Part shown: positions 1 to 64,000 of the stretch, in pieces
How the letters are laid out: every line of letters begins with the position of its first letter
Position numbering within the stretch: the first letter of the stretch is position 1
Translations under genes and position numbers: made by a program
Assembly (NCBI GenBank): GCA_050950765.1
Contig: JBMNIF010000002.1
Coordinates: 960,001 to 1,024,000, forward strand
Source of the DNA: Bdellovibrionota bacterium
Lineage (GTDB): Bacteria; Bdellovibrionota_C; UBA2361; JAAYZI01
DNA length: 64,000 bases
Direction of reading: 5' to 3'
The notes under the pieces: generated by a model
Databases searched by the model: none
Told to the model about the DNA's origin: nothing
What the model saw: the letters and a program-made list of their open reading frames with translations, nothing else

Positions 1-479
1 GCAAATTCATCTTTCCCAATCGATTGCAAAATATTCGGAATAGCTTTCTTATTAAGAAGAAAATTAAGTTTTTCACTCAACATACTGTTTTCAAAATCAT
101 CATTCATGCGTTTAATAGGAGAGCAATGTTTGATCCTGCTGTATGACATCAGCAAAATAGCCTTCCACTTATCTGGAAAATAACACCGAAGTCTTTCAAT
201 AATTGTTTTTTGATTGAGGATAAATTGAGATAAACCATACTCTCTGCACTTAATATTCACAGCAGGTACAAGGCTTCTCTTCTCACTTGGTATAAAACCG
301 TCCTCTTCTGTAATTCGTCCAAGTAATTTACCAGTAACTTTCACGCTCCTTTTCCTCTCAGGGTCATACTTATAGCTGTAGCTATATAGGTAATATCTCC
401 CATTGATAAGACGTACCTCTTTTCCTTTCTCTCGATATTTTGTTGCCCAATCAGGGTGTATTTTTGCTTTCTTTCCCAT
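1..479 (-). CDS. Transposase, IS1634-like (DDE), N-terminal part; runs off the window edge
   Basis: Hand translation from ATG at 479: MGKKAKIHPDWATKYREKGKEVRLINGRYYLYSYSYKYDPERKRSVKVTGKLLGRITEEDGFIPS..., open to position 1. Resembles the N-terminus of IS1634-family transposases. Not in the ORF track because it has no stop in the window. Confidence 0.75.
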   Translation of the reverse strand, partial: MGKKAKIHPDWATKYREKGKEVRLINGRYYLYSYSYKYDPERKRSVKVTGKLLGRITEEDGFIPSEKRSLVPAVNIKCREYGLSQFILNQKTIIERLRCYFPDKWKAILLMSYSRIKHCSPIKRMNDDFENSMLSEKLNFLLNKKAIPNILQSIGKDEF

Positions 480-602
480 ACCTAAATACGTATGTCAAAA
501 CAACAAAAAAGTCAACCCCCTTTTTTGTTAATTTTTAAAAAATTTCTATAGGTTATAACAATATGTTACTTTATTGTTACGTAAATCACAGAAAAGTTTG
601 GG
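1..602 (-). mobile_element. Insertion sequence, partial; putative left end near 602
   Basis: Transposase ORF plus about 120 bp AT-rich leader. The minus strand from 602 reads CCCAAACTTTTCTGTGATTTAC, a plausible terminal repeat. The partner end is outside the window, so the boundary is tentative. Confidence 0.5.
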
Positions 603-673
603 ATTAAAAGCTAATTGAAGAGAAATTAGGTAGGTATAATCTGTTCAAGTGAGATTATAAAAAATGAATAGGA

Positions 674-706
674 TCATAAAAGCACGCTAAAAGCGTGCTT
701 TTATGA
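674..706. terminator. Hairpin, probable intrinsic terminator of the 714..1163 gene
   Basis: Perfect 15 bp inverted repeat TCATAAAAGCACGCT / AGCGTGCTTTTATGA just downstream of the minus-strand stop. Confidence 0.7.
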
Positions 707-713
707 AGGTAAA

Positions 714-1163
714 TTACCACCTTGGTAGTGGCGGCATACGATCTCCGCGAGGAGGTCTCTGCTGACGGTATCCCTGCCCTGGATAACTGGGGCGGTAATC
801 TTGCGCAGGCGGACGGCGCACATCTTCTACATAACACATGCCGTGCTCTCGCCAGTCTCTACAAAATTCACGAGGAACTCCAGCACTAGCACAGTTGTAA
901 GGACACGGTCTGGATTCTATATACCCTCTGGCACTAGGATCCGGTCTGCGTTGTGCTGGTGCAGGTGGCGCTGGAAGTCTACTACCTGGACGGGTATCTT
1001 CAACAAAGCATACTCCGTTTTGCTTCCAGTCGCGACAGTATCTTTTGGGAATTCCTAAAGTACGGCAGCTGTACGGACAAGCTCCCGATCTAACATCGGC
1101 AGCAACAAACTCCGGAGTTATGGCTAAGGATAAGAGGAGGAAAAGCAGTAAGCATCTTCTCAT
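714..1163 (-). CDS. Secreted Cys-rich repeat protein of unknown function
   Basis: Signal peptide, RBS (AGGAG), two copies of a CPYxCxxxGxPxxxCRDWxxxGxCxVED module, Pro/Arg-rich linkers. Confidence 0.75.
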   Translation of the reverse strand: MRRCLLLFLLLSLAITPEFVAADVRSGACPYSCRTLGIPKRYCRDWKQNGVCFVEDTRPGSRLPAPPAPAQRRPDPSARGYIESRPCPYNCASAGVPREFCRDWREHGMCYVEDVRRPPAQDYRPSYPGQGYRQQRPPRGDRMPPLPRW

Positions 1164-1524
1164 TTATTTTTTCTCCTTAAATACACTCTCTGCTAAAGTA
1201 TTTATCGAGTAAGTAATATCTTGTCAGTATATTACCGAACACTCTTTAAAAATGCGAATGCGTTAGCGGTTTCTATTTGTGATCTCTTTAAGTAGATCCA
1301 ACGTACCGCTTGGCAGACTTTAGCACTCTCTTTTTATAAGAACAATCTCTAGAAAACCTTGCAATAGCTATAATAAAATAACTTTAGAAGGGGCATTTTA
1401 AGATAAAAAAAGTGGTAAATAAATGGGTACTAAAGGGATAAGAAAGAAAGATACCCTGAAGGGGTTGAGCCTTGTTGATTACCTGCAAGTTAGGATCCCC
1501 TTCTTTTTAGAGAAGGTAAAAAAG

Positions 1525-1601
1525 TGGCACGCCCTGAGGGATTCGAACCCCCGACCTTCTGGTTCGAAGCCAGACACTCTATCCAGCTAAGCTAAGGGCG
1601 C
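1525..1601 (-). tRNA. tRNA-Arg(UCG)
   Basis: Reverse complement GCGCCCTTAGCTTAGCTGGATAGAGTGTCTGGCTTCGAACCAGAAGGTCGGGGGTTCGAATCCCTCAGGGCGTGCCA; cloverleaf, anticodon TCG, encoded CCA. Confidence 0.95.
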
Positions 1602-1804
1602 GCATTTATTAAATAGTGTTCGAATAACGGAGATAGTTGCATATAAAATGTTTTTTTTAAAGCTCCAGCTCTCATCAAAATATAATATTTTCGATTTTTT
1701 AGATATTTTTTTGATGCCTGTCTTCACGTCGTATTTTAGAGAGTGAAGCTTTTTGTAAAAACAACATAGGTGCATAGTGAAGGTATAAGAAAGAAGGGAA
1801 GTTT

Positions 1805-2479
1805 TTAGTGTTGCTTAAAAAAATGTGTAATATCAAAAAAACTTTCAAAGGAGTGTACTTCAATATCAGAGATGTTTGCAATTGATGGGAAGCAAGCGCC
1901 ATAGGCGGCATAAAAGAAAGGAACGCCGACAGTAGTTGCTGCGCTCTTATCACTTGAAGAATCTCCGATATAACACGGTGCTGTAAGGCGATTCCTTTCT
2001 ACGATGGTACGGATATTTTCAGCTTTCGATTTTTTATTATGACCGTGACAAAGAACATCTTTAAAAAGATGCCCGACAGTACTCGTTTTTAAAAAGAGAT
2101 TAAGGTATTCAATGCCGCAATTACTAACTAAAAAAAGTGGATATAAAGTTGATAGATCTGTTAGTCCGTCTGACACTCCGTCATATAGTGCTGCTTGCGG
2201 ATGCTCCGTAACGGCAGCATCTCCTGCTTCTAATAATTTTGAGAGGAGAGCATCTTTTAAATCGTCTGGGGCTCCTTCCGTTAAAATATGACTGTACTCT
2301 GAAAACGGTAAGCTATAAAGGTTGCGAACAAAAACTTCAGAGACACATTTATCTATACCGAAATCTTTATAGACTTTATTAAAAGCAAATACGACAGCAC
2401 GACTGCAATCCCAAAGGGTGCCGTCTAGATCAAAGATTAAAGAGTCAAACGTGTGGCGTTGTCCGTTCATAAGATACAA
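1805..2479 (-). CDS. HAD-superfamily hydrolase (phosphoglycolate phosphatase-like)
   Basis: Motifs FDLDGTLWD, LVSN, K, YIGDSSSD. Confidence 0.88.
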   Translation of the reverse strand: MYLMNGQRHTFDSLIFDLDGTLWDCSRAVVFAFNKVYKDFGIDKCVSEVFVRNLYSLPFSEYSHILTEGAPDDLKDALLSKLLEAGDAAVTEHPQAALYDGVSDGLTDLSTLYPLFLVSNCGIEYLNLFLKTSTVGHLFKDVLCHGHNKKSKAENIRTIVERNRLTAPCYIGDSSSDKSAATTVGVPFFYAAYGACFPSIANISDIEVHSFESFFDITHFFKQH

Positions 2480-2505
2480 TCATTATCGGTGCGCTATGTG
2501 TAAGC

Positions 2506-3777
2506 TTAATCATTACGTGAAGCGCTCTCACCTATCTGCCAACAAACAACCTTTTTTCTGCGTTGTGCCACAACTAAAGAGTTGTTCGGAAACTCGGAGG
2601 GGCACTTATGACCACGCCAATGTTGACGGTTGCCGTTAGCACGACCTGAAAAATAGAGGTCTTCTAAAACAGCATCGTTTTTCATAATGCGAACGGTGCT
2701 AAAGTTTTTATACTGCGTCGGTAATAGAACCACAACCTTTCCATTATTATCAGATTTTTTCCAGAGGAAGCCCTCAGCACCATCTCTAGCGGGAAGTATC
2801 TCTGAGCACAAGTTCTGATCGCCAACAGCGGTAAAATGAACATTAACCGTTCTTAAAAACTTATTATCAGAAGGGATTAGATCTTGCCATAAAATAATCT
2901 TATTTAAAGGGTCGAAGGCGTAGATGGCACGTCCTCTACGTAATAATAAGGCGTTACTTGGTGCTGTAATACCGTTAATAAAATTATACGGAACAAGATC
3001 GGTATAAGTCGGAACTTTTAAGGTCTGCCTTTGACGTTCAAGGTTTTGATAAAAGATAATACTATTCGGCTCTCTATTCTGTCTCGTCCTAGTGAGTGCA
3101 ATATCAAGGAGGCCATCTCCATTTAAGTCGGCAAAAAATAGATCTGATACTTTCCTTGTCGCTCTTTTAAAAATAACGTCCCCTGTATTGCTATCAAAAA
3201 CGCGTAAGGCAAAGATATTATCGCTACCACTACGGCGATGTAATACACCTAAATCATCTTTCCCATCACCGTTAGCATCTCCGCAAGAGGCGTTCTCTAT
3301 AACGGCACCTGCTGAGAGGGGAAGTTTTGTTTCTGTAACAGTTGTGTCAAGAGCAGAGCGGAAATATAACGTATTATTACGGATGTATGCGAGGTCATCC
3401 AGATTGTCGCCGTCAAAATCACACCCCCCGATAATGATATCTCCGACGCTTCCGAAAGAGAGGGTTTCAGCGCTATCTTTAAAAGTCCAGATAAATTCCT
3501 TATCAACTGTTTTAATGACACCGAAATTCCAACCCCTCCCGAAATAATCTCCGTGAACTTCAAGGTCGTTACGTTTTCCGAACTCGAGTGGATCTAGGGG
3601 GGCTCCCGCTGTATCATAACGGTGGTACACCAACTCGTTAGGTGAATCATCGTACTGTGTTTCCACAAATCCGAAAGACCACGTGCCTGCATCTTCTCCG
3701 AATGATAACGATGGGAATAGTAAGGAGAACGTTAAAGCAAAAAGGAGTTTTTTGTAGGTGTGGCTATTAAAATTCAT
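2506..3777 (-). CDS. Secreted FG-GAP/VCBS-repeat protein
   Basis: Signal peptide; Ca-binding repeats DFDGDNLDD, DANGDGKDD, DLNGDGLLD; distinct C-terminal domain (GFLWK...VVVLLP...NGNRQHWR). Confidence 0.75.
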   Translation of the reverse strand: MNFNSHTYKKLLFALTFSLLFPSLSFGEDAGTWSFGFVETQYDDSPNELVYHRYDTAGAPLDPLEFGKRNDLEVHGDYFGRGWNFGVIKTVDKEFIWTFKDSAETLSFGSVGDIIIGGCDFDGDNLDDLAYIRNNTLYFRSALDTTVTETKLPLSAGAVIENASCGDANGDGKDDLGVLHRRSGSDNIFALRVFDSNTGDVIFKRATRKVSDLFFADLNGDGLLDIALTRTRQNREPNSIIFYQNLERQRQTLKVPTYTDLVPYNFINGITAPSNALLLRRGRAIYAFDPLNKIILWQDLIPSDNKFLRTVNVHFTAVGDQNLCSEILPARDGAEGFLWKKSDNNGKVVVLLPTQYKNFSTVRIMKNDAVLEDLYFSGRANGNRQHWRGHKCPSEFPNNSLVVAQRRKKVVCWQIGESASRND

Positions 3778-3977
3778 TATGAGTTCCTTTAAAGCGTGCT
3801 GGTGCTAAAAATGTGATTTTAAACACCGTGTATATGCACACAATTTAATTGCAGAGGAAAAACAAAAATCAGGTGATGAAGTGTAACCTCCACCATATCT
3901 ATATCGGTCGCATCACGCTTAAACTTAAGAATTAAGGGAGGTACTTGTATTTAATGCGAATTTTGATGGTCGCTCGC

Positions 3978-5288
3978 TCAAACTTTGCGATTATAACGTC
4001 TGATGGTGTTGTAATAATCTTTTATCTGTTGGTCGATAATAATGTCATTTGGTCGAAGAGGACGACGTAACGAAATGTCGTCCATAGCACGAGAGCGGCT
4101 TAAAGCTACATAAGCCTGTCCTGCGGCAAAGACTCTATTCCCGAAATCAATAACGGTACGTTCCAACGTCATCCCTTGACATTTGTGGATAGTGGCAGCC
4201 CAAGCTAGCTTCAATGGTAATTGTTTGTAAGATCCAGATACTTCGGGGATGATGCGGTCTTCTTTTTCGTCATACTGATATGAATAAGTTTCCCAAACAA
4301 CAGAATCAACAGAGTGAAGCTCTTTTGTTTCTGAAAGTTCAACTGTAACACTATTTTTATGAATCGATCTAATATGACCGAGAGTGCCATTCATCCAACG
4401 ACCATCAGGATCGTTCTTCGTAAACATTACTTGAGCGTCCTGTTTTAAAATAAGATCGGCGGGGGAGGGTAGCCTCTCCTGTTTCATCTCAAACTTGCCG
4501 CTAGCCTTACCTTGAAATATAGCGGGGGTGCCATGAAGCGCCTGTAAGCGGGTGTTGTTAATCTGTTCTGATAAGGCGTTGGTCGTAGTTAAAACTACGG
4601 AGTCGCCCTCTAAGGTGCGTCCTACACAGTGTTGATTTAATTCTGCGATAGCATCTTCAAAATCTTCTGCTTCACGGATTGATTCCAAAATAGAGATAAA
4701 CCTTGCGTCCTTTTGGCGATAGATGGTGTTTAACTCTACAAAATCAAGTGCGACATCTTGAATGCAGTTTGCACTAAAGAAAAATTGAGTATCATATTTT
4801 CTAGCCAAGAGCGCGCGCTCCTGTTCTGAAGCTACAACTGGTGGTAGTTGAAAAAGATCTCCAACTACTAAAACTTGTACACCGCCAAAAGGTTCGCGCT
4901 TGCCACGATTTATTTTGAGAGCTTCATTTACGAGGTCAAGCAGGTCGGCACGCACCATAGAAATTTCATCAATAATGAGTAGCTCTAATTTCTCTAATAA
5001 CTTTCTATCGCGTGAGCGGCGTAAAGAGGAGATATCAGGCGGGACTGCTGGGAGTTTAAAAAATGAATGAATAGTCTGTCCTCCAACGTTGAGAGCTGCC
5101 AGTCCGGTTGGAGCCAAAACAGCGAAGTGTTTGTTGCAGACCTGTTTTATATACTCTATGCAGGTGGATTTACCGGTTCCAGCTCTACCAGTCAGGAAAA
5201 TAAAGGGGGAGCCGAGATCAAGTAGATCTTTTACACGTAGAAAGTCTCCATTTAACTCAATTTGAGAGGTATCAGATCGTATCGGCAT
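3978..5288 (-). CDS. PIF1-family (SF1B) DNA helicase
   Basis: Motifs GRAGTGKS, DEISM, GDLFQLPP, TIHKCQG, YVALSR. Confidence 0.9.
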   Translation of the reverse strand: MPIRSDTSQIELNGDFLRVKDLLDLGSPFIFLTGRAGTGKSTCIEYIKQVCNKHFAVLAPTGLAALNVGGQTIHSFFKLPAVPPDISSLRRSRDRKLLEKLELLIIDEISMVRADLLDLVNEALKINRGKREPFGGVQVLVVGDLFQLPPVVASEQERALLARKYDTQFFFSANCIQDVALDFVELNTIYRQKDARFISILESIREAEDFEDAIAELNQHCVGRTLEGDSVVLTTTNALSEQINNTRLQALHGTPAIFQGKASGKFEMKQERLPSPADLILKQDAQVMFTKNDPDGRWMNGTLGHIRSIHKNSVTVELSETKELHSVDSVVWETYSYQYDEKEDRIIPEVSGSYKQLPLKLAWAATIHKCQGMTLERTVIDFGNRVFAAGQAYVALSRSRAMDDISLRRPLRPNDIIIDQQIKDYYNTIRRYNRKV

Positions 5289-5440
5289 AGATATTTAATA
5301 ATAATTTAAGAGTGTTAGTATAAGGTAAAACGGTTTTGTAACACGGATCCTTTTATCGATAAAGATATGCTTTGAGAAGGTGATACCATAAAACCCCAAC
5401 CATAAAACCTAGTATCGTAAAAAAGATTTATACCGTAAAA

Positions 5441-5700
5441 GTTAGTTAAAAGGGGCCAGGTCTCTGTGATTCGTCTGACTAACGTTTGATTAACAGGTCT
5501 AGTAAAAATTTTAGTTAAGGGTGGGGTAAAAGGGGCTAGGTCTCTGTGATGCGTTTGAGCAACGTTTGATTAACAGGTCTAGTAAAAACTTTAGTTAAGG
5601 GTGGGGTAAAAAGGATGGCTAGGTCTCTGTGATCTCTTGGCGGATCAGTGTTTGGCTTAAAAAGGTCTAGTAAAAACTCAAGTTAAGGGGGAAAAAGGTG
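5441..5700. repeat. Tandem repeat, about 80-83 bp x3, diverged
   Basis: AGGTCTCTGTGAT at 5458, 5538 and 5621; AGGTCTAGTAAAAA...GTTAAGGG in each unit. Confidence 0.9.
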
Positions 5701-5877
5701 GGAGACACTACCTTAGCCACCTTAGGGGGGGTAAAAAGGGTCAAAAAGGGTGATTATCCGTTAATTATGTAAAAAAATATTTAATATCTAGATAGGTGTA
5801 ATATCTGGAAAATTATTGCTTTTAGCTTTAACTACTTTAAAGTAGTAACTTTTTTTAAAATATTATGCAAAAAAAAC

Positions 5878-5940
5878 TTGACGGTGGGGCACTTTGTGGG
5901 GTACAAAGCAAGAAGTGGGGCAAAGTGGGACATAGTGGCA
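5878..5940 (+). promoter_or_regulatory. mraZ/dcw promoter with MraZ-binding GTGGG boxes
   Basis: TTGACG (5878)-18 bp-TACAAA (5902); GTGG(G) at 5884, 5896, 5915, 5925 and 5935. The last three are 10 bp apart, as known for MraZ operators. Confidence 0.75.
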
Positions 5941-6061
5941 TGTTGCAGATCGCTTCTTCATGATACTTCTCCTCCTTAGATACTTACCCCATAAAGGAGC
6001 AATCCGCGATTTGTCGATAGGTTTAACTTAGCCTTTCAGTTTTTTTCTGTGGGCCGTCTTT

Positions 6062-6583
6062 ATGGACGAGGTTAAGAATGACTCAGGTTTTAGCGATGCG
6101 CTGAGCGAGGGTGAGTTATCACCTTCGCTCTCGTTTCGTGGTAATTTTGTTCACTCGGTTGACGAAAAGGGACGAGTGAGCCTTCCTTCAGAATTCAGAA
6201 AAATTTTAGCGTCTAATAACGAGAGTAGGATTGTTTTGACTAACTATATTTCCGATGGAGCACGGTGCTTGGAGGGGTTTGCACTTACAAGTTGGCTTGA
6301 TTTCGAAAATAAATTACGTCAAAAAAGTAGGTTCAGTGCGAAATTGCAAAAGTTAGAGAACTTCTATTTAAGTCGCGCTGCTGAATGCAGCATAGATAGT
6401 AGTGGAAGAGTCCTTCTCCCGCAACATTTAAGGTCTTACGCCGGTATTGAAAAAGATGTCACCTTTACCTCTTCAATTCACGGCTTTCGTATTTGGGATA
6501 CTCGCGTCTGGGATGTCATCTTTGCAGCGGCGGAAGCTGCTTTGATGGCAAATCCTGATCTTTTTGCTGATGTGGATATATAG
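6062..6583 (+). CDS. mraZ: Division/cell wall cluster repressor MraZ
   Basis: Two DxxGR motifs (DEKGRV, DSSGRV); first gene of the dcw cluster. Confidence 0.95.
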   Translation: MDEVKNDSGFSDALSEGELSPSLSFRGNFVHSVDEKGRVSLPSEFRKILASNNESRIVLTNYISDGARCLEGFALTSWLDFENKLRQKSRFSAKLQKLENFYLSRAAECSIDSSGRVLLPQHLRSYAGIEKDVTFTSSIHGFRIWDTRVWDVIFAAAEAALMANPDLFADVDI

Positions 6584-6590
6584 AAAAGGT

Positions 6591-7511
6591 ATGGGAATGG
6601 GGAAGAGTGTTCACATACCGGTTATGTTGCAGGAGACATTGGCTGCTCTTGGCGCTGAAGGTGGCGGGAAATTCTTGGATTGCACCTTAGGTGGTGCTGG
6701 ACATGCGAGAGCAATTTTAGGTGCTAACGCAAGTAATACACTTTATGCCATTGATCGAGATCCAACAGCTATTGAACGTGCAAGAGAAGAGTTCTCCGAA
6801 GAGATCGCAGCAAAACGGATGACAGTTGTGCAAGGTGCATTTTCTGATTTAGCGCACCTTTTTACTAATGAATCTTTTTCCGGAATCTTAGCAGATCTGG
6901 GAACTTCCGTTGATCAGTTGCAGGGGGATAGGGGTTTTTCCTTTAATGATAAAGGACCTCTCGATATGCGAATGGATCCCACTGCAGCACGTAGCGCTAA
7001 ACAGGTGGTTAATGAAACATCGGAACGTGAACTGTATGCAATTTTAAAGCGCGGCGGTGTAGGGCTTGAAGCGCGTGCGGTTGTAAAAGCAATCGTTGCT
7101 GCAAGACCGTTATTAACAACGGCAGATCTGGCTGAAAGTGTAAGAAAAGCCGCTCTTGGAAAAACAAATAAAGGCTTTGATCCAGCGACGGTGACTTTTC
7201 AAGCTATTCGAATTGAGGTCAATCAAGAGTTGGATGAGATAGATGCGTTGCTTGAGACGGTAAAAAAATTACTCCGTTCAAAAGGGCGTCTGGTAGTTAT
7301 CAGTTTTCATTCTTTAGAAGATAAGATCGTTGCAAAAAAGATGCGGGAGTGGAGCGGTGCAGATACTGAACCTGCAAATTGGCCGGGGAGACATACGGTG
7401 CAGCCGTTTGGAAAGCTCTTAACGAAGAAAGCTCTTTTCCCCACTGAAAAAGAGGTTGTTGAAAATTCGAAATCACGCAGTGCGCGCTTACGGATTTTCG
7501 AGAGGTATTAA
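6591..7511 (+). CDS. rsmH: 16S rRNA m4C1402 methyltransferase RsmH
   Basis: Motifs HIPVML, DCTLGGAGH, PLDMRMD, FQAIRIEVN, SFHSLED, SRSARLR. Start moved to the ATG after the mraZ stop. Confidence 0.95.
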   Translation: MGMGKSVHIPVMLQETLAALGAEGGGKFLDCTLGGAGHARAILGANASNTLYAIDRDPTAIERAREEFSEEIAAKRMTVVQGAFSDLAHLFTNESFSGILADLGTSVDQLQGDRGFSFNDKGPLDMRMDPTAARSAKQVVNETSERELYAILKRGGVGLEARAVVKAIVAARPLLTTADLAESVRKAALGKTNKGFDPATVTFQAIRIEVNQELDEIDALLETVKKLLRSKGRLVVISFHSLEDKIVAKKMREWSGADTEPANWPGRHTVQPFGKLLTKKALFPTEKEVVENSKSRSARLRIFERY

Positions 7512-7575
7512 GATAAAAAAATCGTTTTTCTGAAGTTGTGTTTTTTTGAGTTGAGTTGTGTGGAGGGATTAAGAA

Positions 7576-7899
7576 ATGAGGGGTGCTGTTTGTTTAGATT
7601 ATCAATCTGTTTATTGTACCAAGCAAGAAACAGTTAGTTCATGGTCATTATCATTAGTGTCTGCCGTGTTTTTATTATTGGCGCTTGGTTTTAAGATCTG
7701 GATCGGTATTAACTCCACAGCTCTCGGATATCAGTTGGCAGAAGAACGAACCCGCGCGGTTAATTATGATATGCAGCGACGTGAGTTAGAGTTGCAACTT
7801 TCAATATTATTAAGACCCGATAATTTAGCTCAACACGCTAAAGAATCACTCGGATTACAGGCATTAAATCCAAAGCAAGCAAGAAGAATAGTTTACTAA
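7576..7899 (+). CDS. ftsL: Cell division protein FtsL
   Basis: Small bitopic protein, transmembrane helix plus coiled coil, located between rsmH and ftsI. Confidence 0.75.
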   Translation: MRGAVCLDYQSVYCTKQETVSSWSLSLVSAVFLLLALGFKIWIGINSTALGYQLAEERTRAVNYDMQRRELELQLSILLRPDNLAQHAKESLGLQALNPKQARRIVY

Positions 7900-7916
7900 A
7901 AAGGGATTGAGCAAGG

Positions 7917-9758
7917 ATGAAGGGAGGGGGGGCTTGTAAAATTCCTTATGATTATGCTGCTCAGGTGAAGCGTGCCTCAAGAGGCTCTGTGCAAGCAAGA
8001 GGACGGCAACAACGCATTCTGTTTATTGCATTGTTGGCTGTGACGTGGAGTAGTATTTTGGTATTTCGACTCGCCTCATTGCAACTCTTTGCCGCAGATT
8101 TTTGGCAGAGTTGGGGTGTAAAACAACACTTTTCCGAAGTGAAGATAGCTTCTGAACGGGGTCCCGTTTATGATCGAAATGGGCAGCTTTTGGCAGTATC
8201 AGTTCCGGCAGGTTCTATTTATGTCAGACCTAAACAGGTTAAAGATAAAGAGTATACTACACTGGCTTTAACGGAAACTTTAGATATAGATCCCGTTCAG
8301 ATTAGAAAAGCGCTCAATTCAAAGCAGCCTTTTGTGTGGATAAAAAGACAGATTCCACGAGTTCATGCACAACGTGTGGAAGATCTCAAGCTGCCTGGGG
8401 TTGGACAGATTTTAGAGGCGAGGCGTTTTTATCCATATAATCAAGCAGGAAGTACCTTGATCGGTAGAGTTGGGATTGACGGAAATGGACTTTCCGGTCT
8501 TGAAGCTCGTTACGATCATCTGCTTTCCGGAGAGTTGTTAAAGACTAAAGTAACCAGAGATGCTTTAGGTAATATAATCCACGATCTTAATAGTGTAGAT
8601 GATCATTTTGAACTTCCGAAAGGGAGTGGTTTGCATTTAACGATTGATGCAGCCATGCAATATATCTTAGATGAAGAGTTGGAGATCGGTAGAGAAGCAG
8701 CTGGTGCAGCAGGTGCTTTGGGAGCGTTAGTTAATGCTGAAACAGGAGAGATCTTGGCGCTAGGGCAAGCACCATCATTCAACTTCAATGAAGATAAAGT
8801 TTCCTCACATAGTGCGCTGATAAATAAAACTGTTGAAACTGTTTTTGAACCAGGATCAATTATGAAGCCGATAGTTACGGCGGCGGCGTTAGATAGTGGT
8901 GTTGTTAAAGCAACTGATATCATAGATTGTGAAAGGGGGGCTTATCGATTCGGTGGACACACTATAAAAGACACTCATAAAGTTGGTGCTGTTTCTGTGC
9001 ATGATGTTGTGGTGCATTCTTCGAATATCGGGATGACGAAGATCGGTACTAAGCTAGGGAAAGATCGTCTGTATGATTCTTTAGAAAAATTCGGGTTTGG
9101 GCAAGCTATCGGATTAAACCTCCCAGGAGAAACAAAAGGAATTCTTAGAAAAAAAAGTGATTGGTCAACGGTTGATATCGCCACACATTCATTCGGGCAA
9201 GGGGTGGCGGTGACACCATTACAGATGTTGCGTGCCTTGTCGGCTATTGTAAATGGTGGTGTCATGCCGGAGTTAAGTATTATAGCTGGACAAAACGGTT
9301 ATGAAAGGGGACGGCGGGTGGTTTCAGAAAGTGCAGCAGCTGATGTTAGAGAGATGCTTTTCTCTGTTGTAGAAGATCAGCACGGTACTGGAAAACGTGC
9401 TGCTATTGATGGCGTGCGAATTGGTGGTAAAACAGGAACGGCACAGAAAGCGAGAAAAGATGGACGTGGTTACGCACAAGGTTTATACATGGCATCTTTT
9501 ATGGGGTTTGCAGATGCTAGTCAGATTAATTTAAAAGAGAAGTTGGCTTTGATAGTTGTTATTGATGAGCCGCATAAAGTTTCAATTTATGGTGGTACTT
9601 TAGCAGCTCCTGTTTTCAAAAACACTATGACGAGGGTCTTGCATCTCTTAGCGACAAGACATCAACTTAAAGGTTCTGCAAAGGAATTTAATAGGCCTCA
9701 ACCGTCGCAAGATTTACAACCTTCTGATGGCTTAGTTAATGCGGCTTATAAATTCTAA
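7917..9758 (+). CDS. ftsI: Class B penicillin-binding protein FtsI/PBP3
   Basis: Motifs RGPVYDRNG, RFYP, EPGSIMK (SxxK), SSN, KTGT intact. Confidence 0.93.
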   Translation: MKGGGACKIPYDYAAQVKRASRGSVQARGRQQRILFIALLAVTWSSILVFRLASLQLFAADFWQSWGVKQHFSEVKIASERGPVYDRNGQLLAVSVPAGSIYVRPKQVKDKEYTTLALTETLDIDPVQIRKALNSKQPFVWIKRQIPRVHAQRVEDLKLPGVGQILEARRFYPYNQAGSTLIGRVGIDGNGLSGLEARYDHLLSGELLKTKVTRDALGNIIHDLNSVDDHFELPKGSGLHLTIDAAMQYILDEELEIGREAAGAAGALGALVNAETGEILALGQAPSFNFNEDKVSSHSALINKTVETVFEPGSIMKPIVTAAALDSGVVKATDIIDCERGAYRFGGHTIKDTHKVGAVSVHDVVVHSSNIGMTKIGTKLGKDRLYDSLEKFGFGQAIGLNLPGETKGILRKKSDWSTVDIATHSFGQGVAVTPLQMLRALSAIVNGGVMPELSIIAGQNGYERGRRVVSESAAADVREMLFSVVEDQHGTGKRAAIDGVRIGGKTGTAQKARKDGRGYAQGLYMASFMGFADASQINLKEKLALIVVIDEPHKVSIYGGTLAAPVFKNTMTRVLHLLATRHQLKGSAKEFNRPQPSQDLQPSDGLVNAAYKF

Positions 9759-9793
9759 AACAGTTTACTCCCGTGAAAGCGTTTTATTAAATC

Positions 9794-11095
9794 ATGAATG
9801 ATGTAATTGCTATTACCGATATTAGAGATTTAGTAGGTGGAACCTTAAAAGGAATTGCTGAAGAGTGCTCCTTTATCGGGATAGAGACAGAGCTTGAAAA
9901 TATTCGAGGTGGTGAGCTCTTTATCAATTGCGCTCTACTGGGTGAAGATCTTCAAGAAGCTTTCGAAAGAGGGTGCGTAGCAGTTCTAACAAAAGAGGTG
10001 GAGGGACTTCCACAAGATGGCGCTTATCTCTTCGTTAGTGATTGTGATGAAGCGTTGCGGAAGATCGCCGTTTGGTGGCGCAGCCGTTTCTCTTTTCCTA
10101 TCGTAGCGGTGTATGACTCTGCTGTCACTGCAGCGTTGTTAGCCAGACTCCTTTTAAAAAGTGCACGAGGTGCATTTATTGCGGCAGATGAAGCGGATGC
10201 GAAATTCGCCTTTAAAGCTCTTTGTAAATTGCACGGTGAATGCGAGTGGGGAGTTTGCGAGTTGCAAGTAGGTGATCAAGACACCTTTGAAGCTTGGGCA
10301 CCTGATTTTGTTGTTGTATCTGAGGAGGACGCAAAAAATAAAACTTGGCCGTGCACACTTATAACCGTTTCTAAAGAAGAAAATAAGGTAAGTGTTATAA
10401 CCTCTGCTGCTACGCAAGATAAAGATTACGCCATAAGAGAGATACAATCAGATCCGTTGCTTGGTTGTTGCTTTAAGTTGTCTCTTAGTGAGGAGAAAAC
10501 TCTTTTTCTTAAAAGTACATTGATTGGTGCTTGGAGAGTTTATGAGATCGCTGCAGGTATTGTGGCGGCGCTGCAACTTGCACCACAACTTTCAGAGGAG
10601 CAGATCGTAGCAACTGTGAAACGCTTTAGTGTCTTACCTGGAAAACTAAATCTTAGATTATCGTGTCGTGGACGGATAATTATCGACGGATCATTAGCGG
10701 ATAATGCGAAGGTTGTTGGGTTAGCTTCTGAACTTAAAGAAAATACCTCTGTTGCTTTTGTGATGATGGATAGCGGGGAAGGTGTTGTTGCTAATGATGA
10801 TTCAAAAAAAAGATCTCTTCTGGATCAGATTGTAAAGCTTGCCCCTAAAGAGGTTGTTTTAGTTGGAGAGTTTCCGTTAGCAAGTACGATCTTTAAAGAG
10901 AGTGGAATCCAAGTTTTATCTGCGCCCTCTGTGAAAGTTGCGATTAATGTCGTTAATAAATTGGAAACTGAATATGTTTTTATAGCGGCAGCAAAAGGCT
11001 TAAGCTCTCTTGCTGAAGGGGTGCTTTTAATAGAAGGAGAGTCTGTTCCTGATACAATCTGTTCTTTGCCTATGGAGGAAAGTGAAGAAAAGTGA
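9794..11095 (+). CDS. Highly diverged MurF-like protein lacking the Mur-ligase P-loop
   Basis: In the murF position before mraY. Residual MurF-like segments (GGELFI, ALRKIAVWWRSRFSFPIVAV, GVCEL, PGKL...IIIDGS) but no GSxGKT and no DxYNANP. Confidence 0.7.
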   Translation: MNDVIAITDIRDLVGGTLKGIAEECSFIGIETELENIRGGELFINCALLGEDLQEAFERGCVAVLTKEVEGLPQDGAYLFVSDCDEALRKIAVWWRSRFSFPIVAVYDSAVTAALLARLLLKSARGAFIAADEADAKFAFKALCKLHGECEWGVCELQVGDQDTFEAWAPDFVVVSEEDAKNKTWPCTLITVSKEENKVSVITSAATQDKDYAIREIQSDPLLGCCFKLSLSEEKTLFLKSTLIGAWRVYEIAAGIVAALQLAPQLSEEQIVATVKRFSVLPGKLNLRLSCRGRIIIDGSLADNAKVVGLASELKENTSVAFVMMDSGEGVVANDDSKKRSLLDQIVKLAPKEVVLVGEFPLASTIFKESGIQVLSAPSVKVAINVVNKLETEYVFIAAAKGLSSLAEGVLLIEGESVPDTICSLPMEESEEK

Positions 11096-11236
11096 AATTT
11101 AAGGTGTGAATAAAGTGAGAAATGTTATTTTACCTTAATAATTTATAAAATAAGGGGGTCTCTCTGATTGATATTATCGTTTTTGGCTAATATAAATGGT
11201 GTGTCGATAAGTGATCTTTAAGAGGGGGGGGAATAA

Positions 11237-12328
11237 GTGCTATATCATCTTTTTAATTCTTTAGCCGTTAATGATTCTTGGTTGCGGGTTTTTCGTTATC
11301 AAACCTTTCGCGCAATGTTGGCATTTCTTTTTGCTTTTGCCTTTGTATTATTTTTCCAACCTGTTTTTATACGTAAGTTAAAAAGTATCGGCATTAAAGG
11401 GCAGCCGATTCGAGATGATGGACCTAAAGAGCATGAACAGAAGCGCGGAACTCCAACAATGGGGGGTGTAGTTGTTGTGACTGCTGTTGTTCTAGCGGCA
11501 CTTCTTTTTGCGGATTTAACGAATTTTTATGTTTGGTTAACGTTATTCGTATTTGTTTCTCATGCTGGGATAGGTTTTGTCGATGATTGGCGTAAAGTTA
11601 CACAACAGAATTCAAAAGGTCTTTCAGGCCCTCAAAAAATGTTCTGGCAGGGGAGTATCGCCATTATCGCTGCTTTAGCTTTGATGTGGTACGGCTTCCC
11701 AACTGATCTGCAATTCCCGTTCTTTAAAAATTGGGCGATTGAGTTAAATTATTGGCGTTTCTTACCACTTTTTATCCCGTTTGTTGTTTTGGTTGTGATG
11801 GGGACTTCAAATGCTGTTAATTTGACGGATGGTTTAGATGGTTTGGCGATAGGTCCTGTTATGACTGTCGCTGTAACGTATGGAATCTTTGCTTATCTCG
11901 CTGGTAATGCCAGCCACTCTGCATATCTTGGGGTGCAGTTTGTATCAGGGGTAGGTGAAGTTAGTCTGATTCTTGCTGCTGTTTTTGCCGCTGGACTAGG
12001 GTTCTTGTGGTACAATACATTTCCTGCGCAAGTCTTTATGGGTGATAGTGGAGCGTTAGCACTTGGTGGATTGCTCGGGATCGTTGCTATCTTGGTTAAG
12101 CATGAGATTGTGTTGGTAGTGGCAGGCGGTATCTTTGTTATAGAAGCGTTATCGGTGATTATTCAACGTTATTCTTATAAATTGCGCAAAAAACGGGTTT
12201 TTAAAATGGCTCCGATACACCATCATTTTGAGTTAAAAGGGTGGGCTGAGCCGAAGATTATCGTACGCTTCTGGATTATCTCAGTAGTCTTGGCGGTGCT
12301 ATCACTAGCAACGTTGAAATTACGTTAA
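11237..12328 (+). CDS. mraY: Phospho-N-acetylmuramoyl-pentapeptide transferase
   Basis: Motifs GTPTMGG, DD, NAVNLTDGLDGL, FMGDSG, APIHHHFE. Confidence 0.97.
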   Translation: MLYHLFNSLAVNDSWLRVFRYQTFRAMLAFLFAFAFVLFFQPVFIRKLKSIGIKGQPIRDDGPKEHEQKRGTPTMGGVVVVTAVVLAALLFADLTNFYVWLTLFVFVSHAGIGFVDDWRKVTQQNSKGLSGPQKMFWQGSIAIIAALALMWYGFPTDLQFPFFKNWAIELNYWRFLPLFIPFVVLVVMGTSNAVNLTDGLDGLAIGPVMTVAVTYGIFAYLAGNASHSAYLGVQFVSGVGEVSLILAAVFAAGLGFLWYNTFPAQVFMGDSGALALGGLLGIVAILVKHEIVLVVAGGIFVIEALSVIIQRYSYKLRKKRVFKMAPIHHHFELKGWAEPKIIVRFWIISVVLAVLSLATLKLR

Positions 12329-12389
12329 GATATTATTAAACGTGATCGTTTACAAAGTTGAAGAACTTTTCTCGCTTCTGATTTTGCGA

Positions 12390-12839
12390 TTAAAGATCTT
12401 CTTGCTCTTCTAAAGATAGTTTTATGCGGTTTTGGAGAGACTCAGTTGGATTCTCTCCGATGATAGCACAACAGGCTGTGGCAGCTTCAAGATTCTTTTC
12501 TGCTAAAACAGGGTCTGTATCGGCATCGTAATTTTTAATGTAAAAGCTACGTGCTTCTTCAGCTGCTGCTATTATTTTTAGGACGCTATCCGGACTTGGA
12601 AAGTCTTGACCATCGTGGATATCTTTTGCTTGCACAATGAAAGGTAGAGGGTCTTTTGCATTCCGTGCTAAACTTAAAAGGACTTCTATGCGTGCAGCTG
12701 CAGTAGCTTCCGATTCAGATAGGCATTGGCTAACTATCTCCGGAGTTAGGATAGCAGTTTCAGGAATGGAAGTGTCTGATAATTGGGTGGAACGGTCACT
12801 CTTTGAACTCTGTTTTCCTTTTCTTGAAATTCTTGCCAT
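12390..12839 (-). CDS. Hypothetical protein at the usual murD position
   Basis: 149 aa ORF with RBS (AGGAG), opposite strand to the dcw genes; no family recognised. Confidence 0.6.
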   Translation of the reverse strand: MARISRKGKQSSKSDRSTQLSDTSIPETAILTPEIVSQCLSESEATAAARIEVLLSLARNAKDPLPFIVQAKDIHDGQDFPSPDSVLKIIAAAEEARSFYIKNYDADTDPVLAEKNLEAATACCAIIGENPTESLQNRIKLSLEEQEDL

Positions 12840-13085
12840 ATCATTCTCCTAAAAACCTAAAAAGAACCCCCACTTCCAGATGTTTCTATTAAATTAAGAT
12901 GTCACTTCTTTCAAAAAGAAGCTCTGCTTTTTTAAATTAATACCTCTATTCTTCCATTTTTTATTATTTGTCTCGTTTAAGGGGTGTTTTCGGCGTTTTT
13001 CTTTATTTTTAGAATGGTAAGGGTGTGGTTTAATGGAGGGAGAGTACGAGTATTCTTTTTATGAGAATCCCTTTGGGAGACGGTT

Positions 13086-14240
13086 ATGTATTCAAATAAT
13101 CCGACGTTAATATTTAGTAAAAATCGAAAAGACCTGAAGCCACCACTACTTTTGGATCCGATCTTGTTGGCTGTGACTATCGCTCTGGTTCTGTTTAGCA
13201 TCGTGATGATCTATTCAACAACGGGAGTTACTTCACAAGAAAAATTTGGCGACTCCCTTTATTACGTTAAAAAACAGGGTGTGGCGGCACTTTTAGGATT
13301 CGTTTTGATGTATATTTTTGCGAAGCAGCCGTTGGATTTCTATCGAAGAATTTCCGTTTTTATGTATCCGCTATGCTTGGGGCTGCTGTTATTGACGTAT
13401 ATCCCAGGATTGGGCTCGGCATCTGGTGGCGCGCAACGGTGGTTAAATCTGGGCGGTCTGAATTTACAACCGGCGGAGTTTGTTAAAGTTTGTTTTGTTA
13501 TTTTTATTGCAGGTTTCTTCGCTAGACAAGAGAGAAATCTTGAAAGTTTTACAACGGCTCTCGTCATTCCGATGGTGTATTTTGCCCCGATTGCACTGTT
13601 GCTTTTGTTGCAACCAGATTTCGGAAGTACCGCTATCTTAACGATGGTTATTCTAGCGATGGCGTTGGCGGCGGGTGTAAAATTACGACATATATTAGTG
13701 TTGGGTGGCACCTGTTTGGCTATGTTGGGAGCTTTGATAGTAATCTCTCCGTATAGAATGACGCGTGTACTCACCTTTCTTTCTCCTATGCAGGATGTTC
13801 AGGGTAAGGGGTATCAACTTACGCAATCATTAATTACCGTAGCTGGTGGAAATTGGACAGGAACGGGACTCGGTGGAAGTGTACAAAAACTTTTTTTCCT
13901 CCCTGCTGCACATACTGATTTTATTTATGCAGTAATTGCAGAAGAGTGGGGGTTTCTCGGCGCTGTGACGGTTCTTGCGGCTTTTCTGATCTTTTTGGCA
14001 CGTGGGCTTAAAGTGGCATCCCGTTTAACAGATGATACATTCTCTTTTTCTCTGACTGTTGGCTTGACCTTATTAATAGTGGCTCCAGCGCTAATTAATA
14101 TGGGGGTTGTGACGGGGCTTTTGCCGACTAAGGGGTTAGTCTTGCCACTACTCGGATACGGTGGGTCGAGTATAATGACCTCACTCGCTATTGTTGGAAT
14201 TCTTTTAGCGTTGGCACGAGAGAGTAGAATTAAAATATAA
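13086..14240 (+). CDS. ftsW: SEDS peptidoglycan polymerase FtsW
   Basis: Motifs GAQRWL, QPAEFVK, QPDFG, GYQ, LPAAHTDFI, GYGGSS. Confidence 0.96.
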   Translation: MYSNNPTLIFSKNRKDLKPPLLLDPILLAVTIALVLFSIVMIYSTTGVTSQEKFGDSLYYVKKQGVAALLGFVLMYIFAKQPLDFYRRISVFMYPLCLGLLLLTYIPGLGSASGGAQRWLNLGGLNLQPAEFVKVCFVIFIAGFFARQERNLESFTTALVIPMVYFAPIALLLLLQPDFGSTAILTMVILAMALAAGVKLRHILVLGGTCLAMLGALIVISPYRMTRVLTFLSPMQDVQGKGYQLTQSLITVAGGNWTGTGLGGSVQKLFFLPAAHTDFIYAVIAEEWGFLGAVTVLAAFLIFLARGLKVASRLTDDTFSFSLTVGLTLLIVAPALINMGVVTGLLPTKGLVLPLLGYGGSSIMTSLAIVGILLALARESRIKI

Positions 14241-14289
14241 AAATAGATGAGGTCTATACATTATAAAATATGATCTGGAGAAGGGTGTC

Positions 14290-15441
14290 ATGAAAGGAGT
14301 TTGTGAAAACGATAAAGTTCAAAAAAACGCAGGTGTCGGTGTACGAGTTCTAATTGCAGCAAGTGGAACGGGAGGGCATCTCTTTCCGGCTGTTGATATT
14401 GCACGCGCTTTTCAGAAGATAGACGAAAAGGCTGAAGTGATGTTCGTCGGTTCAGGACGTTACTTAGAAGCTGAAATCATTGATAAAGCAGGATTTACCA
14501 GATCTGTAATCGATATAGTAGGGATAAAACAACGGGGCTTGAGTGGCTTAATCGAGTTTTGCATGAAGTTGCCAAGTGCGCTTTTGCAAGGTTGGGGGAT
14601 AATCTCTCGATTTAAACCTGATATTGTAATTGGAGTCGGTGGTTATGTTACTGTAATTCCGGTGGTTTTAGCGTGGCTTCGTGGAATCCCAACATGGATT
14701 CATGAAGCTGAAAGATCTCCAGGGATGGCTAACAGATTTTTAGCGCACATCTCTTACCGTATCTCAGTTGCTTTTCAAGATGCACAAGTTTCTCAACGTG
14801 ATAAAGTTGTTTATACCGGACAGCCGATAAGGGAAGTTTTTAAAGAGATCGCTGCGGAAAATAAAGAGGTAGATATACCGCGCAACTTATTAATAACCGG
14901 AGGATCGCAAGGAGCAAACGCTCTGGATACGGTTGCAGAGGCTTTAATACCGTTTTTTAAAGAGAAGAATTTAAATATCAGGCATCAGTGCAGGCAGGAA
15001 AATCTTGAGAAACTAAAAGCTGCTTATGCGGAGAATGGTGTCACTGCTGAGGTTATGGATTTTATTCAAGACCTGCCGGAATCTTATCGTTGGAGTGACC
15101 TTATAATTGCGCGTGCTGGTGCTGGAAGTACTATGGAGATCGGAGTGATTAATCGTCCGACCATCTTCGTCCCGTTCCCGTTCGCTCAAGGGAATCATCA
15201 ACTTAAGAATGCACAAATCCTTGCAGATGCTGGAAAAGCCTTAATTGTGGAGGAGGGAGATGAGTTCTGTAATAGATTAGAAAAAGCGTTAGCAGATCTC
15301 TTAACACCAGCAATTTATAATAAGATGAAGGCTGCTCCATACCGTTCAAGATCCCTTGATGCTGCCGAAAATATCGCTAAAGGGTGTCTAAAGATTTTAA
15401 AAATTAAAAAAGGTAAATTTTTTACCTCCGTAGAAAACTAG
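14290..15441 (+). CDS. murG: Lipid II GlcNAc transferase MurG
   Basis: Motifs GTGGH, GGYV, IHE, GGSQGA, RAGAGS, HQxxNA. Confidence 0.95.
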   Translation: MKGVCENDKVQKNAGVGVRVLIAASGTGGHLFPAVDIARAFQKIDEKAEVMFVGSGRYLEAEIIDKAGFTRSVIDIVGIKQRGLSGLIEFCMKLPSALLQGWGIISRFKPDIVIGVGGYVTVIPVVLAWLRGIPTWIHEAERSPGMANRFLAHISYRISVAFQDAQVSQRDKVVYTGQPIREVFKEIAAENKEVDIPRNLLITGGSQGANALDTVAEALIPFFKEKNLNIRHQCRQENLEKLKAAYAENGVTAEVMDFIQDLPESYRWSDLIIARAGAGSTMEIGVINRPTIFVPFPFAQGNHQLKNAQILADAGKALIVEEGDEFCNRLEKALADLLTPAIYNKMKAAPYRSRSLDAAENIAKGCLKILKIKKGKFFTSVEN

Positions 15442-15900
15442 CCGATCCGTTTTTCAGTTTGAGCCCGTTCAAGTGTCCTTAGAGGGTGCTGCCACTGGTG
15501 GGTGGCACCAAATTTTTAACCGCCGCCAAGATTTGACTGATCTGCCCAATCTGAAGGGTAAGCCCCTCAATTAGGACACCCACTTTTTGCTGAAGGGTGG
15601 CACCAAATTCGCCAAACCCCAACTTTTGCTAACATCTTGATATTACTAGCAGCCCTAAAGGGTGGCACCAAATTTTTAACCTCCGTAGAAATCTAGCCGA
15701 TTCGTTTTGCAGTTTGAGCCCGTCCTGTTGTCCCTGAAGGGTGGCACCAATTTTTTAACCTCCGTAGAAATCTAGCCGATTCGTTTTTCAGTTTGAGCCC
15801 GTCCTGCTGTCCCTAGTGGGTGGCTCCACCTACAAAGCCAGCTGATCCTCCCAATCTGAAGGGTGGCACCACTTTTGACTAAAAGTGGGTGTTATTTTTT
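15415..15900. repeat. Mosaic repeat array 1 (GGGTGGCACC core plus linker modules)
   Basis: Exact cores at 15500, 15595, 15660, 15739 and 15861; degenerate cores at about 15484, 15555 and 15818; linkers shared with array 2. Confidence 0.93.
15867..15900 (+). terminator. Hairpin plus T-rich tract upstream of aspS
   Basis: CACCACTTTT-GACT-AAAAGTGGGTG followed by TTATTTTTT. Confidence 0.55.
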
Positions 15901-15970
15901 AATCGCTTGCGCTATCTTTTGAGGAAGCTTTTGAAAAAGTGAGTGTTAAGTGTCAATGGTAGTGTAAGAG

Positions 15971-17761
15971 ATGGGGAAGATAACTCTAAAAAGTGTATAT
16001 AGAACTCATACCTGTAATGAGCTAGGGGCTAAAGATATCGGTAGCGAAGTAAAACTTTCCGGTTGGATTCAACGAAAACGAGACTTGGGTGGTGTTGTTT
16101 TTGTTGATTTGAGAGACCATTACGGAATTACGCAACTTGTTTTTTCTGAAGCAGATCGTGAACAAATTCAGGATATTCGTACGGAATCTGTTATTCAAGT
16201 TTCTGGTGTCGTTAAACAACGTGAGGTCGCTAATCAAAAAATCACGACAGGTGAAATAGAGGTGCACTGCTCCTCTCTCGAAGTGTTGGGTCCAGCTCAA
16301 ATGTTGCCGTTTCAGATAGCAGAAGATGATAATGCACCTGAAACAACGCGCCTCAAGTATCGATACCTCGATTTGCGACGTGAGAAGTTGCATAAAAATA
16401 TCGTACTACGTTCAAATGTGATTAGAGCTATGCGCGAGATTATGCAGGATCTGGGCTTCTTAGAGTTGCAAACGCCGATTCTAACTAGTAGTTCTCCGGA
16501 AGGCGCACGGGATTTCCTAGTGCCGTCAAGGTTTCATCCAGGGAAGTTCTTTGCCTTACCGCAAGCTCCGCAACAGTTTAAGCAGCTGTTGATGGTCTCT
16601 GGTTTCGACAGATACTTTCAGATTGCGCCGTGTTTTAGAGATGAAGATCCTAGGGCAGATAGATCCCCAGGAGAGTTTTATCAACTTGATATCGAGATGG
16701 CATTTGCAGATCAGGAAGATGTCTTTTCAGTAGTAGAAACGTGCCTTGATGAAGTGTTTGCACGTTTTTCTAAAAATACCTTTACACGCAAACCATTTCC
16801 ACGCATCTCTTTTGCTGATTCTATGGCTTGGTACGGTACTGATAAACCTGATTTAAGGGTTAGTGTTAAGTTGCAGGATGTAACGACGCTCTTTAAGCAA
16901 TCACACTTTAAAGTTTTTGCTTCTGAAATTGCTAACGGAGGTCAGATTATAGCGTTACCGTTTACAGTTGAGGCAGCACCGTCAAGAAAATTCTTTGATA
17001 ACACAGTAGCTGAATTTAAAGACCTTTGCGGAAAGGGGTTGGCGTATCTCATATTTGAAAACGGTGAATGTAGAGGAAGTATCTCGAAGTTTGTTTCTGA
17101 AGAAGAGGTTCAAGCATTAAAAACGGAGCTGCAATTTAAAGAAGATGGTGTAACCGTTGTCTTCCTTGCTGCTGGTGTAGCTAAAGATATTTTACCGTCT
17201 TTAGGTAAGTTGCGAGTTGAGTTGGGTAAACACTTCGATCAGATGGAACGTGATATCTTTAAGTTCTGCTGGATTACTGATTTCCCGATGTACGTACCAG
17301 ATGAGGAGACAGGCGCTGTAACTTTTAGTCATAATCCGTTCTCAATGCCGCAAGGTGGGATGAAAGCTTTAGAAGAACAAGATCCCTTTACTATTCTTGC
17401 TTATCAATATGATGTTGTTTGTAACGGTTTTGAATTGAGTAGCGGTGCTATTAGGAATCATCGACCAGATATAATGTATAAGGCTTTTGAAATCGCTGGA
17501 TATTCACAAGAGGTCGTTGATGAAAAATTCGGCGGTATGATTAACGCCTTTAAATTCGGAGCCCCTCCTCATGGCGGTATCGCCCCTGGTATCGACCGTA
17601 TCGTTATGTTACTTGCTGGAGAACAAACTATCCGTGAAGTTATCGCATACCCTATGGCGCAGACTGTGGAAGACCTGATGATGGGTGCGCCCTCGGTTGT
17701 TTCTGAAAAACAGTTAAGAGACGTGCATATTCAACTCGCCCCAATAAAAGAAGGCAACTAA
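15971..17761 (+). CDS. aspS: Aspartate--tRNA ligase
   Basis: Motifs YRTHTC, DLRD, PEGARDF, ALPQAPQQFKQLLM, FRDED, GAPPHGGIAPGIDR. Confidence 0.97.
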   Translation: MGKITLKSVYRTHTCNELGAKDIGSEVKLSGWIQRKRDLGGVVFVDLRDHYGITQLVFSEADREQIQDIRTESVIQVSGVVKQREVANQKITTGEIEVHCSSLEVLGPAQMLPFQIAEDDNAPETTRLKYRYLDLRREKLHKNIVLRSNVIRAMREIMQDLGFLELQTPILTSSSPEGARDFLVPSRFHPGKFFALPQAPQQFKQLLMVSGFDRYFQIAPCFRDEDPRADRSPGEFYQLDIEMAFADQEDVFSVVETCLDEVFARFSKNTFTRKPFPRISFADSMAWYGTDKPDLRVSVKLQDVTTLFKQSHFKVFASEIANGGQIIALPFTVEAAPSRKFFDNTVAEFKDLCGKGLAYLIFENGECRGSISKFVSEEEVQALKTELQFKEDGVTVVFLAAGVAKDILPSLGKLRVELGKHFDQMERDIFKFCWITDFPMYVPDEETGAVTFSHNPFSMPQGGMKALEEQDPFTILAYQYDVVCNGFELSSGAIRNHRPDIMYKAFEIAGYSQEVVDEKFGGMINAFKFGAPPHGGIAPGIDRIVMLLAGEQTIREVIAYPMAQTVEDLMMGAPSVVSEKQLRDVHIQLAPIKEGN

Positions 17762-18812
17762 CCCCGTCTTACTAGAGGGTGGCACTTTTTACGCCGTCCA
17801 GATCTAGCTAGCTCATTTTGTAGTTGCAGCCCGTTCAATCGTCCTTGAAGGGTGGCAGCAAAATCGCCAAACCCCAACTTTTGCTAACATCTTGATATCA
17901 CTAGCATCCCTAAAGGGTGGCACCAAATTTTTCGCCCCAATAAAAGAAGGCAACTAACCCCGTCTTACTAGAGGGTGGCACTTTTTACGCCGTCCAGATC
18001 TAGCTAGCTCATTTTGTAGTTGCAGCCCGTTCAATCGTCCTTGAAGGGTGGCACCAAATTTTTAACCTCCGTCCAGATCTAGCTAATTCGTTTTTTAGTA
18101 TCACCCCGTTCAATCGTCCTTGAAGGGACTTTTAGCTGTTGGGTGGCACCAAATTTTTAACGTCCTTGAAGGGTGGCACCAAATTTATCCAGTCGCCTAA
18201 GCCGTCAAAGCAGCAAAAAAAGAAGGGTAGCACCAAATTTTTAACCTTCGTCGAAATCTAGCCGATTCGCTTTTCAGTTTGAGCCCGTCCTAGCGTCCCT
18301 GAAGGGTGGCACCAAATTTATCCAGTCGACTTTTGCTAACATCTTGATATCACTAGCATCCCTGAAGGGTGGCACCAAATTTTCCTCCAAATTTTTAACC
18401 TCCGTCCAGATCTAGCTAACTCGTTTTGTAGTTGCAGCCCGCAATCGTCCCTGAAGGGTGGCACCAAATTTTTTACCCAGCCTTCCAATTAGGACACCCA
18501 CTTTTAGCTGAAGGGTGGCACCAAATTTTTAACCTTCGTACAGATCTAGCTAATTCGTTTTTTAGTATCACCCCGTTCAATCGTCCTTGAAGGGTGGCAC
18601 CAGATCTGCCAATTTCTAAGTTTTAGCTAACATATTGATATTATTACTAGCCTTGAAGTACTAGCCTTGAAGGGTGGCACCAAATTTATCCAGTCGCCTA
18701 AGCCGTCAAAGCGGCAAAAAAAGAAGGGTGGCACCAAATTTTTAACCTTCGTCGAAATCTAGCCGATTCGTTTTTCAGTTTGAGCCCGTTCTAGCAGCCT
18801 TGAAGGGTGGAG
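17736..18812. repeat. Mosaic repeat array 2, about 16 cores in one orientation
   Basis: GGGTGGCAC(C) or close variants at 17777, 17850, 17915, 17973, 18046, 18141, 18171, 18225, 18304, 18367, 18456, 18513, 18592, 18672, 18726 and 18805, joined by recurring linker types. Confidence 0.95.
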
Positions 18813-20244
18813 CTACATCTTGCGGAAGGAGGCCTTTTTCGAACTCTTTTCGTAGGGTGCGGATCTCTTCTACCTCTTCCGTTTCTGAAGAGGGGTAGCC
18901 CTCTGTTAACCTTAGGGCGGATAGACAACTACTTTTCGAGTGAGCGGAACCTGCTATCGGGAGTAGCCTCTGATCTTGATCTCGGCGTTTAGCACCGCCG
19001 TTTATCCCTGTTCCTTCTGGAGAGGTGCAGAATTCAGTACCTGCCGAATCGTACGGCGGATAGATATACCAGTTACCATCACGCCCCTTGTAGTGCGTTG
19101 CAAAATGAAAACGGGTGATTGAATTTGTGGCACCGCTGGTAGCGCCTCCCCATTGCGTAGCGTGACAACCATAAAAAGGACAATCTGCATCTGATAAAGG
19201 TGCTCCCGCTAAACTCATGCCGACAGCGCGGCTAAGTTGATGCGCAATAATCCAATACAGATCGATAAAGGTGTCTTGTGTGGCAGGCGCAGAGACCTCC
19301 TTCAGCCGTTGTAAGATCTCAGAATGCGCAACTACTAAAGCATCGTTTATAATAATACGATCAGTCGTGAGTGGCGTGCTTGTAGACCCAGGGATCTTTT
19401 TAGCATACCAAAATGAATCGGTAAGGTGTTGCGGCTTAGTCGAAATCCAAAGACCTCTCTGATCTGATAATTTAGCATCAGATCTATTTTTTGTTAGAGA
19501 CCTGCTAAAATTAGATACGTATTGATCTTCGGTAATAAAATGTAACGCTACTCCACTCTTTTCAAAATAACCTAGACCAAGATTGTCAGGATCGTGAATA
19601 AAAAGATCTTTTTGTAGTGGGTTTGTTGAAATCCAACCAGTGACGGTAAAAAAACCACGATACTCTTCAAATAATGTCAAACCATCACCACGAAAATCGC
19701 TAAGAGGTAGATCGTCATTATCACTATCTTGCAGCGATCTCTGAACGGCGTATTGATCTTCCCAAACATCAGCGATCTTATTTCTGTTGTTATCAACGGG
19801 AATGGTATAGCCCCCTTGCTGTGTTGTCTTGCAAGGTATCCAGACACCGTTCTGTAACGTTTCAGCAGTGATCTCTCCCCAAGCAGCACCATCAAGCGCT
19901 TTTATAATAACAGAAGCCGTTCTTACTTTTGTACGTGTTTCTATGCTAAAGCCGTTAGTAGTTTCGGATGCCTCTAAGAAAGAGCTCTGATTTGGCTTAA
20001 AGATCAGATCAAAATTATCACCATCTCCATAATTAAGAGCCACCCCTTTATAACGTGTTACATTAGATAAATTAAAACGGAAGCGCAGGGGTTGTGGTGA
20101 AGAAGTTTGTGCTGTGATCGTTATCTCGCCATTAGGTCTAGGTCGCCAAGAGTATTCCGGAGCATTCAGAGTAGCAGTAACTTCTGCCTGAACGATTACA
20201 GGTGCAAAGAAAAAAGATATAAGAGCTAGTTTTAAGAGCGACAT
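18775..20244 (-). CDS. Secreted protein with degenerate zincin-like motif
   Basis: Signal peptide; DNNRNKIADVWE and GDGLTLFEEYRGF acidic motifs; IAHQLSRAVG where HELGHxxG would be expected. Confidence 0.6.
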   Translation of the reverse strand: MSLLKLALISFFFAPVIVQAEVTATLNAPEYSWRPRPNGEITITAQTSSPQPLRFRFNLSNVTRYKGVALNYGDGDNFDLIFKPNQSSFLEASETTNGFSIETRTKVRTASVIIKALDGAAWGEITAETLQNGVWIPCKTTQQGGYTIPVDNNRNKIADVWEDQYAVQRSLQDSDNDDLPLSDFRGDGLTLFEEYRGFFTVTGWISTNPLQKDLFIHDPDNLGLGYFEKSGVALHFITEDQYVSNFSRSLTKNRSDAKLSDQRGLWISTKPQHLTDSFWYAKKIPGSTSTPLTTDRIIINDALVVAHSEILQRLKEVSAPATQDTFIDLYWIIAHQLSRAVGMSLAGAPLSDADCPFYGCHATQWGGATSGATNSITRFHFATHYKGRDGNWYIYPPYDSAGTEFCTSPEGTGINGGAKRRDQDQRLLPIAGSAHSKSSCLSALRLTEGYPSSETEEVEEIRTLRKEFEKGLLPQDVAPPFKAARTGSN

Positions 20245-21032
20245 TAGACACTTTTAATGGTTGCTATCGATTCGCCGTATTTTAATAACTGCCCTGCTTT
20301 TAAGGGAAGAGGAGTTATTCGATCGGGCTCAAAGAGTAAAACCACAGTAGATCCGAGTTTAAAAGTTGCCATCTTATCCCCTGCAGAAAGGATCTTGCTG
20401 CCCGACACACCCTCTTTATACTGCAACGAAATACCACCTACATTTAACGCTGCTACCATAATAACGGCAAGTAGCCCCAGATCTGTTTTTAAAATAACGA
20501 TCAACCTCTCATTTCTAGTAAAGAGGTTGTCATAACGGTTTAAAGCCCAGTCGTTAACGGGGAGAAGAGAGCCTGCTACATGAATAACGTCTATTATTTC
20601 TCCACCAAACGGAGCGTGAATATGGTGATAATTTTGCGGAGATAGGTAGAGATTAAAAAAATCACCGTTCATAAAATGGTCTGCATACCGTTTGTCAGAC
20701 ACAAGATCTGATATAGAATAGTTACGTCCTTTAACCTGTTCTATGGTATCATCTTCAATCTTCCCGAAATTACGTAACCTGCCATCCACAGGACTGACCA
20801 CACCATTTTCGATCGCTCTTGCATCCGGTTTTAGATCGCGAATAAAAAAATCTCCGATCGTTCGATACTCCGAGAGTGGCTTAGCTGCTTCTGCAACATC
20901 TATCTTATAAAACTTGGCGAATGCTTTTACGCTCAGTGTTGAAAACGGAGCGGGAAGCTTACAATATGCTGCACGCCCTGCAAAATGGCTGATTAAATTT
21001 GTAATCTTGAACATGGCGGGGTTATAACTCAA
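20244..21032 (-). CDS. psd: Phosphatidylserine decarboxylase proenzyme
   Basis: Motifs FFIRDLK, SPVDG, YLSPQNYHHIH, RNER, FKLGSTVVLLF (LGST self-cleavage site). Confidence 0.92.
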   Translation of the reverse strand: MSYNPAMFKITNLISHFAGRAAYCKLPAPFSTLSVKAFAKFYKIDVAEAAKPLSEYRTIGDFFIRDLKPDARAIENGVVSPVDGRLRNFGKIEDDTIEQVKGRNYSISDLVSDKRYADHFMNGDFFNLYLSPQNYHHIHAPFGGEIIDVIHVAGSLLPVNDWALNRYDNLFTRNERLIVILKTDLGLLAVIMVAALNVGGISLQYKEGVSGSKILSAGDKMATFKLGSTVVLLFEPDRITPLPLKAGQLLKYGESIATIKSV

Positions 21033-21124
21033 ATCATCACAATGATTAAAGTGTCAAAACGAGAAATTTGGAGAGTTATTGGCTTTTTTTAAGTATATTT
21101 CAGATAAAAGGGCAGTGTGGAGGT

Positions 21125-22288
21125 ATGATGATAAGCGATCTTAATCAGAAACTTATTAAAAAGCAGATAAAATTTAATTGGAGTGGGATCTCTACAATTT
21201 TTGATTCTTCACAGGCGCTTTTTAGCTCTGTTGATATCGATCTGGGTACTAGAGCACTTCTAAATTCTCTGCGCAAAAATAAAGAATTAGATCTTTCTCG
21301 AGTTTTGGATTTGGGGTGCGGTTATGGTCCTATCGGGATCTTTCTTAAAAAACAGGATCCAACGCGAGAGATAGTAATGACTGATCGAGATCTACTAGCG
21401 GTTAAGTTCACTCAACACAACGCCCTACTAAACGAAACGGATGTGACGGTGCTTCCTGCCCTTGATTATGAGGGGATTAAAGAAAAATTTTCCTTAATCA
21501 TCACTAATTTCCCAGCAAAATTGGAAAAACAGGGGCTTTTCGGATTTATCGCTAAGGCATCAAGAACACTCTTAGCACAAGGTGTTTTTGCAATAGTTGT
21601 TGTGCAGGAATTATGCGCAGATCTTGAAGATATTTTAGTAGATCTCGGTGATAAGGTAAGGCTCTGCTACCTTGAAAAGAAGAAGGGATACACAATTTTT
21701 CACCTTAAATTTAATGACACTATCGAGGGCGAAGTTAATTATCAAAGAGGTACCCTTGAGCTTCTGAATGAGTACTTACAAGATGATAAGAGGTTAAAAG
21801 TTTTAACGGCACGAGGGTTACCTGAGTTTGATACCTTGAGTTACGATACACAGTTATTGATATCACTTTTAAAAGGCTTCTCGAGTGCTCCGGAGTCGTT
21901 ATATGTTTTGGAATCCGGACAGGGGCACGGTGTTGTCGCTGCTGCATTATTATGTAAATCCATTAAAGAGATCTCTTTAAATAGTAGGGATCTTTTAGCG
22001 CTACGCTTTTCAAAGAGAAATCTTGAAGCGTATTTTGAAGAAACTATACACCTCTTTCCAAAGCCGTATCTCGACACTCTTCCAATAGTAGATCTTCTAA
22101 TCTGGAATGTTAGGAGCAAAAACAATCTAGTTGTGCACGAGGTCAATGCCGCTCTCTTAAAACAAAATAGGGAAAAGATGTTGTTTTATGGAGAAGCTTC
22201 AATTCTTGAGTATCTGATTGCAAAGTACAGCTTTAAATGTATTAAAAAGGTTTATAACAAAGGATACGTTGCGTTATTGGTAAACTAA
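21125..22288 (+). CDS. Class I SAM methyltransferase, RsmC/MTS-like tandem domains
   Basis: FSSVDIDLGT, VLDLGCGYGPIG, TNFP; degenerate second domain. Start moved to the ATG after GGAGG. Confidence 0.8.
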   Translation: MMISDLNQKLIKKQIKFNWSGISTIFDSSQALFSSVDIDLGTRALLNSLRKNKELDLSRVLDLGCGYGPIGIFLKKQDPTREIVMTDRDLLAVKFTQHNALLNETDVTVLPALDYEGIKEKFSLIITNFPAKLEKQGLFGFIAKASRTLLAQGVFAIVVVQELCADLEDILVDLGDKVRLCYLEKKKGYTIFHLKFNDTIEGEVNYQRGTLELLNEYLQDDKRLKVLTARGLPEFDTLSYDTQLLISLLKGFSSAPESLYVLESGQGHGVVAAALLCKSIKEISLNSRDLLALRFSKRNLEAYFEETIHLFPKPYLDTLPIVDLLIWNVRSKNNLVVHEVNAALLKQNREKMLFYGEASILEYLIAKYSFKCIKKVYNKGYVALLVN

Positions 22289-22437
22289 CCACATTTTTTC
22301 TCTCTTTTTAAAGAGATAAAAATACATTCTGTTTATCGTTAAAAAGAAGTATATTGCGCTCAACTGTTTTTTGAGTTCTTGTTTTGATTATTAGGGCAAG
22401 CAACAGATGTAAAAAACCTCTAAAGTGGGGGAGAGAT

Positions 22438-23931
22438 ATGCGTGTACTTACTTGGTTCTCTATAATTTTGTTGGTGGCGTTTTATATCGTTCAACCTGTC
22501 GATGATCCTGATCTGTGGTGGCATATTACGGTCGGCCGTTGGATCTTAGCTAATGCTGAAATCCCGACAGTTGATCTTTGGAACCGTTTTTCTGATGGAT
22601 CTTTATGGCGAGCCTACTCTTGGAGTAGTGAGGTTCTCTTTGCTCTCTTTGATAAACATTTCGGCATTCAGGGGTTAATGATTTTAAAGATCATAATCAC
22701 TGTTTTGCTAACAGCCTCTCTTTTTTACTGCATGGGACGCATCTCAAAAGATTGGTTTATCGGCGCTTTGTTAGGCACCTTTTCAACAGCGGCTTGCTAT
22801 AATCATCTAACGTTACGACCACAAACGATAGTTTGGATCTTCCTTGCTTGGTTGTTATATCTGTTAAACAAAATTGATAAAGAGGGTCTCTCCCTGTGGC
22901 GTTCCGTTGCACTGGTGGGGATCTTTTGTGCATGGGCTAATACCCATTTAAGTACAGCACTAGGGATAATGACGGTTGTTTTTTGGTTGTACGCTCCTGG
23001 AAGATTAAAGTTAACGTTACAAGCTTTTTTACTTTCTCTCTTTGGAACCCTTATTACCCCGTACTACGGAGGTGAGTGGTTAACGTTTTTTAGTAAAACA
23101 GGTCATCCTTTTAAGATGAATGTTATCGCTGAATTTCAAACAGCTACTATCTTACAACACTCCACAGCATTCTTAATCATTGCAGTAGCGTTATTGATGG
23201 TGTTCCTCTACTTTAATTTGCGTTTAATCAGTGTCGGAAAGATCTTTCTATGTATGATTTTCACGGCAGGCGCTTTAGCTGTTTTAAAGTTTTTGCCGAT
23301 GGCGGTAACAGTGCTGTGCGCTGCTGTGGCAACATGCTGGGCTAATTCTGTAGATGAAAGGGAGAAATTCGGAGGTCTGCCAGAAGGTTTTGAAAAGTTG
23401 CGTAGGTGTTATGATTGGCTACCCTCTTCGGGGCTAACTTTTTTCTGTTGTTGCTTGGCGATCGTCCAAATTTATCCGAAATGGAGAGACCTGCAAACTT
23501 ATACAGCAACACCTGTTGGCTCTGTTGATTTTATACAGGAAAAGAATTTGCCGCATCCTATTATGAGTGGCTTCGGTCAAGGGGGATATCTGATGTATCG
23601 CTTTAGTGATGGTGATGGAAACCTTGAACATAAAGTAGCTATTGATGGCAGGACTAACGTTAATTCGCCAGAAGTTTGGGAAAAGTTCTACGCAGCGCTT
23701 TATCTTAAACATAACTGGAAGGAGTTCTTTGAATTAGTTCAACCAGAAACGGTACTTTGGAAAACAGATACGCCGTTAACGACGTTGCTTTTAGAATCTC
23801 CTGAGTGGTGTCGAGTTCATCTTTTCGGAGATGAGGAGAAGGGCTTCTCTGTTTTTGTAAAAGCAGAATATTTTAAAACTCGTCCTGATCTAACCTCTAA
23901 TGATTGCAAAAGGCTCGATAAAAAAGGGTAG
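22438..23931 (+). CDS. Multi-pass membrane protein, possibly a GT-C-fold glycosyltransferase
   Basis: DPDLWWH after the first TM helix, RPQ, WANTH, GGYL...IDGR; many TM segments. Confidence 0.6.
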   Translation: MRVLTWFSIILLVAFYIVQPVDDPDLWWHITVGRWILANAEIPTVDLWNRFSDGSLWRAYSWSSEVLFALFDKHFGIQGLMILKIIITVLLTASLFYCMGRISKDWFIGALLGTFSTAACYNHLTLRPQTIVWIFLAWLLYLLNKIDKEGLSLWRSVALVGIFCAWANTHLSTALGIMTVVFWLYAPGRLKLTLQAFLLSLFGTLITPYYGGEWLTFFSKTGHPFKMNVIAEFQTATILQHSTAFLIIAVALLMVFLYFNLRLISVGKIFLCMIFTAGALAVLKFLPMAVTVLCAAVATCWANSVDEREKFGGLPEGFEKLRRCYDWLPSSGLTFFCCCLAIVQIYPKWRDLQTYTATPVGSVDFIQEKNLPHPIMSGFGQGGYLMYRFSDGDGNLEHKVAIDGRTNVNSPEVWEKFYAALYLKHNWKEFFELVQPETVLWKTDTPLTTLLLESPEWCRVHLFGDEEKGFSVFVKAEYFKTRPDLTSNDCKRLDKKG

Positions 23932-24077
23932 ATTGCGCTAAGTTGATTTTGAAAGTTTAAGATAGTATTTTTATGGTCGTTTTGGTAACATGATCGGCGC
24001 AATTTTTATCTGTTAAAAACACTTTTATGGTAACGGATAAAGTTTTTATACCGATTTTTTTATTGGAGATAATACAG

Positions 24078-24176
24078 ATGGGGAAAGGAGATTTAAGAAC
24101 AAGACGGGGTAAAATTGCTAATTCCAGCTACGGAGTGGCTCGTCCCAAGAATAACAAGAAAAAAGCGAAGAAGTAG
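24078..24176 (+). CDS. thx: 30S ribosomal protein bTHX (THX)
   Basis: Hand translation MGKGDLRTRRGKIANSSYGVARPKNNKKKAKK* (32 aa) with RBS GGAG; matches the THX pattern GKGDxxTxRGKIxxGxYGxxRP. Below the ORF-track cutoff. Confidence 0.9.
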   Translation: MGKGDLRTRRGKIANSSYGVARPKNNKKKAKK

Positions 24177-24270
24177 TTTTATTGATTTTAATGATGCTTT
24201 CTCCGTTTCTTGATATTTAGTTGAGCAGAGATTAATTTAGTAAGATTGAGCAACAAACATTGATAATAAT

Positions 24271-25350
24271 ATGACGAAGAGGCGTATCGGAGTCTTAACT
24301 GCTGGGGGCGATTGCCCTGGACTTAATGCAGCTATGCGAGGCATCGGCAAGGCCTGCATAGGGTCTTTTCAGATGGATGTGATCGGTTTTAGGGATGGCT
24401 TTAAGGGGCTGGCGGAAGATCGTGTCACAGATCTTTCAGGTGATGTCTTATCCGGAATCTTAACTATCGGTGGTACAATTCTTGGTACTAGTCGTGATAA
24501 ACCGAAAAAGGTCTTTGTCGACGGTAAGACGGTAGATATGACGGAAGTCATCGTTAATAACTATCGGAAGCACGCCCTAGACGCTTTAGTCTGTATCGGT
24601 GGTGGTGGTACCCAAAAAAATGCGTATCAATTAGTTGAAGAAGGGTTGAATATAATTACCCTTCCGAAAACGATAGATAATGATGTGGTTGAAACAGATG
24701 TTACTTTCGGGTTTGATACCGCTTTAGGGATCGCCACAGAAGCGATCGATCGTTTGCACAGTACGGCTGACAGTCATCATAGAATTATTGTTGTAGAGGT
24801 GATGGGGCATAAAGCTGGTTGGTTGGCACTGGGTGCGGGGATTGCAGGTGGTGCTGATGTTATTTTACTACCGGAGATCCCGTATCACGTCGAAGTTGTG
24901 GCAGAGGCTATCTCTTGGCGTAGAAAACAGGGGAAAACTTTCAGTATTGTTGCCATTGCAGAAGGGGCTTTAAGCCAAGAAGAGTTGGCTAATAAACGAG
25001 ATTACTCTGATGAGAAAGGCAGGAATGATCTCTTTGCTGCCAGTCATGCTTTAGCACTCTCCAAACAACTTGAACAACTGACAGGGTTAGAGTCTCGTGT
25101 AACGATCTTAGGTCATTTACAACGTGGTGGGGCACCCTCTGCTGGAGATAGACTTTTAGCTACGCGACTCGGTACTGCCTGTGCGGAATTTATCGCTGAA
25201 GATCGTTACGGAATTATGGTAGCTGCGAAAGGTGCTGGAGTTGAAGCGGTGCCTCTGGAGAAGGTGGCGGGAAAAAGAAAAACAGTTCCCCTTGATCATC
25301 CGTGGATTAAAAGCGCAAAACACGTCGGAACGTGCTTTGGAGATAGTTAA
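24271..25350 (+). CDS. pfkA: 6-phosphofructokinase (group III type, probably ATP-dependent)
   Basis: Motifs [42 protein letters not shown]. Confidence 0.92.
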
Positions 25351-25480
25351 AACAAAAGAGAGATCTAAACCACTCCGAGATCTTTAGAGTGTCTCACAGA
25401 CATTGATACCGTTTATATCTAAATTTATAGCGGTGTGTGAAGTGCCTGTTAACTTAAAAAGTAGCAGACACTCCCACCAC

Positions 25481-28400
25481 TTAGTTATTTACTACCTTGA
25501 TAGCTATTGTTACAGCGCTACCCTCAATATCCAATTCTTTAGTGATCTGCGGATCTGTTAAACTCTCAGCAAGGTTTACACAAAGAGTTTCTGATTTTAT
25601 GTAATCACCGTGTTTAGCTAAAACATCAGCTAAACCTTGAATGGACATCTCAATCCTATCAGTCACGTTGAAGTCACCTTCCTTACGCATCTCCTGAATT
25701 TGACGAACCAAGTCACGAGCTTTTCCTTCAGCTTCTAAATCAGGGGTGATGGTAGTGTCTAACGCTACAACAACACCTTTGATTGATTCGACCGCTAGAT
25801 CTTCATGCCCGATATAGACAACATCCATCTCATCTGCTGCTAACTGATAGTCTCCTACCGTAAATGTGCCGTCACTATTCTTCGTAAACTCTCCCTGTTT
25901 TGCTAAGGCGATGACTTTCTGCACATCACGTCCTAACTTCGGTCCAAGAATGCGTGCATTGGGAGCACCAACACATTTAGCAATCTGTTCTACATCAGCT
26001 ACGATCTCAACTGCCTTTACATTCAACTCCTCTTGAATCGATTGAGCGTGTTTTTCAAGAGAGAGAGGTCTTTCAAGAACTATCTCAACCTTATTAAGAG
26101 GTTGACGAACGCGGATCTTTTCTCTAGCACGAATAGCTAAACCAGCAGCGATGATATTACGAACTGTTTCGATATCTTTACTGAGGTCTAAGTCTATCCA
26201 ACTACTATCAACTTCCGGCCAATCTTGTAGGTGAACACTCTCTGTAAAGCCTAAACGTTGCCAGACATTCTCCGCTAAGAACGGACAGAACGGTGCTAAC
26301 ACTAAAGTTAAGCGTGATAAGACGCGGTAGATCGTTGCACAAAATGCGATCTTATCCGGATCTTGCGGATCTGGACTCCACATCCTTTGACGACTACGCC
26401 GAATGTACCAGTTGTTTAAGACATCCAAGAAATCAGGGATTAAATTCATAGCTTCATGAATGGCATAACCGTCTAACTTCTCTGTTATGCGATCAATTAA
26501 GATCTCCGTTTCAGAAAGGATAAAACGATCCAGCTCTGAAAGTTGATACTCTTCAAGTGGTTTTGTTAAGTTCTCTGAATCGATCTGATCGATCTCGGCG
26601 TAGGTTGTAAAAAATGAAAGAGCATTCCATAACGGTAAGGAGAGACGTTTTATCATATTTGATAAGCCATCATCCTTAAAACAGTGCTCGCCCATCCAGA
26701 TTACACTTGTTGATAGTAGGTAAGATCTAAAAGCATCAGCGCCGTACTTATCTAATAGCACAAGTGGATCGGTGTAGTTGTTTAAAGATTTAGATAATTT
26801 TTTACCGTCAGCAGCTAGTAACGTTCCGTGAACAAGACAGTTATGAAAAGCAGGTTTGTCAAATAATGCCGTTGATAGGACGTGCATTACATAAAACCAA
26901 CCACGTAACTGTGAAGAGTACTCAACTACAAATTGTGACGGAAAATGATCTTTAAAGAACTCCTTATTTTCAAAAGGGTAGTGCCACTGTCCGTAAGGCA
27001 TGGAACCTGATTCAAACCATCCATCAAGCACCTCTGGCACATGTCGTTTAGTACCTCCGCACTTACAAGGATACGTGATCGGATCCAACCACTCTTTATG
27101 AATATCGGGCAGATCGTGTCCCGCAATCTTCTCTAGCTCTGCGATAGATCCGTAAACATCACGCTCTTGGCAGTGATCGCACTCCCAAACTGGAATCGGT
27201 GTTGCCCAGTATCGATTGCGCGATATATTCCAATCGCGGGCGTTCTCCAACCACTTCCCAAAACGCCCGTATTTAACGGAGGCAGGATACCAATTGATCT
27301 CCTCGTTATTTTTTAACAACTTGTCTTTGATCGCCGTTACATTAAGGTACCAAGCGTCAAGTGGTTTGTAGATAAGTGGAGAGCGACAACGCCAGCAGTG
27401 TGGATAGGTGTGCTCCATCGTTTCATCACGAATGACAAGCCCCTTATCTTTTAAGAATCTGATTATTTCAGGATTCGCTTCAAAAACATTCTTACCAGCA
27501 AAATCTGTGACAGCAGGGGCTAAATTACCCTGCTCATCAACAGCAGCTACGAGCGGAATGTCGTTAGCTCGACAAACCCAGTAGTCATCCTCTCCATAAG
27601 GAGCGATGTGCACGATGCCGGTACCGTCAGTGGTTGTAACGAAATCACCGAGTAAAACTCTAAAACGTCCTGTGCCTGCTTCATCGTAATACGGAAAAAG
27701 TGGTTGATAGGTATAACCACGATCAACTAATTCTTTCCCTGAAAACTCTTCAACAACTTCAAAGCCGTCAAGCTCTTTCTTATATTTTGCAATACAATCA
27801 GAGCCCATGATGAGTTGCTCATCACCCACCTTGATAAGGGAGTATTTAACATCTGCACCAACAGCTAACGCCAAGTTTGACGGTAAAGTCCAAGGCGTGG
27901 TCGTCCAAGCAACAAAATAGGTGTTCTCCAACTCTTTTGCTTTAAACTTAACGGTGATGGTTCGATCCTGTCTCGGACGCATACTATCATCAAGTCTGGT
28001 ATCTGAAATTGAAAGAGGCGTTTGACAACGGTAGCAATACGGGCTGACACGAAAATCTTTATAAATTAACCCCTTTTTATACGCTTCTGAAAAAGCCCAG
28101 ATAACAGATTCCATAAAGGTACGATTGAGGGTGGCGTACGGGTGGTGAAAATCAACCCATCTACCGATCCGTTCGATGTATGTTTCCCAAGCTTTATTAT
28201 ACTTTGAAACGATGTTGCGGCACTCGTCATTAAAAGCCTTAATTCCAATCTTGGTTTCGATCTCTTTTTTATCGGTGATGCCGAGATTTTTTTCAGCTTG
28301 AGTTTCAATCGGTAAGCCGTGACAGTCCCAACCCCAAGCACGAGGCACGTAGTAACCACGCATGGTTTTATAACGAGGGATTAAGTCTTTTAAAATAGAT

Positions 28401-28585
28401 ACAAAGAGTGTCCCGTGATGAGGATTGCCTGTCGGAAATGGAGGCCCATCATAAAAAACAAACTCCTCCTTGCCCTTATTCCGCTCCAGAGATGCTTCAA
28501 AAGTTTTTTCTTCTTTCCACCTTTTCAGTACGGTCTCTTCAAGGTCGGGAAACGATGGCTGTGATTCAACCTTTTTAAATTTCAT
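25481..28585 (-). CDS. ileS: Isoleucine--tRNA ligase, type 2 (IleRS2)
   Basis: Motifs FYDGPPF, GWDCHGLP, WTTTPWTLP, DWNISRNRYW, KLSKS; type 2 C-terminus (KVRQPL-like, ARDLVRQIQEMRK). Confidence 0.96.
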   Translation of the reverse strand: MKFKKVESQPSFPDLEETVLKRWKEEKTFEASLERNKGKEEFVFYDGPPFPTGNPHHGTLFVSILKDLIPRYKTMRGYYVPRAWGWDCHGLPIETQAEKNLGITDKKEIETKIGIKAFNDECRNIVSKYNKAWETYIERIGRWVDFHHPYATLNRTFMESVIWAFSEAYKKGLIYKDFRVSPYCYRCQTPLSISDTRLDDSMRPRQDRTITVKFKAKELENTYFVAWTTTPWTLPSNLALAVGADVKYSLIKVGDEQLIMGSDCIAKYKKELDGFEVVEEFSGKELVDRGYTYQPLFPYYDEAGTGRFRVLLGDFVTTTDGTGIVHIAPYGEDDYWVCRANDIPLVAAVDEQGNLAPAVTDFAGKNVFEANPEIIRFLKDKGLVIRDETMEHTYPHCWRCRSPLIYKPLDAWYLNVTAIKDKLLKNNEEINWYPASVKYGRFGKWLENARDWNISRNRYWATPIPVWECDHCQERDVYGSIAELEKIAGHDLPDIHKEWLDPITYPCKCGGTKRHVPEVLDGWFESGSMPYGQWHYPFENKEFFKDHFPSQFVVEYSSQLRGWFYVMHVLSTALFDKPAFHNCLVHGTLLAADGKKLSKSLNNYTDPLVLLDKYGADAFRSYLLSTSVIWMGEHCFKDDGLSNMIKRLSLPLWNALSFFTTYAEIDQIDSENLTKPLEEYQLSELDRFILSETEILIDRITEKLDGYAIHEAMNLIPDFLDVLNNWYIRRSRQRMWSPDPQDPDKIAFCATIYRVLSRLTLVLAPFCPFLAENVWQRLGFTESVHLQDWPEVDSSWIDLDLSKDIETVRNIIAAGLAIRAREKIRVRQPLNKVEIVLERPLSLEKHAQSIQEELNVKAVEIVADVEQIAKCVGAPNARILGPKLGRDVQKVIALAKQGEFTKNSDGTFTVGDYQLAADEMDVVYIGHEDLAVESIKGVVVALDTTITPDLEAEGKARDLVRQIQEMRKEGDFNVTDRIEMSIQGLADVLAKHGDYIKSETLCVNLAESLTDPQITKELDIEGSAVTIAIKVVNN

Positions 28586-29131
28586 TTTTTAAGTTCCTAA
28601 AATCAGGTAACCGCTTAGAGATATCTTTGACACCGTTTGTGTGGGCAACGTCGAATAATGCTCTAAAACAGTATTGAAGTTTGGAATTTTCCAAACTCAT
28701 TTAGACCTGTGTGATATCTGTGTTTTTCAGCTTGAAAACCGATCTAACGCAACACGGCGCAATATAACTGTTAAAGGTAGCAACTGCAAGCACTTGCTAA
28801 GGGGGGCAATTATTCGAAATTGTACCGTTTTTTGTAGTTATCACCTCGTCTGGTAAGGAGGTTAAGCATTAAAAGATCGGCTATTTTCTTAATACTGACG
28901 CAACTGTAACGAGCTTAAAACAACGCCTCATAACGTACCGATGCTGCACGGATTGCTGTCGATTTTCTTAGTCATTATAGCCGCCGCATAACAGTAGTGA
29001 TCGATTGACAATGCCCGCCAAGCATTGTATTACGCATTGAAATTATTAGAAATAACATTAGATCGCTGGTCTTACCGACAGGTTTAAGAGGTCGTTGCCT
29101 GTTAATTGATGCTCTAAGTGGGGAAGTCGAT

Positions 29132-30109
29132 ATGGATGAATATACCCCTGTGAGACTGGAGTTTGATTCCAGTCTTACCTGTAAGCTCTGTGGCTCTAAG
29201 GAAATTACAGAACTTCTTGAAGGAGTTAAAGATCCTTTAGGTCATGTGGCAGAAAGTTTTTCAATTTATAAATGTAATTCCTGTCAGGTTGCATTTACTT
29301 TTCCTGTGATTCGTAATTCTGATCTCGGGTTTCTTTACGCAGGACAATATTTTTCTGCAGCAGATGAGTTGAGTTGGGCAGAGCGGCTGTATAGAAACGA
29401 TCAATATCGGTATGATTTTAAACTATTTCGTTCTTTAGTCAGTCGTCATTCAAAAATACTTGATTATGGGTGCGGGAATGGCTCAAGAGTCAGGTATTTG
29501 TGGAGTAAGGGATACGAAAACGTAGAAGGGGTCGATAAGTACAAGCAAGGTGGTGAGGTTGTAGATCAGCGCCTTATCGGCTGTGATCCTCTACACTATT
29601 ACCCCCAAGAGAAGTATGACGTAGTGACAGTTTATCATGTTTTTGAGCATCTGCCGGACATTAAAAGTCACATTAGTCATATTCGAAAGAACTTGTTGTT
29701 GCCGGATGGTCTTTTAGTTGTGCAAGTTCCGAACTTTGATTGCTGGCAACGAAGGTATGGTGGGTCATCTTGGGTAGTGCTTGATGTTCCTAGGCATTAT
29801 TGGCATTTTAATCAGAAGAGCCTAACCACTCTTTTACTCCAGCAAGACTTTAAGATTATTAAGACGGTAGCGAGGAATTCTATTTTTCATCCAACCTCCA
29901 TTTTAAGTACGGTTTTTGGATATGATATTCGAACGCAGTGGCGAAATGGCAACAAATCGCCACTCAGGTTGCAGGTGGAATTTCTTTTTTTACACCTATT
30001 AGCTACCCCTTTGGTTTTTCTCGAGAATATTTGCCAAAATAGTTCGATACTAAACGTAGTTGCTAGAAACAGTGCGACAGGTTTTGTGGGGGAGGAGATC
30101 AAGCGGTGA
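29132..30109 (+). CDS. Class I SAM methyltransferase with N-terminal Cys motifs (polysaccharide-locus type)
   Basis: Motifs CxxC...CxxC, ILDYGCGNG, HVFEH, VPN, PRHYWHF. Confidence 0.85.
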   Translation: MDEYTPVRLEFDSSLTCKLCGSKEITELLEGVKDPLGHVAESFSIYKCNSCQVAFTFPVIRNSDLGFLYAGQYFSAADELSWAERLYRNDQYRYDFKLFRSLVSRHSKILDYGCGNGSRVRYLWSKGYENVEGVDKYKQGGEVVDQRLIGCDPLHYYPQEKYDVVTVYHVFEHLPDIKSHISHIRKNLLLPDGLLVVQVPNFDCWQRRYGGSSWVVLDVPRHYWHFNQKSLTTLLLQQDFKIIKTVARNSIFHPTSILSTVFGYDIRTQWRNGNKSPLRLQVEFLFLHLLATPLVFLENICQNSSILNVVARNSATGFVGEEIKR

Positions 30110-30891
30110 AAATTTCTGTAGTTACACCAGTTCTAAATGGTGAGCGCTTTCTTGCTCAAACGATTGAAAGTGTTCTTGGACAGCAGGGAGATTTTGAACT
30201 TGAGTATATTATTCGTGATGGTGGTTCTACTGATAATACCTTAGCGATTGCTAAAAGTTATGCTGGGGATCCTCGGGTAACAGTCATATCTGAGAGGGAT
30301 CAATCAAATTACGATGCTATTGATAAAGCAATGGCGCTGGTGACTGGTGATATTGGTTGTTGGATTAATGCTGATGATTATTACGAACCTGGGACCTTTA
30401 AAAAGGTGATAGAGGCTTTTCGCAGGTCTCCTGAGCGAATGTGGTTGTATGGGCGTTGTGACATTATTGATGAAAACAACAAAGAGATTCGAAAGTTAAT
30501 CACCTTTTATAAAAACATACTGGGTTGGTTTTACAGTTACAGACTTTTGTTGTGCGAGAATTATATTAATCAGCCAGCAACTTTTTGGAAAATGGATCTC
30601 TGGCGAGAGGTTGGTGGGCTTTCAATGCAATATCGTATAGCAGCTGATTACCATCTTTGGCTAAAGATGGCGCAGCGTTCATCTGCTATCAGTGTTCACG
30701 ATTGTCTGGCGCATTTTCGACGGTGTGGACAGTCGATTAGTGACAATCACTTTGAAAGGCAGTTTTCCGAGGAATTGAAGATTGCCGCCGAATATGGTGG
30801 ATGGTTAGTACGACTAATTCATCGTTTTAACAGTTGGAAAACTGTAACGGTTTACAGATTATTAAGATGGAAGAAAAGAAACGTATCTTAA
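30106..30891 (+). CDS. Glycosyltransferase family 2 (WcaE-like)
   Basis: Motifs KISVVTP, DGGSTD, INADD, QPATF, DYHLW. Confidence 0.9.
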   Translation: MKISVVTPVLNGERFLAQTIESVLGQQGDFELEYIIRDGGSTDNTLAIAKSYAGDPRVTVISERDQSNYDAIDKAMALVTGDIGCWINADDYYEPGTFKKVIEAFRRSPERMWLYGRCDIIDENNKEIRKLITFYKNILGWFYSYRLLLCENYINQPATFWKMDLWREVGGLSMQYRIAADYHLWLKMAQRSSAISVHDCLAHFRRCGQSISDNHFERQFSEELKIAAEYGGWLVRLIHRFNSWKTVTVYRLLRWKKRNVS

Positions 30892-31841
30892 TTACTGGCG
30901 GGAGTGGATTCATCGGGACTAATCTTGTTGAATTCTATCTTGAAAAGGGTTGGGATGTCCTTAGTCTTGATAGCGCATCGCCACGTAATGAAAAGCACAA
31001 AATCTGTTTCAGACAAGTTGATATTCTTAATCGACAAGATTTGCTTCAGGCGTTTAAGGATTTTAATCCACACTATTTGGTTCATCTTGCGGCTCGTACC
31101 GATCTCGATGAGACTAAAGACTTACACGGTTATGACAGTAATATGCAGGGAGTTAGTAACGTTTTAGAAGCATGCAATTCCTGTCATTTGTTGGAACGAG
31201 CAATATTTGCGTCCAGTATGTTGGTATGTCGTTTTGGCTACATTCCGAAAAATGATGACGATTATGCTCCAAATACCCTTTATGGTGAGAGTAAGGTTGT
31301 AACAGAAAAGATTATAAAAGAATCACCTCCATCTTGTTCATGGCTGATTGTCAGACCAACTTCAATATGGGGTCCATGGTTTGGGGTTCCTTACAGGAGC
31401 TTTTTTGAGTGTGTGATAAAAGGGATATTCGTGCATCCTGGTAAACGTGCCGGAACTGCCACTTATGGTTATATTGGTAATACTGTTTGCCAGATTGATG
31501 CCTTGCTGCAGGCAGAGGATGAGAAGGTGCGGGGGAAGATTTTTTATTTGGGGGATGAGCCAGCTAATAATTTATCTGAATGGGCTGATGAGATCGCTTC
31601 GGTAGCTTCCCGAAGGTTATTAAGAATTCCTTATGGCTTGATGCGTGTGGCTGCGTTAGTGGGGGATCTCCTTGGAATGGTGGGAATAACGGCTCCTTTA
31701 ACCTCCTTTCGGTTGCGGAATATGACCTCTGACAATAGCCTTGATTTATCAAAAACGGTTGAAGTAACAGGGAGTCCCCTCTATTCGCGTGTTGAGGGTG
31801 TAAGAAAGACGATTAAATGGCTGCAGGAGGAGTCTGTATAG
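30867..31841 (+). CDS. NAD-dependent epimerase/dehydratase
   Basis: Motifs ITGGSGFIG, HLAA, YGESK (YxxxK). Confidence 0.9.
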   Translation: MEEKKRILITGGSGFIGTNLVEFYLEKGWDVLSLDSASPRNEKHKICFRQVDILNRQDLLQAFKDFNPHYLVHLAARTDLDETKDLHGYDSNMQGVSNVLEACNSCHLLERAIFASSMLVCRFGYIPKNDDDYAPNTLYGESKVVTEKIIKESPPSCSWLIVRPTSIWGPWFGVPYRSFFECVIKGIFVHPGKRAGTATYGYIGNTVCQIDALLQAEDEKVRGKIFYLGDEPANNLSEWADEIASVASRRLLRIPYGLMRVAALVGDLLGMVGITAPLTSFRLRNMTSDNSLDLSKTVEVTGSPLYSRVEGVRKTIKWLQEESV

Positions 31842-32031
31842 GCTATAGTTTTGTAAGATTGAAGGGGGTTGATGCAGCGAAGTCAAAACACTCAAGAAAT
31901 TCGTCCCAATCTTTGGGCTGCTTTATCATTCTGTCGATGTTAAATTGTAGTTTACTTTTCCAAGAAGTGCCTTTTGGATTATACTTAAAAAACTCAACAC
32001 TAAAATTCGTTGATGTAAAATCTAAATTATT

Positions 32032-33357
32032 TTACGACAAGGAGTGTTTTTCCGTGAACCTATACCAGAGCGGTACCCTTAAAAATTGAGAGATAGTTTT
32101 TCCGTCTTCCAAAATTTGCTCTTTACCGCCGTAGGAGATGACATTGAAACGAGAGGTGTCATTCAGAACTAAATTAATTTCGTGACAGAAGTAAAAAACA
32201 TCGTTTGGAGAGTCACTAGAGCGTACCGCATGAGATGTAATCTGAATCGCTTTAATTGTTTGTAAAGCGAAGAGATTTTTTGATTTAGGGTTTGTTACGT
32301 TGTTAGGAGGTTTAGATCCTTCCCAATAGTAGCCCAACCTTTTATCGAAATTTTTTACTCTAGTAAGACCGTGTGAGACTGCCACTATAAAGGGGAGGAT
32401 AATAAAAAAAAGTATACCGGCAGCAGCCATAAGGAACTCGGAAGTATTCATGCCGATAAAAAAAAGTGTTATTCCTAAGATACCAAAGATGAGAAAAAAG
32501 ATCTTACAAAAATTAGTAGGTTTATATTGTAAGAGGTAGTCGTCTTTTCTAATTAGATTGTGAGTTTTGAAAGTTGAACTAAACCCCGTTGCTGGAGTCC
32601 AATCTATTCTCTTACAGAATGGATCCGTTATCTGTGAAATGTTTTCATCACAATATTCGTCCGGCTTGTCACTCATTTCGTCGTTCAAAATGTAGTCCTT
32701 GAAAGGATCTTCAGTAGTAGCTGATGAGTAATTACAGGAAGCCTGATCCCTAAAGTCAGCGTAGGTCTTTAAATGGTAGCCTAGATCGGGCTTTCCTTCT
32801 GTGTCAATGACTCCCTTTTTGAAAAAAACCCCTTTAATTAGCACTATTTCGAGTATAAGTAAGATAAGTCCGAAAAGTGTAACGACCACTGCAATGGGTA
32901 GGTTTAAGCCATCTAATATCTCTGATTTTAAGATCGAATCGGAATGGTCTAACGGATTGTAAAGAACATCTACAGCTGATCCTTGTGGATACTTAGCGAT
33001 GAATTCTTCAGCCGCTGCTTTTTGAGAAACTGTTTCTTTTGAGGGGATAAAGTTATCAGATCTTGTAACTCCGTTAATAGTATATTCATAAATAATGACA
33101 GGACGATAAAGATGAAAGGTGTCGCCGCATGGAGAGGAACCAAATTCCTGTCTTATGTTTGAAGATAGGACATGCCCCTCTACATGGGAGTATTTTTGAG
33201 CATGAACACCTCTTGAAACAACTTGATATAAGTTGTTTTGTAATAAAAAAGGGAGGATGTCAGGGTTAAGCATAAAGAGAAGAAGGAGTGGCAATATAAA
33301 TAGTTGTGTAATAAGAAAAGCGGTAACTTTATGAACTTTATAATTATGAACTCCCAT
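32032..33357 (-). CDS. Membrane protein with DUF3592-like domain
   Basis: V.GHVLSS...YRPVIIYEYTING...YPQGSAVDVLYNP pattern; second TM pair and C-terminal domain. Confidence 0.65.
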   Translation of the reverse strand: MGVHNYKVHKVTAFLITQLFILPLLLLFMLNPDILPFLLQNNLYQVVSRGVHAQKYSHVEGHVLSSNIRQEFGSSPCGDTFHLYRPVIIYEYTINGVTRSDNFIPSKETVSQKAAAEEFIAKYPQGSAVDVLYNPLDHSDSILKSEILDGLNLPIAVVVTLFGLILLILEIVLIKGVFFKKGVIDTEGKPDLGYHLKTYADFRDQASCNYSSATTEDPFKDYILNDEMSDKPDEYCDENISQITDPFCKRIDWTPATGFSSTFKTHNLIRKDDYLLQYKPTNFCKIFFLIFGILGITLFFIGMNTSEFLMAAAGILFFIILPFIVAVSHGLTRVKNFDKRLGYYWEGSKPPNNVTNPKSKNLFALQTIKAIQITSHAVRSSDSPNDVFYFCHEINLVLNDTSRFNVISYGGKEQILEDGKTISQFLRVPLWYRFTEKHSLS

Positions 33358-33764
33358 GTCTATCTGTGTCGGATTTTTTCTAACGCCACTAAAGTTTAAA
33401 ATTAGTAAATACTTAAAGGGTAGATTAAAACGGAAGTTGTAAAACAGAGTGTCTATTAAAAGTTATTCAAACAAGATTTTTCCGTAAGAAATACGGTACT
33501 TAAAAGCAAGGTACCCTCTTTTAGCCTTAGCGCAGAACGTTTTTGGTGTGAGCATGCGGGGGGGGGGAGGGTTTTTTTAGAAAACGAAAGATCCTTATTT
33601 TATAGTAGGTGTTTTGACTTTGGTAGATCCGGATCAGGAGCCTTAAATTTAAAGTGTGTTGTGACACTGTATTTATTTGTTCTGTTTCGTGCTAACATAT
33701 TGGGCTGGTGTTTCTCGATAAGGATATTTTAATACACTTAGAAGTGAAGGGGAGATTCTTAAAA

Positions 33765-34631
33765 ATGAATGAAGCAGATCTCGCTGCTCTCTATGAGGCG
33801 CAGCGGTCGGAATTAACAGAAAATAAAGTTTATACGTTATTGGCAAAAATTGAGAAGGATCCTGACAATAAGAAAGTCCTCTTAAAGTTGGCAGGAGAGG
33901 AGGGGAATCACGCCAAGATTTTAGAAAAATATACCAATAAGAAAGCTTCGTTGAAGCCTTTGACCGTTTTTAAGTTTTATTGGTTGGCACGAATCTTAGG
34001 GGTTACATTTGCAATAAAGTTGATGGAAAGGCAGGAGGGGAACGCTGAAAACTTTTATGCTAAGTTTACAGAATATCCGGAGCTGCAAAAAATAGCACAT
34101 GAAGAAAATAACCATGAAATGCACCTCGTCGCTATGATCAATGAAGAGCGTTTGGAGTATATGGGCTCTGTGGTGCTCGGGTTAAATGATGCTTTAGTTG
34201 AATTTACAGGTGCCTTAGCAGGATTTACCTTAGCTTTAAATGATGCTCCGCTAATTGCACTTACGGGGAGTATTACGGGTATCTCAGCAGCTCTCTCTAT
34301 GGCATCATCGGAATATCTTGCTACTAAATCAGAAAATGACGATACCAAGCATCCCGTTAAAGCCGCCATCTATACAGGAATCGCTTATATTATTACGGTA
34401 GCTATCTTAATCTCGCCGTTTATCTTTATAAGTAATGTTCTGTTAGCGCTTGCTACGATGTTGGTTTTTGCGTTGATAATTATCGCACTGTTTAATTACT
34501 ATTACAGTGTGGCGCGTGGTGAAAGTTTTAAAAAACGTTTTTCAGAGATGGCGATATTGAGCTTCTCCGTAGCTGGTATCAGTTTTCTTATCGGATATGC
34601 TTTAAAGTGCTTTACCGGTATTGAAGTATAG
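33765..34631 (+). CDS. Rubrerythrin-like/VIT1-CCC1 fusion metal transporter
   Basis: N-terminal EExxH repeats (EEGNH, EENNH); C-terminal VLGLNDALVE, SMASSEYL. Confidence 0.88.
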   Translation: MNEADLAALYEAQRSELTENKVYTLLAKIEKDPDNKKVLLKLAGEEGNHAKILEKYTNKKASLKPLTVFKFYWLARILGVTFAIKLMERQEGNAENFYAKFTEYPELQKIAHEENNHEMHLVAMINEERLEYMGSVVLGLNDALVEFTGALAGFTLALNDAPLIALTGSITGISAALSMASSEYLATKSENDDTKHPVKAAIYTGIAYIITVAILISPFIFISNVLLALATMLVFALIIIALFNYYYSVARGESFKKRFSEMAILSFSVAGISFLIGYALKCFTGIEV

Positions 34632-34776
34632 CTCTGATCCGTTATTTTGTGATCTATATATTATCAAATATTTTTTTATGATTTTCAAACTTGACGAAAA
34701 CTTAATAGTTCGGTAGCAAGGGGGCTAAAAATTCCCCCGATTCAATAAAAACGTAAATATATATAATGGGATCTTT

Positions 34777-37044
34777 ATGGATTGGTATCTTGTCGCTGTT
34801 ATCTTACTCCTTGCCTTCGCTGTTTTAGATCTGATCGTTGGTGTTGCAAATGATGCAGTTAATTTTCTAAATTCTGCTCTCGGGTCAAAAGTAGCTCCTT
34901 ATGTTGTTATTATGACCGTCGCCAGTTTAGGCATCATCTGCGGCGTGCTTTTTTCGAGTGGCATGATGGAGGTCGCTAGAAAGGGTATCTTTAACCCTTG
35001 GCAGTTCACGATGCCTGAGCTCATGACAGTTTTTTTCGCCGTTGTTTGTTCGGATATTATCTTGCTCGATATCTTTAATAGTCACGGCTTGCCGACCTCT
35101 ACAACTGTAGCGATCGTCTTTAATCTTTTGGGAGCATCAGTTGCCGCTGCTTCGATTAAGATCTTTGCTAAGGGTGCAACACTTGCAGAGCTAGGAGAGT
35201 ACATCAATAGTGAAAAAGCGTTAGTTATTATCTCTGGTATCGTGCTTTCTATCGCAGTAGCTTTTTTCTTTGGTGTGATAGTGCAACTTTTATCACGCTT
35301 ACTCTTTACCTTCAATGTTGAAGCTAAAGTAAAACGGTACGGAGCTCTTTGGGGAGGGCTTGCCTTAGCCTCCATCACCAGATTTATCTTAATCGATGGC
35401 GCTAAAGGCACGTCTTTTATGACACCTGAAAATTTACAGTGGCTGGAAAATAATTCCCTCCTTGTTTTAGGGTTAGTTTTTGTGGTTAGTGCCATCATTT
35501 TAGAGGTGCTGATCTGTTTAAAGGTTAATATATTTAAACCCATCATTCTAATCGGAACGTTCGCTTTAGCTCTATCATTTGCGGCTAATGACTTAGTTAA
35601 TTTTATCGGGGTGCCTTTAGCAGGGTTATCTGCATACTTAATAGCGCATTCTACGCCGAATCCGTTAACTGTCATGATGGATGATCTGGCAAAACCGGTA
35701 CAGACGCAGACATACTTTTTATTGACTGCCGGAATTATTATGGTTGCGACACTCTGGCTTTCCAAACGTTCAAAAACGGTTTCACAAACGGAGATTAACT
35801 TATGTCGTCAAGATGAGGGGATAGAGCGTTACGAATCAAACGCCGTAGCACGTGCTATCGTGCGAGCGACAACGCAGTTTTTGGAGGTAGGGAAGGTCTT
35901 GTTGCCGAAACCTCTTTTGAAAGCGGCACAACGTCGTTTGGATACGACGTGTGTTTTAGAGCGTGAAGGGGTGGCTTCGTTTGACCTCTTAAGAGCTTCC
36001 GTTAATTTAATGGTTGCCAGTGCGATCGTTTCTTTTGCAACTTCATTAAAGCTTCCGCTTTCAACGACTTTTGTAACATTTATGGTCGCTATGGGTTCCT
36101 CTTTTGCAGACCAAGCTTGGGGCAGAGAGTCCGCTGTTTATCGTGTGGCGGGCGTTTTGACAGTTGTTTCAGGTTGGTTTGCTACGGCGCTCTTTGCTCT
36201 CGTAGTTTCTTTTATCTTCACTATTATTATTCATTATCTCGGAGTTGCTGGGGCGTTTGGTATAGTTTGTCTCCTCGTATGCTCTTTATACCGCACACAT
36301 AAAGCACACGGCAAAAAAGAGAAAGAAAAAGAGGCTGAAGAGGTTTTTAATTTAAAGAAATTAAAGGATCCGCAGGAGGCAGTTTCAATCACCTTTCAAC
36401 ATACCGCAATTTTTATTGCAGAGATTAGAAGTGGTTTAAATGAAACGTTAGAAGCTCTGTTTGCGGAGAACCTTTCCGAATTAAACGCTCAAAAAGCAAA
36501 GGTTAAAAAGTTACGTAATTGGTCGAACATTATTACTGCAAATATCTTTAAATCTCTACGCATCTTGGAGTCGGCAGATAATGTTGAATGGCATAAATAT
36601 ACACAGTCTATTCGTTGTTTGCAGAGTATAGCAGAAGGTTATGGAGATGTAGTAGCACGCTCGTATACTCATATCCGCGATCAACATAAAGGTTTGTTAG
36701 CTATTCAAATTGAAGAAGCAAGGGGGCTAATAACTCTTTTTAATGAGATCTTGCAAAATGTAGAAACAATGCTTTCTCAGGATCAAGCTATTAGATACGA
36801 TGATGTTCTTAAGCAACATGAAGCGTTACGTAATGCTATCGATAAGATCAACGCTATTCAGATTGAGCGGATAAAAGATCGTTCTTCTAAGACGAGGTTG
36901 AGCATCCTTTTTTATGCTGTGATCGGGAATATGCGTCGAATATCTAGACAAAATTTACGCTTACTAGAGATCTTTCAAGAATCTCTCTTGGGTGAAGTCG
37001 TAAAAGAAAAAGATGGTGGAGCTGAACCACTTGAATCAGTCTAA
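34777..37044 (+). CDS. PiT-family inorganic phosphate transporter with PhoU-like C-terminus
   Basis: Motifs GVANDAVN, LPTSTT, AANDLVN, LPLSTT; helical cytoplasmic tail. Confidence 0.88.
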   Translation: MDWYLVAVILLLAFAVLDLIVGVANDAVNFLNSALGSKVAPYVVIMTVASLGIICGVLFSSGMMEVARKGIFNPWQFTMPELMTVFFAVVCSDIILLDIFNSHGLPTSTTVAIVFNLLGASVAAASIKIFAKGATLAELGEYINSEKALVIISGIVLSIAVAFFFGVIVQLLSRLLFTFNVEAKVKRYGALWGGLALASITRFILIDGAKGTSFMTPENLQWLENNSLLVLGLVFVVSAIILEVLICLKVNIFKPIILIGTFALALSFAANDLVNFIGVPLAGLSAYLIAHSTPNPLTVMMDDLAKPVQTQTYFLLTAGIIMVATLWLSKRSKTVSQTEINLCRQDEGIERYESNAVARAIVRATTQFLEVGKVLLPKPLLKAAQRRLDTTCVLEREGVASFDLLRASVNLMVASAIVSFATSLKLPLSTTFVTFMVAMGSSFADQAWGRESAVYRVAGVLTVVSGWFATALFALVVSFIFTIIIHYLGVAGAFGIVCLLVCSLYRTHKAHGKKEKEKEAEEVFNLKKLKDPQEAVSITFQHTAIFIAEIRSGLNETLEALFAENLSELNAQKAKVKKLRNWSNIITANIFKSLRILESADNVEWHKYTQSIRCLQSIAEGYGDVVARSYTHIRDQHKGLLAIQIEEARGLITLFNEILQNVETMLSQDQAIRYDDVLKQHEALRNAIDKINAIQIERIKDRSSKTRLSILFYAVIGNMRRISRQNLRLLEIFQESLLGEVVKEKDGGAEPLESV

Positions 37045-37186
37045 GTACTGTCCCTTTAAAATGTTTTATTTGTAATTACGCTGCCTTATGTTAATGAATG
37101 GGCTAGCGAGGTAAGGTTTTTGCGCCTCTTGCAGCGGGATTGTTATCTAAGATGAGAAAAGTCGGTGTTAAAATACAGATAGAGAG

Positions 37187-38554
37187 ATGAAATTTATAAT
37201 TGTCGGTGCAGGAAATGTAGGACTTGGATTGGCTGAACGGTTGGTTAGTAACCAACACGATGTGGTTGTAATCGAAAAAAAAGAGAGTGTTGTCCGTGCC
37301 ATCCCTAATTCTCTTGATATCCAAGTTATTAAAGGTAATGCCTGCTCAACTCAAGTTTTGTTAGATGCTGGTTTAAAAGATGCAGACTATTTAATCGCTG
37401 CTAGTAATAACGATGAAGCTAATATCTCGGTTTGTCTACTTGGGAAATTGATCAATCCCTTACCGAAACGGGTTGTTAGGTTACATAACGTCGATTTTCA
37501 TAAACGTATTATAGCTGAAGAAAAATTATCGGAATATTTTGATCTGATTATCGATCCAGATCAGGCCGGTGCAGAGTACCTCTTTCGTCTTTTAAAAGTA
37601 GTGGGGGCGCGAGATGTTGTAGAGTTTGCTGAAGGGAAGTTGATCGCTCTTGGCTTGGAGATAAAAGATGGTGCTAAAATCGCTGGTAAAAAACTGGGCG
37701 CTCTAAAAGGGATGATTTCAGATGCTCCATTTCTGGTTTTAGGTGTAGTACGAGATCAGAAGTTAATGATTCCATCTGGAAAAGATCGTCTGCGTGTAGG
37801 AGATATCGCATATATCGTTACACCTTTAAATAAAACAGAGACTATTTTTGATCTGTGCGGACAAAAGTTGGAATCGCCTAAATTTATTGTGATTTGGGGT
37901 GGCTCAACCTTAGCGCTTAGTTTGGCTGATATGTTGGAACACACCTCCATTCAAACTAAGATAATAGTGCCGGAGGTAAAAGACGGTGGTTTGTCGTATT
38001 TGGATCGCTTTAAAAATGTTCTAATTTTGCAGGGCGATGGTACAGATATGCAGCTTTTAATGCAGGAGAATATTGCAGATGCTGATGTTTTTGTTGCTGC
38101 AACAAATGATGAAGAGAGTAATATTTTAGGTGCTATTTTAGCAAAGAAATTAGGTGCAACCTCAACTATGGCGATGGTCAATAAGAGGGCGTATCTCTCA
38201 CTCCTTTCAACTTTAGGTGTTGATTGTGTAGTTAATTCTAGAATTGCCGCAGCTTCTTCTATCTTCAGATATCTCCACGCTGGTTCTGTGCTTTCAGAGC
38301 TTTCAATGGAGCAAAGTAATGCTGGGTTCGTCGAGATAGAAGTTTCAGAGAGATCAAAATTAGCCGGAAAATTAATTCAAGATCTGGTATTCCCCCCCAG
38401 AATTTTAATCGCTGCTATTGAAAGGCAAGGAGAGGTTTTAATCCCGACAGGTGCTGATGAAATTCTTGTCGGTGATGTCGTTGTAATCTTCTTATTTAAA
38501 ACAGAGATGCGTAAACTGGAGAAGATACTACAAGTTAAGTTGGAGATGACTTAA
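37187..38554 (+). CDS. trkA: Trk potassium uptake regulatory subunit
   Basis: Two RCK_N/RCK_C pairs; VGAGNVG, GDGTD. Confidence 0.92.
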   Translation: MKFIIVGAGNVGLGLAERLVSNQHDVVVIEKKESVVRAIPNSLDIQVIKGNACSTQVLLDAGLKDADYLIAASNNDEANISVCLLGKLINPLPKRVVRLHNVDFHKRIIAEEKLSEYFDLIIDPDQAGAEYLFRLLKVVGARDVVEFAEGKLIALGLEIKDGAKIAGKKLGALKGMISDAPFLVLGVVRDQKLMIPSGKDRLRVGDIAYIVTPLNKTETIFDLCGQKLESPKFIVIWGGSTLALSLADMLEHTSIQTKIIVPEVKDGGLSYLDRFKNVLILQGDGTDMQLLMQENIADADVFVAATNDEESNILGAILAKKLGATSTMAMVNKRAYLSLLSTLGVDCVVNSRIAAASSIFRYLHAGSVLSELSMEQSNAGFVEIEVSERSKLAGKLIQDLVFPPRILIAAIERQGEVLIPTGADEILVGDVVVIFLFKTEMRKLEKILQVKLEMT

Positions 38555-38622
38555 TAAAAAAGCTAGAAAAAGAAAGATATCTCTGGTTAGTTAATAGAGC
38601 GTTTTTATCTTTATATGTTGAA

Positions 38623-38658
38623 GTTGTGCGTGACATTGTTTAAAAGGTCACGCACAAC
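38623..38658. terminator. Hairpin between convergent trkA and ndk
   Basis: 12 bp inverted repeat GTTGTGCGTGAC / GTCACGCACAAC. Confidence 0.7.
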
Positions 38659-38671
38659 GCCCTCAAACCTA

Positions 38672-39418
38672 TTACTCGTTAATCATATATTTAGCAGCAA
38701 TAGACTCAAGTGGTGTGGTAGGTGTTTTACCTGCGATAATCGCTTCTAACGCAGCTAAATCAGATGCCCAAACGGTGTCACCTGCTGCAACTAAACAGGT
38801 AGAACCTTTTTCCCACTTCTGAGTTAGTTTGCCGTTATTGTAGTAATAAAGATCTTCGGCAGTTTTAGTGGCGTACTGTCTCATAGCAGGTTGAACATCA
38901 TTCGGTTTGAACCAAAGTTTAATTTCACGTTCAGCGTCTGCGGTATTGGCAGAAGCGTGAATTAAATTATCCATCCTATCACCGATGGAGTTGCCCGCTT
39001 CATCTTTCAGAGGAACTACTGTTCCAAGTGCTCTAATACAACCTGGTTTGGTATCTCTTGCAACGTGAGGATTGGTGGGACCGCAGATAGCACGGATCTT
39101 TGCAACCGCATCACTACCTTGATAAATCAGAGCGATAACACGTCTACGATCTGCCTCTGCTTCGGAATAGTGTAACTTGCCGCAGATGTATTCAAGTAGG
39201 GAGGGGAAAAAGACTTTGCCCTTATGTTCAGCATAGTGCTCTTCGGCGAGCATCTTTGAAACGCTCACTACTTTAGCTCCGGCAAAATATAAACCGGTAT
39301 GAAATTCAGAAAGTTGAGAAAGAACATAGCCGGTTAAAGAATTACGCATAGCGTCCGGCTTGATCAAAACAAGAGTCGATTGTGTATCTGTATTTTGCAT
39401 TTTATTAACAAGCTCCAT
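38672..39418 (-). CDS. ndk: Nucleoside-diphosphate kinase, long form
   Basis: Motifs TLVLIKPDA, HYAEHKGKVFF, GPTNP, NLIHAS, EREIKLWF; C-terminal extension. Confidence 0.9.
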   Translation of the reverse strand: MELVNKMQNTDTQSTLVLIKPDAMRNSLTGYVLSQLSEFHTGLYFAGAKVVSVSKMLAEEHYAEHKGKVFFPSLLEYICGKLHYSEAEADRRRVIALIYQGSDAVAKIRAICGPTNPHVARDTKPGCIRALGTVVPLKDEAGNSIGDRMDNLIHASANTADAEREIKLWFKPNDVQPAMRQYATKTAEDLYYYNNGKLTQKWEKGSTCLVAAGDTVWASDLAALEAIIAGKTPTTPLESIAAKYMINE

Positions 39419-39616
39419 ATTTGGTAAAAAACATGATAGAGTAAACGGTAATACTATTTTTTTACAAAATCAATGTAGGCGGCATTTAAGTTAAAAGGAG
39501 AGGATAGATCGCTCCATCCTGATGTAAATGAATTCAGGTAGATCTAATACCTTTACTTGATACAATAACGATCTTTAGAGACCCCTAAAAAACGGGATGA
39601 ATAGCTTTTTTACTTT

Positions 39617-40549
39617 TTAGAGCTTGTTATTTTCCAAAGCCCATTGATAACTGATCTTTAAGCCATCTTTTAATGAAACTTGTGGAGACCAGCCTAGCGC
39701 TTTTATCCTGTCAACATTGAGTAGCTTACGGGGGGTGCCGTCAGGTTTACTTGTATCAAAGGCGATCTGACCCTTAAAGCCGACAACTTCAGCGATCTGT
39801 TGTGCCACCTCTGCAATAGTGCAATCTTCACCTGTGCCGACGTTAATTGTTTGCGGCTCCTCGTATTTTTCCATTAGTGTAAGTAGACCTTCTGCTAAGT
39901 CATCAACAAAGAGGAACTCGCGTCTCGGAGTGCCGCTCCCCCAGATAGTGACCGTATCACTCTTTTTTATCTTTGCATCATGAAACTTTCTGATTAGTCC
40001 TGGTATAACGTGAGAGTGCTCCGGATGATAATTATCACCTGGTCCGTACAAGTTGGTAGGCATGGCGGAGATAAAACGTTTTCCGTATTGAAGTTGCAAC
40101 TTTTCACAAAACTTCAAACCAGAGATCTTAGCTAAGGCATAACCTTCGTTTGTTGGCTCTAGGGGACCTGATAAGAGCGAATCTTCTTTAATCGGTTGTG
40201 GAGCAAGACGGGGATAGATGCAGGAACTTCCTAAGTAAAGCAACTTCTGCACGTTACTATTAGCCGCTGCATGTAAGACGTTTAAGGATATCTGCATATT
40301 CTCATAAAGAAAATCTGCCTGATACCGTTGATTAAAGAGGATACCGCCGACCTTTGCCGCAGCAACAAAGACATAGTCGATCTCCTCTTCCTTAAAAAAA
40401 GCATTAACATCAGCTTGATTGAGTAAGTCCAGTTCAGCGCGTGTGCGGCTAATAATATTACAGAAGCCGTGTTTCTTTAATGCTCTAACGATAGCCGATC
40501 CAACTAGCCCTGTATGTCCTGCAACGTATACCCTTGAAGATACTTCCAT
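39617..40549 (-). CDS. fcl: GDP-L-fucose synthase
   Basis: Motifs AGHTGLVGSA, AAKVGGI, LGSSCIYP, YALAK, PTNLYGPGDN, DGTPRKL. Confidence 0.95.
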   Translation of the reverse strand: MEVSSRVYVAGHTGLVGSAIVRALKKHGFCNIISRTRAELDLLNQADVNAFFKEEEIDYVFVAAAKVGGILFNQRYQADFLYENMQISLNVLHAAANSNVQKLLYLGSSCIYPRLAPQPIKEDSLLSGPLEPTNEGYALAKISGLKFCEKLQLQYGKRFISAMPTNLYGPGDNYHPEHSHVIPGLIRKFHDAKIKKSDTVTIWGSGTPRREFLFVDDLAEGLLTLMEKYEEPQTINVGTGEDCTIAEVAQQIAEVVGFKGQIAFDTSKPDGTPRKLLNVDRIKALGWSPQVSLKDGLKISYQWALENNKL

Positions 40550-40630
40550 GTCGTACACCTTATAAGTCAATTAAACTTTGATATAAGCACCCTAATAAAT
40601 TACCTTTAGAGATGAAAAATATGATAAAGC

Positions 40631-40681
40631 AAAAAAGTAATTACTTAAAGCCTAAATTCCCAAAAAAGTAATTACTTAAAG
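40631..40681. promoter_or_regulatory. Duplicated palindromic 20-mer, candidate operator
   Basis: AAAAAAGTAATTACTTAAAG at 40631 and 40662; each contains the palindrome AAGTAATTACTT; lies between divergent fcl and glgP. Confidence 0.45.
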
Positions 40682-40960
40682 TATAGATGTTGTTTAAGAG
40701 GGTGAACGATCTAGAGCCTCGTTATTTAACACTGTTTTATAAAACTTATTGAGTTAACTTTTGTTATTCGAGTAATTTTTATATCTAGTTAAGGTAAAAT
40801 CGTACAGATAGTAAAAAGTAACAGGTTTATTTTATATTCTGTTTTAAGTATCATGCGGAACATTGTAGTAAGTTGTAGAAGAAGTGCCACGTTAGTTATA
40901 GCGTTGTTTTTTTAGCTGTTTATTTTTTATACCGGCAGAGGTTTTGCGGGCGGAGGAGAA

Positions 40961-43498
40961 ATGGAAGAGAAGGGTGTTGAGATCCGTGTAGAAGATGATC
41001 GTACTGGGATGAGTCCGGAAGCCTTTTCAAGAGCGTTTATAGATAATCTACTCTATATGCGTGGGCAGGATAGAACGACTGCTTCTGCCTATGACTGCTA
41101 CTGCGCTTTAGCCTACACTATGCGCGACCGCTTGATGCACCGTTGGATAAAATCGAGGCAAACTCACTTTAATAACAGATCGAAGTTTGTTTTTTATTTT
41201 TCAGCAGAGTTTTTATTAGGGCGGCATATGCATAACGCCCTTCTGAACGCTGGTTGTTGGAGACAGGCACGACAAACTTTGGCGGAGTTCGATCTCGATA
41301 CGTACGAAATTTTTGAACAAGAACCTGAGCCTGGTCTTGGTAACGGTGGCTTGGGACGTTTAGCAGCCTGTTTTCTTGATTCACTGGCAACTCTTGATAT
41401 TCCTGCTATTGGGCACGGTATCCGTTATGAGTTCGGTATTTTTGAACAACGGATTGAAAACGGCTGGCAGATAGAGCATCCAGATAAGTGGTTGCGCTGG
41501 GGTAATCCGTGGGAAATTTCACGTCCGCAATTAACGGTGGAGGTAAAATTTGGTGGAAGAGTTGAGCCGTATACTGATGAGAACGGTGTTAGACGTGCTT
41601 ACTGGTTCCCTGATCTGACGGTTTTAGGCACACCTTACGACACAATTATTCCTGGATTTAAAACAGAAAACGTAGCAACGCTACGGCTATGGCGTGCGGG
41701 AACGAGTAAAGATTTTGATCTGCAGATCTTTAATGCGGGAGACTACTTTCAAGCTGTGCAGGATAAAACATTTTCTGAAAATATCTCAAAGGTGCTTTAT
41801 CCGAATGACAATACAGTGCAGGGCAGGGAGTTGCGTTTACGGCAGCAGTTCTTCTTTGTTTCGTGTGCTTTGCAAGATATTTTGCGTGTTTATACGGCAT
41901 GGCATATGTCAGATATGTCGAAGTTACACGAGTATGCTGCGATTCAGTTAAATGATACCCATCCAGCGATCGCTATTGCAGAGTTGATGCGTCTTCTGAT
42001 CGATGAGCACGGTGTAGCGTGGGATTTAGCTTGGGATGTTACGCAGAAGTGTTTCGGATATACTAATCATACGCTACTCTCTGAAGCTTTGGAAAAATGG
42101 CCTGTCTCAATGTTTGAACGACTTTTGCCACGTCATTTGCAGATTATTTATGAGATCAATCACCGCTTCCTCAGTTTTGTAAGGATGCGTTTCCCTAATG
42201 ATGAGGAGAGGTTGAGTAGGGTATCGATCATTGAAGAGGGTGAAGAGAAACAGGTTCGAATGGCACACCTTGCAACGATCGGTAGTCATGCTATTAACGG
42301 TGTGGCAGCTTTACATAGTGAGCTTGTTAAACACGAACTCCTAAAAGATTTTTATGAATTGTGGCCGGAACGTTTTAGTAATAAGACCAACGGTGTCACG
42401 CCTAGACGTTGGCTGATGTTGTCAAATCCTAAATTGACTTTCTTAATTACCGAAAAAATAGGTAAGGATTGGTTGAGTGATCTAACAGAGCTGCGTAAGT
42501 TAGAAAAGTTCATTGACGACAAAGCTTTTGTCGATACTTGGAGGATCTTTAAAACAGAAAATAAAAGAGAGTTATCAAGTTATATCGCCGGAATGAACGG
42601 AATCGATGTAAATTGCAATTCTCTCTTTGATATTCAGGTAAAGCGGATTCATGAATATAAGAGACAGCTCTTAAATGTCTTGTATATCATCACCCTTTAT
42701 AACCGCTTAAAGAACAATCCTAAACTTAAAATACAGCCCCGCACCTTTATCTTCGGTGGAAAGGCTGCACCTGGATATCATATGGCAAAGTTGATTATAA
42801 AATTAATCAACTCTGTTGGTTCTGTTGTGAACAATGATCCTGATGTGGCGGGACGCATTAAAGTTGTCTTCCTTGAAAATTACTGTGTGTCATTAGGAGA
42901 GAAAGTTTATCCAGCAGCAGATCTTTCAGAGCAGATCTCTTTAGCTGGTAAAGAGGCTTCAGGCACGGGTAATATGAAGTTTGCACTAAACGGCGCTTTA
43001 ACGATCGGTACTTTAGATGGTGCTAATATTGAAATTCGGGAGCAGGTCGGAGCTGAAAATTTCTTCCTCTTTGGCATGACGGTTGAGCAGGTAAAAGAGC
43101 TTAAGAGTAAAGGGTATGATCCGAAGGGGTATTATTATTCCAACAATGAATTAAGAGGTGTTATCGATAGGATCGCTTCAGGGCACTTTGCACAAGGCGA
43201 CAGAGGGCTCTTCCAACCGATCGTTGAATCTCTTCTGCAACGTGATGAGTATATGTTGTTTGCAGATTATAAAGCTTATGTCGATTGCCAAGAATGTGTC
43301 AGTGAGACCTATGCCGATCGGGATAAATGGACGAAGATGTCGATTCTGAATGTTGCTAGAATGGGGTATTTCTCTTCAGATAGAACTATTCGTGAGTATT
43401 GTGAAGATATCTGGAAAGTTAGTCCCGTCAGGATCCCTTCAGATGAGGAGATGCAGGCGCTAAAGGCAAAAGAAAAAGAGGAAAAGGAGAAGAGATAA
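40961..43498 (+). CDS. glgP: Glycogen/alpha-glucan phosphorylase
   Basis: Motifs GLGNGGLGRLAACF, NDTHP, KRIHEYKRQ, EASGTGNMK (PLP lysine). Confidence 0.97.
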   Translation: MEEKGVEIRVEDDRTGMSPEAFSRAFIDNLLYMRGQDRTTASAYDCYCALAYTMRDRLMHRWIKSRQTHFNNRSKFVFYFSAEFLLGRHMHNALLNAGCWRQARQTLAEFDLDTYEIFEQEPEPGLGNGGLGRLAACFLDSLATLDIPAIGHGIRYEFGIFEQRIENGWQIEHPDKWLRWGNPWEISRPQLTVEVKFGGRVEPYTDENGVRRAYWFPDLTVLGTPYDTIIPGFKTENVATLRLWRAGTSKDFDLQIFNAGDYFQAVQDKTFSENISKVLYPNDNTVQGRELRLRQQFFFVSCALQDILRVYTAWHMSDMSKLHEYAAIQLNDTHPAIAIAELMRLLIDEHGVAWDLAWDVTQKCFGYTNHTLLSEALEKWPVSMFERLLPRHLQIIYEINHRFLSFVRMRFPNDEERLSRVSIIEEGEEKQVRMAHLATIGSHAINGVAALHSELVKHELLKDFYELWPERFSNKTNGVTPRRWLMLSNPKLTFLITEKIGKDWLSDLTELRKLEKFIDDKAFVDTWRIFKTENKRELSSYIAGMNGIDVNCNSLFDIQVKRIHEYKRQLLNVLYIITLYNRLKNNPKLKIQPRTFIFGGKAAPGYHMAKLIIKLINSVGSVVNNDPDVAGRIKVVFLENYCVSLGEKVYPAADLSEQISLAGKEASGTGNMKFALNGALTIGTLDGANIEIREQVGAENFFLFGMTVEQVKELKSKGYDPKGYYYSNNELRGVIDRIASGHFAQGDRGLFQPIVESLLQRDEYMLFADYKAYVDCQECVSETYADRDKWTKMSILNVARMGYFSSDRTIREYCEDIWKVSPVRIPSDEEMQALKAKEKEEKEKR

Positions 43499-43525
43499 GA
43501 TAACTCCGCTGGGAGTACTTTTAGA

Positions 43526-43582
43526 GGCAGGACGTGGAGAAAGATTATAAATTAAAGATCCACGTCCTGCTTTCTGTTTTTT
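43526..43582 (+). terminator. Probable intrinsic terminator after glgP
   Basis: GCAGGACGTGGA ... TCCACGTCCTGC with a long loop, followed by TTTCTGTTTTTT. Confidence 0.65.
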
Positions 43583-43625
43583 TATAAGTTAAGCGGATAG
43601 AAGCAGGGTGTTTTTTAAGAGTGCT

Positions 43626-43653
43626 TTGCAATAAATATCAGATCTCTTATACT
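43626..43653 (+). promoter_or_regulatory. Sigma70-type promoter of tRNA-Arg/dus
   Basis: TTGCAA-16 bp-TATACT, 12 bp before the tRNA. Confidence 0.6.
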
Positions 43654-43665
43654 CCGTGACGATAC

Positions 43666-43742
43666 GTGCTCGTAGCTCAGCTGGATAGAGTGTCAGCCTC
43701 CGAAGCTGGAAGTCGCAAGTTCGAATCTTGTCGAGCACGCCA
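43666..43742 (+). tRNA. tRNA-Arg(CCG)
   Basis: GTGCTCGTAGCTCAGCTGGATAGAGTGTCAGCCTCCGAAGCTGGAAGTCGCAAGTTCGAATCTTGTCGAGCACGCCA; anticodon CCG. Confidence 0.95.
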
Positions 43743-43764
43743 TTTTTTATGCCGTCCTGTATCG

Positions 43765-44715
43765 ATGATTTTTTTAGATAGCCTCCCCAAACCTTTTACC
43801 GCCTTGGCACCTATGGAAGGTGTTACAAACTCTCCTTTTAGGCAGGTCTTGTTAGATTGTGGTCGCCCTGATCTCTTTTTTACGGAGTTCGTTAGTGTAG
43901 ATGGACTATTTTCGGCGGGGCAGGCTGCGGTAGCGCACCGTTTAAAATATACGCCGCAAGAGAAGCCACTTATCGCGCAAGTTTGGGGGAAAGACCCCGA
44001 GAAATTTTTTAAAGCAGCTAAGTACATGGCTGAAGCAGGATTCGACGGTGTTGATATCAATATGGGGTGCCCCGTAAATAAGGTTATTAAAAACGGGTGT
44101 TGCTCCGCATTAATTGAAGATCCTCCTTTGGCGAAGGAGATCTTTTGTGCAACACGGGAAGGTGCCACACAACTCTCTGTTAGTATTAAAACAAGGATCG
44201 GCTTAAGAAAAAGAATTACAGAGGAGTGGGGGGCTTTTTTATTACAATTAAAGCCAGATCTACTGACGATACACGGGCGTACCGCTAAAGATATGTATAA
44301 AGTGCCTGCGGATTGGGATGAGATAGGTAAGGTTGTGCAACTCCGTAATGATATGCACTCTAAAACTTTAATTATCGGAAACGGTGATATTGTTGATTAC
44401 GGTGATATCTTAAAAAAAGTTGAGCTTTACGGTGTTGATGGGGTTATGGTAGGGCGTGGCATCTTGCGCAATCTATTTATCTTTAATGCAGAAGGGGGAG
44501 ATCGTTCTGCGCAAGAGAGGGTTAAGTTGTTAAAGAGGCATCTGCATTTCTTTCAAGAAACGTGGGGAGATAGTGCACGTTTTTCGACGTTAAAAAAATA
44601 TTTCAAAGTATATATCTCTGCTATTCCGGCGGCACCACGTTTAAGAAACGAGTTGATGCAAACAGAGACGATAGCAGAAGTTTTAACAATTTTAGAGAAG
44701 TGGCAATTCGATTAA
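43765..44715 (+). CDS. tRNA-dihydrouridine synthase
   Basis: Motifs LAPMEGVT, TEF, DINMGCP, HGRT, GNGDI, GVMVGRG. The ORF-track start at 43666 falls inside the tRNA. Confidence 0.92.
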   Translation: MIFLDSLPKPFTALAPMEGVTNSPFRQVLLDCGRPDLFFTEFVSVDGLFSAGQAAVAHRLKYTPQEKPLIAQVWGKDPEKFFKAAKYMAEAGFDGVDINMGCPVNKVIKNGCCSALIEDPPLAKEIFCATREGATQLSVSIKTRIGLRKRITEEWGAFLLQLKPDLLTIHGRTAKDMYKVPADWDEIGKVVQLRNDMHSKTLIIGNGDIVDYGDILKKVELYGVDGVMVGRGILRNLFIFNAEGGDRSAQERVKLLKRHLHFFQETWGDSARFSTLKKYFKVYISAIPAAPRLRNELMQTETIAEVLTILEKWQFD

Positions 44716-44856
44716 AATCGATATTTCAGCCCATTTTTAAAGTAGTATCGTTTTTATTAAAAGAAGGGTTTCATTTAGATAAATTTATTATAAAATTGCG
44801 CATTATTGACGGTGATTGTTAGGGTGTGTAGCGGAGCTTTATCTAAGGAGAGTTTT

Positions 44857-45990
44857 GTGAGCGATAAACAGTATGATCTAATAGTAATAGGTGGTGGCAT
44901 ATCAGGGCTAGGAGTTGCTTGGAAGGCGGCAGCTAAAGGACTTAAGGTGGTGCTCCTTGAAAAGGGTGAGCTCTGTCGTGCCACTTCTGATAATAGTCTT
45001 AGAATTATTCATGGTGGCTTGCGCTATCTACAACAGATGAATATCAAACGTGTTTTAGAGTCTGCTAAGGAGCAGTCCGATCTCTTAAGGATCGCTCCTG
45101 ACCTGATAAAGCCGCTCTGGTGCGTGATGCCGCTCTCAAAGTTCGGATTAAAAAGTAAGGTGCCGATGTGGTGTGCGCTGCAACTTTACAGAGTGTTGCG
45201 TTTATTGGCAGGAGCCGGTTATGGCAAGTGTGGAAAGATCGTCTCCGCAGCGTGGGTTGATGAAAAGCTCCCTCTGATTAAAGGAGAAGCTCCGCACGGG
45301 GCTTTTGTGTGGCGTGATGCTATTATGCCGAGTGATAGAAAGTTTGCGAAGTTTGTAGAATCAGAGGTGCGTAAGTGTGGTGCCGAGATCTTTGAAAAAA
45401 CGGAAGTTACTGCGATTAAAAAAATAGGTGATGGATATGAAGTAGTAACAACTCCTGAAGGAGGGGTCTTACGTGGAAAGTGTGTAGTAAATGCCACAGG
45501 GGCGTGGTTACAACGTTTCCCGCAGGATTCTCTTTTTAAACCACTTAAATGGTGTAAGGCTTTTAATATCGTTATCGCTAAAAAAGTTATTGAAGAGTAC
45601 GCCCTCGGGGTATCAGGAGAGTTGGGGCGTGTTTTCTTCTTAGCTCCACGCGAAGATAATGAATTTGATAAAGCAGGGACTGCCGTAGGTACGTTTTATT
45701 ATATGTGTGACGGAGATCCGGCTGAAGTTGCAGTTAGCGCTGAAGAGTTGGAGGAGTCGTTACGACGCATCAATAAAACCTTCCCGAATTTAAAGGTAAC
45801 TAAAGAAGATATTATAAAGATAGAATTAGGAATTCTCCCTGTCTATGGTGAAGATGAAAAGGGTCCAAAGTTATACGGATCTGAAAAGTTACGTGTGCAG
45901 GATGGATATATTGAAGTTTTAAGTACAAAGTATACGACTTTTAGAAGTCAAGCACGGCATGTCATGAAAGGAGTGACGAGGTTCTTATAG
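44857..45990 (+). CDS. FAD-dependent oxidoreductase, glycerol-3-phosphate dehydrogenase-like
   Basis: Motifs VIGGGISG, ATSDNSLRIIHGGLRYL, VVNATGAW, KYTTFR. Confidence 0.8.
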   Translation: MSDKQYDLIVIGGGISGLGVAWKAAAKGLKVVLLEKGELCRATSDNSLRIIHGGLRYLQQMNIKRVLESAKEQSDLLRIAPDLIKPLWCVMPLSKFGLKSKVPMWCALQLYRVLRLLAGAGYGKCGKIVSAAWVDEKLPLIKGEAPHGAFVWRDAIMPSDRKFAKFVESEVRKCGAEIFEKTEVTAIKKIGDGYEVVTTPEGGVLRGKCVVNATGAWLQRFPQDSLFKPLKWCKAFNIVIAKKVIEEYALGVSGELGRVFFLAPREDNEFDKAGTAVGTFYYMCDGDPAEVAVSAEELEESLRRINKTFPNLKVTKEDIIKIELGILPVYGEDEKGPKLYGSEKLRVQDGYIEVLSTKYTTFRSQARHVMKGVTRFL

Positions 45991-46025
45991 TGCACCACAC
46001 TTTGTAGGAATAGTGAGAAGTTAAA

Positions 46026-47198
46026 ATGAGTGAAGAAAACACCGAGTACCGATCGCTACGACCATCCGAGATGAAGATAGATCTGGATGCCGTAGTTACT
46101 AATTATCACTTGATAGAAAAGCAGGTTGCTCCTGCTGCCGTGATGCCGATCTTAAAAGCTAACGCTTACGGTCACGGTCTGGTGCCGTGTGCGCAAGCAC
46201 TTGAAGCGGCTGGAGCAAAACGTTTCTGCCTAGCATATTTAGAAGAAGCGGTTCTCTTAAGACGTGCAGGAATTAAAATTCCGCTTTTAGTGTTGGGCGG
46301 TGTAGCAGAGGAACAGATTGAAGCGTTTATAAAATACGATGTTGAGGTGACAGCTTCCAGTATTTTTAAATTAAATAAGATTGAGGAGCGCGCCGCAGCA
46401 CTAGGGAAAAAAGCACACGTTCACCTTAAGATCGATACGGGGATGGAGCGTTTAGGTGTGCACTATTATTCAGCACAACCTTTTTTGGAAGAGACTTTAA
46501 AGTGTAAATATTGTGATGTGGTAGGCATCTTTTCTCACTTTGCTACCGTTGAAGAGGAGGATATCTCTTTTGCTAAGTTGCAACTTGAAAGGTTTTTAGA
46601 GTGTCTCGATTTTTTTAAGCAACACAACTTACCGACACCGCTACGCCACATCGCTAATTCTGCTGCAATTTTACGAATGCCTGAAAGTTATCTTGATGGC
46701 GTGCGCCCTGGATTGATCCTGTACGGAGTTCCGCCTGCGCCGCATATTAAAATAATGGCAGGATCTAAGCGCTCTATGACGTTACGTTCTGCTGTCTCTT
46801 ACTTTAAAGTTGTTCAGGCGGGGCGTGGTATCAGTTATGATTTAACGTATGTAACTCCACATCAAACGCGAGTAGTAACGGTGCCGATCGGGTATGGTGA
46901 CGGTTATCCGAGAAGTTTATCCAATAAAGGGAGTGTTCTGATACGGGGACGACGGTATCCGATTGTTGGTAAGATCTGCATGGATCAGATGATGGTTGAT
47001 ATCGGTAGTGACGGAGAGGCTTATAATGGAGATGAAGTTATCCTGATCGGAGAACAGGGCGATGAGTGTATCACTTTAGAAGAGGTGGCGAGCTTGGCGG
47101 GAACTGATCCTAGGGACATCTTATGTGCAACTAATCAACGTGTTCCGAGATACTACTCTTACAAGGGAGAAAATTTTATTGATGGTGTTTTGCCGTAG
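46026..47198 (+). CDS. alr: Alanine racemase
   Basis: Motifs LKANAYGHG, KIDTGMERLG, SHFA, GYGDGY, ICMDQ. Confidence 0.95.
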   Translation: MSEENTEYRSLRPSEMKIDLDAVVTNYHLIEKQVAPAAVMPILKANAYGHGLVPCAQALEAAGAKRFCLAYLEEAVLLRRAGIKIPLLVLGGVAEEQIEAFIKYDVEVTASSIFKLNKIEERAAALGKKAHVHLKIDTGMERLGVHYYSAQPFLEETLKCKYCDVVGIFSHFATVEEEDISFAKLQLERFLECLDFFKQHNLPTPLRHIANSAAILRMPESYLDGVRPGLILYGVPPAPHIKIMAGSKRSMTLRSAVSYFKVVQAGRGISYDLTYVTPHQTRVVTVPIGYGDGYPRSLSNKGSVLIRGRRYPIVGKICMDQMMVDIGSDGEAYNGDEVILIGEQGDECITLEEVASLAGTDPRDILCATNQRVPRYYSYKGENFIDGVLP

Positions 47199-47262
47199 TT
47201 TGGTGAGGGATGGTAAAAAATATGGTGACACCTCCTTAAGTTTCCCCATATAGTTTCTTATT

Positions 47263-48213
47263 ATGGATGAATCAAGACTTTCAGAGTTTGCTTTATTGGC
47301 TAAGATCTTACATAGACAGGAGTCTCCCGATCTTATTTTGCCGAATGGAGATGATGCCGCTGTAATAAAGATCGGCAGATCTCTTGTAGCTATTACAACT
47401 GATGCCGTTGTTGAAAATAAACACTTTTCATTCTCTTATTTTTCAGGGAGACAGGTCGGAATTAAAAGTGTTGAGAGTGCAGTTTCTGATCTTATTGCTG
47501 TGGGTGCTGTGCCGAAAGGGATCGTTATAGCGTTGAGTATTAGTGAACTGACTGAAACTGTGCTTATAGAGGAGGTTTATAAAGGTATCTATGCAGCTTC
47601 TGAGCGTTTAGGATGTCAAGTTTTAGGAGGGGATCTAACAGTTAACTCCGGAGGGCTGGAAGTTGCAGTGACGGCTTTAGGGCATATTGAGAAGAAGCGA
47701 GATATTATAACGAGGTCTGGTGCTAAGGCTGGTGATTTAGTGTGTGTAACGGGTGCGCTTGGCGGTTCTATGGCGGGATTTAGAGCAATTAGGGCAGGGT
47801 TAGCAGGCTTTAAGGCGACTAGATTAAAACATTTACAACCGCTGTGTCGTTTCGATCTGTGTGGTAAGTTAAAAGGGGTGCACGCTGCCATAGATATTAG
47901 TGACGGACTCTCTTCAGAGATAAATCATATCTGTCAAGCGAGTCATTGTGGAGCGATGATTACATCTTCTGATATCCCTATTACGCCGGAGGTGCGTCAG
48001 ATCGCTGCAACTTTAAATGAAAACCCTTTAGATTATGCTTTAAATGGCGGAGAGGATTATGAACTACTTTTAGCAGTAGCTCCGAAACGGTATAATGATC
48101 TTATGGGAAGTGTGATCGGTGTCTTTACGGAGTCGCCTGAGATATTGATAGAGATTGATAATCAACAACGGACACTACAACCACGTGGGTACGATCACTT
48201 GGTAAAAGGGTAG
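47263..48213 (+). CDS. thiL: Thiamine-monophosphate kinase
   Basis: Motifs GDDAA, SDLIAVG, GGD, DISDGL, GGEDYEL, GYDH. Confidence 0.93.
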   Translation: MDESRLSEFALLAKILHRQESPDLILPNGDDAAVIKIGRSLVAITTDAVVENKHFSFSYFSGRQVGIKSVESAVSDLIAVGAVPKGIVIALSISELTETVLIEEVYKGIYAASERLGCQVLGGDLTVNSGGLEVAVTALGHIEKKRDIITRSGAKAGDLVCVTGALGGSMAGFRAIRAGLAGFKATRLKHLQPLCRFDLCGKLKGVHAAIDISDGLSSEINHICQASHCGAMITSSDIPITPEVRQIAATLNENPLDYALNGGEDYELLLAVAPKRYNDLMGSVIGVFTESPEILIEIDNQQRTLQPRGYDHLVKG

Positions 48214-48350
48214 TAAAAAAGTTTGTTTATTAAGTGAGGTGTTTTTTTTATTTGTAAAATATGTTTGCGAGTACGATCACTTGGTAAAAAGTTAGTAAAA
48301 AGTTTTGTTTGTTAATGGAAGTGTTTTTTTATTTGTAAGATATAAATGCT
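48189..48350. repeat. Tandem duplication, 82 bp x2, including the thiL 3' end
   Basis: GTACGATCACTTGGTAAAA at 48189 and 48271; GTGTTTTTTT(T)ATTTGTAA in both units. Confidence 0.88.
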
Positions 48351-48411
48351 AAGCACTTTAAGTGCTGTTTAAAAAGTTGATAAAGGTGTTTTTATTTATA
48401 ATTTAATAGAT

Positions 48412-49200
48412 ATGAATATACTAGAAGAAGATACTGTCCTTGTTAACGAAGGTGTTGTGGCGCAGGTTATGATTAACCGTCCGCAAGCTTTGAATGCTAT
48501 CACCGTTGATATCTTTCAAGGTCTGATTATGGCCTTTGAAAAGATTGAACGGTTCCCTGATCTAAGGGTTGTTACTTTATGGGGAGCAGGAGATAAGGCC
48601 TTTGCAGCAGGTGTGGAAGTTAACGGTTATATGGATCTTGGGAAAAGAGCTTTGGCGGAGTATGTGGAGTTGGGCAATCGGGCTCTGCGTACGGTGGAGA
48701 GGTGTAAGGTTCCTGTTATCGCTGCTGTAAATGGGTATTGTTTCGGTGCAGGCTTGGAGGTGGCTTTAGCAGCGGATGTTATTGTTGCTGGACACAGTGC
48801 GCAGTTCGGCTTTCCAGAAGTTAGTTTAGGAGCCGTTCCGCCTTTTGGTGGAATCGCTAGGTTAGTGCAACGGGTCGGTGTGGGAGTAGCGAAGAAGTTA
48901 CTTTTTTCTGGGGAGATGATCGATGCGCAGGAGGCGCTCCTTGCGCACTTAGTAGATGAAGTGGCAGAGCCTGAGAAGTTGACTGATACGGTTAATCACT
49001 TGGCGGAAACGATTACTACACGAGCGCCACTTGCTGTGGAAGCTATTAAAAAAATCATAAGAGAAGTTTCAGATAATAACGTATTTCCCGCTATTAGAAG
49101 GTCAATTGAGGTTTATCTTGATCTTGCTAAAAGTTCAGATTGGGGGGAAGGTGCTGATGCTTTTATGCAGCAGAGAGCGCCAAAATTTACAGGTAGATAA
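48412..49200 (+). CDS. Enoyl-CoA hydratase/crotonase family protein
   Basis: Motifs INRPQALNA, IAAVNGYCFGAGLE, FPEVSLG, P.FTGR. Confidence 0.9.
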   Translation: MNILEEDTVLVNEGVVAQVMINRPQALNAITVDIFQGLIMAFEKIERFPDLRVVTLWGAGDKAFAAGVEVNGYMDLGKRALAEYVELGNRALRTVERCKVPVIAAVNGYCFGAGLEVALAADVIVAGHSAQFGFPEVSLGAVPPFGGIARLVQRVGVGVAKKLLFSGEMIDAQEALLAHLVDEVAEPEKLTDTVNHLAETITTRAPLAVEAIKKIIREVSDNNVFPAIRRSIEVYLDLAKSSDWGEGADAFMQQRAPKFTGR

Positions 49201-49351
49201 CCTCTATTTCTGAGTCTAAAGAACGGTGCCTATAAAGTGGAGGAGGGTGAGTTTATACATCACTTCTCTTGGAGTTATGAGAAGGGCTCTCTTGCAGTAT
49301 TTAAAATATGATGAGTGGTCGTCTTCTTTCTGACGTGATATATAAGAGGGT

Positions 49352-49645
49352 ATGGCTAAGGAGATCGGATATATGAAATATTTTCTCATCTATTTTTTCG
49401 CTTTCGGGGTGGTGGCTCTAGGGGCAAATGAGCTTTTAAAAGAGATAGATCCTGTTGGGAAAAATAAGGTCACAAAAGATGAAATTATCCCGATTATGCA
49501 CGGCAGGCTTTCTCTTGATCAAGGGCGTTTCCCTGAGGAGGAGTTGAAGAAGTTGCAGGAGTTTCGTGCGAAAAACGGCAATGATAAGCGGGTGGCTTCT
49601 TGGTTCGGAGTGGATACTAAGGAAGATTACAAGGAGATAAAATGA
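49352..49645 (+). CDS. Hypothetical membrane-anchored protein
   Basis: N-terminal hydrophobic segment; overlaps the next start (ATGA). Confidence 0.55.
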   Translation: MAKEIGYMKYFLIYFFAFGVVALGANELLKEIDPVGKNKVTKDEIIPIMHGRLSLDQGRFPEEELKKLQEFRAKNGNDKRVASWFGVDTKEDYKEIK

Positions 49646-50139
49646 GGGTGGTTGCTAGATCTTTACTGGCGCTGTTGTTGATGTTTGGTGTGTCTGGTTG
49701 TGTTCTGGTGCCGTTTATCAGTGGCTTTAGAGAGTTGGGAGCAACGGCGGATTCCAGGCAGGAATTGTTAAACAAAACCATTAAAAATTTTCAAGTTGCT
49801 ATTAAAAGTTCGAATATCACAGCAGCACTCTCTTTTATAGATAAAGATAATAAAGAATTGCGTGAAGCCATTAGAGATGAGATGCGTCGGACAAAAGATA
49901 AAGAAAAGATAGTCGATAGTAGGTTAGATTTCGTTGAGTATGACGATGATTCTTATCACGCCGATGTTGAGATAAGAACGAAATTTTTCAAGGTTCCGTA
50001 TTATGTTGTGATGGAGAGGCTTGAAAAAGAGAAGTGGGAGTTCTTTGTAAGAAAGGGGTGGCAACTTACTTCCAGAACAAGTGAGTTAATGAAAGATGGT
50101 GAAGTTATCTCAGACCTTCAAAAAAATAGTGTAAAATAA
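49642..50139 (+). CDS. Hypothetical lipoprotein
   Basis: Lipobox VSGC; RBS GGAG. Confidence 0.65.
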   Translation: MRVVARSLLALLLMFGVSGCVLVPFISGFRELGATADSRQELLNKTIKNFQVAIKSSNITAALSFIDKDNKELREAIRDEMRRTKDKEKIVDSRLDFVEYDDDSYHADVEIRTKFFKVPYYVVMERLEKEKWEFFVRKGWQLTSRTSELMKDGEVISDLQKNSVK

Positions 50140-50155
50140 TTTTAAAATCGTTTTT

Positions 50156-50911
50156 ATGTGTAAGTTGATACGTAAGTTTGTGATCGGTTCTTTTTTACCG
50201 ATCTTCCTTTGTACTGCTTGCTCTTCAAAAGATGTAACTCCTGCTGTGGAGTCGCTTAATGAACTTGAAGATGGAGCGGCGCTGGCACCCTTTAAATTAA
50301 GTGTGCTTGATGAAGTCTTTGATGGTAAAGAGGTCTTCTTGCGCATTAAGTTGGATGTCTTTGCTCCATGGGATGCCTCTATGGTTGCTTTTAAATTAAC
50401 AACTTTAAAAGATGGTGCGGAGTACGGTGTAAAGAGCTTTTTATTAGAGGATCTCTTAGGGCGGGAGGTTTTGGATAACGGATTAGTCCCGCCGAAAGAA
50501 TATACACTTGTCTTAAATGCACCGTCTAAGAGCGCTACTGATTATCAACTGGAGATGGTTTGGAAGGTCGAAGTTTCTGAAGAAAGACAACCTTTAAAAT
50601 TGATCAATGTGGTTAGTACTAAAAAGAAAGAGTGTCATGACGGTAATAAGGGTAAATGTTCTGAAATTATAGAGGTTGCCCTTGATCTGAAAAATGAAGG
50701 GCAAACGCAGTTGAAAAATATAGTTCTATCTATTAGCTTTATAGCCTCTGAGGGTGGTGTTGATGTGGTAAAATACACTCAAGATATCCCTATTGAGGGA
50801 TTGGTCTTAGAGCCCGATCAACGGCAAGCGGTTCGTTTTGAAGTTGAAGAGTCTGAAGATCCGGAATTACGAGGCTTAGACCCGATTATTCAGATAGTGT
50901 CGTATCAATGA
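50156..50911 (+). CDS. Hypothetical lipoprotein
   Basis: Lipobox-like CTAC; ATGA overlap with miaB. Confidence 0.65.
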   Translation: MCKLIRKFVIGSFLPIFLCTACSSKDVTPAVESLNELEDGAALAPFKLSVLDEVFDGKEVFLRIKLDVFAPWDASMVAFKLTTLKDGAEYGVKSFLLEDLLGREVLDNGLVPPKEYTLVLNAPSKSATDYQLEMVWKVEVSEERQPLKLINVVSTKKKECHDGNKGKCSEIIEVALDLKNEGQTQLKNIVLSISFIASEGGVDVVKYTQDIPIEGLVLEPDQRQAVRFEVEESEDPELRGLDPIIQIVSYQ

Positions 50912-52239
50912 ATTTAAAAAATAAGAAAAAACTTTTCATTAAGACTTTTGGTTGTCAGATGAATATCTATGACAGTCAGAAGATAATCAAGATTTTAGAA
51001 GATGAGTATGGTTTAACGGAGGAAGTTTCCGAAGCCGATCTGGTTATCGTTAATACTTGTAGCGTTAGAGATAAACCTGAACAGAAAGTTTACAGCTTCT
51101 TAGGTGAAATGCGTGAATATAAGTTGCGAAACCCGAATTTATTAGTCGGAGTGGGTGGATGTGTAGCACAGCAGGAGGGAGAAAATATCCTCCGTCGTAG
51201 TAAGATCGTCGATTTTGTTTTTGGTACGCATAATATTTCACTTGTGCCAACGTTAATTCAGGAGAGGCTAGAGAACGGTCGAGCGGTGAGTGCTTTAGGA
51301 TATCGAGATGAGTGGGAAGATCTCCCACTTGGGCTCGGAGGAGCAAGTGGAGTTTCCGCTTTTGTTGCTATCTCAAGGGGGTGTAATAAGAGGTGCTCGT
51401 ACTGTATTGTGCCGACAACACGGGGCAAGGAGGTTTCAAGAGCGCCGGATGAGATAAAACGAGAGGTGCAACTGCTGGCAAGAAGCGGGGTAAAAGAGGT
51501 TGTTTTATTAGGACAAACTGTAAACTCTTACGGTTTTGATCTTAAACCTGCTTGGAGCTTCGCCGATCTTTTACGTTCGATTTCAGATATTGAAGGCATT
51601 GAGCGGATCCGTTTTACCAGCCCGCATCCGAATTTTATGACACCTGATCTGATAGCGTGCGTTGCTGATAACCCTAAGATCTGTCGTCACTTTCATATGC
51701 CGTTACAAGCGGGGAGTGACAGGATCTTAAAGTTGATGAAACGGGGCTATACTAAGGAGCGTTATCTGCAAACTATTGCAGCTATAAAGGATGCTATCCC
51801 AGAAATGGCATTTACGACGGATGTTATTGTAGGTTTCCCTAGTGAAACAGAGGCAGAGTTTCGTGAAACTGTGGAGGTGCTGCAACTTGTACCGTTTGTA
51901 AATACCTTTTCTTTTGCATTTTCCCCACGTCCGAGAACACCTGCTGAAACGATGGCTGGACAACTTTCGCATGCTGAAAAATTTGCGCGTTTGTATACAT
52001 ATCAAGCAGAGCAGAATAAGCTTGAAGCAGCATATTTAGAGAGTTGGCTCGGGAAGGAGTGTCAAATTTTGCTGGAAGGAGAGAGTAGCGGCGATAATAA
52101 TCTGTTATTCGGACGTAATTCACAAAATATTGTCGTAAATTTAACCTCTCAAGAGGTGGCGTTAGAGCTTGGAACCTTAGTAAATGTGGTGATTACGGGG
52201 ATGGGACGGCACACCTTAAAAGGGGAGGTGCGTAACTGA
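50908..52239 (+). CDS. miaB: tRNA methylthiotransferase MiaB
   Basis: Motifs TFGCQMN, NTCSVRDK, GCVAQ, GCNKRCSYC (radical SAM), TRAM domain. Confidence 0.95.
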   Translation: MNLKNKKKLFIKTFGCQMNIYDSQKIIKILEDEYGLTEEVSEADLVIVNTCSVRDKPEQKVYSFLGEMREYKLRNPNLLVGVGGCVAQQEGENILRRSKIVDFVFGTHNISLVPTLIQERLENGRAVSALGYRDEWEDLPLGLGGASGVSAFVAISRGCNKRCSYCIVPTTRGKEVSRAPDEIKREVQLLARSGVKEVVLLGQTVNSYGFDLKPAWSFADLLRSISDIEGIERIRFTSPHPNFMTPDLIACVADNPKICRHFHMPLQAGSDRILKLMKRGYTKERYLQTIAAIKDAIPEMAFTTDVIVGFPSETEAEFRETVEVLQLVPFVNTFSFAFSPRPRTPAETMAGQLSHAEKFARLYTYQAEQNKLEAAYLESWLGKECQILLEGESSGDNNLLFGRNSQNIVVNLTSQEVALELGTLVNVVITGMGRHTLKGEVRN

Positions 52240-52474
52240 TCTAAGCGTAAGTACTTCTTAAAATTATTGTGAGTTGTAAGAAACTGTATTAGCATATTAG
52301 AATCACCGCATAGATGGCATTAATTCTTGGTTTTATGGCGTTCTCTTTCTTGATGGTTTTAAACTTTTTTAGGGTAGCGCCTGCCAAAAAAATGGGCGTG
52401 CTGAATTTGTTATTTTAGTTGTTAGTGCCATAATCGGATCTTTGATTTTTTGAGGGATTTTTTGAGGCGTAACT

Positions 52475-53020
52475 ATGTCTGAAGAGGGTGCTATTGAGAT
52501 GTTTGTGGGTGGGCTAGTGCTGGACCCTGCTACGCAAGCTCCTGTTGTTGTTTTAAGAGACGCGTCGGGAGAGATCCATATTCCGATCTGGATCGGAGTA
52601 AATGAAGCAACTTCTATTGCAAGTGCTTTAAAAGATATAAAGCTACCGAGACCACTGACGCACGATTTAATGAGTAATATCTTTAACGAGGTTGGTATCA
52701 CCGTGCAAAGTGTTACTATTACGGATCTACAAGACTCAACGTATATCTCAAAGTTATCGCTTGCTATGGGAGAGCGTTTGATGGTGCTTGATGCACGTCC
52801 GAGTGATGCTATCGCTTTAGCGGTGCGAACGGATGCTCCGATCTTTGTTAATAAAGAGGTGGTGGCGCAGGCTAGGATTGTGGCAACTGTTGTCGAAGTG
52901 GAAGAGGCTGAAGATTCACCTTCTGCCAGTGGTAGTGATGATTTTCAACAGATCGATAAAGATCGTTGGTCTGAGATGTTGGAGAATTTAGATCCGGAAG
53001 ATTTTAAGTTTAAGGTGTAG
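52475..53020 (+). CDS. Bifunctional nuclease family protein (DUF151)
   Basis: Motifs IPIWIG..EA, RPLTHDL, DARPSDAIALA. Confidence 0.92.
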   Translation: MSEEGAIEMFVGGLVLDPATQAPVVVLRDASGEIHIPIWIGVNEATSIASALKDIKLPRPLTHDLMSNIFNEVGITVQSVTITDLQDSTYISKLSLAMGERLMVLDARPSDAIALAVRTDAPIFVNKEVVAQARIVATVVEVEEAEDSPSASGSDDFQQIDKDRWSEMLENLDPEDFKFKV

Positions 53021-53077
53021 TCGCACGGCAGCTACAACAGGAGAGTGTTTATTTATTGAAGAGGGAAGGGAGAGGAG

Positions 53078-53815
53078 ATGGCTTCGCCAAAAAATAAAAA
53101 GGTAACGAAAGGAAAAGATCAAGAGTGTCATGGCGCCGAATGTGCTTGCGGAGAAGAGAAAAAAATTGAAGATCCGTTATCTGCGTTCGTGTATAAATAC
53201 AGAAATGTTATCTGTACCGTTCTTGTTGTTTGCGGTGTTGGATATTACGCATTTAATCAGGTCAAAACCTTTAACCTTGAAGCGAGGCAGAGCGCTTCTG
53301 ATATCTTTGAGCAGGTTAGGGTTGATTTAGAAGCTGCTACTACTGTGGCAAGTGAAAATGAAGAAGAGGCAAAGGCAGCTTTGGCACGGATGGAAGAGAA
53401 ATTAAGTGCCTTAAAGATGGAGAAAGAGCCGTATAAAACGTTAGCACAAGCTTATCAAACTTTGATAGCTGTTCGGCGTGGCGAGATAACTGATTTTGAA
53501 AGTGCGCGGGAAGCTTTACCTACCTTTGGTGCGAATAAAAAACCGTTTCAGGATGCTAAGTTTTTTGAAGAGATGACGGAGTTACTCCTTGCTAGAGCGC
53601 AACTGGATGATGCTGTAACGCGTGAAGCTGGCTTAAAAGCGCTTGTTGCACTGGCTAATAATGCGCAATACGTTAATGTGCAAGCTGCATTAACAGCGGC
53701 AAGGTTAGCTGAAAGTGAAGCGGAACGTTCTGAAATGAAGGAATTGCTAGGCAATTTAATGGAGATGCAACCTGCTTTTGCTGATGAAATTGAAGTTGAA
53801 TTAGCAAAATTATAA
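53078..53815 (+). CDS. YfgM-like single-pass membrane helical protein
   Basis: One TM helix followed by AS..F and an all-helical TPR-like region. Confidence 0.55.
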   Translation: MASPKNKKVTKGKDQECHGAECACGEEKKIEDPLSAFVYKYRNVICTVLVVCGVGYYAFNQVKTFNLEARQSASDIFEQVRVDLEAATTVASENEEEAKAALARMEEKLSALKMEKEPYKTLAQAYQTLIAVRRGEITDFESAREALPTFGANKKPFQDAKFFEEMTELLLARAQLDDAVTREAGLKALVALANNAQYVNVQAALTAARLAESEAERSEMKELLGNLMEMQPAFADEIEVELAKL

Positions 53816-53867
53816 GATAGATCTTTTGATAAGAGCGCCTCCTAAAATAGGGGGGGTGAGTTTCTGC

Positions 53868-54075
53868 GAAAATGGAGGAGCCTTATAACTTGATCTTTTT
53901 TCTTCGGGTAGCCTCTTAGCGCTATCAATCGCTTCTTTAATTTGAGGGAGGAAAAAGGGGCTTGTCCTATAACCTGATTTTTTTCTTCGGGTAGCCTCTT
54001 AGCGCTATCAATCACTTTTTTAATTTAAGGGAGGAAAAAATGGAGGAGTCTTATAGCCTAATCTTTCCTTTTCCT
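53868..54075. repeat. Tandem repeat, about 84 bp x2.5, including the 3' end of the 54051 gene
   Basis: TCTTCGGGTAGCCTCTTAGCGCTATCAATC at 53901 and 53984; stop-codon-like segment at 53883, 53967 and 54051. Confidence 0.88.
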
Positions 54076-54623
54076 TCTTGTGGTATTTTAGGTACCGTTT
54101 CTCTTTCTGTTTCGGGGAGAGCGGTTTTGATCTTTATACCCTCTTCGAGCTCTTCTTCCTCCTCTTCTTTTTTGCTTTGAAGTAGTTTTTGTGTGTTTAA
54201 ACTATTTAGGCGTTGGAATTCTTCCAGCTCTTCTTCTGCTTCTTTTCTGTTTTGTGAATTAGGTTGAAAAAAAGATTGATCGAGTTGTGAAAGTTTATCT
54301 GCGATAAGATTAACGGCGCGATCTAAGATCGTTTCCGAATAGTTCTCATCAGCTAAGAGGGGTTTTGTTTGTTTCCTCTTAGCTCTGTTTTTAGTTTTAG
54401 TTTTACGGGATGAAATTAATTTAGGCGCAGAGGTATCAGGGGTTTTTTCGTTAAAAAATGATCTTTCTTTCTTAAGAGATTTTCTCAAGCTAGGTGTGAC
54501 TTTTGCTGAGAAGGTGGAGCTTGAAAGTCCCTGTGAATTGACGGTAGAGTGCTGCTTTAGTGCCACCTCTTCTTTTAAAGATGCCTCCCTTTTTTTTATT
54601 TTTATCTCAAGATCTTCGCTCAT
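54051..54623 (-). CDS. Hypothetical charged, probably disordered protein
   Basis: 190 aa, K/E/S-rich; no family recognised. Confidence 0.55.
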   Translation of the reverse strand: MSEDLEIKIKKREASLKEEVALKQHSTVNSQGLSSSTFSAKVTPSLRKSLKKERSFFNEKTPDTSAPKLISSRKTKTKNRAKRKQTKPLLADENYSETILDRAVNLIADKLSQLDQSFFQPNSQNRKEAEEELEEFQRLNSLNTQKLLQSKKEEEEEELEEGIKIKTALPETERETVPKIPQEGKGKIRL

Positions 54624-55099
54624 TTTGCTACCTAAAAACTTTATAAATTAAGATCTTGGAGATGTCATCACCTAAATGCCGAGAGGAAGTTATTTTTCCT
54701 AAGGCATACTAAGGTCCCCTTCTCGAATCTTATTTAAATTATCATAATATTTCTGAGAAATGATTCAGATAAGATCGCCTTAAAAATAAGATGAATTATG
54801 CAAAATCACCTTTTAGATATGCCAAGTTACTGATATAATAGAATTATGGGTTATGAAAGTTTTAAAAAATGTAAAACTTCATTTATCCAACAGATAGGTG
54901 CAGGGGGGGGAAACGATAGCTAAACTTCTAATCTGGAGTGTAATTGTCGGATAGTGATGAAAGATAGAAAGAGAAAGGTTTAAAGGATAACGAAACCCTG
55001 TTCTTACCCCGTTGTTAAGACGATAAAGGTTGTCTTATTGAAAGATCCTGAGAAAATTTCTCTTAAAAAAGTTTTTAACTCTTTAGAGGCACGGTTCGT

Positions 55100-55576
55100 A
55101 TGGGCGCATTAGTTAGAGGGTGCTTATTACGTTATCGAGTAAGTGTAGTTATACTGATTGTGATGCTTGGGGTTACCCTTGTGTCTTGTGATTTTGGTGT
55201 GCGTAAGCGTCCTTTCGGTTTTATGGAGTTAGGCAATGTTCTTGACTTACGTAGCCCGCAGATCTTTTTCCCTGAAAAAAGACTCCTTTTAAGACGAGAT
55301 AAAGACGGTTTTTACGTTATGAGTACGCAGTGCACACACGATCTCAGCACCCTTATCTTTAAAGAAACGGAGGAGAAGACCCGTTTCTTCTCTCCGTGGA
55401 CAAGTAGCACCTATGATGAGGCAGGAAATGTTTTGCAAGGTCCTGCAAAACGTCCCTTACCGTATTTTCGTCTTGATCACTGGAAGAATGCGAATGGAGA
55501 GGTCTTGGTGGCAGTGATCGGAGATGAAGTGCCTGCTTCGTGGCGCTTAAAGCTTAAATCATCACCGTGGTTGTAA
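55100..55576 (+). CDS. Rieske-fold exported protein with an incomplete 2Fe-2S ligand set
   Basis: STQCTHDL, SPWTSSTYD (normally CPCHGSxFD) and GNVLQGPAKRPL; lipobox-like LVSC. Confidence 0.75.
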   Translation: MGALVRGCLLRYRVSVVILIVMLGVTLVSCDFGVRKRPFGFMELGNVLDLRSPQIFFPEKRLLLRRDKDGFYVMSTQCTHDLSTLIFKETEEKTRFFSPWTSSTYDEAGNVLQGPAKRPLPYFRLDHWKNANGEVLVAVIGDEVPASWRLKLKSSPWL

Positions 55577-55717
55577 GGCGTAATCATTTCTAATCTAAAA
55601 GGTGTTGGGGCTTCGGAAAAAAAGTGAAGATAAATTTGTGTGTTTTACACCTTTACGAATAATTATATCTTATTCGAGAATGTTGTTGTGTAATTTGATT
55701 AAGACGGAGAGAGAATT

Positions 55718-56872
55718 TTGGATACAATATTTATCGTGGGGAGCACCGATCAAAAGCTTGTAGGTTTTTTGCAGAAATTGGGGCATAACGTAATTGTTTT
55801 TGATGGAACTGTTCCTTTTAATGATGTGCTGTTTAGTCACGTTGTTGATTGCATTATTTTGGATGAAGCGGGAGAGCCTGATATCTCTTCTTACATTGAA
55901 ATGCTTTCAGGAGATGAGAAAACTAAAGAGATCCCGATCGTTCTTTGTAATGCAACTGAAAAATCAGCGCGATTTGTAGAGGCGCTCGGAAGTGTTAATT
56001 TACACCTCGCTCAAGCGCCGTGTACCGTCGGTGGAATTGTAAGTAAGGTAGCGACCGCATTACGATTGCGAAAAATGGCCGGTCAGAACGAATCAAAAGC
56101 CTCTCTTGGGGAGATTAACGCACGTCTTAGAGACCTTAATAAACACTTTGAAGATGATCTGAAAGAGGCAGAGAGAATTCAACGGAGTTTAATCCCTGCC
56201 ACCATGCCGACGGATGATCGTTTTGAAATAGCTGCTTCGTACGAACTTCTGGAAGGGGTTGGGGGAGATTGGTATTATGTTAATGTTAGAGATGATGGCA
56301 AGTTGGCGGTGCATGTTGCTGATGGCACGGGGCACGGCTTACCGGCAGCTTTTATTGCAGCTATGACGAAATTAGCTATGACGGCAGCGGGGGATCTCCC
56401 ACCAGATCTCTTATTAACTGAGATGAATCGACTAATGGCACCTAATTTGCCGGAAGGTCGCTTTGTGACTATTTTTTCGTATCTGTACGATCCAGCAAGT
56501 GGCAAGTTTGATTATGCACGGGGTGGACATCCACCAGCGTTATGGCTTTCACGTGCAAAAAATAAGGTGGAGGTATTGAAGAGTGCCGGTATGGCGTTAG
56601 GTTTTTTAGAAGAGAGTGTTTATGAAGCTGGGCAGATACACTTAGAGATCGGTGATGTTGTTTTGGTTTATACGGATGCTTTAACGGAGTCTCAAAATCG
56701 AAGTGGAGAGATGTACGACTGTGATCGGATCGCTAATTCGTTGTTAGAAACGGAAGATACTGCCAGTGTAACAGATATCCTTATTAAGGTACTGGATGAT
56801 TTTGATAGGTTTAGAGAGCAACGCATCATTAAAGATGATGTAACCCTTATTGCGTTAAAGCGAGTGGTGTAG
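55718..56872 (+). CDS. Receiver-like plus SpoIIE/PP2C phosphatase (RsbU/RsbP-like)
   Basis: Motifs VGGDWY, ADGTGHG, GGHPP, YTDALTE, DDVTL; N-terminal REC-like domain. Confidence 0.9.
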   Translation: MDTIFIVGSTDQKLVGFLQKLGHNVIVFDGTVPFNDVLFSHVVDCIILDEAGEPDISSYIEMLSGDEKTKEIPIVLCNATEKSARFVEALGSVNLHLAQAPCTVGGIVSKVATALRLRKMAGQNESKASLGEINARLRDLNKHFEDDLKEAERIQRSLIPATMPTDDRFEIAASYELLEGVGGDWYYVNVRDDGKLAVHVADGTGHGLPAAFIAAMTKLAMTAAGDLPPDLLLTEMNRLMAPNLPEGRFVTIFSYLYDPASGKFDYARGGHPPALWLSRAKNKVEVLKSAGMALGFLEESVYEAGQIHLEIGDVVLVYTDALTESQNRSGEMYDCDRIANSLLETEDTASVTDILIKVLDDFDRFREQRIIKDDVTLIALKRVV

Positions 56873-56889
56873 CTTTTTTTGAGGTCGTT

Positions 56890-57873
56890 ATGGCACGTCC
56901 GAAGATGGATCTTTTAAGAGCTTTAAGAGAGTCTTTACCTGTTGAAAAGAGGTTACTCCTTGCCGTTTCTGGTGGGAAGGATAGTGTGGTGTTGTTGCAC
57001 GGGTGTTACCGTCTGGCGAAAAGTATGAAGTTAACGTTAGAGGTAGGGCACGTTGATCACCATATTAGAGAGAACTCAAAGGATGATGCTAACTTTGTAG
57101 CGGATTTAGCCCAAAAATACGGGTTTCCGTTTCACCTGTGTCGTGCTGAAGAGCCTCCAAAAACGGAAAATCTTGAAGCTTGGGGGCGAGGCTTACGGTA
57201 TTCTTTTTTCGCTGAAGTTTTGAAAAAACGTGAACTTGACTTTGTTTTAACTGCACATACAGCTAATGATGTTGCTGAAACGTTGCTAATGCGCCTTTTT
57301 TCTAATAAGGAGCCGACAAGCATCGAACGGTATGATCCGCAGAGACGTTGCATTAGACCGTTACTATCAGTTTCAAGGAATACAATAGAACAGTATCTTG
57401 AAGAGAACGGTTTGGAGTTTAGAGAGGATATAACTAATACGGATGTCTCTTATCTGAGAAATCGGGTGCGGCATCGGGTGTTACCGTTATTACGGGAGGA
57501 GTTCGACAGTAGGATTGATGAGGTTTTAGCACTTCGGGCGGCTTGTCTTCATGATGATATTATGTTTTTACGGAGTCTTGTTCTAATACCTGTGCAGAAC
57601 GTTTCTGGATATGAGCTTTTTAGTCGTGATTGGTTACGTGCCGTAAAAGGAGAGATGGCGAAGTTGCCACCCCCTCTACGGTGGCGTTATGCAGAAGCGT
57701 TGCTTTTGCCAGTGATGGGCTTTGCGATCGGGCGTAGTCACGGTAGCCGTGCTATGGAATTTCTGTGTGGCAACACACAAGGGGTTGAACTCCCTAGTGG
57801 GGTGACTTTACGTGCTAAAAATGGTGGGGTTGCCTTTGAGAAGATAGAGATTCCGCCGGAAAAGATTAATTAA
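56890..57873 (+). CDS. tilS: tRNA(Ile)-lysidine synthase
   Basis: Motifs AVSGGKDS, HVDH, R..RY, TAHTAND.AET, RNRVRH. Confidence 0.93.
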   Translation: MARPKMDLLRALRESLPVEKRLLLAVSGGKDSVVLLHGCYRLAKSMKLTLEVGHVDHHIRENSKDDANFVADLAQKYGFPFHLCRAEEPPKTENLEAWGRGLRYSFFAEVLKKRELDFVLTAHTANDVAETLLMRLFSNKEPTSIERYDPQRRCIRPLLSVSRNTIEQYLEENGLEFREDITNTDVSYLRNRVRHRVLPLLREEFDSRIDEVLALRAACLHDDIMFLRSLVLIPVQNVSGYELFSRDWLRAVKGEMAKLPPPLRWRYAEALLLPVMGFAIGRSHGSRAMEFLCGNTQGVELPSGVTLRAKNGGVAFEKIEIPPEKIN

Positions 57874-58065
57874 AAACGCACTCTTAAACTTTAGCCCCCT
57901 TTCCCGTGTTGTTTTAAGTATGTTAGGCTCCAGACTGTTTCCGTTTACCGCGGGTGTGAAGCGTAATCAGGTGAGCGCTTAGACCTAATTTTCTATCTTT
58001 GTGTGGTTTTGAGCGGTGTTGAAAGTGGGTGTCGCATAGTTGCATCAAAAAGTAGGAGTGCTGTC

Positions 58066-59952
58066 TTGAGTCAGTTTTTAAAAAATATCTTTTGGTATCT
58101 CTTTATAGTCGGTATTTTTTTATCTCTTTATTTTGCAAGTGAAAATAATATCAATGCGAAGCAGGAGATCTCGTATTCTGATTTCTTATTAGCTGTAGAA
58201 AAAGATGATGTTGTTCAGGTGACGATGCAGGGGAATGTGATCGATGGTAAATATCGCGCCTCAGAGAAAGATTTTAAGGTAATTGCTCCGAAACATGATG
58301 AGTTGATTGATGAGTTGAGAGCAAAAAATGTTTCAATAACGGTTAAGGAGCCGGAAGATCAACCGTGGTATCTGTTACTTATTATCAATGCCCTTCCTAT
58401 CTTATTATTTATCGGTATCTGGATTTTCTTTATGCGACAGATGCAGATCGGTGCTGGAAAAGGGATGAGCTTTGGGAAATCGAAAGCTAAACTTCTAACT
58501 GAAAGTCAGCAGAAAGTCACCTTTGCTGATGTTGCTGGAATTGATGAAGCGCGTGCCGAGTTGGAAGAGATTATTGCGTTCTTAAAGAATCCGAAAAAGT
58601 TTACCCGTTTGGGTGGGCGTATCCCTAAAGGTGTACTTTTAATCGGCTCTCCAGGGACGGGTAAGACGTTATTGGCTAAAGCGATCGCAGGTGAAGCGGG
58701 GGTGCCGTTTTTTAGTATCTCAGGCTCTGATTTTGTAGAGATGTTTGTCGGTGTCGGTGCTTCCAGAGTTAGAGACCTCTTTATTCAAGGGAAGAAGAAC
58801 GCACCGTGTATTATCTTTATCGATGAGATTGATGCTGTTGGACGACACCGCGGTGCTGGTATGGGGGGCGGACATGATGAGCGTGAACAGACCCTTAATC
58901 AGTTGTTGGTTGAGATGGACGGTTTTGAGTCTAATGAAGGGGTGATCTTGATCGCTGCTACAAATAGACCTGATGTTTTAGATCCTGCCCTGCTTAGACC
59001 TGGTAGGTTTGATCGTAGGGTAGTGGTGCCGACACCGGATCTGAACGGTAGGATCGGGATCTTAAAGGTGCATTCCAAAAAGGTGCCGTTAGCGGACGAT
59101 GTGGATCTCACTAAATTAGCGCGAGGAACCCCTGGATTTACGGGAGCAGACCTTGAGATCCTTGTTAATGAGGCGGCGTTGAATGCTGCACGTCTGGATA
59201 AAAACTCCGTTATGCAGGATGATTTCGAGTTTGCGAAAGATAAGGTCATGATGGGGGCGGAGAGACGTTCGTTGTTGCTTTCTGATAAGGAAAAGAAGGT
59301 GACTGCCTATCATGAATCGGGGCACGCTTTAGTAGCGAAGATGTTACCTAATGCGGATCCGGTGCATAAATTAACGATTGTACCACGTGGAATGGCGTTA
59401 GGGTTAATGCAGCAGTTGCCGGAAGATGATAAGCACACCTATTCGAGAGACTACTGGATGGATCAGTTATCCGTATTTTTTGGTGGTCGGATGGCAGAAG
59501 ATCTGATCTTTAACGATCAAAACACAGGAGCTAGCTCCGATATTGAACGCGCCACTAATATCGCACGACGGATGGTTTGTGAATGGGGCATGAGTGAAAA
59601 ATTAGGACCTGTTTGTTATGCCACTAAAGAAGAGCACGTCTTCTTGGGGCGAGAGATCGGAAAGCCTAGAGAGCATTCAGAAAGTACGCAAGTGGAGATA
59701 GATGCTGAAGTTAAGCGTATTATTTTAGAGAGGCAGAACGTTGCACGTGAGATCTTAAGTGAAAATATTGAGATCTTACACCGCTTAGCTGCTGAGGTGA
59801 TTGAGCGTGAGACTTTAACAGCAGAGGATATCGATATGATAATCGCTGGAGAAGAGTTGCCACCATTACCGGATCCGGAAGATAAAGAAAAGGCAAAAAA
59901 AGATAGTAACGGAACTCCTAACGACTCGGGCAATGTTTCCGTTGTTGCATAA
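58066..59952 (+). CDS. ftsH: ATP-dependent zinc metalloprotease FtsH
   Basis: Motifs [29 protein letters not shown] start chosen after AGGAG. Confidence 0.97.
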
Positions 59953-59978
59953 AAAATTATAAAGCGGAGAGTGTTTCA

Positions 59979-60788
59979 GTGACAGGCGATATCTGGGTTG
60001 AATTTCAAGCTTTTTTTCAGGGGATAATTATCCCTGTGCTTGATGTTCTACTAGTTGCATATCTGATCTATCGCATCCTTTTGGTTATACGAGGGACTCG
60101 TGCCGCTCCGATGTTGTGGGGGCTAACACTCTTGGTGTTGGTGTTTTTTCTTTCAGGGTTGATGGGGTTAGTGACTCTGAATTGGATCCTTGGTAACTTC
60201 CTTAGTTCGATTATTATCGTTGTTATAGTTGTTTTCCAAGAGGAGATTCGGCGGGGTCTGACGAAGATGGGGTTGCAGCAGATCTTCAGAAAATCTACGA
60301 GCTCTTCATTCGGAGAGGTGGTGGAGGAGTTGGTCTCTGTTTCTCATCGTTTGGCGGAGCGCAAGATAGGGGCTTTGATAGCGATTCAACGTGAAGTTGG
60401 TTTGGCGGAGTTCTTGGAAGAATCGATTGAGATTGACGCTCTAGTAAGTAGAAAATTACTTTTTAGTATCTTTGTTAGAGAGTCGCCCTTACATGATGGT
60501 GCCGTTGTAATTGTAGATGGTAGGATTAAAGCAGCGGGTTGTGTACTTCCACTCAGTTTTAATCCTGATCTGGATCCAAGTTTAGGAACGAGACATAGGG
60601 CAGCTTTAGGGCTCTCTGAACGTTGCGATGCGTTGGTTATCGTTGTTTCGGAAGAGACAGGCACTGTCTCTGTTACAAGGGATGGTCGCTTAATGCGTAA
60701 TTTAGATCCGCAGATGTTAAGGGATCTCTTAACAACACATCTACAACCAAGAGATAAGATAGAATCTACAGAGGGAGAAACGGTATGA
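59979..60788 (+). CDS. cdaA: Diadenylate cyclase CdaA/DacA
   Basis: Three TM helices, FQEEIRR, LHDGA, GTRHRAA, VSEETG. Confidence 0.95.
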   Translation: MTGDIWVEFQAFFQGIIIPVLDVLLVAYLIYRILLVIRGTRAAPMLWGLTLLVLVFFLSGLMGLVTLNWILGNFLSSIIIVVIVVFQEEIRRGLTKMGLQQIFRKSTSSSFGEVVEELVSVSHRLAERKIGALIAIQREVGLAEFLEESIEIDALVSRKLLFSIFVRESPLHDGAVVIVDGRIKAAGCVLPLSFNPDLDPSLGTRHRAALGLSERCDALVIVVSEETGTVSVTRDGRLMRNLDPQMLRDLLTTHLQPRDKIESTEGETV

Positions 60789-61690
60789 GAAGCGTAGGAC
60801 TGTTTCTTATTTCAGCGTGTATTGCGGTAGGGCTTTTTTATTTTGTGCATAGTCAAAGTAATAATGTGCAAAGGGTTTTGTTGATGCCCGTAGAAATTCA
60901 CAATAAGCCGCATGATAAGGTGGTTGTGATGCAGCCTGAATCAAGGCAGGTGCAGGTGACGGTGCAAGGACCATCATTTTTAGTAGCAGATGTGGCGGTT
61001 TCAAACCATAGTGTGAAGATGATCTTACCGAAGGATGTTAGTGATGGTTATAGCATGACGTTAAAAGAGAGTATGCTTGATCTCCCTTCGGCAGTGGAGG
61101 TGTTAAACTTTGAGCCGAAAAATATAACGGTTAAAATTGAGGATGTTCAGACCAAACGGGTTAAAGTTTTTGTGCCACGTATCGGTAAGATTAAAGACCG
61201 TTATCAGATAGTATCGTTTAAGACCGTTCCTGAGGAGGTCACTTTAGAGGGGGCTGCTAGTGAAATTGCAGATGTTTCGTATGTTCATACGGAGCCTTTA
61301 AATATGTGGAACATAGAGGAGGATCTGACTTTAAATCTTCCGTTAGCTGATAAGTGGCGAAATGCGCAGATGAAGCCTGCTGAAGTTGTGGTGATGGTTA
61401 AAATTGCTCCGGAGCAGGGAACTCGTGTTTTTGAAAAAGTTGAGATTGAGGTACGATCGAGACGACCCCGAAAAGTTACGGTAGAACCTGCTTCTGTTTG
61501 GGTGAAAGTTTTAGGGCCGAAGGATGTTGTGCAGGCGATGAAAGATAATGATATTACCGCCTATGTTAGGTTGGGGGATGCACCCAATAAAACCTCGAGT
61601 AAAGTTAGGTTTGATCTTCCGCAAGGGGTTTCAGCGATCGGCTGGGAGCCGACGACGGTTAATATCATTCAAACAGGTGATGTGCCGTAA
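60785..61690 (+). CDS. cdaR: CdaR/YbbR-domain protein
   Basis: TM anchor plus repeated P..V.V.V.GP (YbbR) units, between cdaA and glmM. Confidence 0.85.
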   Translation: MRSVGLFLISACIAVGLFYFVHSQSNNVQRVLLMPVEIHNKPHDKVVVMQPESRQVQVTVQGPSFLVADVAVSNHSVKMILPKDVSDGYSMTLKESMLDLPSAVEVLNFEPKNITVKIEDVQTKRVKVFVPRIGKIKDRYQIVSFKTVPEEVTLEGAASEIADVSYVHTEPLNMWNIEEDLTLNLPLADKWRNAQMKPAEVVVMVKIAPEQGTRVFEKVEIEVRSRRPRKVTVEPASVWVKVLGPKDVVQAMKDNDITAYVRLGDAPNKTSSKVRFDLPQGVSAIGWEPTTVNIIQTGDVP

Positions 61691-61743
61691 GTGTAGATCA
61701 TTAAGAGGCGATACTGTTTTTTATGTGCTGAAAGGAGCTGCTC

Positions 61744-63114
61744 ATGGTGCAGGAGTGTAGTGTAAGGAAGTATTTCGGGACGGATGGGATCCGTTGTGTG
61801 GCGGGTGTCTCTCCCCTTGATCCGGAAAGTTTAGTCCGTTTAGGACGAGCTGTTGGGGAGGTTTTCTTAAATAATCATGGGAAACGCACCGTTATTATCG
61901 GTAAAGATACCAGATTGTCGGGATATATGATTGAGAATGCTTTGGTAGCTGGTATCACTTCAGTTGGTGCTAATGTTAGGTTAACAGGGCCGTTACCAAC
62001 AGCAGGTTTATCGTATCTTACACGGAGTATGCGTTCTGATGCTGGTATAATGATTTCAGCTTCGCACAACCCTTATGAAGATAATGGGATTAAGATCTTT
62101 GCTTCTGATGGTTATAAGTTGCCTGATGAGGTGGAGTTAAAGATAGAGTCATTGATGCAGCTCGGTGCTTTGGACGGCAAGGTGGCAGATCCAGCGGATA
62201 TCGGAAAAGCCTTCCGCCTAGATGATGCTGTGGGTAGGTACACGGTCTATTTGAAAAATTGTTTTCCGAGAGAGCTCTCTTTAGATGGATTAAGGATCGG
62301 TTTGGATTGCGCCAATGGTGCTGCTTATGTTGTAGCACCCCAAGTTTTTGAGGAGTTGGGGGCTGAAGTTGTCTCTCGTGGAATAAGCCCGAACGGTCGT
62401 AATATCAACGCCGGATTTGGTAGCTTATACCCCGAAATAGTGAGAAAATTAGTTGTTGAGCAGAACTTACATCTAGGAATTTCATTAGATGGTGATGCAG
62501 ATAGGGTGATCTTTTCTGATGAAAAAGGGAATGTTCTTGATGGAGATATGATTATCGCGATCTGCGCTGTTTACCTGAAAGAGCACGGACTTCTACCAAA
62601 AAATCAGATCGTGGCAACCGTCATGTCTAACTTAGGTTTAGAGAAGTTTTTAGGACAGCACGGCATCTCCGTTATCAGGTCTCAAGTGGGGGATCGTTAT
62701 GTTTTAGAAGAGATGCGTAAGGAGCAGATCGCTCTTGGCGGAGAGCAATCTGGACACGTTATCTTTGCTGATAGCTCCACAACGGGTGACGGTATCTTAA
62801 CAGCTTTGAAGGTCTTGGAGATAATGGTTCGTAGCGGTAAAACGGTTTCAGAGTTGACAGCTGGGTATCAGAAGTTTCCGCAAAAGTTGATAAGTATAAA
62901 AGTTTCTCAAAAACCTCTCCTCTCTACACTCCCTGAGGTTTGCGAAGCGATTAAAAAAGTTGAAGATGAATTGAAAGAGGGCGGACGTGTTTTAGTTAGG
63001 TACTCGGGCACGGAGAATAAAGCGCGTGTTATGGTTGAATGTGAGAGTGAAGATCGTTGTCAAAAATATGCTGCTGATCTAGCAGAGGTGCTGGAAAAAA
63101 CTATCGGTGAATAA
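61744..63114 (+). CDS. glmM: Phosphoglucosamine mutase
   Basis: Motifs FGTDGIR, GKDTRLSG, SASHNP, DGDADR, GGEQSGH, RYSGTE. Confidence 0.96.
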   Translation: MVQECSVRKYFGTDGIRCVAGVSPLDPESLVRLGRAVGEVFLNNHGKRTVIIGKDTRLSGYMIENALVAGITSVGANVRLTGPLPTAGLSYLTRSMRSDAGIMISASHNPYEDNGIKIFASDGYKLPDEVELKIESLMQLGALDGKVADPADIGKAFRLDDAVGRYTVYLKNCFPRELSLDGLRIGLDCANGAAYVVAPQVFEELGAEVVSRGISPNGRNINAGFGSLYPEIVRKLVVEQNLHLGISLDGDADRVIFSDEKGNVLDGDMIIAICAVYLKEHGLLPKNQIVATVMSNLGLEKFLGQHGISVIRSQVGDRYVLEEMRKEQIALGGEQSGHVIFADSSTTGDGILTALKVLEIMVRSGKTVSELTAGYQKFPQKLISIKVSQKPLLSTLPEVCEAIKKVEDELKEGGRVLVRYSGTENKARVMVECESEDRCQKYAADLAEVLEKTIGE

Positions 63115-63350
63115 CAAGGATTTTTTTACCGTTATTATGATCTGCTTGAGTATATATTCGGAGAGCGGAGAGGAAAAAAGTTAGTGGTGAATAACAAGGA
63201 TTTTTTTACCGTTATTATGATCTCCTTGAGTATGTATTCAGAGAGTGGAGAGGAAAAAAGTATCGGTGAATGATGAGATAGCAAGAAATTTTTTACCGTT
63301 ATTATGATTTAGTTGGGTATGTTTTTAGAGAGGAAAAAAGTTAGTGGTGA
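63102..63350. repeat. Tandem repeat, about 80 bp x3, including the glmM 3' end
   Basis: GGTGA at 63106, 63186, 63265 and 63346; TTTTTTACCGTTATTATGAT and GAGAGGAAAAAAG in each unit. Confidence 0.9.
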
Positions 63351-63459
63351 GTGGTAAGGGGGGCTCTTTAAGTTAAGTGTTTGTGTTATCGGCTGAATTG
63401 ATATGTTGTTACGGCAACGTTTAAAAAGTTGTACTCTTTTTGATGTTTGGAATGCGGAG

Positions 63460-64000
63460 ATGTTTTGTGATCTCTTACCGTCGCAGCAGCAGATGGCGTT
63501 CCTTGATGAAAAAACTATTGCAAGTGGAGTCTCTGCAACGGAGTTGATGGAGCGTGCGGGGCAAGGTGTTTTTAATGTTATTGCTGAAAAGTTTGCAGAT
63601 AAGCGTAAAGTTTGTCTCTTAGTTGGATCGGGTAATAACGGCGGAGACGGTTTAGTTGTTGCGCGTTTAATGTTGCAAGGTGGATTAGTGCCGGAAGTTT
63701 TAATTGCACCTTCTACGAACTACTCCCCCGATATGCGTTTACAGTTGGATAGGTATCTTAAGTGTGGGGGGAGAGCGTTTATTTATGCAGACCGTAACGT
63801 TGCTTCTGTTTTACATTTAGAAAGTTTGGAAAGGGCTGCAGCTAAAGAGATCTTAAACTCTTCAGAGGTGATTATTGATGCGCTTTTAGGCACGGGACAA
63901 CGTAGTGCGCCGAGAGGTGGAGTGGGAAGTATCCTTGCAGACCTTTTTCCTTGCACGACAACGGCTCCTATCATCTCCATAGATCTTCCAAGTGGTATAA
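63460..64000 (+). CDS. nnrE: NAD(P)H-hydrate epimerase (YjeF N-terminal), truncated by the window end
   Basis: Hand translation gives LMERAG, GSGNNGGDG, IIDALLGTG and ISIDLPSG. An alternative in-frame ATG lies at 63403. Confidence 0.9.
   Translation, partial: MFCDLLPSQQQMAFLDEKTIASGVSATELMERAGQGVFNVIAEKFADKRKVCLLVGSGNNGGDGLVVARLMLQGGLVPEVLIAPSTNYSPDMRLQLDRYLKCGGRAFIYADRNVASVLHLESLERAAAKEILNSSEVIIDALLGTGQRSAPRGGVGSILADLFPCTTTAPIISIDLPSGI

Follow-up and report, generated by a model that had tools for sequence, protein, structure and literature searches.

The question raised by this stretch of DNA is why tandem repeats of different sequence should recur with nearly the same period. Within the window, by which we mean the whole 64-kb stretch that was analysed, a sequence-only reading had described five such loci with a period of about 80 bp, and Tandem Repeats Finder (TRF) recovered all five at the same coordinates, with periods of 79-83 bp; above a period of 16 bp, these are the only arrays that TRF finds in the window. 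An 80-bp minisatellite at 5447..5689 on the forward strand (TRF period 80, 2.9 copies, 84% matches, the third copy being diverged) occupies the spacer separating two divergent gene starts rather than a gene end, with a RecD2/TraA-like helicase encoded at 3978-5288 (−) and mraZ at 6062-6583 (+); GGGTGGGGTAAAAGGGG is present in each of its units, and the unit has no other copy in the genome. The 82-bp minisatellite at 48189..48343 (+; TRF period 82, 1.9 copies, 86% matches; motif GGTAGTAAAAAAG) holds the last eight codons and the stop (48211-48213) of thiL within its first copy. Two good copies and diverged edge copies make up the 83-bp minisatellite at 53864..54065 (+), which carries the motif GGGAGGAAAAA(G/A); TRF reports period 83, 1.9 copies and 93% matches at 53884-54039, and the stop of ORF 54051-54623(−) falls in the diverged third, and last, copy. 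At 63092..63352 (+), an 80-bp minisatellite of ~3.3 units (TRF at 63106-63308: period 80, 2.4 copies, 87% matches) repeats the motif GGAAAAAA at 63093, within glmM, and at 63172, 63252 and 63332, with the glmM stop (63112-63114) in unit 1. The fifth locus is of another type: two repeat systems of this genome are represented in the window, namely a REP/BIME-like family (family A) and a set of locus-specific minisatellites (system B).

This fifth locus, at 15.4-15.9 kb and 17.7-18.8 kb, belongs to a REP/BIME-like family that is tied to a RAYT-like Y1 (HUH) transposase present in six copies. The locus comprises a family A cluster at 15424..15880 (+), which contains a 79-bp array at 15653-15828 (TRF period 79, 2.2 copies, 91% matches), and a modular array at 17765..18815 (+) between aspS (stop 17759-17761) and ORF 18775-20244(−), in which several module types part the conserved cores at a spacing of 48-80 bp and a second copy of the aspS 3′ end occurs at ~17932. 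BLAST placed the sequence of 15424..15880 at 109 places in its own genome and in 0 of 30 relatives. Genome-wide, the core GGGTGGCACC, which is followed by AAATTTTTAACCTCCGT, was counted 1,167 times with at most one substitution, most commonly at a spacing of 79 bp, and the 79-bp unit gave 515 BLAST hits in about 139 clusters; in nearly all family A clusters the units lie in one orientation only, as direct tandem modules. The RAYT-like gene scored 29.1 bits with Pfam Y1_Tnp (cut-off 23) and 67.4 bits with NCBIfam REP_Tyr_transpos, which is below the cut-off of 80, and the best PDB match of its product was 4ER8, TnpA-REP (E 5e-5). Inverted family A cores are located on both sides of the gene. 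Family A is thus like REP/BIME-RAYT systems in its high-copy extragenic core, its Y1 gene with inverted cores, and its ordered tandem clusters that include flanking sequence; tandem REPIN clusters with flanking sequence are described in Pseudomonas fluorescens SBW25 (PMC3116915). However, REPIN doublets are inverted, whereas family A units are direct repeats of which only some cores are hairpin-capable: CTGGTG-CCACC-CACCAG beside the RAYT gene can pair, most units read GAAGGGTGGCACCAAA, and an alignment of 154 family A units yielded no consensus structure. In contrast to a single-copy (domesticated) RAYT, moreover, the genome holds six copies (six Y1_Tnp hits) that are 99-100% identical at the protein level and bear a C-terminal extension of ~180 aa. 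The initial statement that no described system behaves in this way consequently does not apply to the locus at 15.6 kb and 18.2-18.8 kb, which is of the described REP/BIME-RAYT kind, while the other four loci belong to system B. A known structured RNA was rejected for 15300-18900, where no Rfam family matched at E<=1, and a tRNA-derived repeat for the window arrays, ARAGORN having found just two ordinary tRNA-Arg genes in the window. A CRISPR array was rejected on repeat structure, as whole units recur, the 'spacer' part included, and REP-family modules occur at many loci.

When TRF was applied to the whole 2.64-Mb genome, 425 collapsed arrays were obtained, 264 with a period of at least 30 bp, and a period peak at 77-84 bp was present (68 of the 425), together with a class at 42-47 bp (40 arrays). 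The quantum of ~80 bp was thereby confirmed, but a second one of ~44 bp had been missed. Removal of every array with a unit resembling another's in an all-vs-all BLAST left 133 singleton arrays, of which 42 had periods of 77-84 bp, 34 of 42-47 bp and 10 of 48-76 bp, the rest being distributed over 30-41 bp (8), 85-200 bp (25) and >200 bp (14); the singleton peak lies at 80-81 bp. A lag scan conducted without TRF and with the REP family masked gave the same two peaks, lag 81 reaching a maximum of 19 loci and lag 44 reaching 10, against 0-2 loci each at lags 20-41 and 49-60. Together, the singleton counts and the lag scan verified that period quantization beyond slippage holds genome-wide and across unrelated sequences. 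System B amounts to ~75 locus-specific minisatellites, which include four of the five window loci (5447, 48189, 53884 and 63106).

For 72 of the 80 singleton arrays of the two period classes (43 of the 80-bp and 37 of the 44-bp class), the unit has no copy elsewhere in the genome. Motif-aligned units have almost no resemblance outside the motif: of 686 pairs, 15 reached z>=3, versus 6 once the units had been rotated out of register as a control (mean z 0.17 versus 0.01), and C1:7290 and C1:31565 represent one homologous unit pair. The units of system B are duplicated local DNA. The tRNA-Asp gene at C2:311060-311136, for instance, has downstream of it three repeats with a period of 44 bp, each made of its final ~35 nt and CCTTTTTCC. 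Likewise, units take in the ends of conserved domains: the ThiL model aligns up to residue 313 of 316, with the gene end included in the 48189..48343 unit; a CCA-adding/poly(A) polymerase-type enzyme is matched as far as residue 440 of 452, and 53 bp of its gene belong to an array; for an RsmE-type methyltransferase the match reaches residue 247 of 253, and the array takes up 36 bp of the gene. The GlmM model aligns up to residue 451 of 456. In the youngest clean case, C2:1029622-1029784, the final 77 nt of a RibD_C gene form the unit, which is present in 2.0 copies with 98% identity; the stop of this gene lies within GGAGGAATAAAC, and the junction homology is just 3 nt. Since the units are copies of local DNA, tRNA-Asp and gene ends among them, the length-measuring duplication process suggested at the outset is the simplest reading.

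Overlap with a stop codon does not by itself prove local origin, because the last codons of murG and its TAG (15439-15441) come from the first family A unit, which starts at ~15424. Of the four loci at which final-codon overlap had been reported, thiL, glmM and ORF 54051-54623(−) stand, whereas murG is involved only via this REP-family unit, the 79-bp array proper beginning ~210 bp downstream of the murG end. Genome-wide, 21 of the 80 arrays overlap a stop only, 8 a start only, 3 both and 39 neither, with 9 inside genes; in the null, which consists mostly of non-coding segments, 15.9% are stop-only and 19.4% start-only, and the stop:start ratio differs (p=0.004). With 21 of 80 arrays stop-only and 39 at neither end, 'mostly at stop codons' was overstated, but a ~2-fold enrichment at stops was retained.

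The loci are not fully unrelated, as they have in common a polypurine motif, GAGG(A/T)AAAAA(G). RGGWAAAA occurred in 25 of 43 units of the 80-bp class and 14 of 37 units of the 44-bp class, compared with 7.3% and 3.7% of random non-repeat intergenic windows (p about 1e-17 and 1e-11), and distances between motifs peaked at 43-45 and 79-82 bp. The motif was missing or weak (PWM score <7) in 11 of the 43 units of the 80-bp class and in 17 of the 37 of the 44-bp class. Reading in motif orientation, 17 of 52 arrays end 9-15 nt past the motif start, where ~6 would be expected by a hand estimate from the 7-nt window, made without a formal test; arrays ending at the motif are thus one third only, and the start phase is diffuse. 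A hand tally placed the motif on the leading strand in 36 of 52 cases, which is not clearly above the background of 61% of intergenic motif hits and 60% of genes.

Whether the copies are real was addressed by the contigs of a related strain, diverged by ~1.5-2%, from other studies. All three arrays in the 47-64 kb region differ in these by whole units. The 48189..48343 array has one unit fewer (joint 48219>48321, skipping 101 letters, with 17 letters between; X9 and X13), the 53864..54065 array about one unit fewer (joint 53914>54005, skipping 90, with 1 letter between; X9), and the 63092..63352 array two units fewer (joint 63121>63290, skipping 168; X9 side 255, X13 side 22). This bore out the earlier argument that diverged copies speak against assembly stutter. 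Within arrays, edge copies are more diverged than central ones.

The arrays appear to be peculiar to this genome. A spaced-motif pattern gave 34 hits here (control 1), whereas none of the phylum's 123 other genomes had more than 2. No 77-84-bp arrays were detected in 1.6 Mb of four same-phylum genomes (14 arrays with a period of at least 30 bp, one of them at 47), nor in 1.38 Mb from 170 unrelated glmM loci (about 9 such arrays). The search for co-occurring genes in the 94%-complete genome did return the RAYT-like Y1 transposase and three HU/IHF proteins, but no RVT_1, and the inventory is otherwise ordinary: Pol I with 5′ nuclease, one SSB of 158 aa, MutS and MutL are encoded, as are an Hc2-like K/A-repeat protein and an HU with an H1-like tail, and neither a histone fold nor Ku was found. 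RAYT-like homologues are present in 115 of 124 phylum genomes, often in many copies, and Hc2-like proteins exceed the Pfam cut-off in 14 of 124, including relatives without arrays; neither therefore explains arrays that occur in this genome only.

Several known systems resemble system B in part. Like the MIRU-VNTR loci of Mycobacterium tuberculosis, it has intergenic tandem units of tens of bp in two size classes with strain-polymorphic copy number, and Supply and colleagues (1997, 2000) are said to have found that MIRU units often touch the ends of flanking genes. The loci at 5447, 48189, 53884 and 63106 are intergenic and within 40-100 bp in unit size, and the last three of them, the ones compared, differ in copy number between strains, but they lack unit homology: MIRU units are homologous between loci as one dispersed family, whereas 72 of 80 units in system B are locus-unique pieces of local gene or tRNA sequence sharing a motif of ~12 nt. 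From REP/BIME, system B differs by having no REP core and by lying away from REP clusters, with 5 of the 80 singleton arrays within 300 bp of a REP core versus 30% of random intergenic windows. Human hypervariable minisatellites, which Jeffreys and colleagues reportedly showed in 1985 to share a G-rich core in otherwise unrelated units, likewise combine many unrelated units, a short purine/G-rich core and variable copy number. That core may promote array creation or resizing. Human units, however, vary widely in length while those of system B keep to two values, and the analogy extends to behaviour, not to membership. Tandem duplications of 5-108 bp reportedly arise in rad27/FEN1 or Pol I 5′-nuclease mutants (Tishkoff and colleagues, 1997; Nagata and colleagues, 2002), and such flap-type duplications are linked to lagging-strand processing. 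They share with system B a size of tens of bp, arbitrary local sequence and very short direct repeats at the ends, but they spread over sizes without a quantum, and the Pol I 5′ nuclease domain of this genome looks intact. In insertion sequences with long target-site duplications, such as IS1634, a protein complex sets a fixed stagger and hence a direct duplication of defined length. This possibility was rejected for system B, as the five IS families present here (5-10 copies each) make 4-7-bp duplications and no element lies between the copies.

The best reading, although we hold it with slightly less than even confidence, is that the motif seeds an in-place duplication whose length a physical ruler would set, with unequal exchange acting afterwards. 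Local DNA adjoining the polypurine/A-tract motif would be duplicated in place, the duplication ending at the motif and reaching back a measured ~44 or ~80 nt. The resulting two-copy array would then grow, shrink and homogenize by unequal exchange or slippage, and thus behave as a VNTR. This model draws on what was observed: the units come from local DNA and have a motif in common, their length is quantized, arrays often end at the motif, and strains differ by whole units. We infer that a physical ruler acting in the mutational step determines the quantization, as opposed to unit ancestry or selection on array function.

Were ancestry responsible, old mobile elements of ~80 and ~44 bp, similar to MIRU or REP/BIME modules, would have inserted near gene ends and diverged between loci, each retaining its inherited period, with concerted evolution keeping the copies within a locus alike. 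Common descent of this kind would fit the nearly identical period of family A (79 bp) and the presence next to its core of GGAGGTTAAAAA, which is near-identical to the system B motif, as well as the family A origin of the murG end, the weak similarity excess of motif-aligned units, the homology of C1:7290 and C1:31565, and the two unit classes of 51-54 and 77 bp in a 12-locus MIRU table (PMC3558156). It is nonetheless rather improbable in view of the many units without a copy elsewhere, the tRNA-Asp 3′ half and conserved protein-domain ends inside units, and the 98%-identical two-copy array at C2:1029622 built from the last 77 nt of a gene; the singleton peak, moreover, is at 80-81 rather than 79 bp, and singleton arrays avoid REP clusters. 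Selection would instead let duplications arise at all lengths and keep those with a 44/80-bp motif spacing for a need at the protein or RNA level, for example a nucleoid protein of H1-like or HU type that binds there, or a function in the 3′ untranslated region. The recurrence of the motif at fixed spacing, the Hc2-like and H1-tailed HU proteins and the ~2-fold enrichment at gene 3′ ends are what this would predict, but within arrays the motif core shows no stronger conservation than other unit positions (pairwise difference 0.19 versus 0.17), close strains have different copy numbers at all 3 loci examined, and the arrays keep no constant orientation relative to genes, their context being convergent for 19, divergent for 14, tandem for 38 and intragenic for 9. 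The conservation of the motif and the unstable copy number also tell against the fixed nucleoprotein spacing suggested at the outset. Nor was there an excess of promoter-like or terminator-like sites at the arrays, or a general hairpin in the units (mean z −0.7; 8 of 52 below −2), and the Hc2-like proteins of array-free relatives also speak against selection, to which we assign a small likelihood.

Generic slippage combined with recombination thresholds, where microhomology-dependent births fall with distance and RecA-dependent exchange needs a minimal unit, predicts one broad mode, whereas two sharp peaks were seen, most arrays deviating by no more than ±2 bp, with the range of 49-76 bp nearly empty and almost nothing at 20-41 bp. 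It would account for the short junction homologies (3 nt in the youngest case) and the decay of edge copies that unequal exchange predicts, and intergenic tandem-repeat enrichment is described as general in prokaryotes (PMC12418385); as it leaves both the shared motif and the absence from relatives and other bacteria unexplained, we regard it as very unlikely. That the arrays were made by assembly stutter or mis-joins is scarcely credible, given that copies within an array differ at 7-16% of positions, that arrays are present on all five contigs, and that these loci recur in the other-study contigs, where they differ by whole units and have their own substitutions. The one point in favour of an artefact is that short-read contigs of the same strain break at the arrays, and these consequently do not confirm the copy numbers of the reference strain.

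If the duplication is indeed measured, its ruler could lie in the geometry of the replisome or of single-strand binding, or be an HUH enzyme acting on single-stranded DNA. Our preferred candidate, though an unlikely one, is a template switch during replication: the nascent strand would stall past the A-tract and re-pair upstream, over a single-stranded loop that one SSB tetramer stabilises. E. coli SSB has binding modes of 35 and 65 nt. The ratio of these modes, 1.86, is close to the 1.8 found here, but the absolute sizes do not match 44/80. As a second choice, which we consider improbable, the RAYT-like enzyme might cleave and rejoin single-stranded DNA at look-alikes of the motif, such as the GGAGGTTAAAAA that adjoins the core in the family A unit. 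A lineage-specific duplication of arbitrary motif-adjoining DNA by a molecular ruler with settings of ~44 and ~80 nt is possible, albeit doubtful. Its nearest parallels are the repeat duplication by Cas1-Cas2 and the target-site duplication of transposons, from which it would differ by the lack of an inserted element. If true, bacteria would have a new class of duplication, measured in length and independent of sequence, by which hypervariable minisatellites would renew themselves.

The genome that holds the window comprises 2.64 Mb in five contigs with 40% G+C, and the window corresponds to C2:960001-1024000. The sequence-only reading had claimed five long-period arrays in the window, and TRF returned exactly five at the same coordinates, namely 5447-5689 (period 80), 15653-15828 (period 79), 48189-48343 (period 82), 53884-54039 (period 83) and 63106-63308 (period 80), with 7-16% of positions differing between copies. 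Genome-wide, TRF delivered 425 collapsed arrays, 68 with a period of 77-84 bp and 40 with a period of 42-47 bp; the period was at least 30 bp in 264, and arrays of this length class occupy 77,465 bp. When the 264 unit consensuses were compared with one another by all-vs-all BLAST, 100 arrays fell into one large family, family A, a few small families emerged, and 133 arrays were left as singletons. The singleton periods were sharply bimodal, as 42 of the 133 fell at 77-84 bp and 34 at 42-47 bp, the remainder being distributed over 48-76 bp (10), 30-41 bp (8), 85-200 bp (25) and more than 200 bp (14). Furthermore, a TRF-independent scan, in which family A, the REP cores and the multi-member families (5.7% of the genome) were masked and 36-bp windows were called if at least 32 positions matched at the lag in question, peaked at lag 81 (at most 19 loci) and lag 44 (10 loci), with harmonics near 160 and only 0-2 loci at lags 20-41 and 49-60. 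The singleton spectrum and the lag scan thus bear out genome-wide the near-constant period of ~80 bp that had been noted among different sequences. A perfect (100%) tandem duplication of 1,200 bp was also seen at C1:276203-278593, within a very long ORF (C1:274952-283612).

One of the five window loci is covered by family A, which fits the REP/BIME-RAYT systems and is a known kind of element. At 15.4-15.9 kb and 17.7-18.8 kb, its arrays combine the conserved block GAAGGGTGGCACCAAATTTTTAACCTCCGT with several recurring modules. The 79-bp unit has 515 BLAST matches in ~139 clusters, and the 10-nt REP core GGGTGGCACC occurs 1,167 times genome-wide, with core-to-core spacing classes of 32-33, 43, 53, 65, 79 (125 cases), 88 and 110 bp; these discrete spacings mirror a small set of recurring modules. 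When 200-bp windows were drawn at random from mostly non-coding sequence, around 27-30% were no farther than 100-300 bp from a REP core. The last codons of murG and its TAG are inside a family-A unit (window 15400-15441), and the 3′ end of aspS (…CGCCCCAATAAAAGAAGGCAACTAA) is duplicated ~195 bp downstream, within the REP array (window 17735-17960). No consensus structure was apparent in an alignment of 154 family-A units, and the unit was not found in the 30 relatives searched.

Linked to these cores is ISd, a protein-coding repeated segment of 1.49 kb with six copies. Its 322-aa product matches Pfam Y1_Tnp (29.1 bits), scores 67.4 bits against the NCBIfam REP-associated tyrosine transposase, under the cut-off of 80, and has E. 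coli TnpA-REP as best solved structure (4ER8, E 5e-5). This RAYT-like Y1 gene is located outside the window, at C1:184279-185247 and in five further copies. The encoded proteins are 99-100% identical and carry a ~180-aa C-terminal extension, and inverted REP cores lie on both sides of the gene, and some of these cores can form a CTGGTG/CACCAG hairpin. Full-length homologues of the 322-aa protein were detected in 115 of 124 phylum genomes, the highest number in any one genome being 18 matches. Descriptions of RAYTs usually present them as single-copy; family A differs from textbook REP/BIME-RAYT systems in its multi-copy transposase gene as well as in its direct rather than inverted units. In being ordered tandem arrays that include flanking sequence, its members resemble the REPIN clusters that one account describes in P. 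fluorescens SBW25 (PMC3116915).

The four other window loci are among about 75 locus-specific MINISATELLITES. For their analysis we used 80 singleton arrays with periods of 41-48 bp (37 arrays) or 77-85 bp (43 arrays). In 72 of the 80 the unit has no copy in the genome outside its own locus, showing that it is not dispersed. The origin of the units is visible at several genes. Thus, downstream of tRNA-Asp (C2:311060-311136) the last ~35 nt of this gene, together with CCTTTTTCC, recur in three decayed copies at a period of 44, forming an array of the T-arm/acceptor 3′ half (C2:311060-311290) in which each copy ends in CCTTTTTCC. The thiL unit begins 8 codons ahead of the stop, the ThiL model being aligned up to residue 313 of 316, and array units likewise reach into the aligned end of a CCA-adding/poly(A) polymerase-type enzyme and into that of an RsmE-type methyltransferase. 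In the youngest clean array (C2:1029622-1029784; 2.0 copies, 98% identity), the unit corresponds to the 3′-terminal 77 nt of a RibD_C gene with the stop within GGAGGAATAAAC, and the junction has 3 nt of homology. Together these findings demonstrate that the singleton units derive from local DNA.

One motif, G-N-G-A-G-G-(A/T)-A-A-A-A-A-(G), emerged from de novo k-mer counts and an EM profile, and a T-run often comes after it. A profile score of at least 7 was reached by 32 of 43 units in the 80-bp class and 20 of 37 in the 44-bp class, against 10% and 5.6% of random non-repeat intergenic windows, with the profile having been trained on the very units it scored. The training-free pattern RGGWAAAA was present in 25 of 43 and 14 of 37 units, compared with 7.3% and 3.7% of random windows, and motif-to-motif spacing peaked genome-wide at 43-45 and 79-82 bp. 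Outside the motif the units are essentially unrelated, since z was at least 3 in just 15 of 686 motif-aligned unit pairs versus 6 in a control rotated out of register. In motif orientation, 17 of 52 arrays lost their periodicity 9-15 nt past a motif start (~6 expected by a hand estimate), and the array start phase was mildly enriched 0-11 nt from the motif (16 of 52 versus ~10 expected). The motif thus marks a boundary. A fixed start phase was rejected, the phase being diffuse, as was the sum 80 = 44 + 36, given that 80-bp units have no second motif at +36 or +44. Nor is the motif the usual ribosome-binding site, as GG[AT]AAAA precedes just 26 of 856 ATG starts. Within arrays it is no better conserved than the rest of the unit, although edge positions are influenced by copy cutting. 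It lies on the leading strand in 36 of 52 arrays, which is not clearly different from the 61% background. The GC skew turns from negative to positive at C2 ~580-620 kb, suggesting a replication origin, and ~60% of the predicted genes run in the direction of replication.

The copy number of the arrays is unstable. Contigs from two sequencing runs of other studies (X9 and X13), representing a strain diverged by ~1.5-2%, cross all three arrays in the 47-64 kb region. In this strain, one unit is removed at 48219>48321 (101 skipped, 17 letters between), about one unit at 53914>54005 (90 skipped, 1 letter between) and two units at 63121>63290 (168 skipped). Contigs of the runs X6 and X7, from the same strain as the reference, were broken at the arrays. 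In the short glmM allele, a ~21-nt motif-bearing direct repeat still flanks the single unit on both sides, which implies that the arrays are older than the strain split and that their copy number fluctuates. Edge copies are less alike than central copies, as fits unequal exchange. In motif orientation the first adjacent pair is closer than the last in 35 arrays and the reverse holds in 16 (Wilcoxon p=0.0009), a polarity that may reflect directional growth or be a product of edge-copy cutting. At window 58340-58906, contig depth rose about ten-fold in all four runs, with many contigs stopping there and unlike flanks; this was discarded as a genome feature, because part of the 58003-59952 gene is conserved and draws contigs from other organisms.

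As for their position, the arrays had been described as lying mostly at stop codons. Among the 80 arrays, 21 contact a stop only, 8 a start only, 3 both and 39 neither, and 9 are intragenic; under the null, 15.9% would be stop-only and 19.4% start-only, and the observed stop:start ratio differs (p=0.004). Accordingly, a modest excess at 3′ ends was verified, but with 21 stop-only arrays against 39 touching neither end, "mostly" did not hold. A duplication across a stop would be harmless because the first copy leaves the gene whole, and this could produce a modest 3′-end excess without special targeting.

The arrays are a peculiarity of this lineage among the genomes compared. In 1.38 Mb around 170 glmM loci of other bacteria, we found ~9 arrays with a period of at least 30 and none with a period of 77-84. 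A phylum control of 1.6 Mb from four genomes, one of them closed, contained 14 such long-period arrays, with periods of 30, 33, 47, 55, 60, 100, 103, 125, 128, 129, 144, 148, 171 and 246. The density of long-period arrays is hence ~100 per Mb here versus 6-9 per Mb in the controls. Moreover, RGGWAAAAA-N69-74-RGGWAAAAA has 34 matches here (reversed-pattern control, 1) and 0-2 per genome in 123 other phylum genomes, many of which are fragmented and may have lost repeats. The nearest GlmM is 68% identical within the phylum and 65% among metagenome contigs.

Several identities and causes were considered and set aside. The units matched no Rfam family or tRNA-like fold, a hairpin or cruciform was not common to them (mean z -0.7, below -2 in just 8 of 52), and promoter-like and terminator-like content in the 47-64 kb region did not exceed that of shuffled sequences. 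Singleton arrays were depleted rather than enriched near REP cores. A long target-site duplication is not the source, as the five IS families give target duplications of 4-7 bp; these families, three DDE_Tnp_1, one rve/IS3-like and the Y1 element, have 5-10 near-identical copies each, one of which ends where the window starts (window 3-479, minus strand, and C2:955569-960602). The genome encodes Pol I with 5′ nuclease, a 158-aa SSB, three HU/IHF proteins, MutS and MutL. A histone fold, RVT_1 and Ku were not found in this genome, which is 94% complete and leaves their absence unproven. On the minus strand we identified an Hc2-like protein of 182 aa, nearly all 15-aa K/A-rich repeats (C2:11051-11599; Pfam HC2, 62.4 bits), and an HU-family protein with an H1-like K/A/P-rich N-terminal tail (C3:530400-530909). 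Hc2-like proteins pass the Pfam cut-off in 14 of 124 phylum genomes, two sampled array-free relatives among them, and both the RAYT and the Hc2-like proteins were rejected as lineage-specific cause since each occurs in array-free relatives.

Tandem duplications are usually seen as accidents of unmeasured slippage, but for the singletons the quantization is too sharp and the independent, unrelated loci are too many for such a source. Arrays descending from a diverged mobile family would conflict with the local origin of the units, while selection on spacing is opposed by the instability of the arrays and by the motif being no more conserved than the rest of the unit. We infer instead that the singletons are a new bacterial minisatellite variant with a two-valued length ruler. 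Duplication would occur locally and in place, seeded at the polypurine/A-tract motif and reaching back a measured 44 or 80 nt, and array size would then be altered by unequal exchange. The observation of the sequence-only reading was in this way confirmed and extended, and its interpretation, a length-measuring process near gene ends or selection for spacing, was upheld only in part.

As a candidate ruler we prefer a template switch during which one SSB tetramer might hold the looped-out nascent strand. E. coli SSB has binding modes of ~35 and 65 nt, and the ratio of these modes (1.86) is close to the 1.8 seen here, although the absolute sizes do not match. Our second choice would be the RAYT-like HUH enzyme, cutting and rejoining single strands at motif look-alikes; it is considered because family A has GGAGGTTAAAAA beside the core and a nearly equal period. 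Neither the SSB nor the RAYT-like ruler accounts for array-free relatives with similar genes.

Among described repeats, MIRU-VNTRs, REP/BIME-RAYT systems and human 'core' minisatellites come closest. MIRU-VNTRs are intergenic and polymorphic, and the singletons share both properties with them as well as two unit sizes; MIRU units, however, form one homologous family. Human 'core' minisatellites have a core common to loci and no length quantum, so that the singletons resemble them in the former and differ in the latter. Any likeness to REP/BIME-RAYT systems is limited to family A. Two unit sizes appear in a MIRU-VNTR unit-size table (PMC3558156), one E. coli survey assigns most minisatellites to REP elements and lists 18 non-REP loci among 1,037 variable loci (PMC2884548), and an enrichment of prokaryotic tandem repeats in intergenic DNA has been described (PMC12418385). 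Keyword searches of a limited literature collection retrieved nothing that describes a quantized unit length in bacterial repeats of unrelated sequence.

The arrays are ready strain markers for an organism that 14 studies have captured in metagenomes from anaerobic digesters and bioreactors, and their breaking of short-read assemblies calls for caution with such assemblies. At ~75 independent loci of one genome, unrelated local sequence has been duplicated at one of two precise lengths beside one short motif. Should the ruler act in the mutational step, it would disclose, legibly in the sequence itself, a physical dimension of the machinery for replication or recombination, and it would offer a testable handle on the birth of minisatellites, a question open for bacterial VNTRs and human 'core' minisatellites alike.

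Follow-up and report, generated by a model that had tools for sequence, protein, structure and literature searches.

What are the arrays of short direct repeats that bracket aspS in this Bdellovibrionota bacterium, and how did they come to be there? In the window, the whole 64,000-nt stretch of DNA that was analysed, the following features were located:

14290..15441, + strand: murG-like gene, whose final codons and stop lie within the first linker A
15415..15892, + strand: upstream array, 7 cores (GGGTGGCACCA) with linkers; core starts at 15484, 15500, 15595, 15660, 15739, 15818 and 15861; linker order A, E/D, B, A, A, E
15568..15588, + strand: linker D (GGACACCC type), with a second copy at 18486
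15623..15645, + strand: linker B, with more copies at 17878 and 18330
15971..17761, + strand: aspS, aspartate-tRNA ligase, 596 aa, a bystander gene
17762..18810, + strand: downstream array, 16 cores, the first at 17777 and the last, at 18805, truncated; linkers A, B, captured aspS end, C, D and chimeras
17932..18058, + strand: aspS-end duplicate, a copy of 17736-17862 (99%)
18164..18309, + strand: C+A block, recurring at 18665-18810 with 95% identity
18775..20244, - strand: 489-aa ORF without family match, whose final codons and stop lie within the outer end of the downstream array

Arrays on both sides of aspS

The upstream cores span 15484-15871, five of the seven being exact 11-mers, with an extra truncated core near 15556 and a small hairpin closing the array; the downstream cores span 17777-18815 (11/16 exact 11-mers). 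A preliminary description of this DNA had counted about eight cores upstream and about 16 downstream, all in the same orientation; the downstream count and the orientation stand, and the upstream count becomes seven plus the truncated one. No reverse-strand core was present at ≤2 mismatches in either aspS-flanking array, and genome-wide the arrays are almost all single-orientation, inverted pairs being confined to some array starts and to the left ends of the elements described below, so that the units are indeed direct rather than inverted. All five of the reusable linkers reported earlier were recovered, with periods of 73-79 bp (A), 65 bp (B) and 54 bp (C), as was the recurrence of the C+A block. 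The arrays rewrite the C-termini of host genes.

aspS itself is incidental to the arrays and has no special role: about 100 comparable arrays (103 or 115, by test) are scattered over the genome. Among relatives, murG precedes aspS by about 1.5 kb or less at 12 of 19 loci and, since this order is kept, the upstream array was inserted into an old gap; on the same adjacency we rejected aspS as a mobile cassette and the upstream array as a rearrangement breakpoint.

To the extent that contigs can tell, the arrays are no assembly artefact. That no short-read contig piece covers a whole array would suit an artefact, which we nevertheless consider very improbable: array pieces and array-flank junctions are present in 4/4 independent short-read runs, the 122-nt aspS-end duplicate has about twice the depth of its flanks in runs X2 (116 vs 60-70) and X3 (8.1 vs 2.9-4.3) and lies in unbroken contigs in X9 and X17, and 709 of the 787 distinct linkers in the genome occur only once.

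The core is the end of a transposase element

Counted genome-wide, as the preliminary description had proposed, the exact 10-mer core has 967 occurrences in the 2.64-Mb genome, against about one expected at 40% GC and none of a reversed control 11-mer, which excludes chance. The core reaches 943 copies here versus at most 37 in any of 123 other genomes of the phylum; the motif was found in Planctomycetes too, and a strain search in metagenome contigs gave no match. The arrays total about 69 kb, or 2.6% of the genome, and 47 of 1,063 cores lie inside ORFs by crude ORF calls, many of which are spurious array ORFs. Core-to-core periods of 19-170, recurring linkers and the neighbouring genes (murG, aspS and an ORF without family match) led us to reject a CRISPR array, as had been done before. 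The mini-palindromes once noted in the core are not structural, as for 5/5 array units the shuffled versions fold at least as well (z +0.67 to +2.27), a result on which a REP-type hairpin was rejected as well; the core logo contains no GTAG, and the array has no Rfam match at E 1. A KOPS/Chi-type polar motif was rejected on the absence of replichore orientation bias (58/103 arrays, p 0.24). The outer end is turned toward the 3' end of a gene in 76/103 arrays (38 vs 13 in co-directional gaps), and arrays cluster by the elements described next, not by gene function or replichore.

Read as TGGTGCCACCC on the strand that enters the element, the core serves as terminal inverted repeat to an intact, recently duplicated element encoding a 322-aa Y1/HUH transposase of RAYT fold. 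Six such elements, each bounded by cores, lie elsewhere in the genome, in line with the earlier suggestion of a RAYT-like HUH enzyme in trans, flanked by the repeat. Their ORFs differ by 0-14 of 966 nt and the enzyme is intact in 6/6; the core orientations at the ends are ---+ (left) and +++ (right) in all six, with cores pointing outward. The transposase scores above the PF01797 cut-off, a structure search returned 4ER8 as the best match (E 5e-7, Z 14.3), and its motifs NHFH (60-63) and YIYINP (121) are conserved in 15 homologs, with SS at 142-143. The RAYT equivalog NF047646 scored 67.4 bits, below its cut-off of 80, and a Pfam search of the sequence gave no match to a Bac_DnaA_C, HTH_23 or HTH_28 tail at E 0.1. 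By inspection, GGGGWSAS is not in the element ends. No target-site duplication >6 nt or empty site was seen at the element copies, so that the evidence for whole-element transposition is the identity of the copies. The same 11-mer bounds homologous elements in relatives G025 (2 loci) and G040; a word-based locus search with the transposase gave no match.

Another Y1 element (350 aa, NHLH with consensus NHYH, PF01797 below cut-off) also contributes: linker D matches its end motif elsewhere in the genome, and linker B resembles the spacer within the inverted doublets of this second family. Two unrelated Y1 families mix their ends within one array.

Comparison with known systems

By its sequence features, the element is of the TIRtron/TIRYT kind, in which a RAYT-like Y1 gene is accompanied by terminal inverted repeats (TIRs) instead of REP hairpins, and the TIRs make up a repeat family scattered over the genome as dimers and clusters (PMC3733652); with the core being the TIR of a described kind of element, the family is, contrary to what had been supposed, not wholly undescribed. 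The described families are 'moderately abundant' (PMC3733652), whereas here about 1000 copies form head-to-tail mosaic arrays. The gene is present in six near-identical copies, the ends lack GGGGWSAS and the protein has no Pfam HTH match. GGGGWSAS occurs in some TIRs only, the others being unrelated (PMC3733652), so that it is not required for TIRtron membership. The transposase (NHFH, YxxxNP, SS and a HuH-Tyr distance of 60) probably belongs to TnpA-Y1 subclass 2.1, defined by NH[YF]H, YxxxNP, an SS motif and a HuH-Tyr distance of 58-67, in all 20 TIRYT examples of which a C-terminal HTH (Bac_DnaA_C, HTH_23, HTH_28) is found (PMC6006769). The second element, with YVDLNP and a distance of 113, fits subclass 2.3 (about 325 aa, WE, YVDLNP, TS, HuH-Tyr about 110; PMC6006769).

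With REP/BIME/REPIN sequences and TnpA-REP the arrays share hundreds of extragenic copies, mosaic structure with reusable linkers, local tandem amplification and the enzyme fold (4ER8), but they have neither GTAG foot nor hairpin and consist of direct units, not inverted doublets. The enzyme has twice the length and is encoded in several copies; most RAYTs are single-copy, and REPtrons are apparently not mobile as a unit (PMC3333891, PMC8266576, PMC5581495). IS200/IS605 elements (IS608, ISDra2) have in common the HUH/Y1 core and several copies over 98% identical, and differ in having YxxxQ in about 150 aa instead of YxxxNP in 322 aa, and same-strand subterminal hairpins instead of inverted motifs on opposite strands; the arrays here are also without replichore bias. 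Plasmid iterons are direct, helically phased sites, and rolling-circle HUH elements such as IS91 capture adjacent DNA by nick-primed copying. The arrays differ from both in their roughly 100 dispersed intergenic sites, variable linkers and RAYT- rather than Rep-family enzyme, but their cores show, at the level of sequence, the whole-helical-turn spacing of an iteron-like array.

Literature listings and the papers cited here contain no account of direct arrays of Y1 terminal repeats with helical phasing, nor an experimental study of TIRYT enzymes, the papers listed with that term being computational. Neither helical phasing nor one-sided capture is among the TIRtron/TnpA-Y1 features in the passages of PMC3733652 and PMC6006769 that were covered.

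Cores are helically phased

Distances between cores fall into steps of about 11.1 bp (277 linker clusters, R 0.37 vs a jitter-null maximum of 0.19), near the AA/TT period of the genome (11.2); the in vivo helical repeat is 11.1-11.6 bp (PMC1762422). Phasing is present in 4/4 contigs tested, with one control motif of that test (R 0.21) itself belonging to arrays. R increases from 0.28 for linkers with one variant to 0.49 for those with 2-4 and 0.70 for those with five or more, a gradient inflated by the lower noise of cluster medians. Linkers without an initial T-tract are more phased (R 0.43 vs 0.27), and only 6/13 recent captures are in phase. Among loci preselected for 19-49 bp pairs, phasing was absent from 106 Planctomycete spacings (R 0.09) and was not seen in myxobacteria. 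The whole-turn spacing hints at something of how such selfish repeats are copied, and dependence on helical phase would mean duplex rather than hairpin recognition.

Growth and polarity of the arrays

The aspS-end duplicate comprises the last 26 nt of aspS and the first array unit, joined 7 nt past the preceding core; it reads as the footprint of inward-flank capture, and the unit is apparently missing from two other strains. Across the genome, private flank was copied into 7 of 115 arrays, a small sample for one-sided capture, with 18 matches from the inner side and 0 from the outer; family linkers were masked and the searchable flank was similar (60,479 vs 64,286 nt). This test replaced earlier screens swamped by family linkers, one of which gave 59 inward versus 40 outward. 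The 3' 403 nt of the transposase gene are duplicated by one-sided capture, as flanks are. In this genome (G000), the distance from the previous core to the capture junction varies (6-92 nt), and the junctions have no evident constant dinucleotide. Overlaps of 1-3 nt in T- or C-runs occur at several array junctions. In relatives, 50 of 51 units from 8 end-arrays share a 6-9-nt outer piece followed by an inner part of 4-50 nt, the loci being chosen by eye from 29 and the units not independent.

Arrays grow mostly by local tandem duplication (32 block duplications within versus 18 between arrays). Prefix and suffix nesting in mature linkers genome-wide is symmetric (156/379 vs 187/349), so that a fixed-outer-end rule is not visible there, and in the extents of array ends the asymmetry is no more than weak (outer median 25 nt, inner 61 nt; p 0.02 over 85 arrays). 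Within 0.9-25 kb of elements, a bin picked after the data were seen, arrays are enriched (26 vs 10 expected) and 23/26 point away from the element; beyond 25 kb there is no orientation bias. The excess of shared 24-mers among arrays near elements is slight, with medians close to 0. Genes near elements are oriented toward them in 110 of 188 cases, and gene orientation was rejected as the cause of the outward-pointing arrays, as 23/26 exceeds the derived 0.54 (p 2e-4).

Proposed mechanism and alternatives

We give slightly better than even chances to an account in which the transposase nicks just outside the end motif, followed by inward extension, rejoining and selection for duplex phase, the arrays being mainly selfish DNA. 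The enzyme would recognise the motif by sequence, probably in duplex DNA, nick a single strand, roughly 6-9 nt to its outer side, and stay joined to the 5' end. Starting at the freed 3'-OH, a host polymerase would synthesise inward across the motif and on for a distance that varies. Attack of the new 3' end on the phosphotyrosine bond would then add a direct unit consisting of the fixed outer piece, the motif and inward DNA, which could be element arm, ends of the second Y1 family or host sequence, the aspS end for instance. Mosaics would arise through repeated rounds, some from more distant nick sites, together with ordinary recombination; units with cores on one helix face would be copied more often, and existing ends would seed new arrays close by on their own strand. 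The nick-extend-rejoin steps equal BIME amplification model 7B (PMC3333891).

It is rather unlikely that the transposase only nicks, with replication running off and re-annealing inward by microhomology (template switching or slippage) in place of enzymatic rejoining. Such a process predicts the same one-sided capture and fixed outer end, and the short overlaps at several junctions speak for it, but alone it leaves unexplained the new arrays at about 100 sites and their orientation near elements, and the stronger phasing of linkers without an initial T-tract argues against phased A-tract microhomology as the cause. Less probable again is domestication, with the arrays kept by host selection as phased sites for a nucleoid protein or architectural transposase, or as oriented 3' regulatory elements. 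The sheer amount of array DNA, the helical phasing and the bias of outer ends toward gene 3' ends would accord with such a function; the lineage-specific copy number, the nearly identical, multi-copy, IS-like cognate gene, the apparent absence of the aspS-end unit from two strains and the clustering by elements rather than by gene function or replichore do not. Scattering of ends once as MITE-like pieces, with later growth by passive unequal crossover and no current role for the enzyme, appears more improbable still: core-to-core block duplications are common and the nesting test is symmetric, as it would have them, but crossing over from core to core cannot carry along unique inward flank and leave the junction outside the core, all copies of the enzyme are intact, and the young arrays of relatives have non-homologous junctions at a fixed offset.

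Beyond the nick-extend-rejoin account, it is conceivable, though we regard it as doubtful, that the clade of ~320-aa Y1 enzymes has left the IS200/RAYT hairpin mode altogether, reading a duplex motif iteron-style, nicking at a fixed 6-9 nt outside it and building arrays by nick-primed copying, in which units of whole-turn length would win as competing replicators. If so, the genome would show a still active stage midway between insertion sequence and domesticated REP-like system, with an enzyme that duplicates nearby DNA locally under the direction of sequence. The origin and spread of REP-like repeats are unresolved (PMC8266576). From an element with several intact copies, its roughly 1000 cognate sites and the clean young arrays of relatives follow sharp predictions for the strand and offset of the nick and the direction of capture.

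Core arrays and the element that they derive from

Arrays of directly repeated cores lie on both sides of aspS, as the preliminary description held: sequence reading and a core scan placed 7 cores in the murG-aspS gap and 16 cores 3' of aspS, on one strand throughout and joined by the named linkers. The genome-wide count that it proposed gave 967 copies of the exact core 10-mer, and 1167 sites once one mismatch was tolerated; at this tolerance, 147 listed core clusters cover 68.6 kb, nearly all in a single orientation. Only 47 of 1063 cores fall inside crude ORF calls. Array pieces and junctions are present in four independent runs (bioreactor, digester, biogas and landfill metagenomes). Since aspS comes after murG in 12 of 19 loci of relatives, the gene is a bystander to the arrays.

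A PF01797 search identified six copies of a 322-aa gene, with 0-14 differences per 966 nt among them, five encoding an identical protein. The protein carries the motifs NHFH, YIYINP and SS, and its structural model (pLDDT 88.5) best matches E. coli TnpA-REP. Outward-pointing cores stand at both element ends in all six copies, with an additional inverted core ~160 nt 5' of the transposase gene, and the core is the end motif of this Y1 transposase element. The expectation of a RAYT-like HUH gene flanked by the repeats was borne out as regards the six core-bounded copies; the protein scores under the RAYT equivalog cut-off. A RAYT-like gene bounded by terminal inverted repeats is described as the TIRtron arrangement (PMC3733652), which has been linked to subclass 2.1 (PMC6006769), and the element of this genome has this arrangement.

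The repeats are therefore not a wholly undescribed family, as initially proposed, given that TIRtron-type ends are a known arrangement (PMC3733652). The suggested likeness to BIME/REP mosaics holds insofar as the system behaves as a BIME or REPIN system under a Y1 enzyme would, but identity with REPs is excluded by failed hairpin, GTAG-foot and doublet tests. Folding revealed no hairpins in five array units, the sole structured case being the inverted doublet ahead of the transposase gene (z -4.7). The system is a TIRtron with ends expanded into direct, phased mosaic arrays; tests covered the polarity of capture, a fixed offset of the predicted nick, the seeding of arrays outward from elements, linkers related to the second family, and helical phase.

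Linker origins and array growth

Among 886 linkers, 297 match element arms and 229 a second repeat family, with 31 linkers in both sets; 391 belong to neither, and shuffled linker controls gave 0 matches. The second family (about 190 copies) is the end motif of another Y1 gene, of subclass-2.3 type:

L037:10739-11792 (G000:C1:418239-419291), 350-aa Y1 gene, present in one copy and flanked by inverted GGACACCC doublets

Linker D is this end motif; linker B is similar to the spacer within the doublets, and the arrays probably borrowed both from this family.

When family sequence was masked and private flank DNA then sought inside 115 arrays, 18 matches were found in 7 arrays, all from the side that cores point away from, and 0 from the opposite side. 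In one such case, at window position 17932, the last 26 nt of aspS and the first unit are repeated, with the junction 7 nt past a core. Depth over this segment is doubled in metagenome runs X2 and X3, yet X9 and X17 contigs pass through unbroken at depth 4-7, suggesting that the duplication is recent and strain-specific. The same one-sided mode is seen at G000:C2:8885-9731 (loci L001 and L007), where a tandem repeat past the right end of the element comprises its 3' 403 nt, the end of the transposase gene among them.

Young end-arrays of relatives (8 loci picked by eye out of 29) are cleaner: 50 of 51 units have a 6-9-nt outer piece in common, after which 4-50 nt of element end follow. Units of this kind are what the scheme in Fig. 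7B of PMC3333891 predicts, in which a nick is made outside the motif, the strand is extended inward and the ends are rejoined. Counting against this model, nesting was symmetric across the full set of mature linkers, array-end extents showed only weak inner/outer asymmetry and no dinucleotide stood out at junctions. Arrays later grow chiefly through local duplication of blocks (32 inside an array versus 18 between arrays). Three clean young arrays beside homologous transposase genes, L036 (G002:C23), L010 (G015:C30) and L029 (G031:C86), with 23, 11 and 6 end-motif units, respectively, are good substrates to map the predicted nick.

Within 0.9-25 kb of an element, a bin chosen post hoc, 23 of 26 arrays are directed away from it, and arrays are enriched (26 against 10 expected, P = 0.001, or against 13.7 with random arrays as centres). 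This bias, for which gene orientation does not account, is gone beyond 25 kb. Neighbouring arrays share only slightly more sequence. Of 103 arrays, 76 have their outer end directed at the 3' end of a gene, possibly through target choice or selection; array orientation has no replichore bias.

Helical phasing

Peaks in the spacing between cores lie at 21, 32-33, 43, 53-54, 65, 76-79, 88, 100 and 110 bp, and the best period is 11.1 (R 0.37 versus ≤0.19 in the jittered null; 277 linker clusters, each counted once). This phasing is retained in singleton clusters and in linkers without core remnants, and is present in 4/4 contigs tested; 123 linkers with almost no common inner word gave R 0.48 at 11.1, their own best period being 10.5. 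The AA/TT period of the genome outside arrays is 11.2, and PMC1762422 reports a helical repeat of 11.1-11.6 in vivo. Because in-phase linkers rise with linker success (85/172, 51/80 and 19/25) while 6 of 13 recent captures are in phase, phase sorting seems to happen after unit formation, via the enzyme or the host. As the units are without hairpins, the simplest inference would be duplex DNA recognition by the enzyme, in contrast to the folded-ssDNA recognition described for TnpA-REP (PMC8266576).

Relatives and other lineages

Of 40 relatives, 36 have a homolog of the transposase, many of these with inverted end motifs of their own, and homologous elements in G025 and G040 are bounded by the identical core 11-mer. 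The motif expansion is peculiar to this genome, with 943 copies of the 11-mer versus ≤37 in any of 123 others of the phylum; own motifs of four relatives number merely 8-26 copies, although fragmented assemblies may drop arrays. Genome G019 (L083-L085) has 37 copies of the identical 11-mer in small direct clusters and gave no match to the transposase query, possibly representing a relict family. Planctomycete genomes (L092, L108, L111, L115, L118, L122, L133 and L148) also carry small direct clusters of the identical 11-mer; helical phasing is absent at these loci, and a Y1 gene lies near 2 of 80 loci.

In this order of bacteria, the dcw cluster stops at murG, followed by aspS (window 14290-17761), with murC on a separate contig. 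The C-termini of murG (window 15415-15441) and of a 489-aa minus-strand ORF (window 18775-18810) lie within array sequence, their last 8-12 residues being array-derived. A lone array at G000:C2:1191063-1192155 consists of alternating-orientation blocks, unlike the remaining arrays. Four unrelated tandem duplications without the core motif (window 5436-5689, 48189-48343, 53884-54039 and 63084-63330) have periods of 80-83 bp, near that of the commonest array unit (79).
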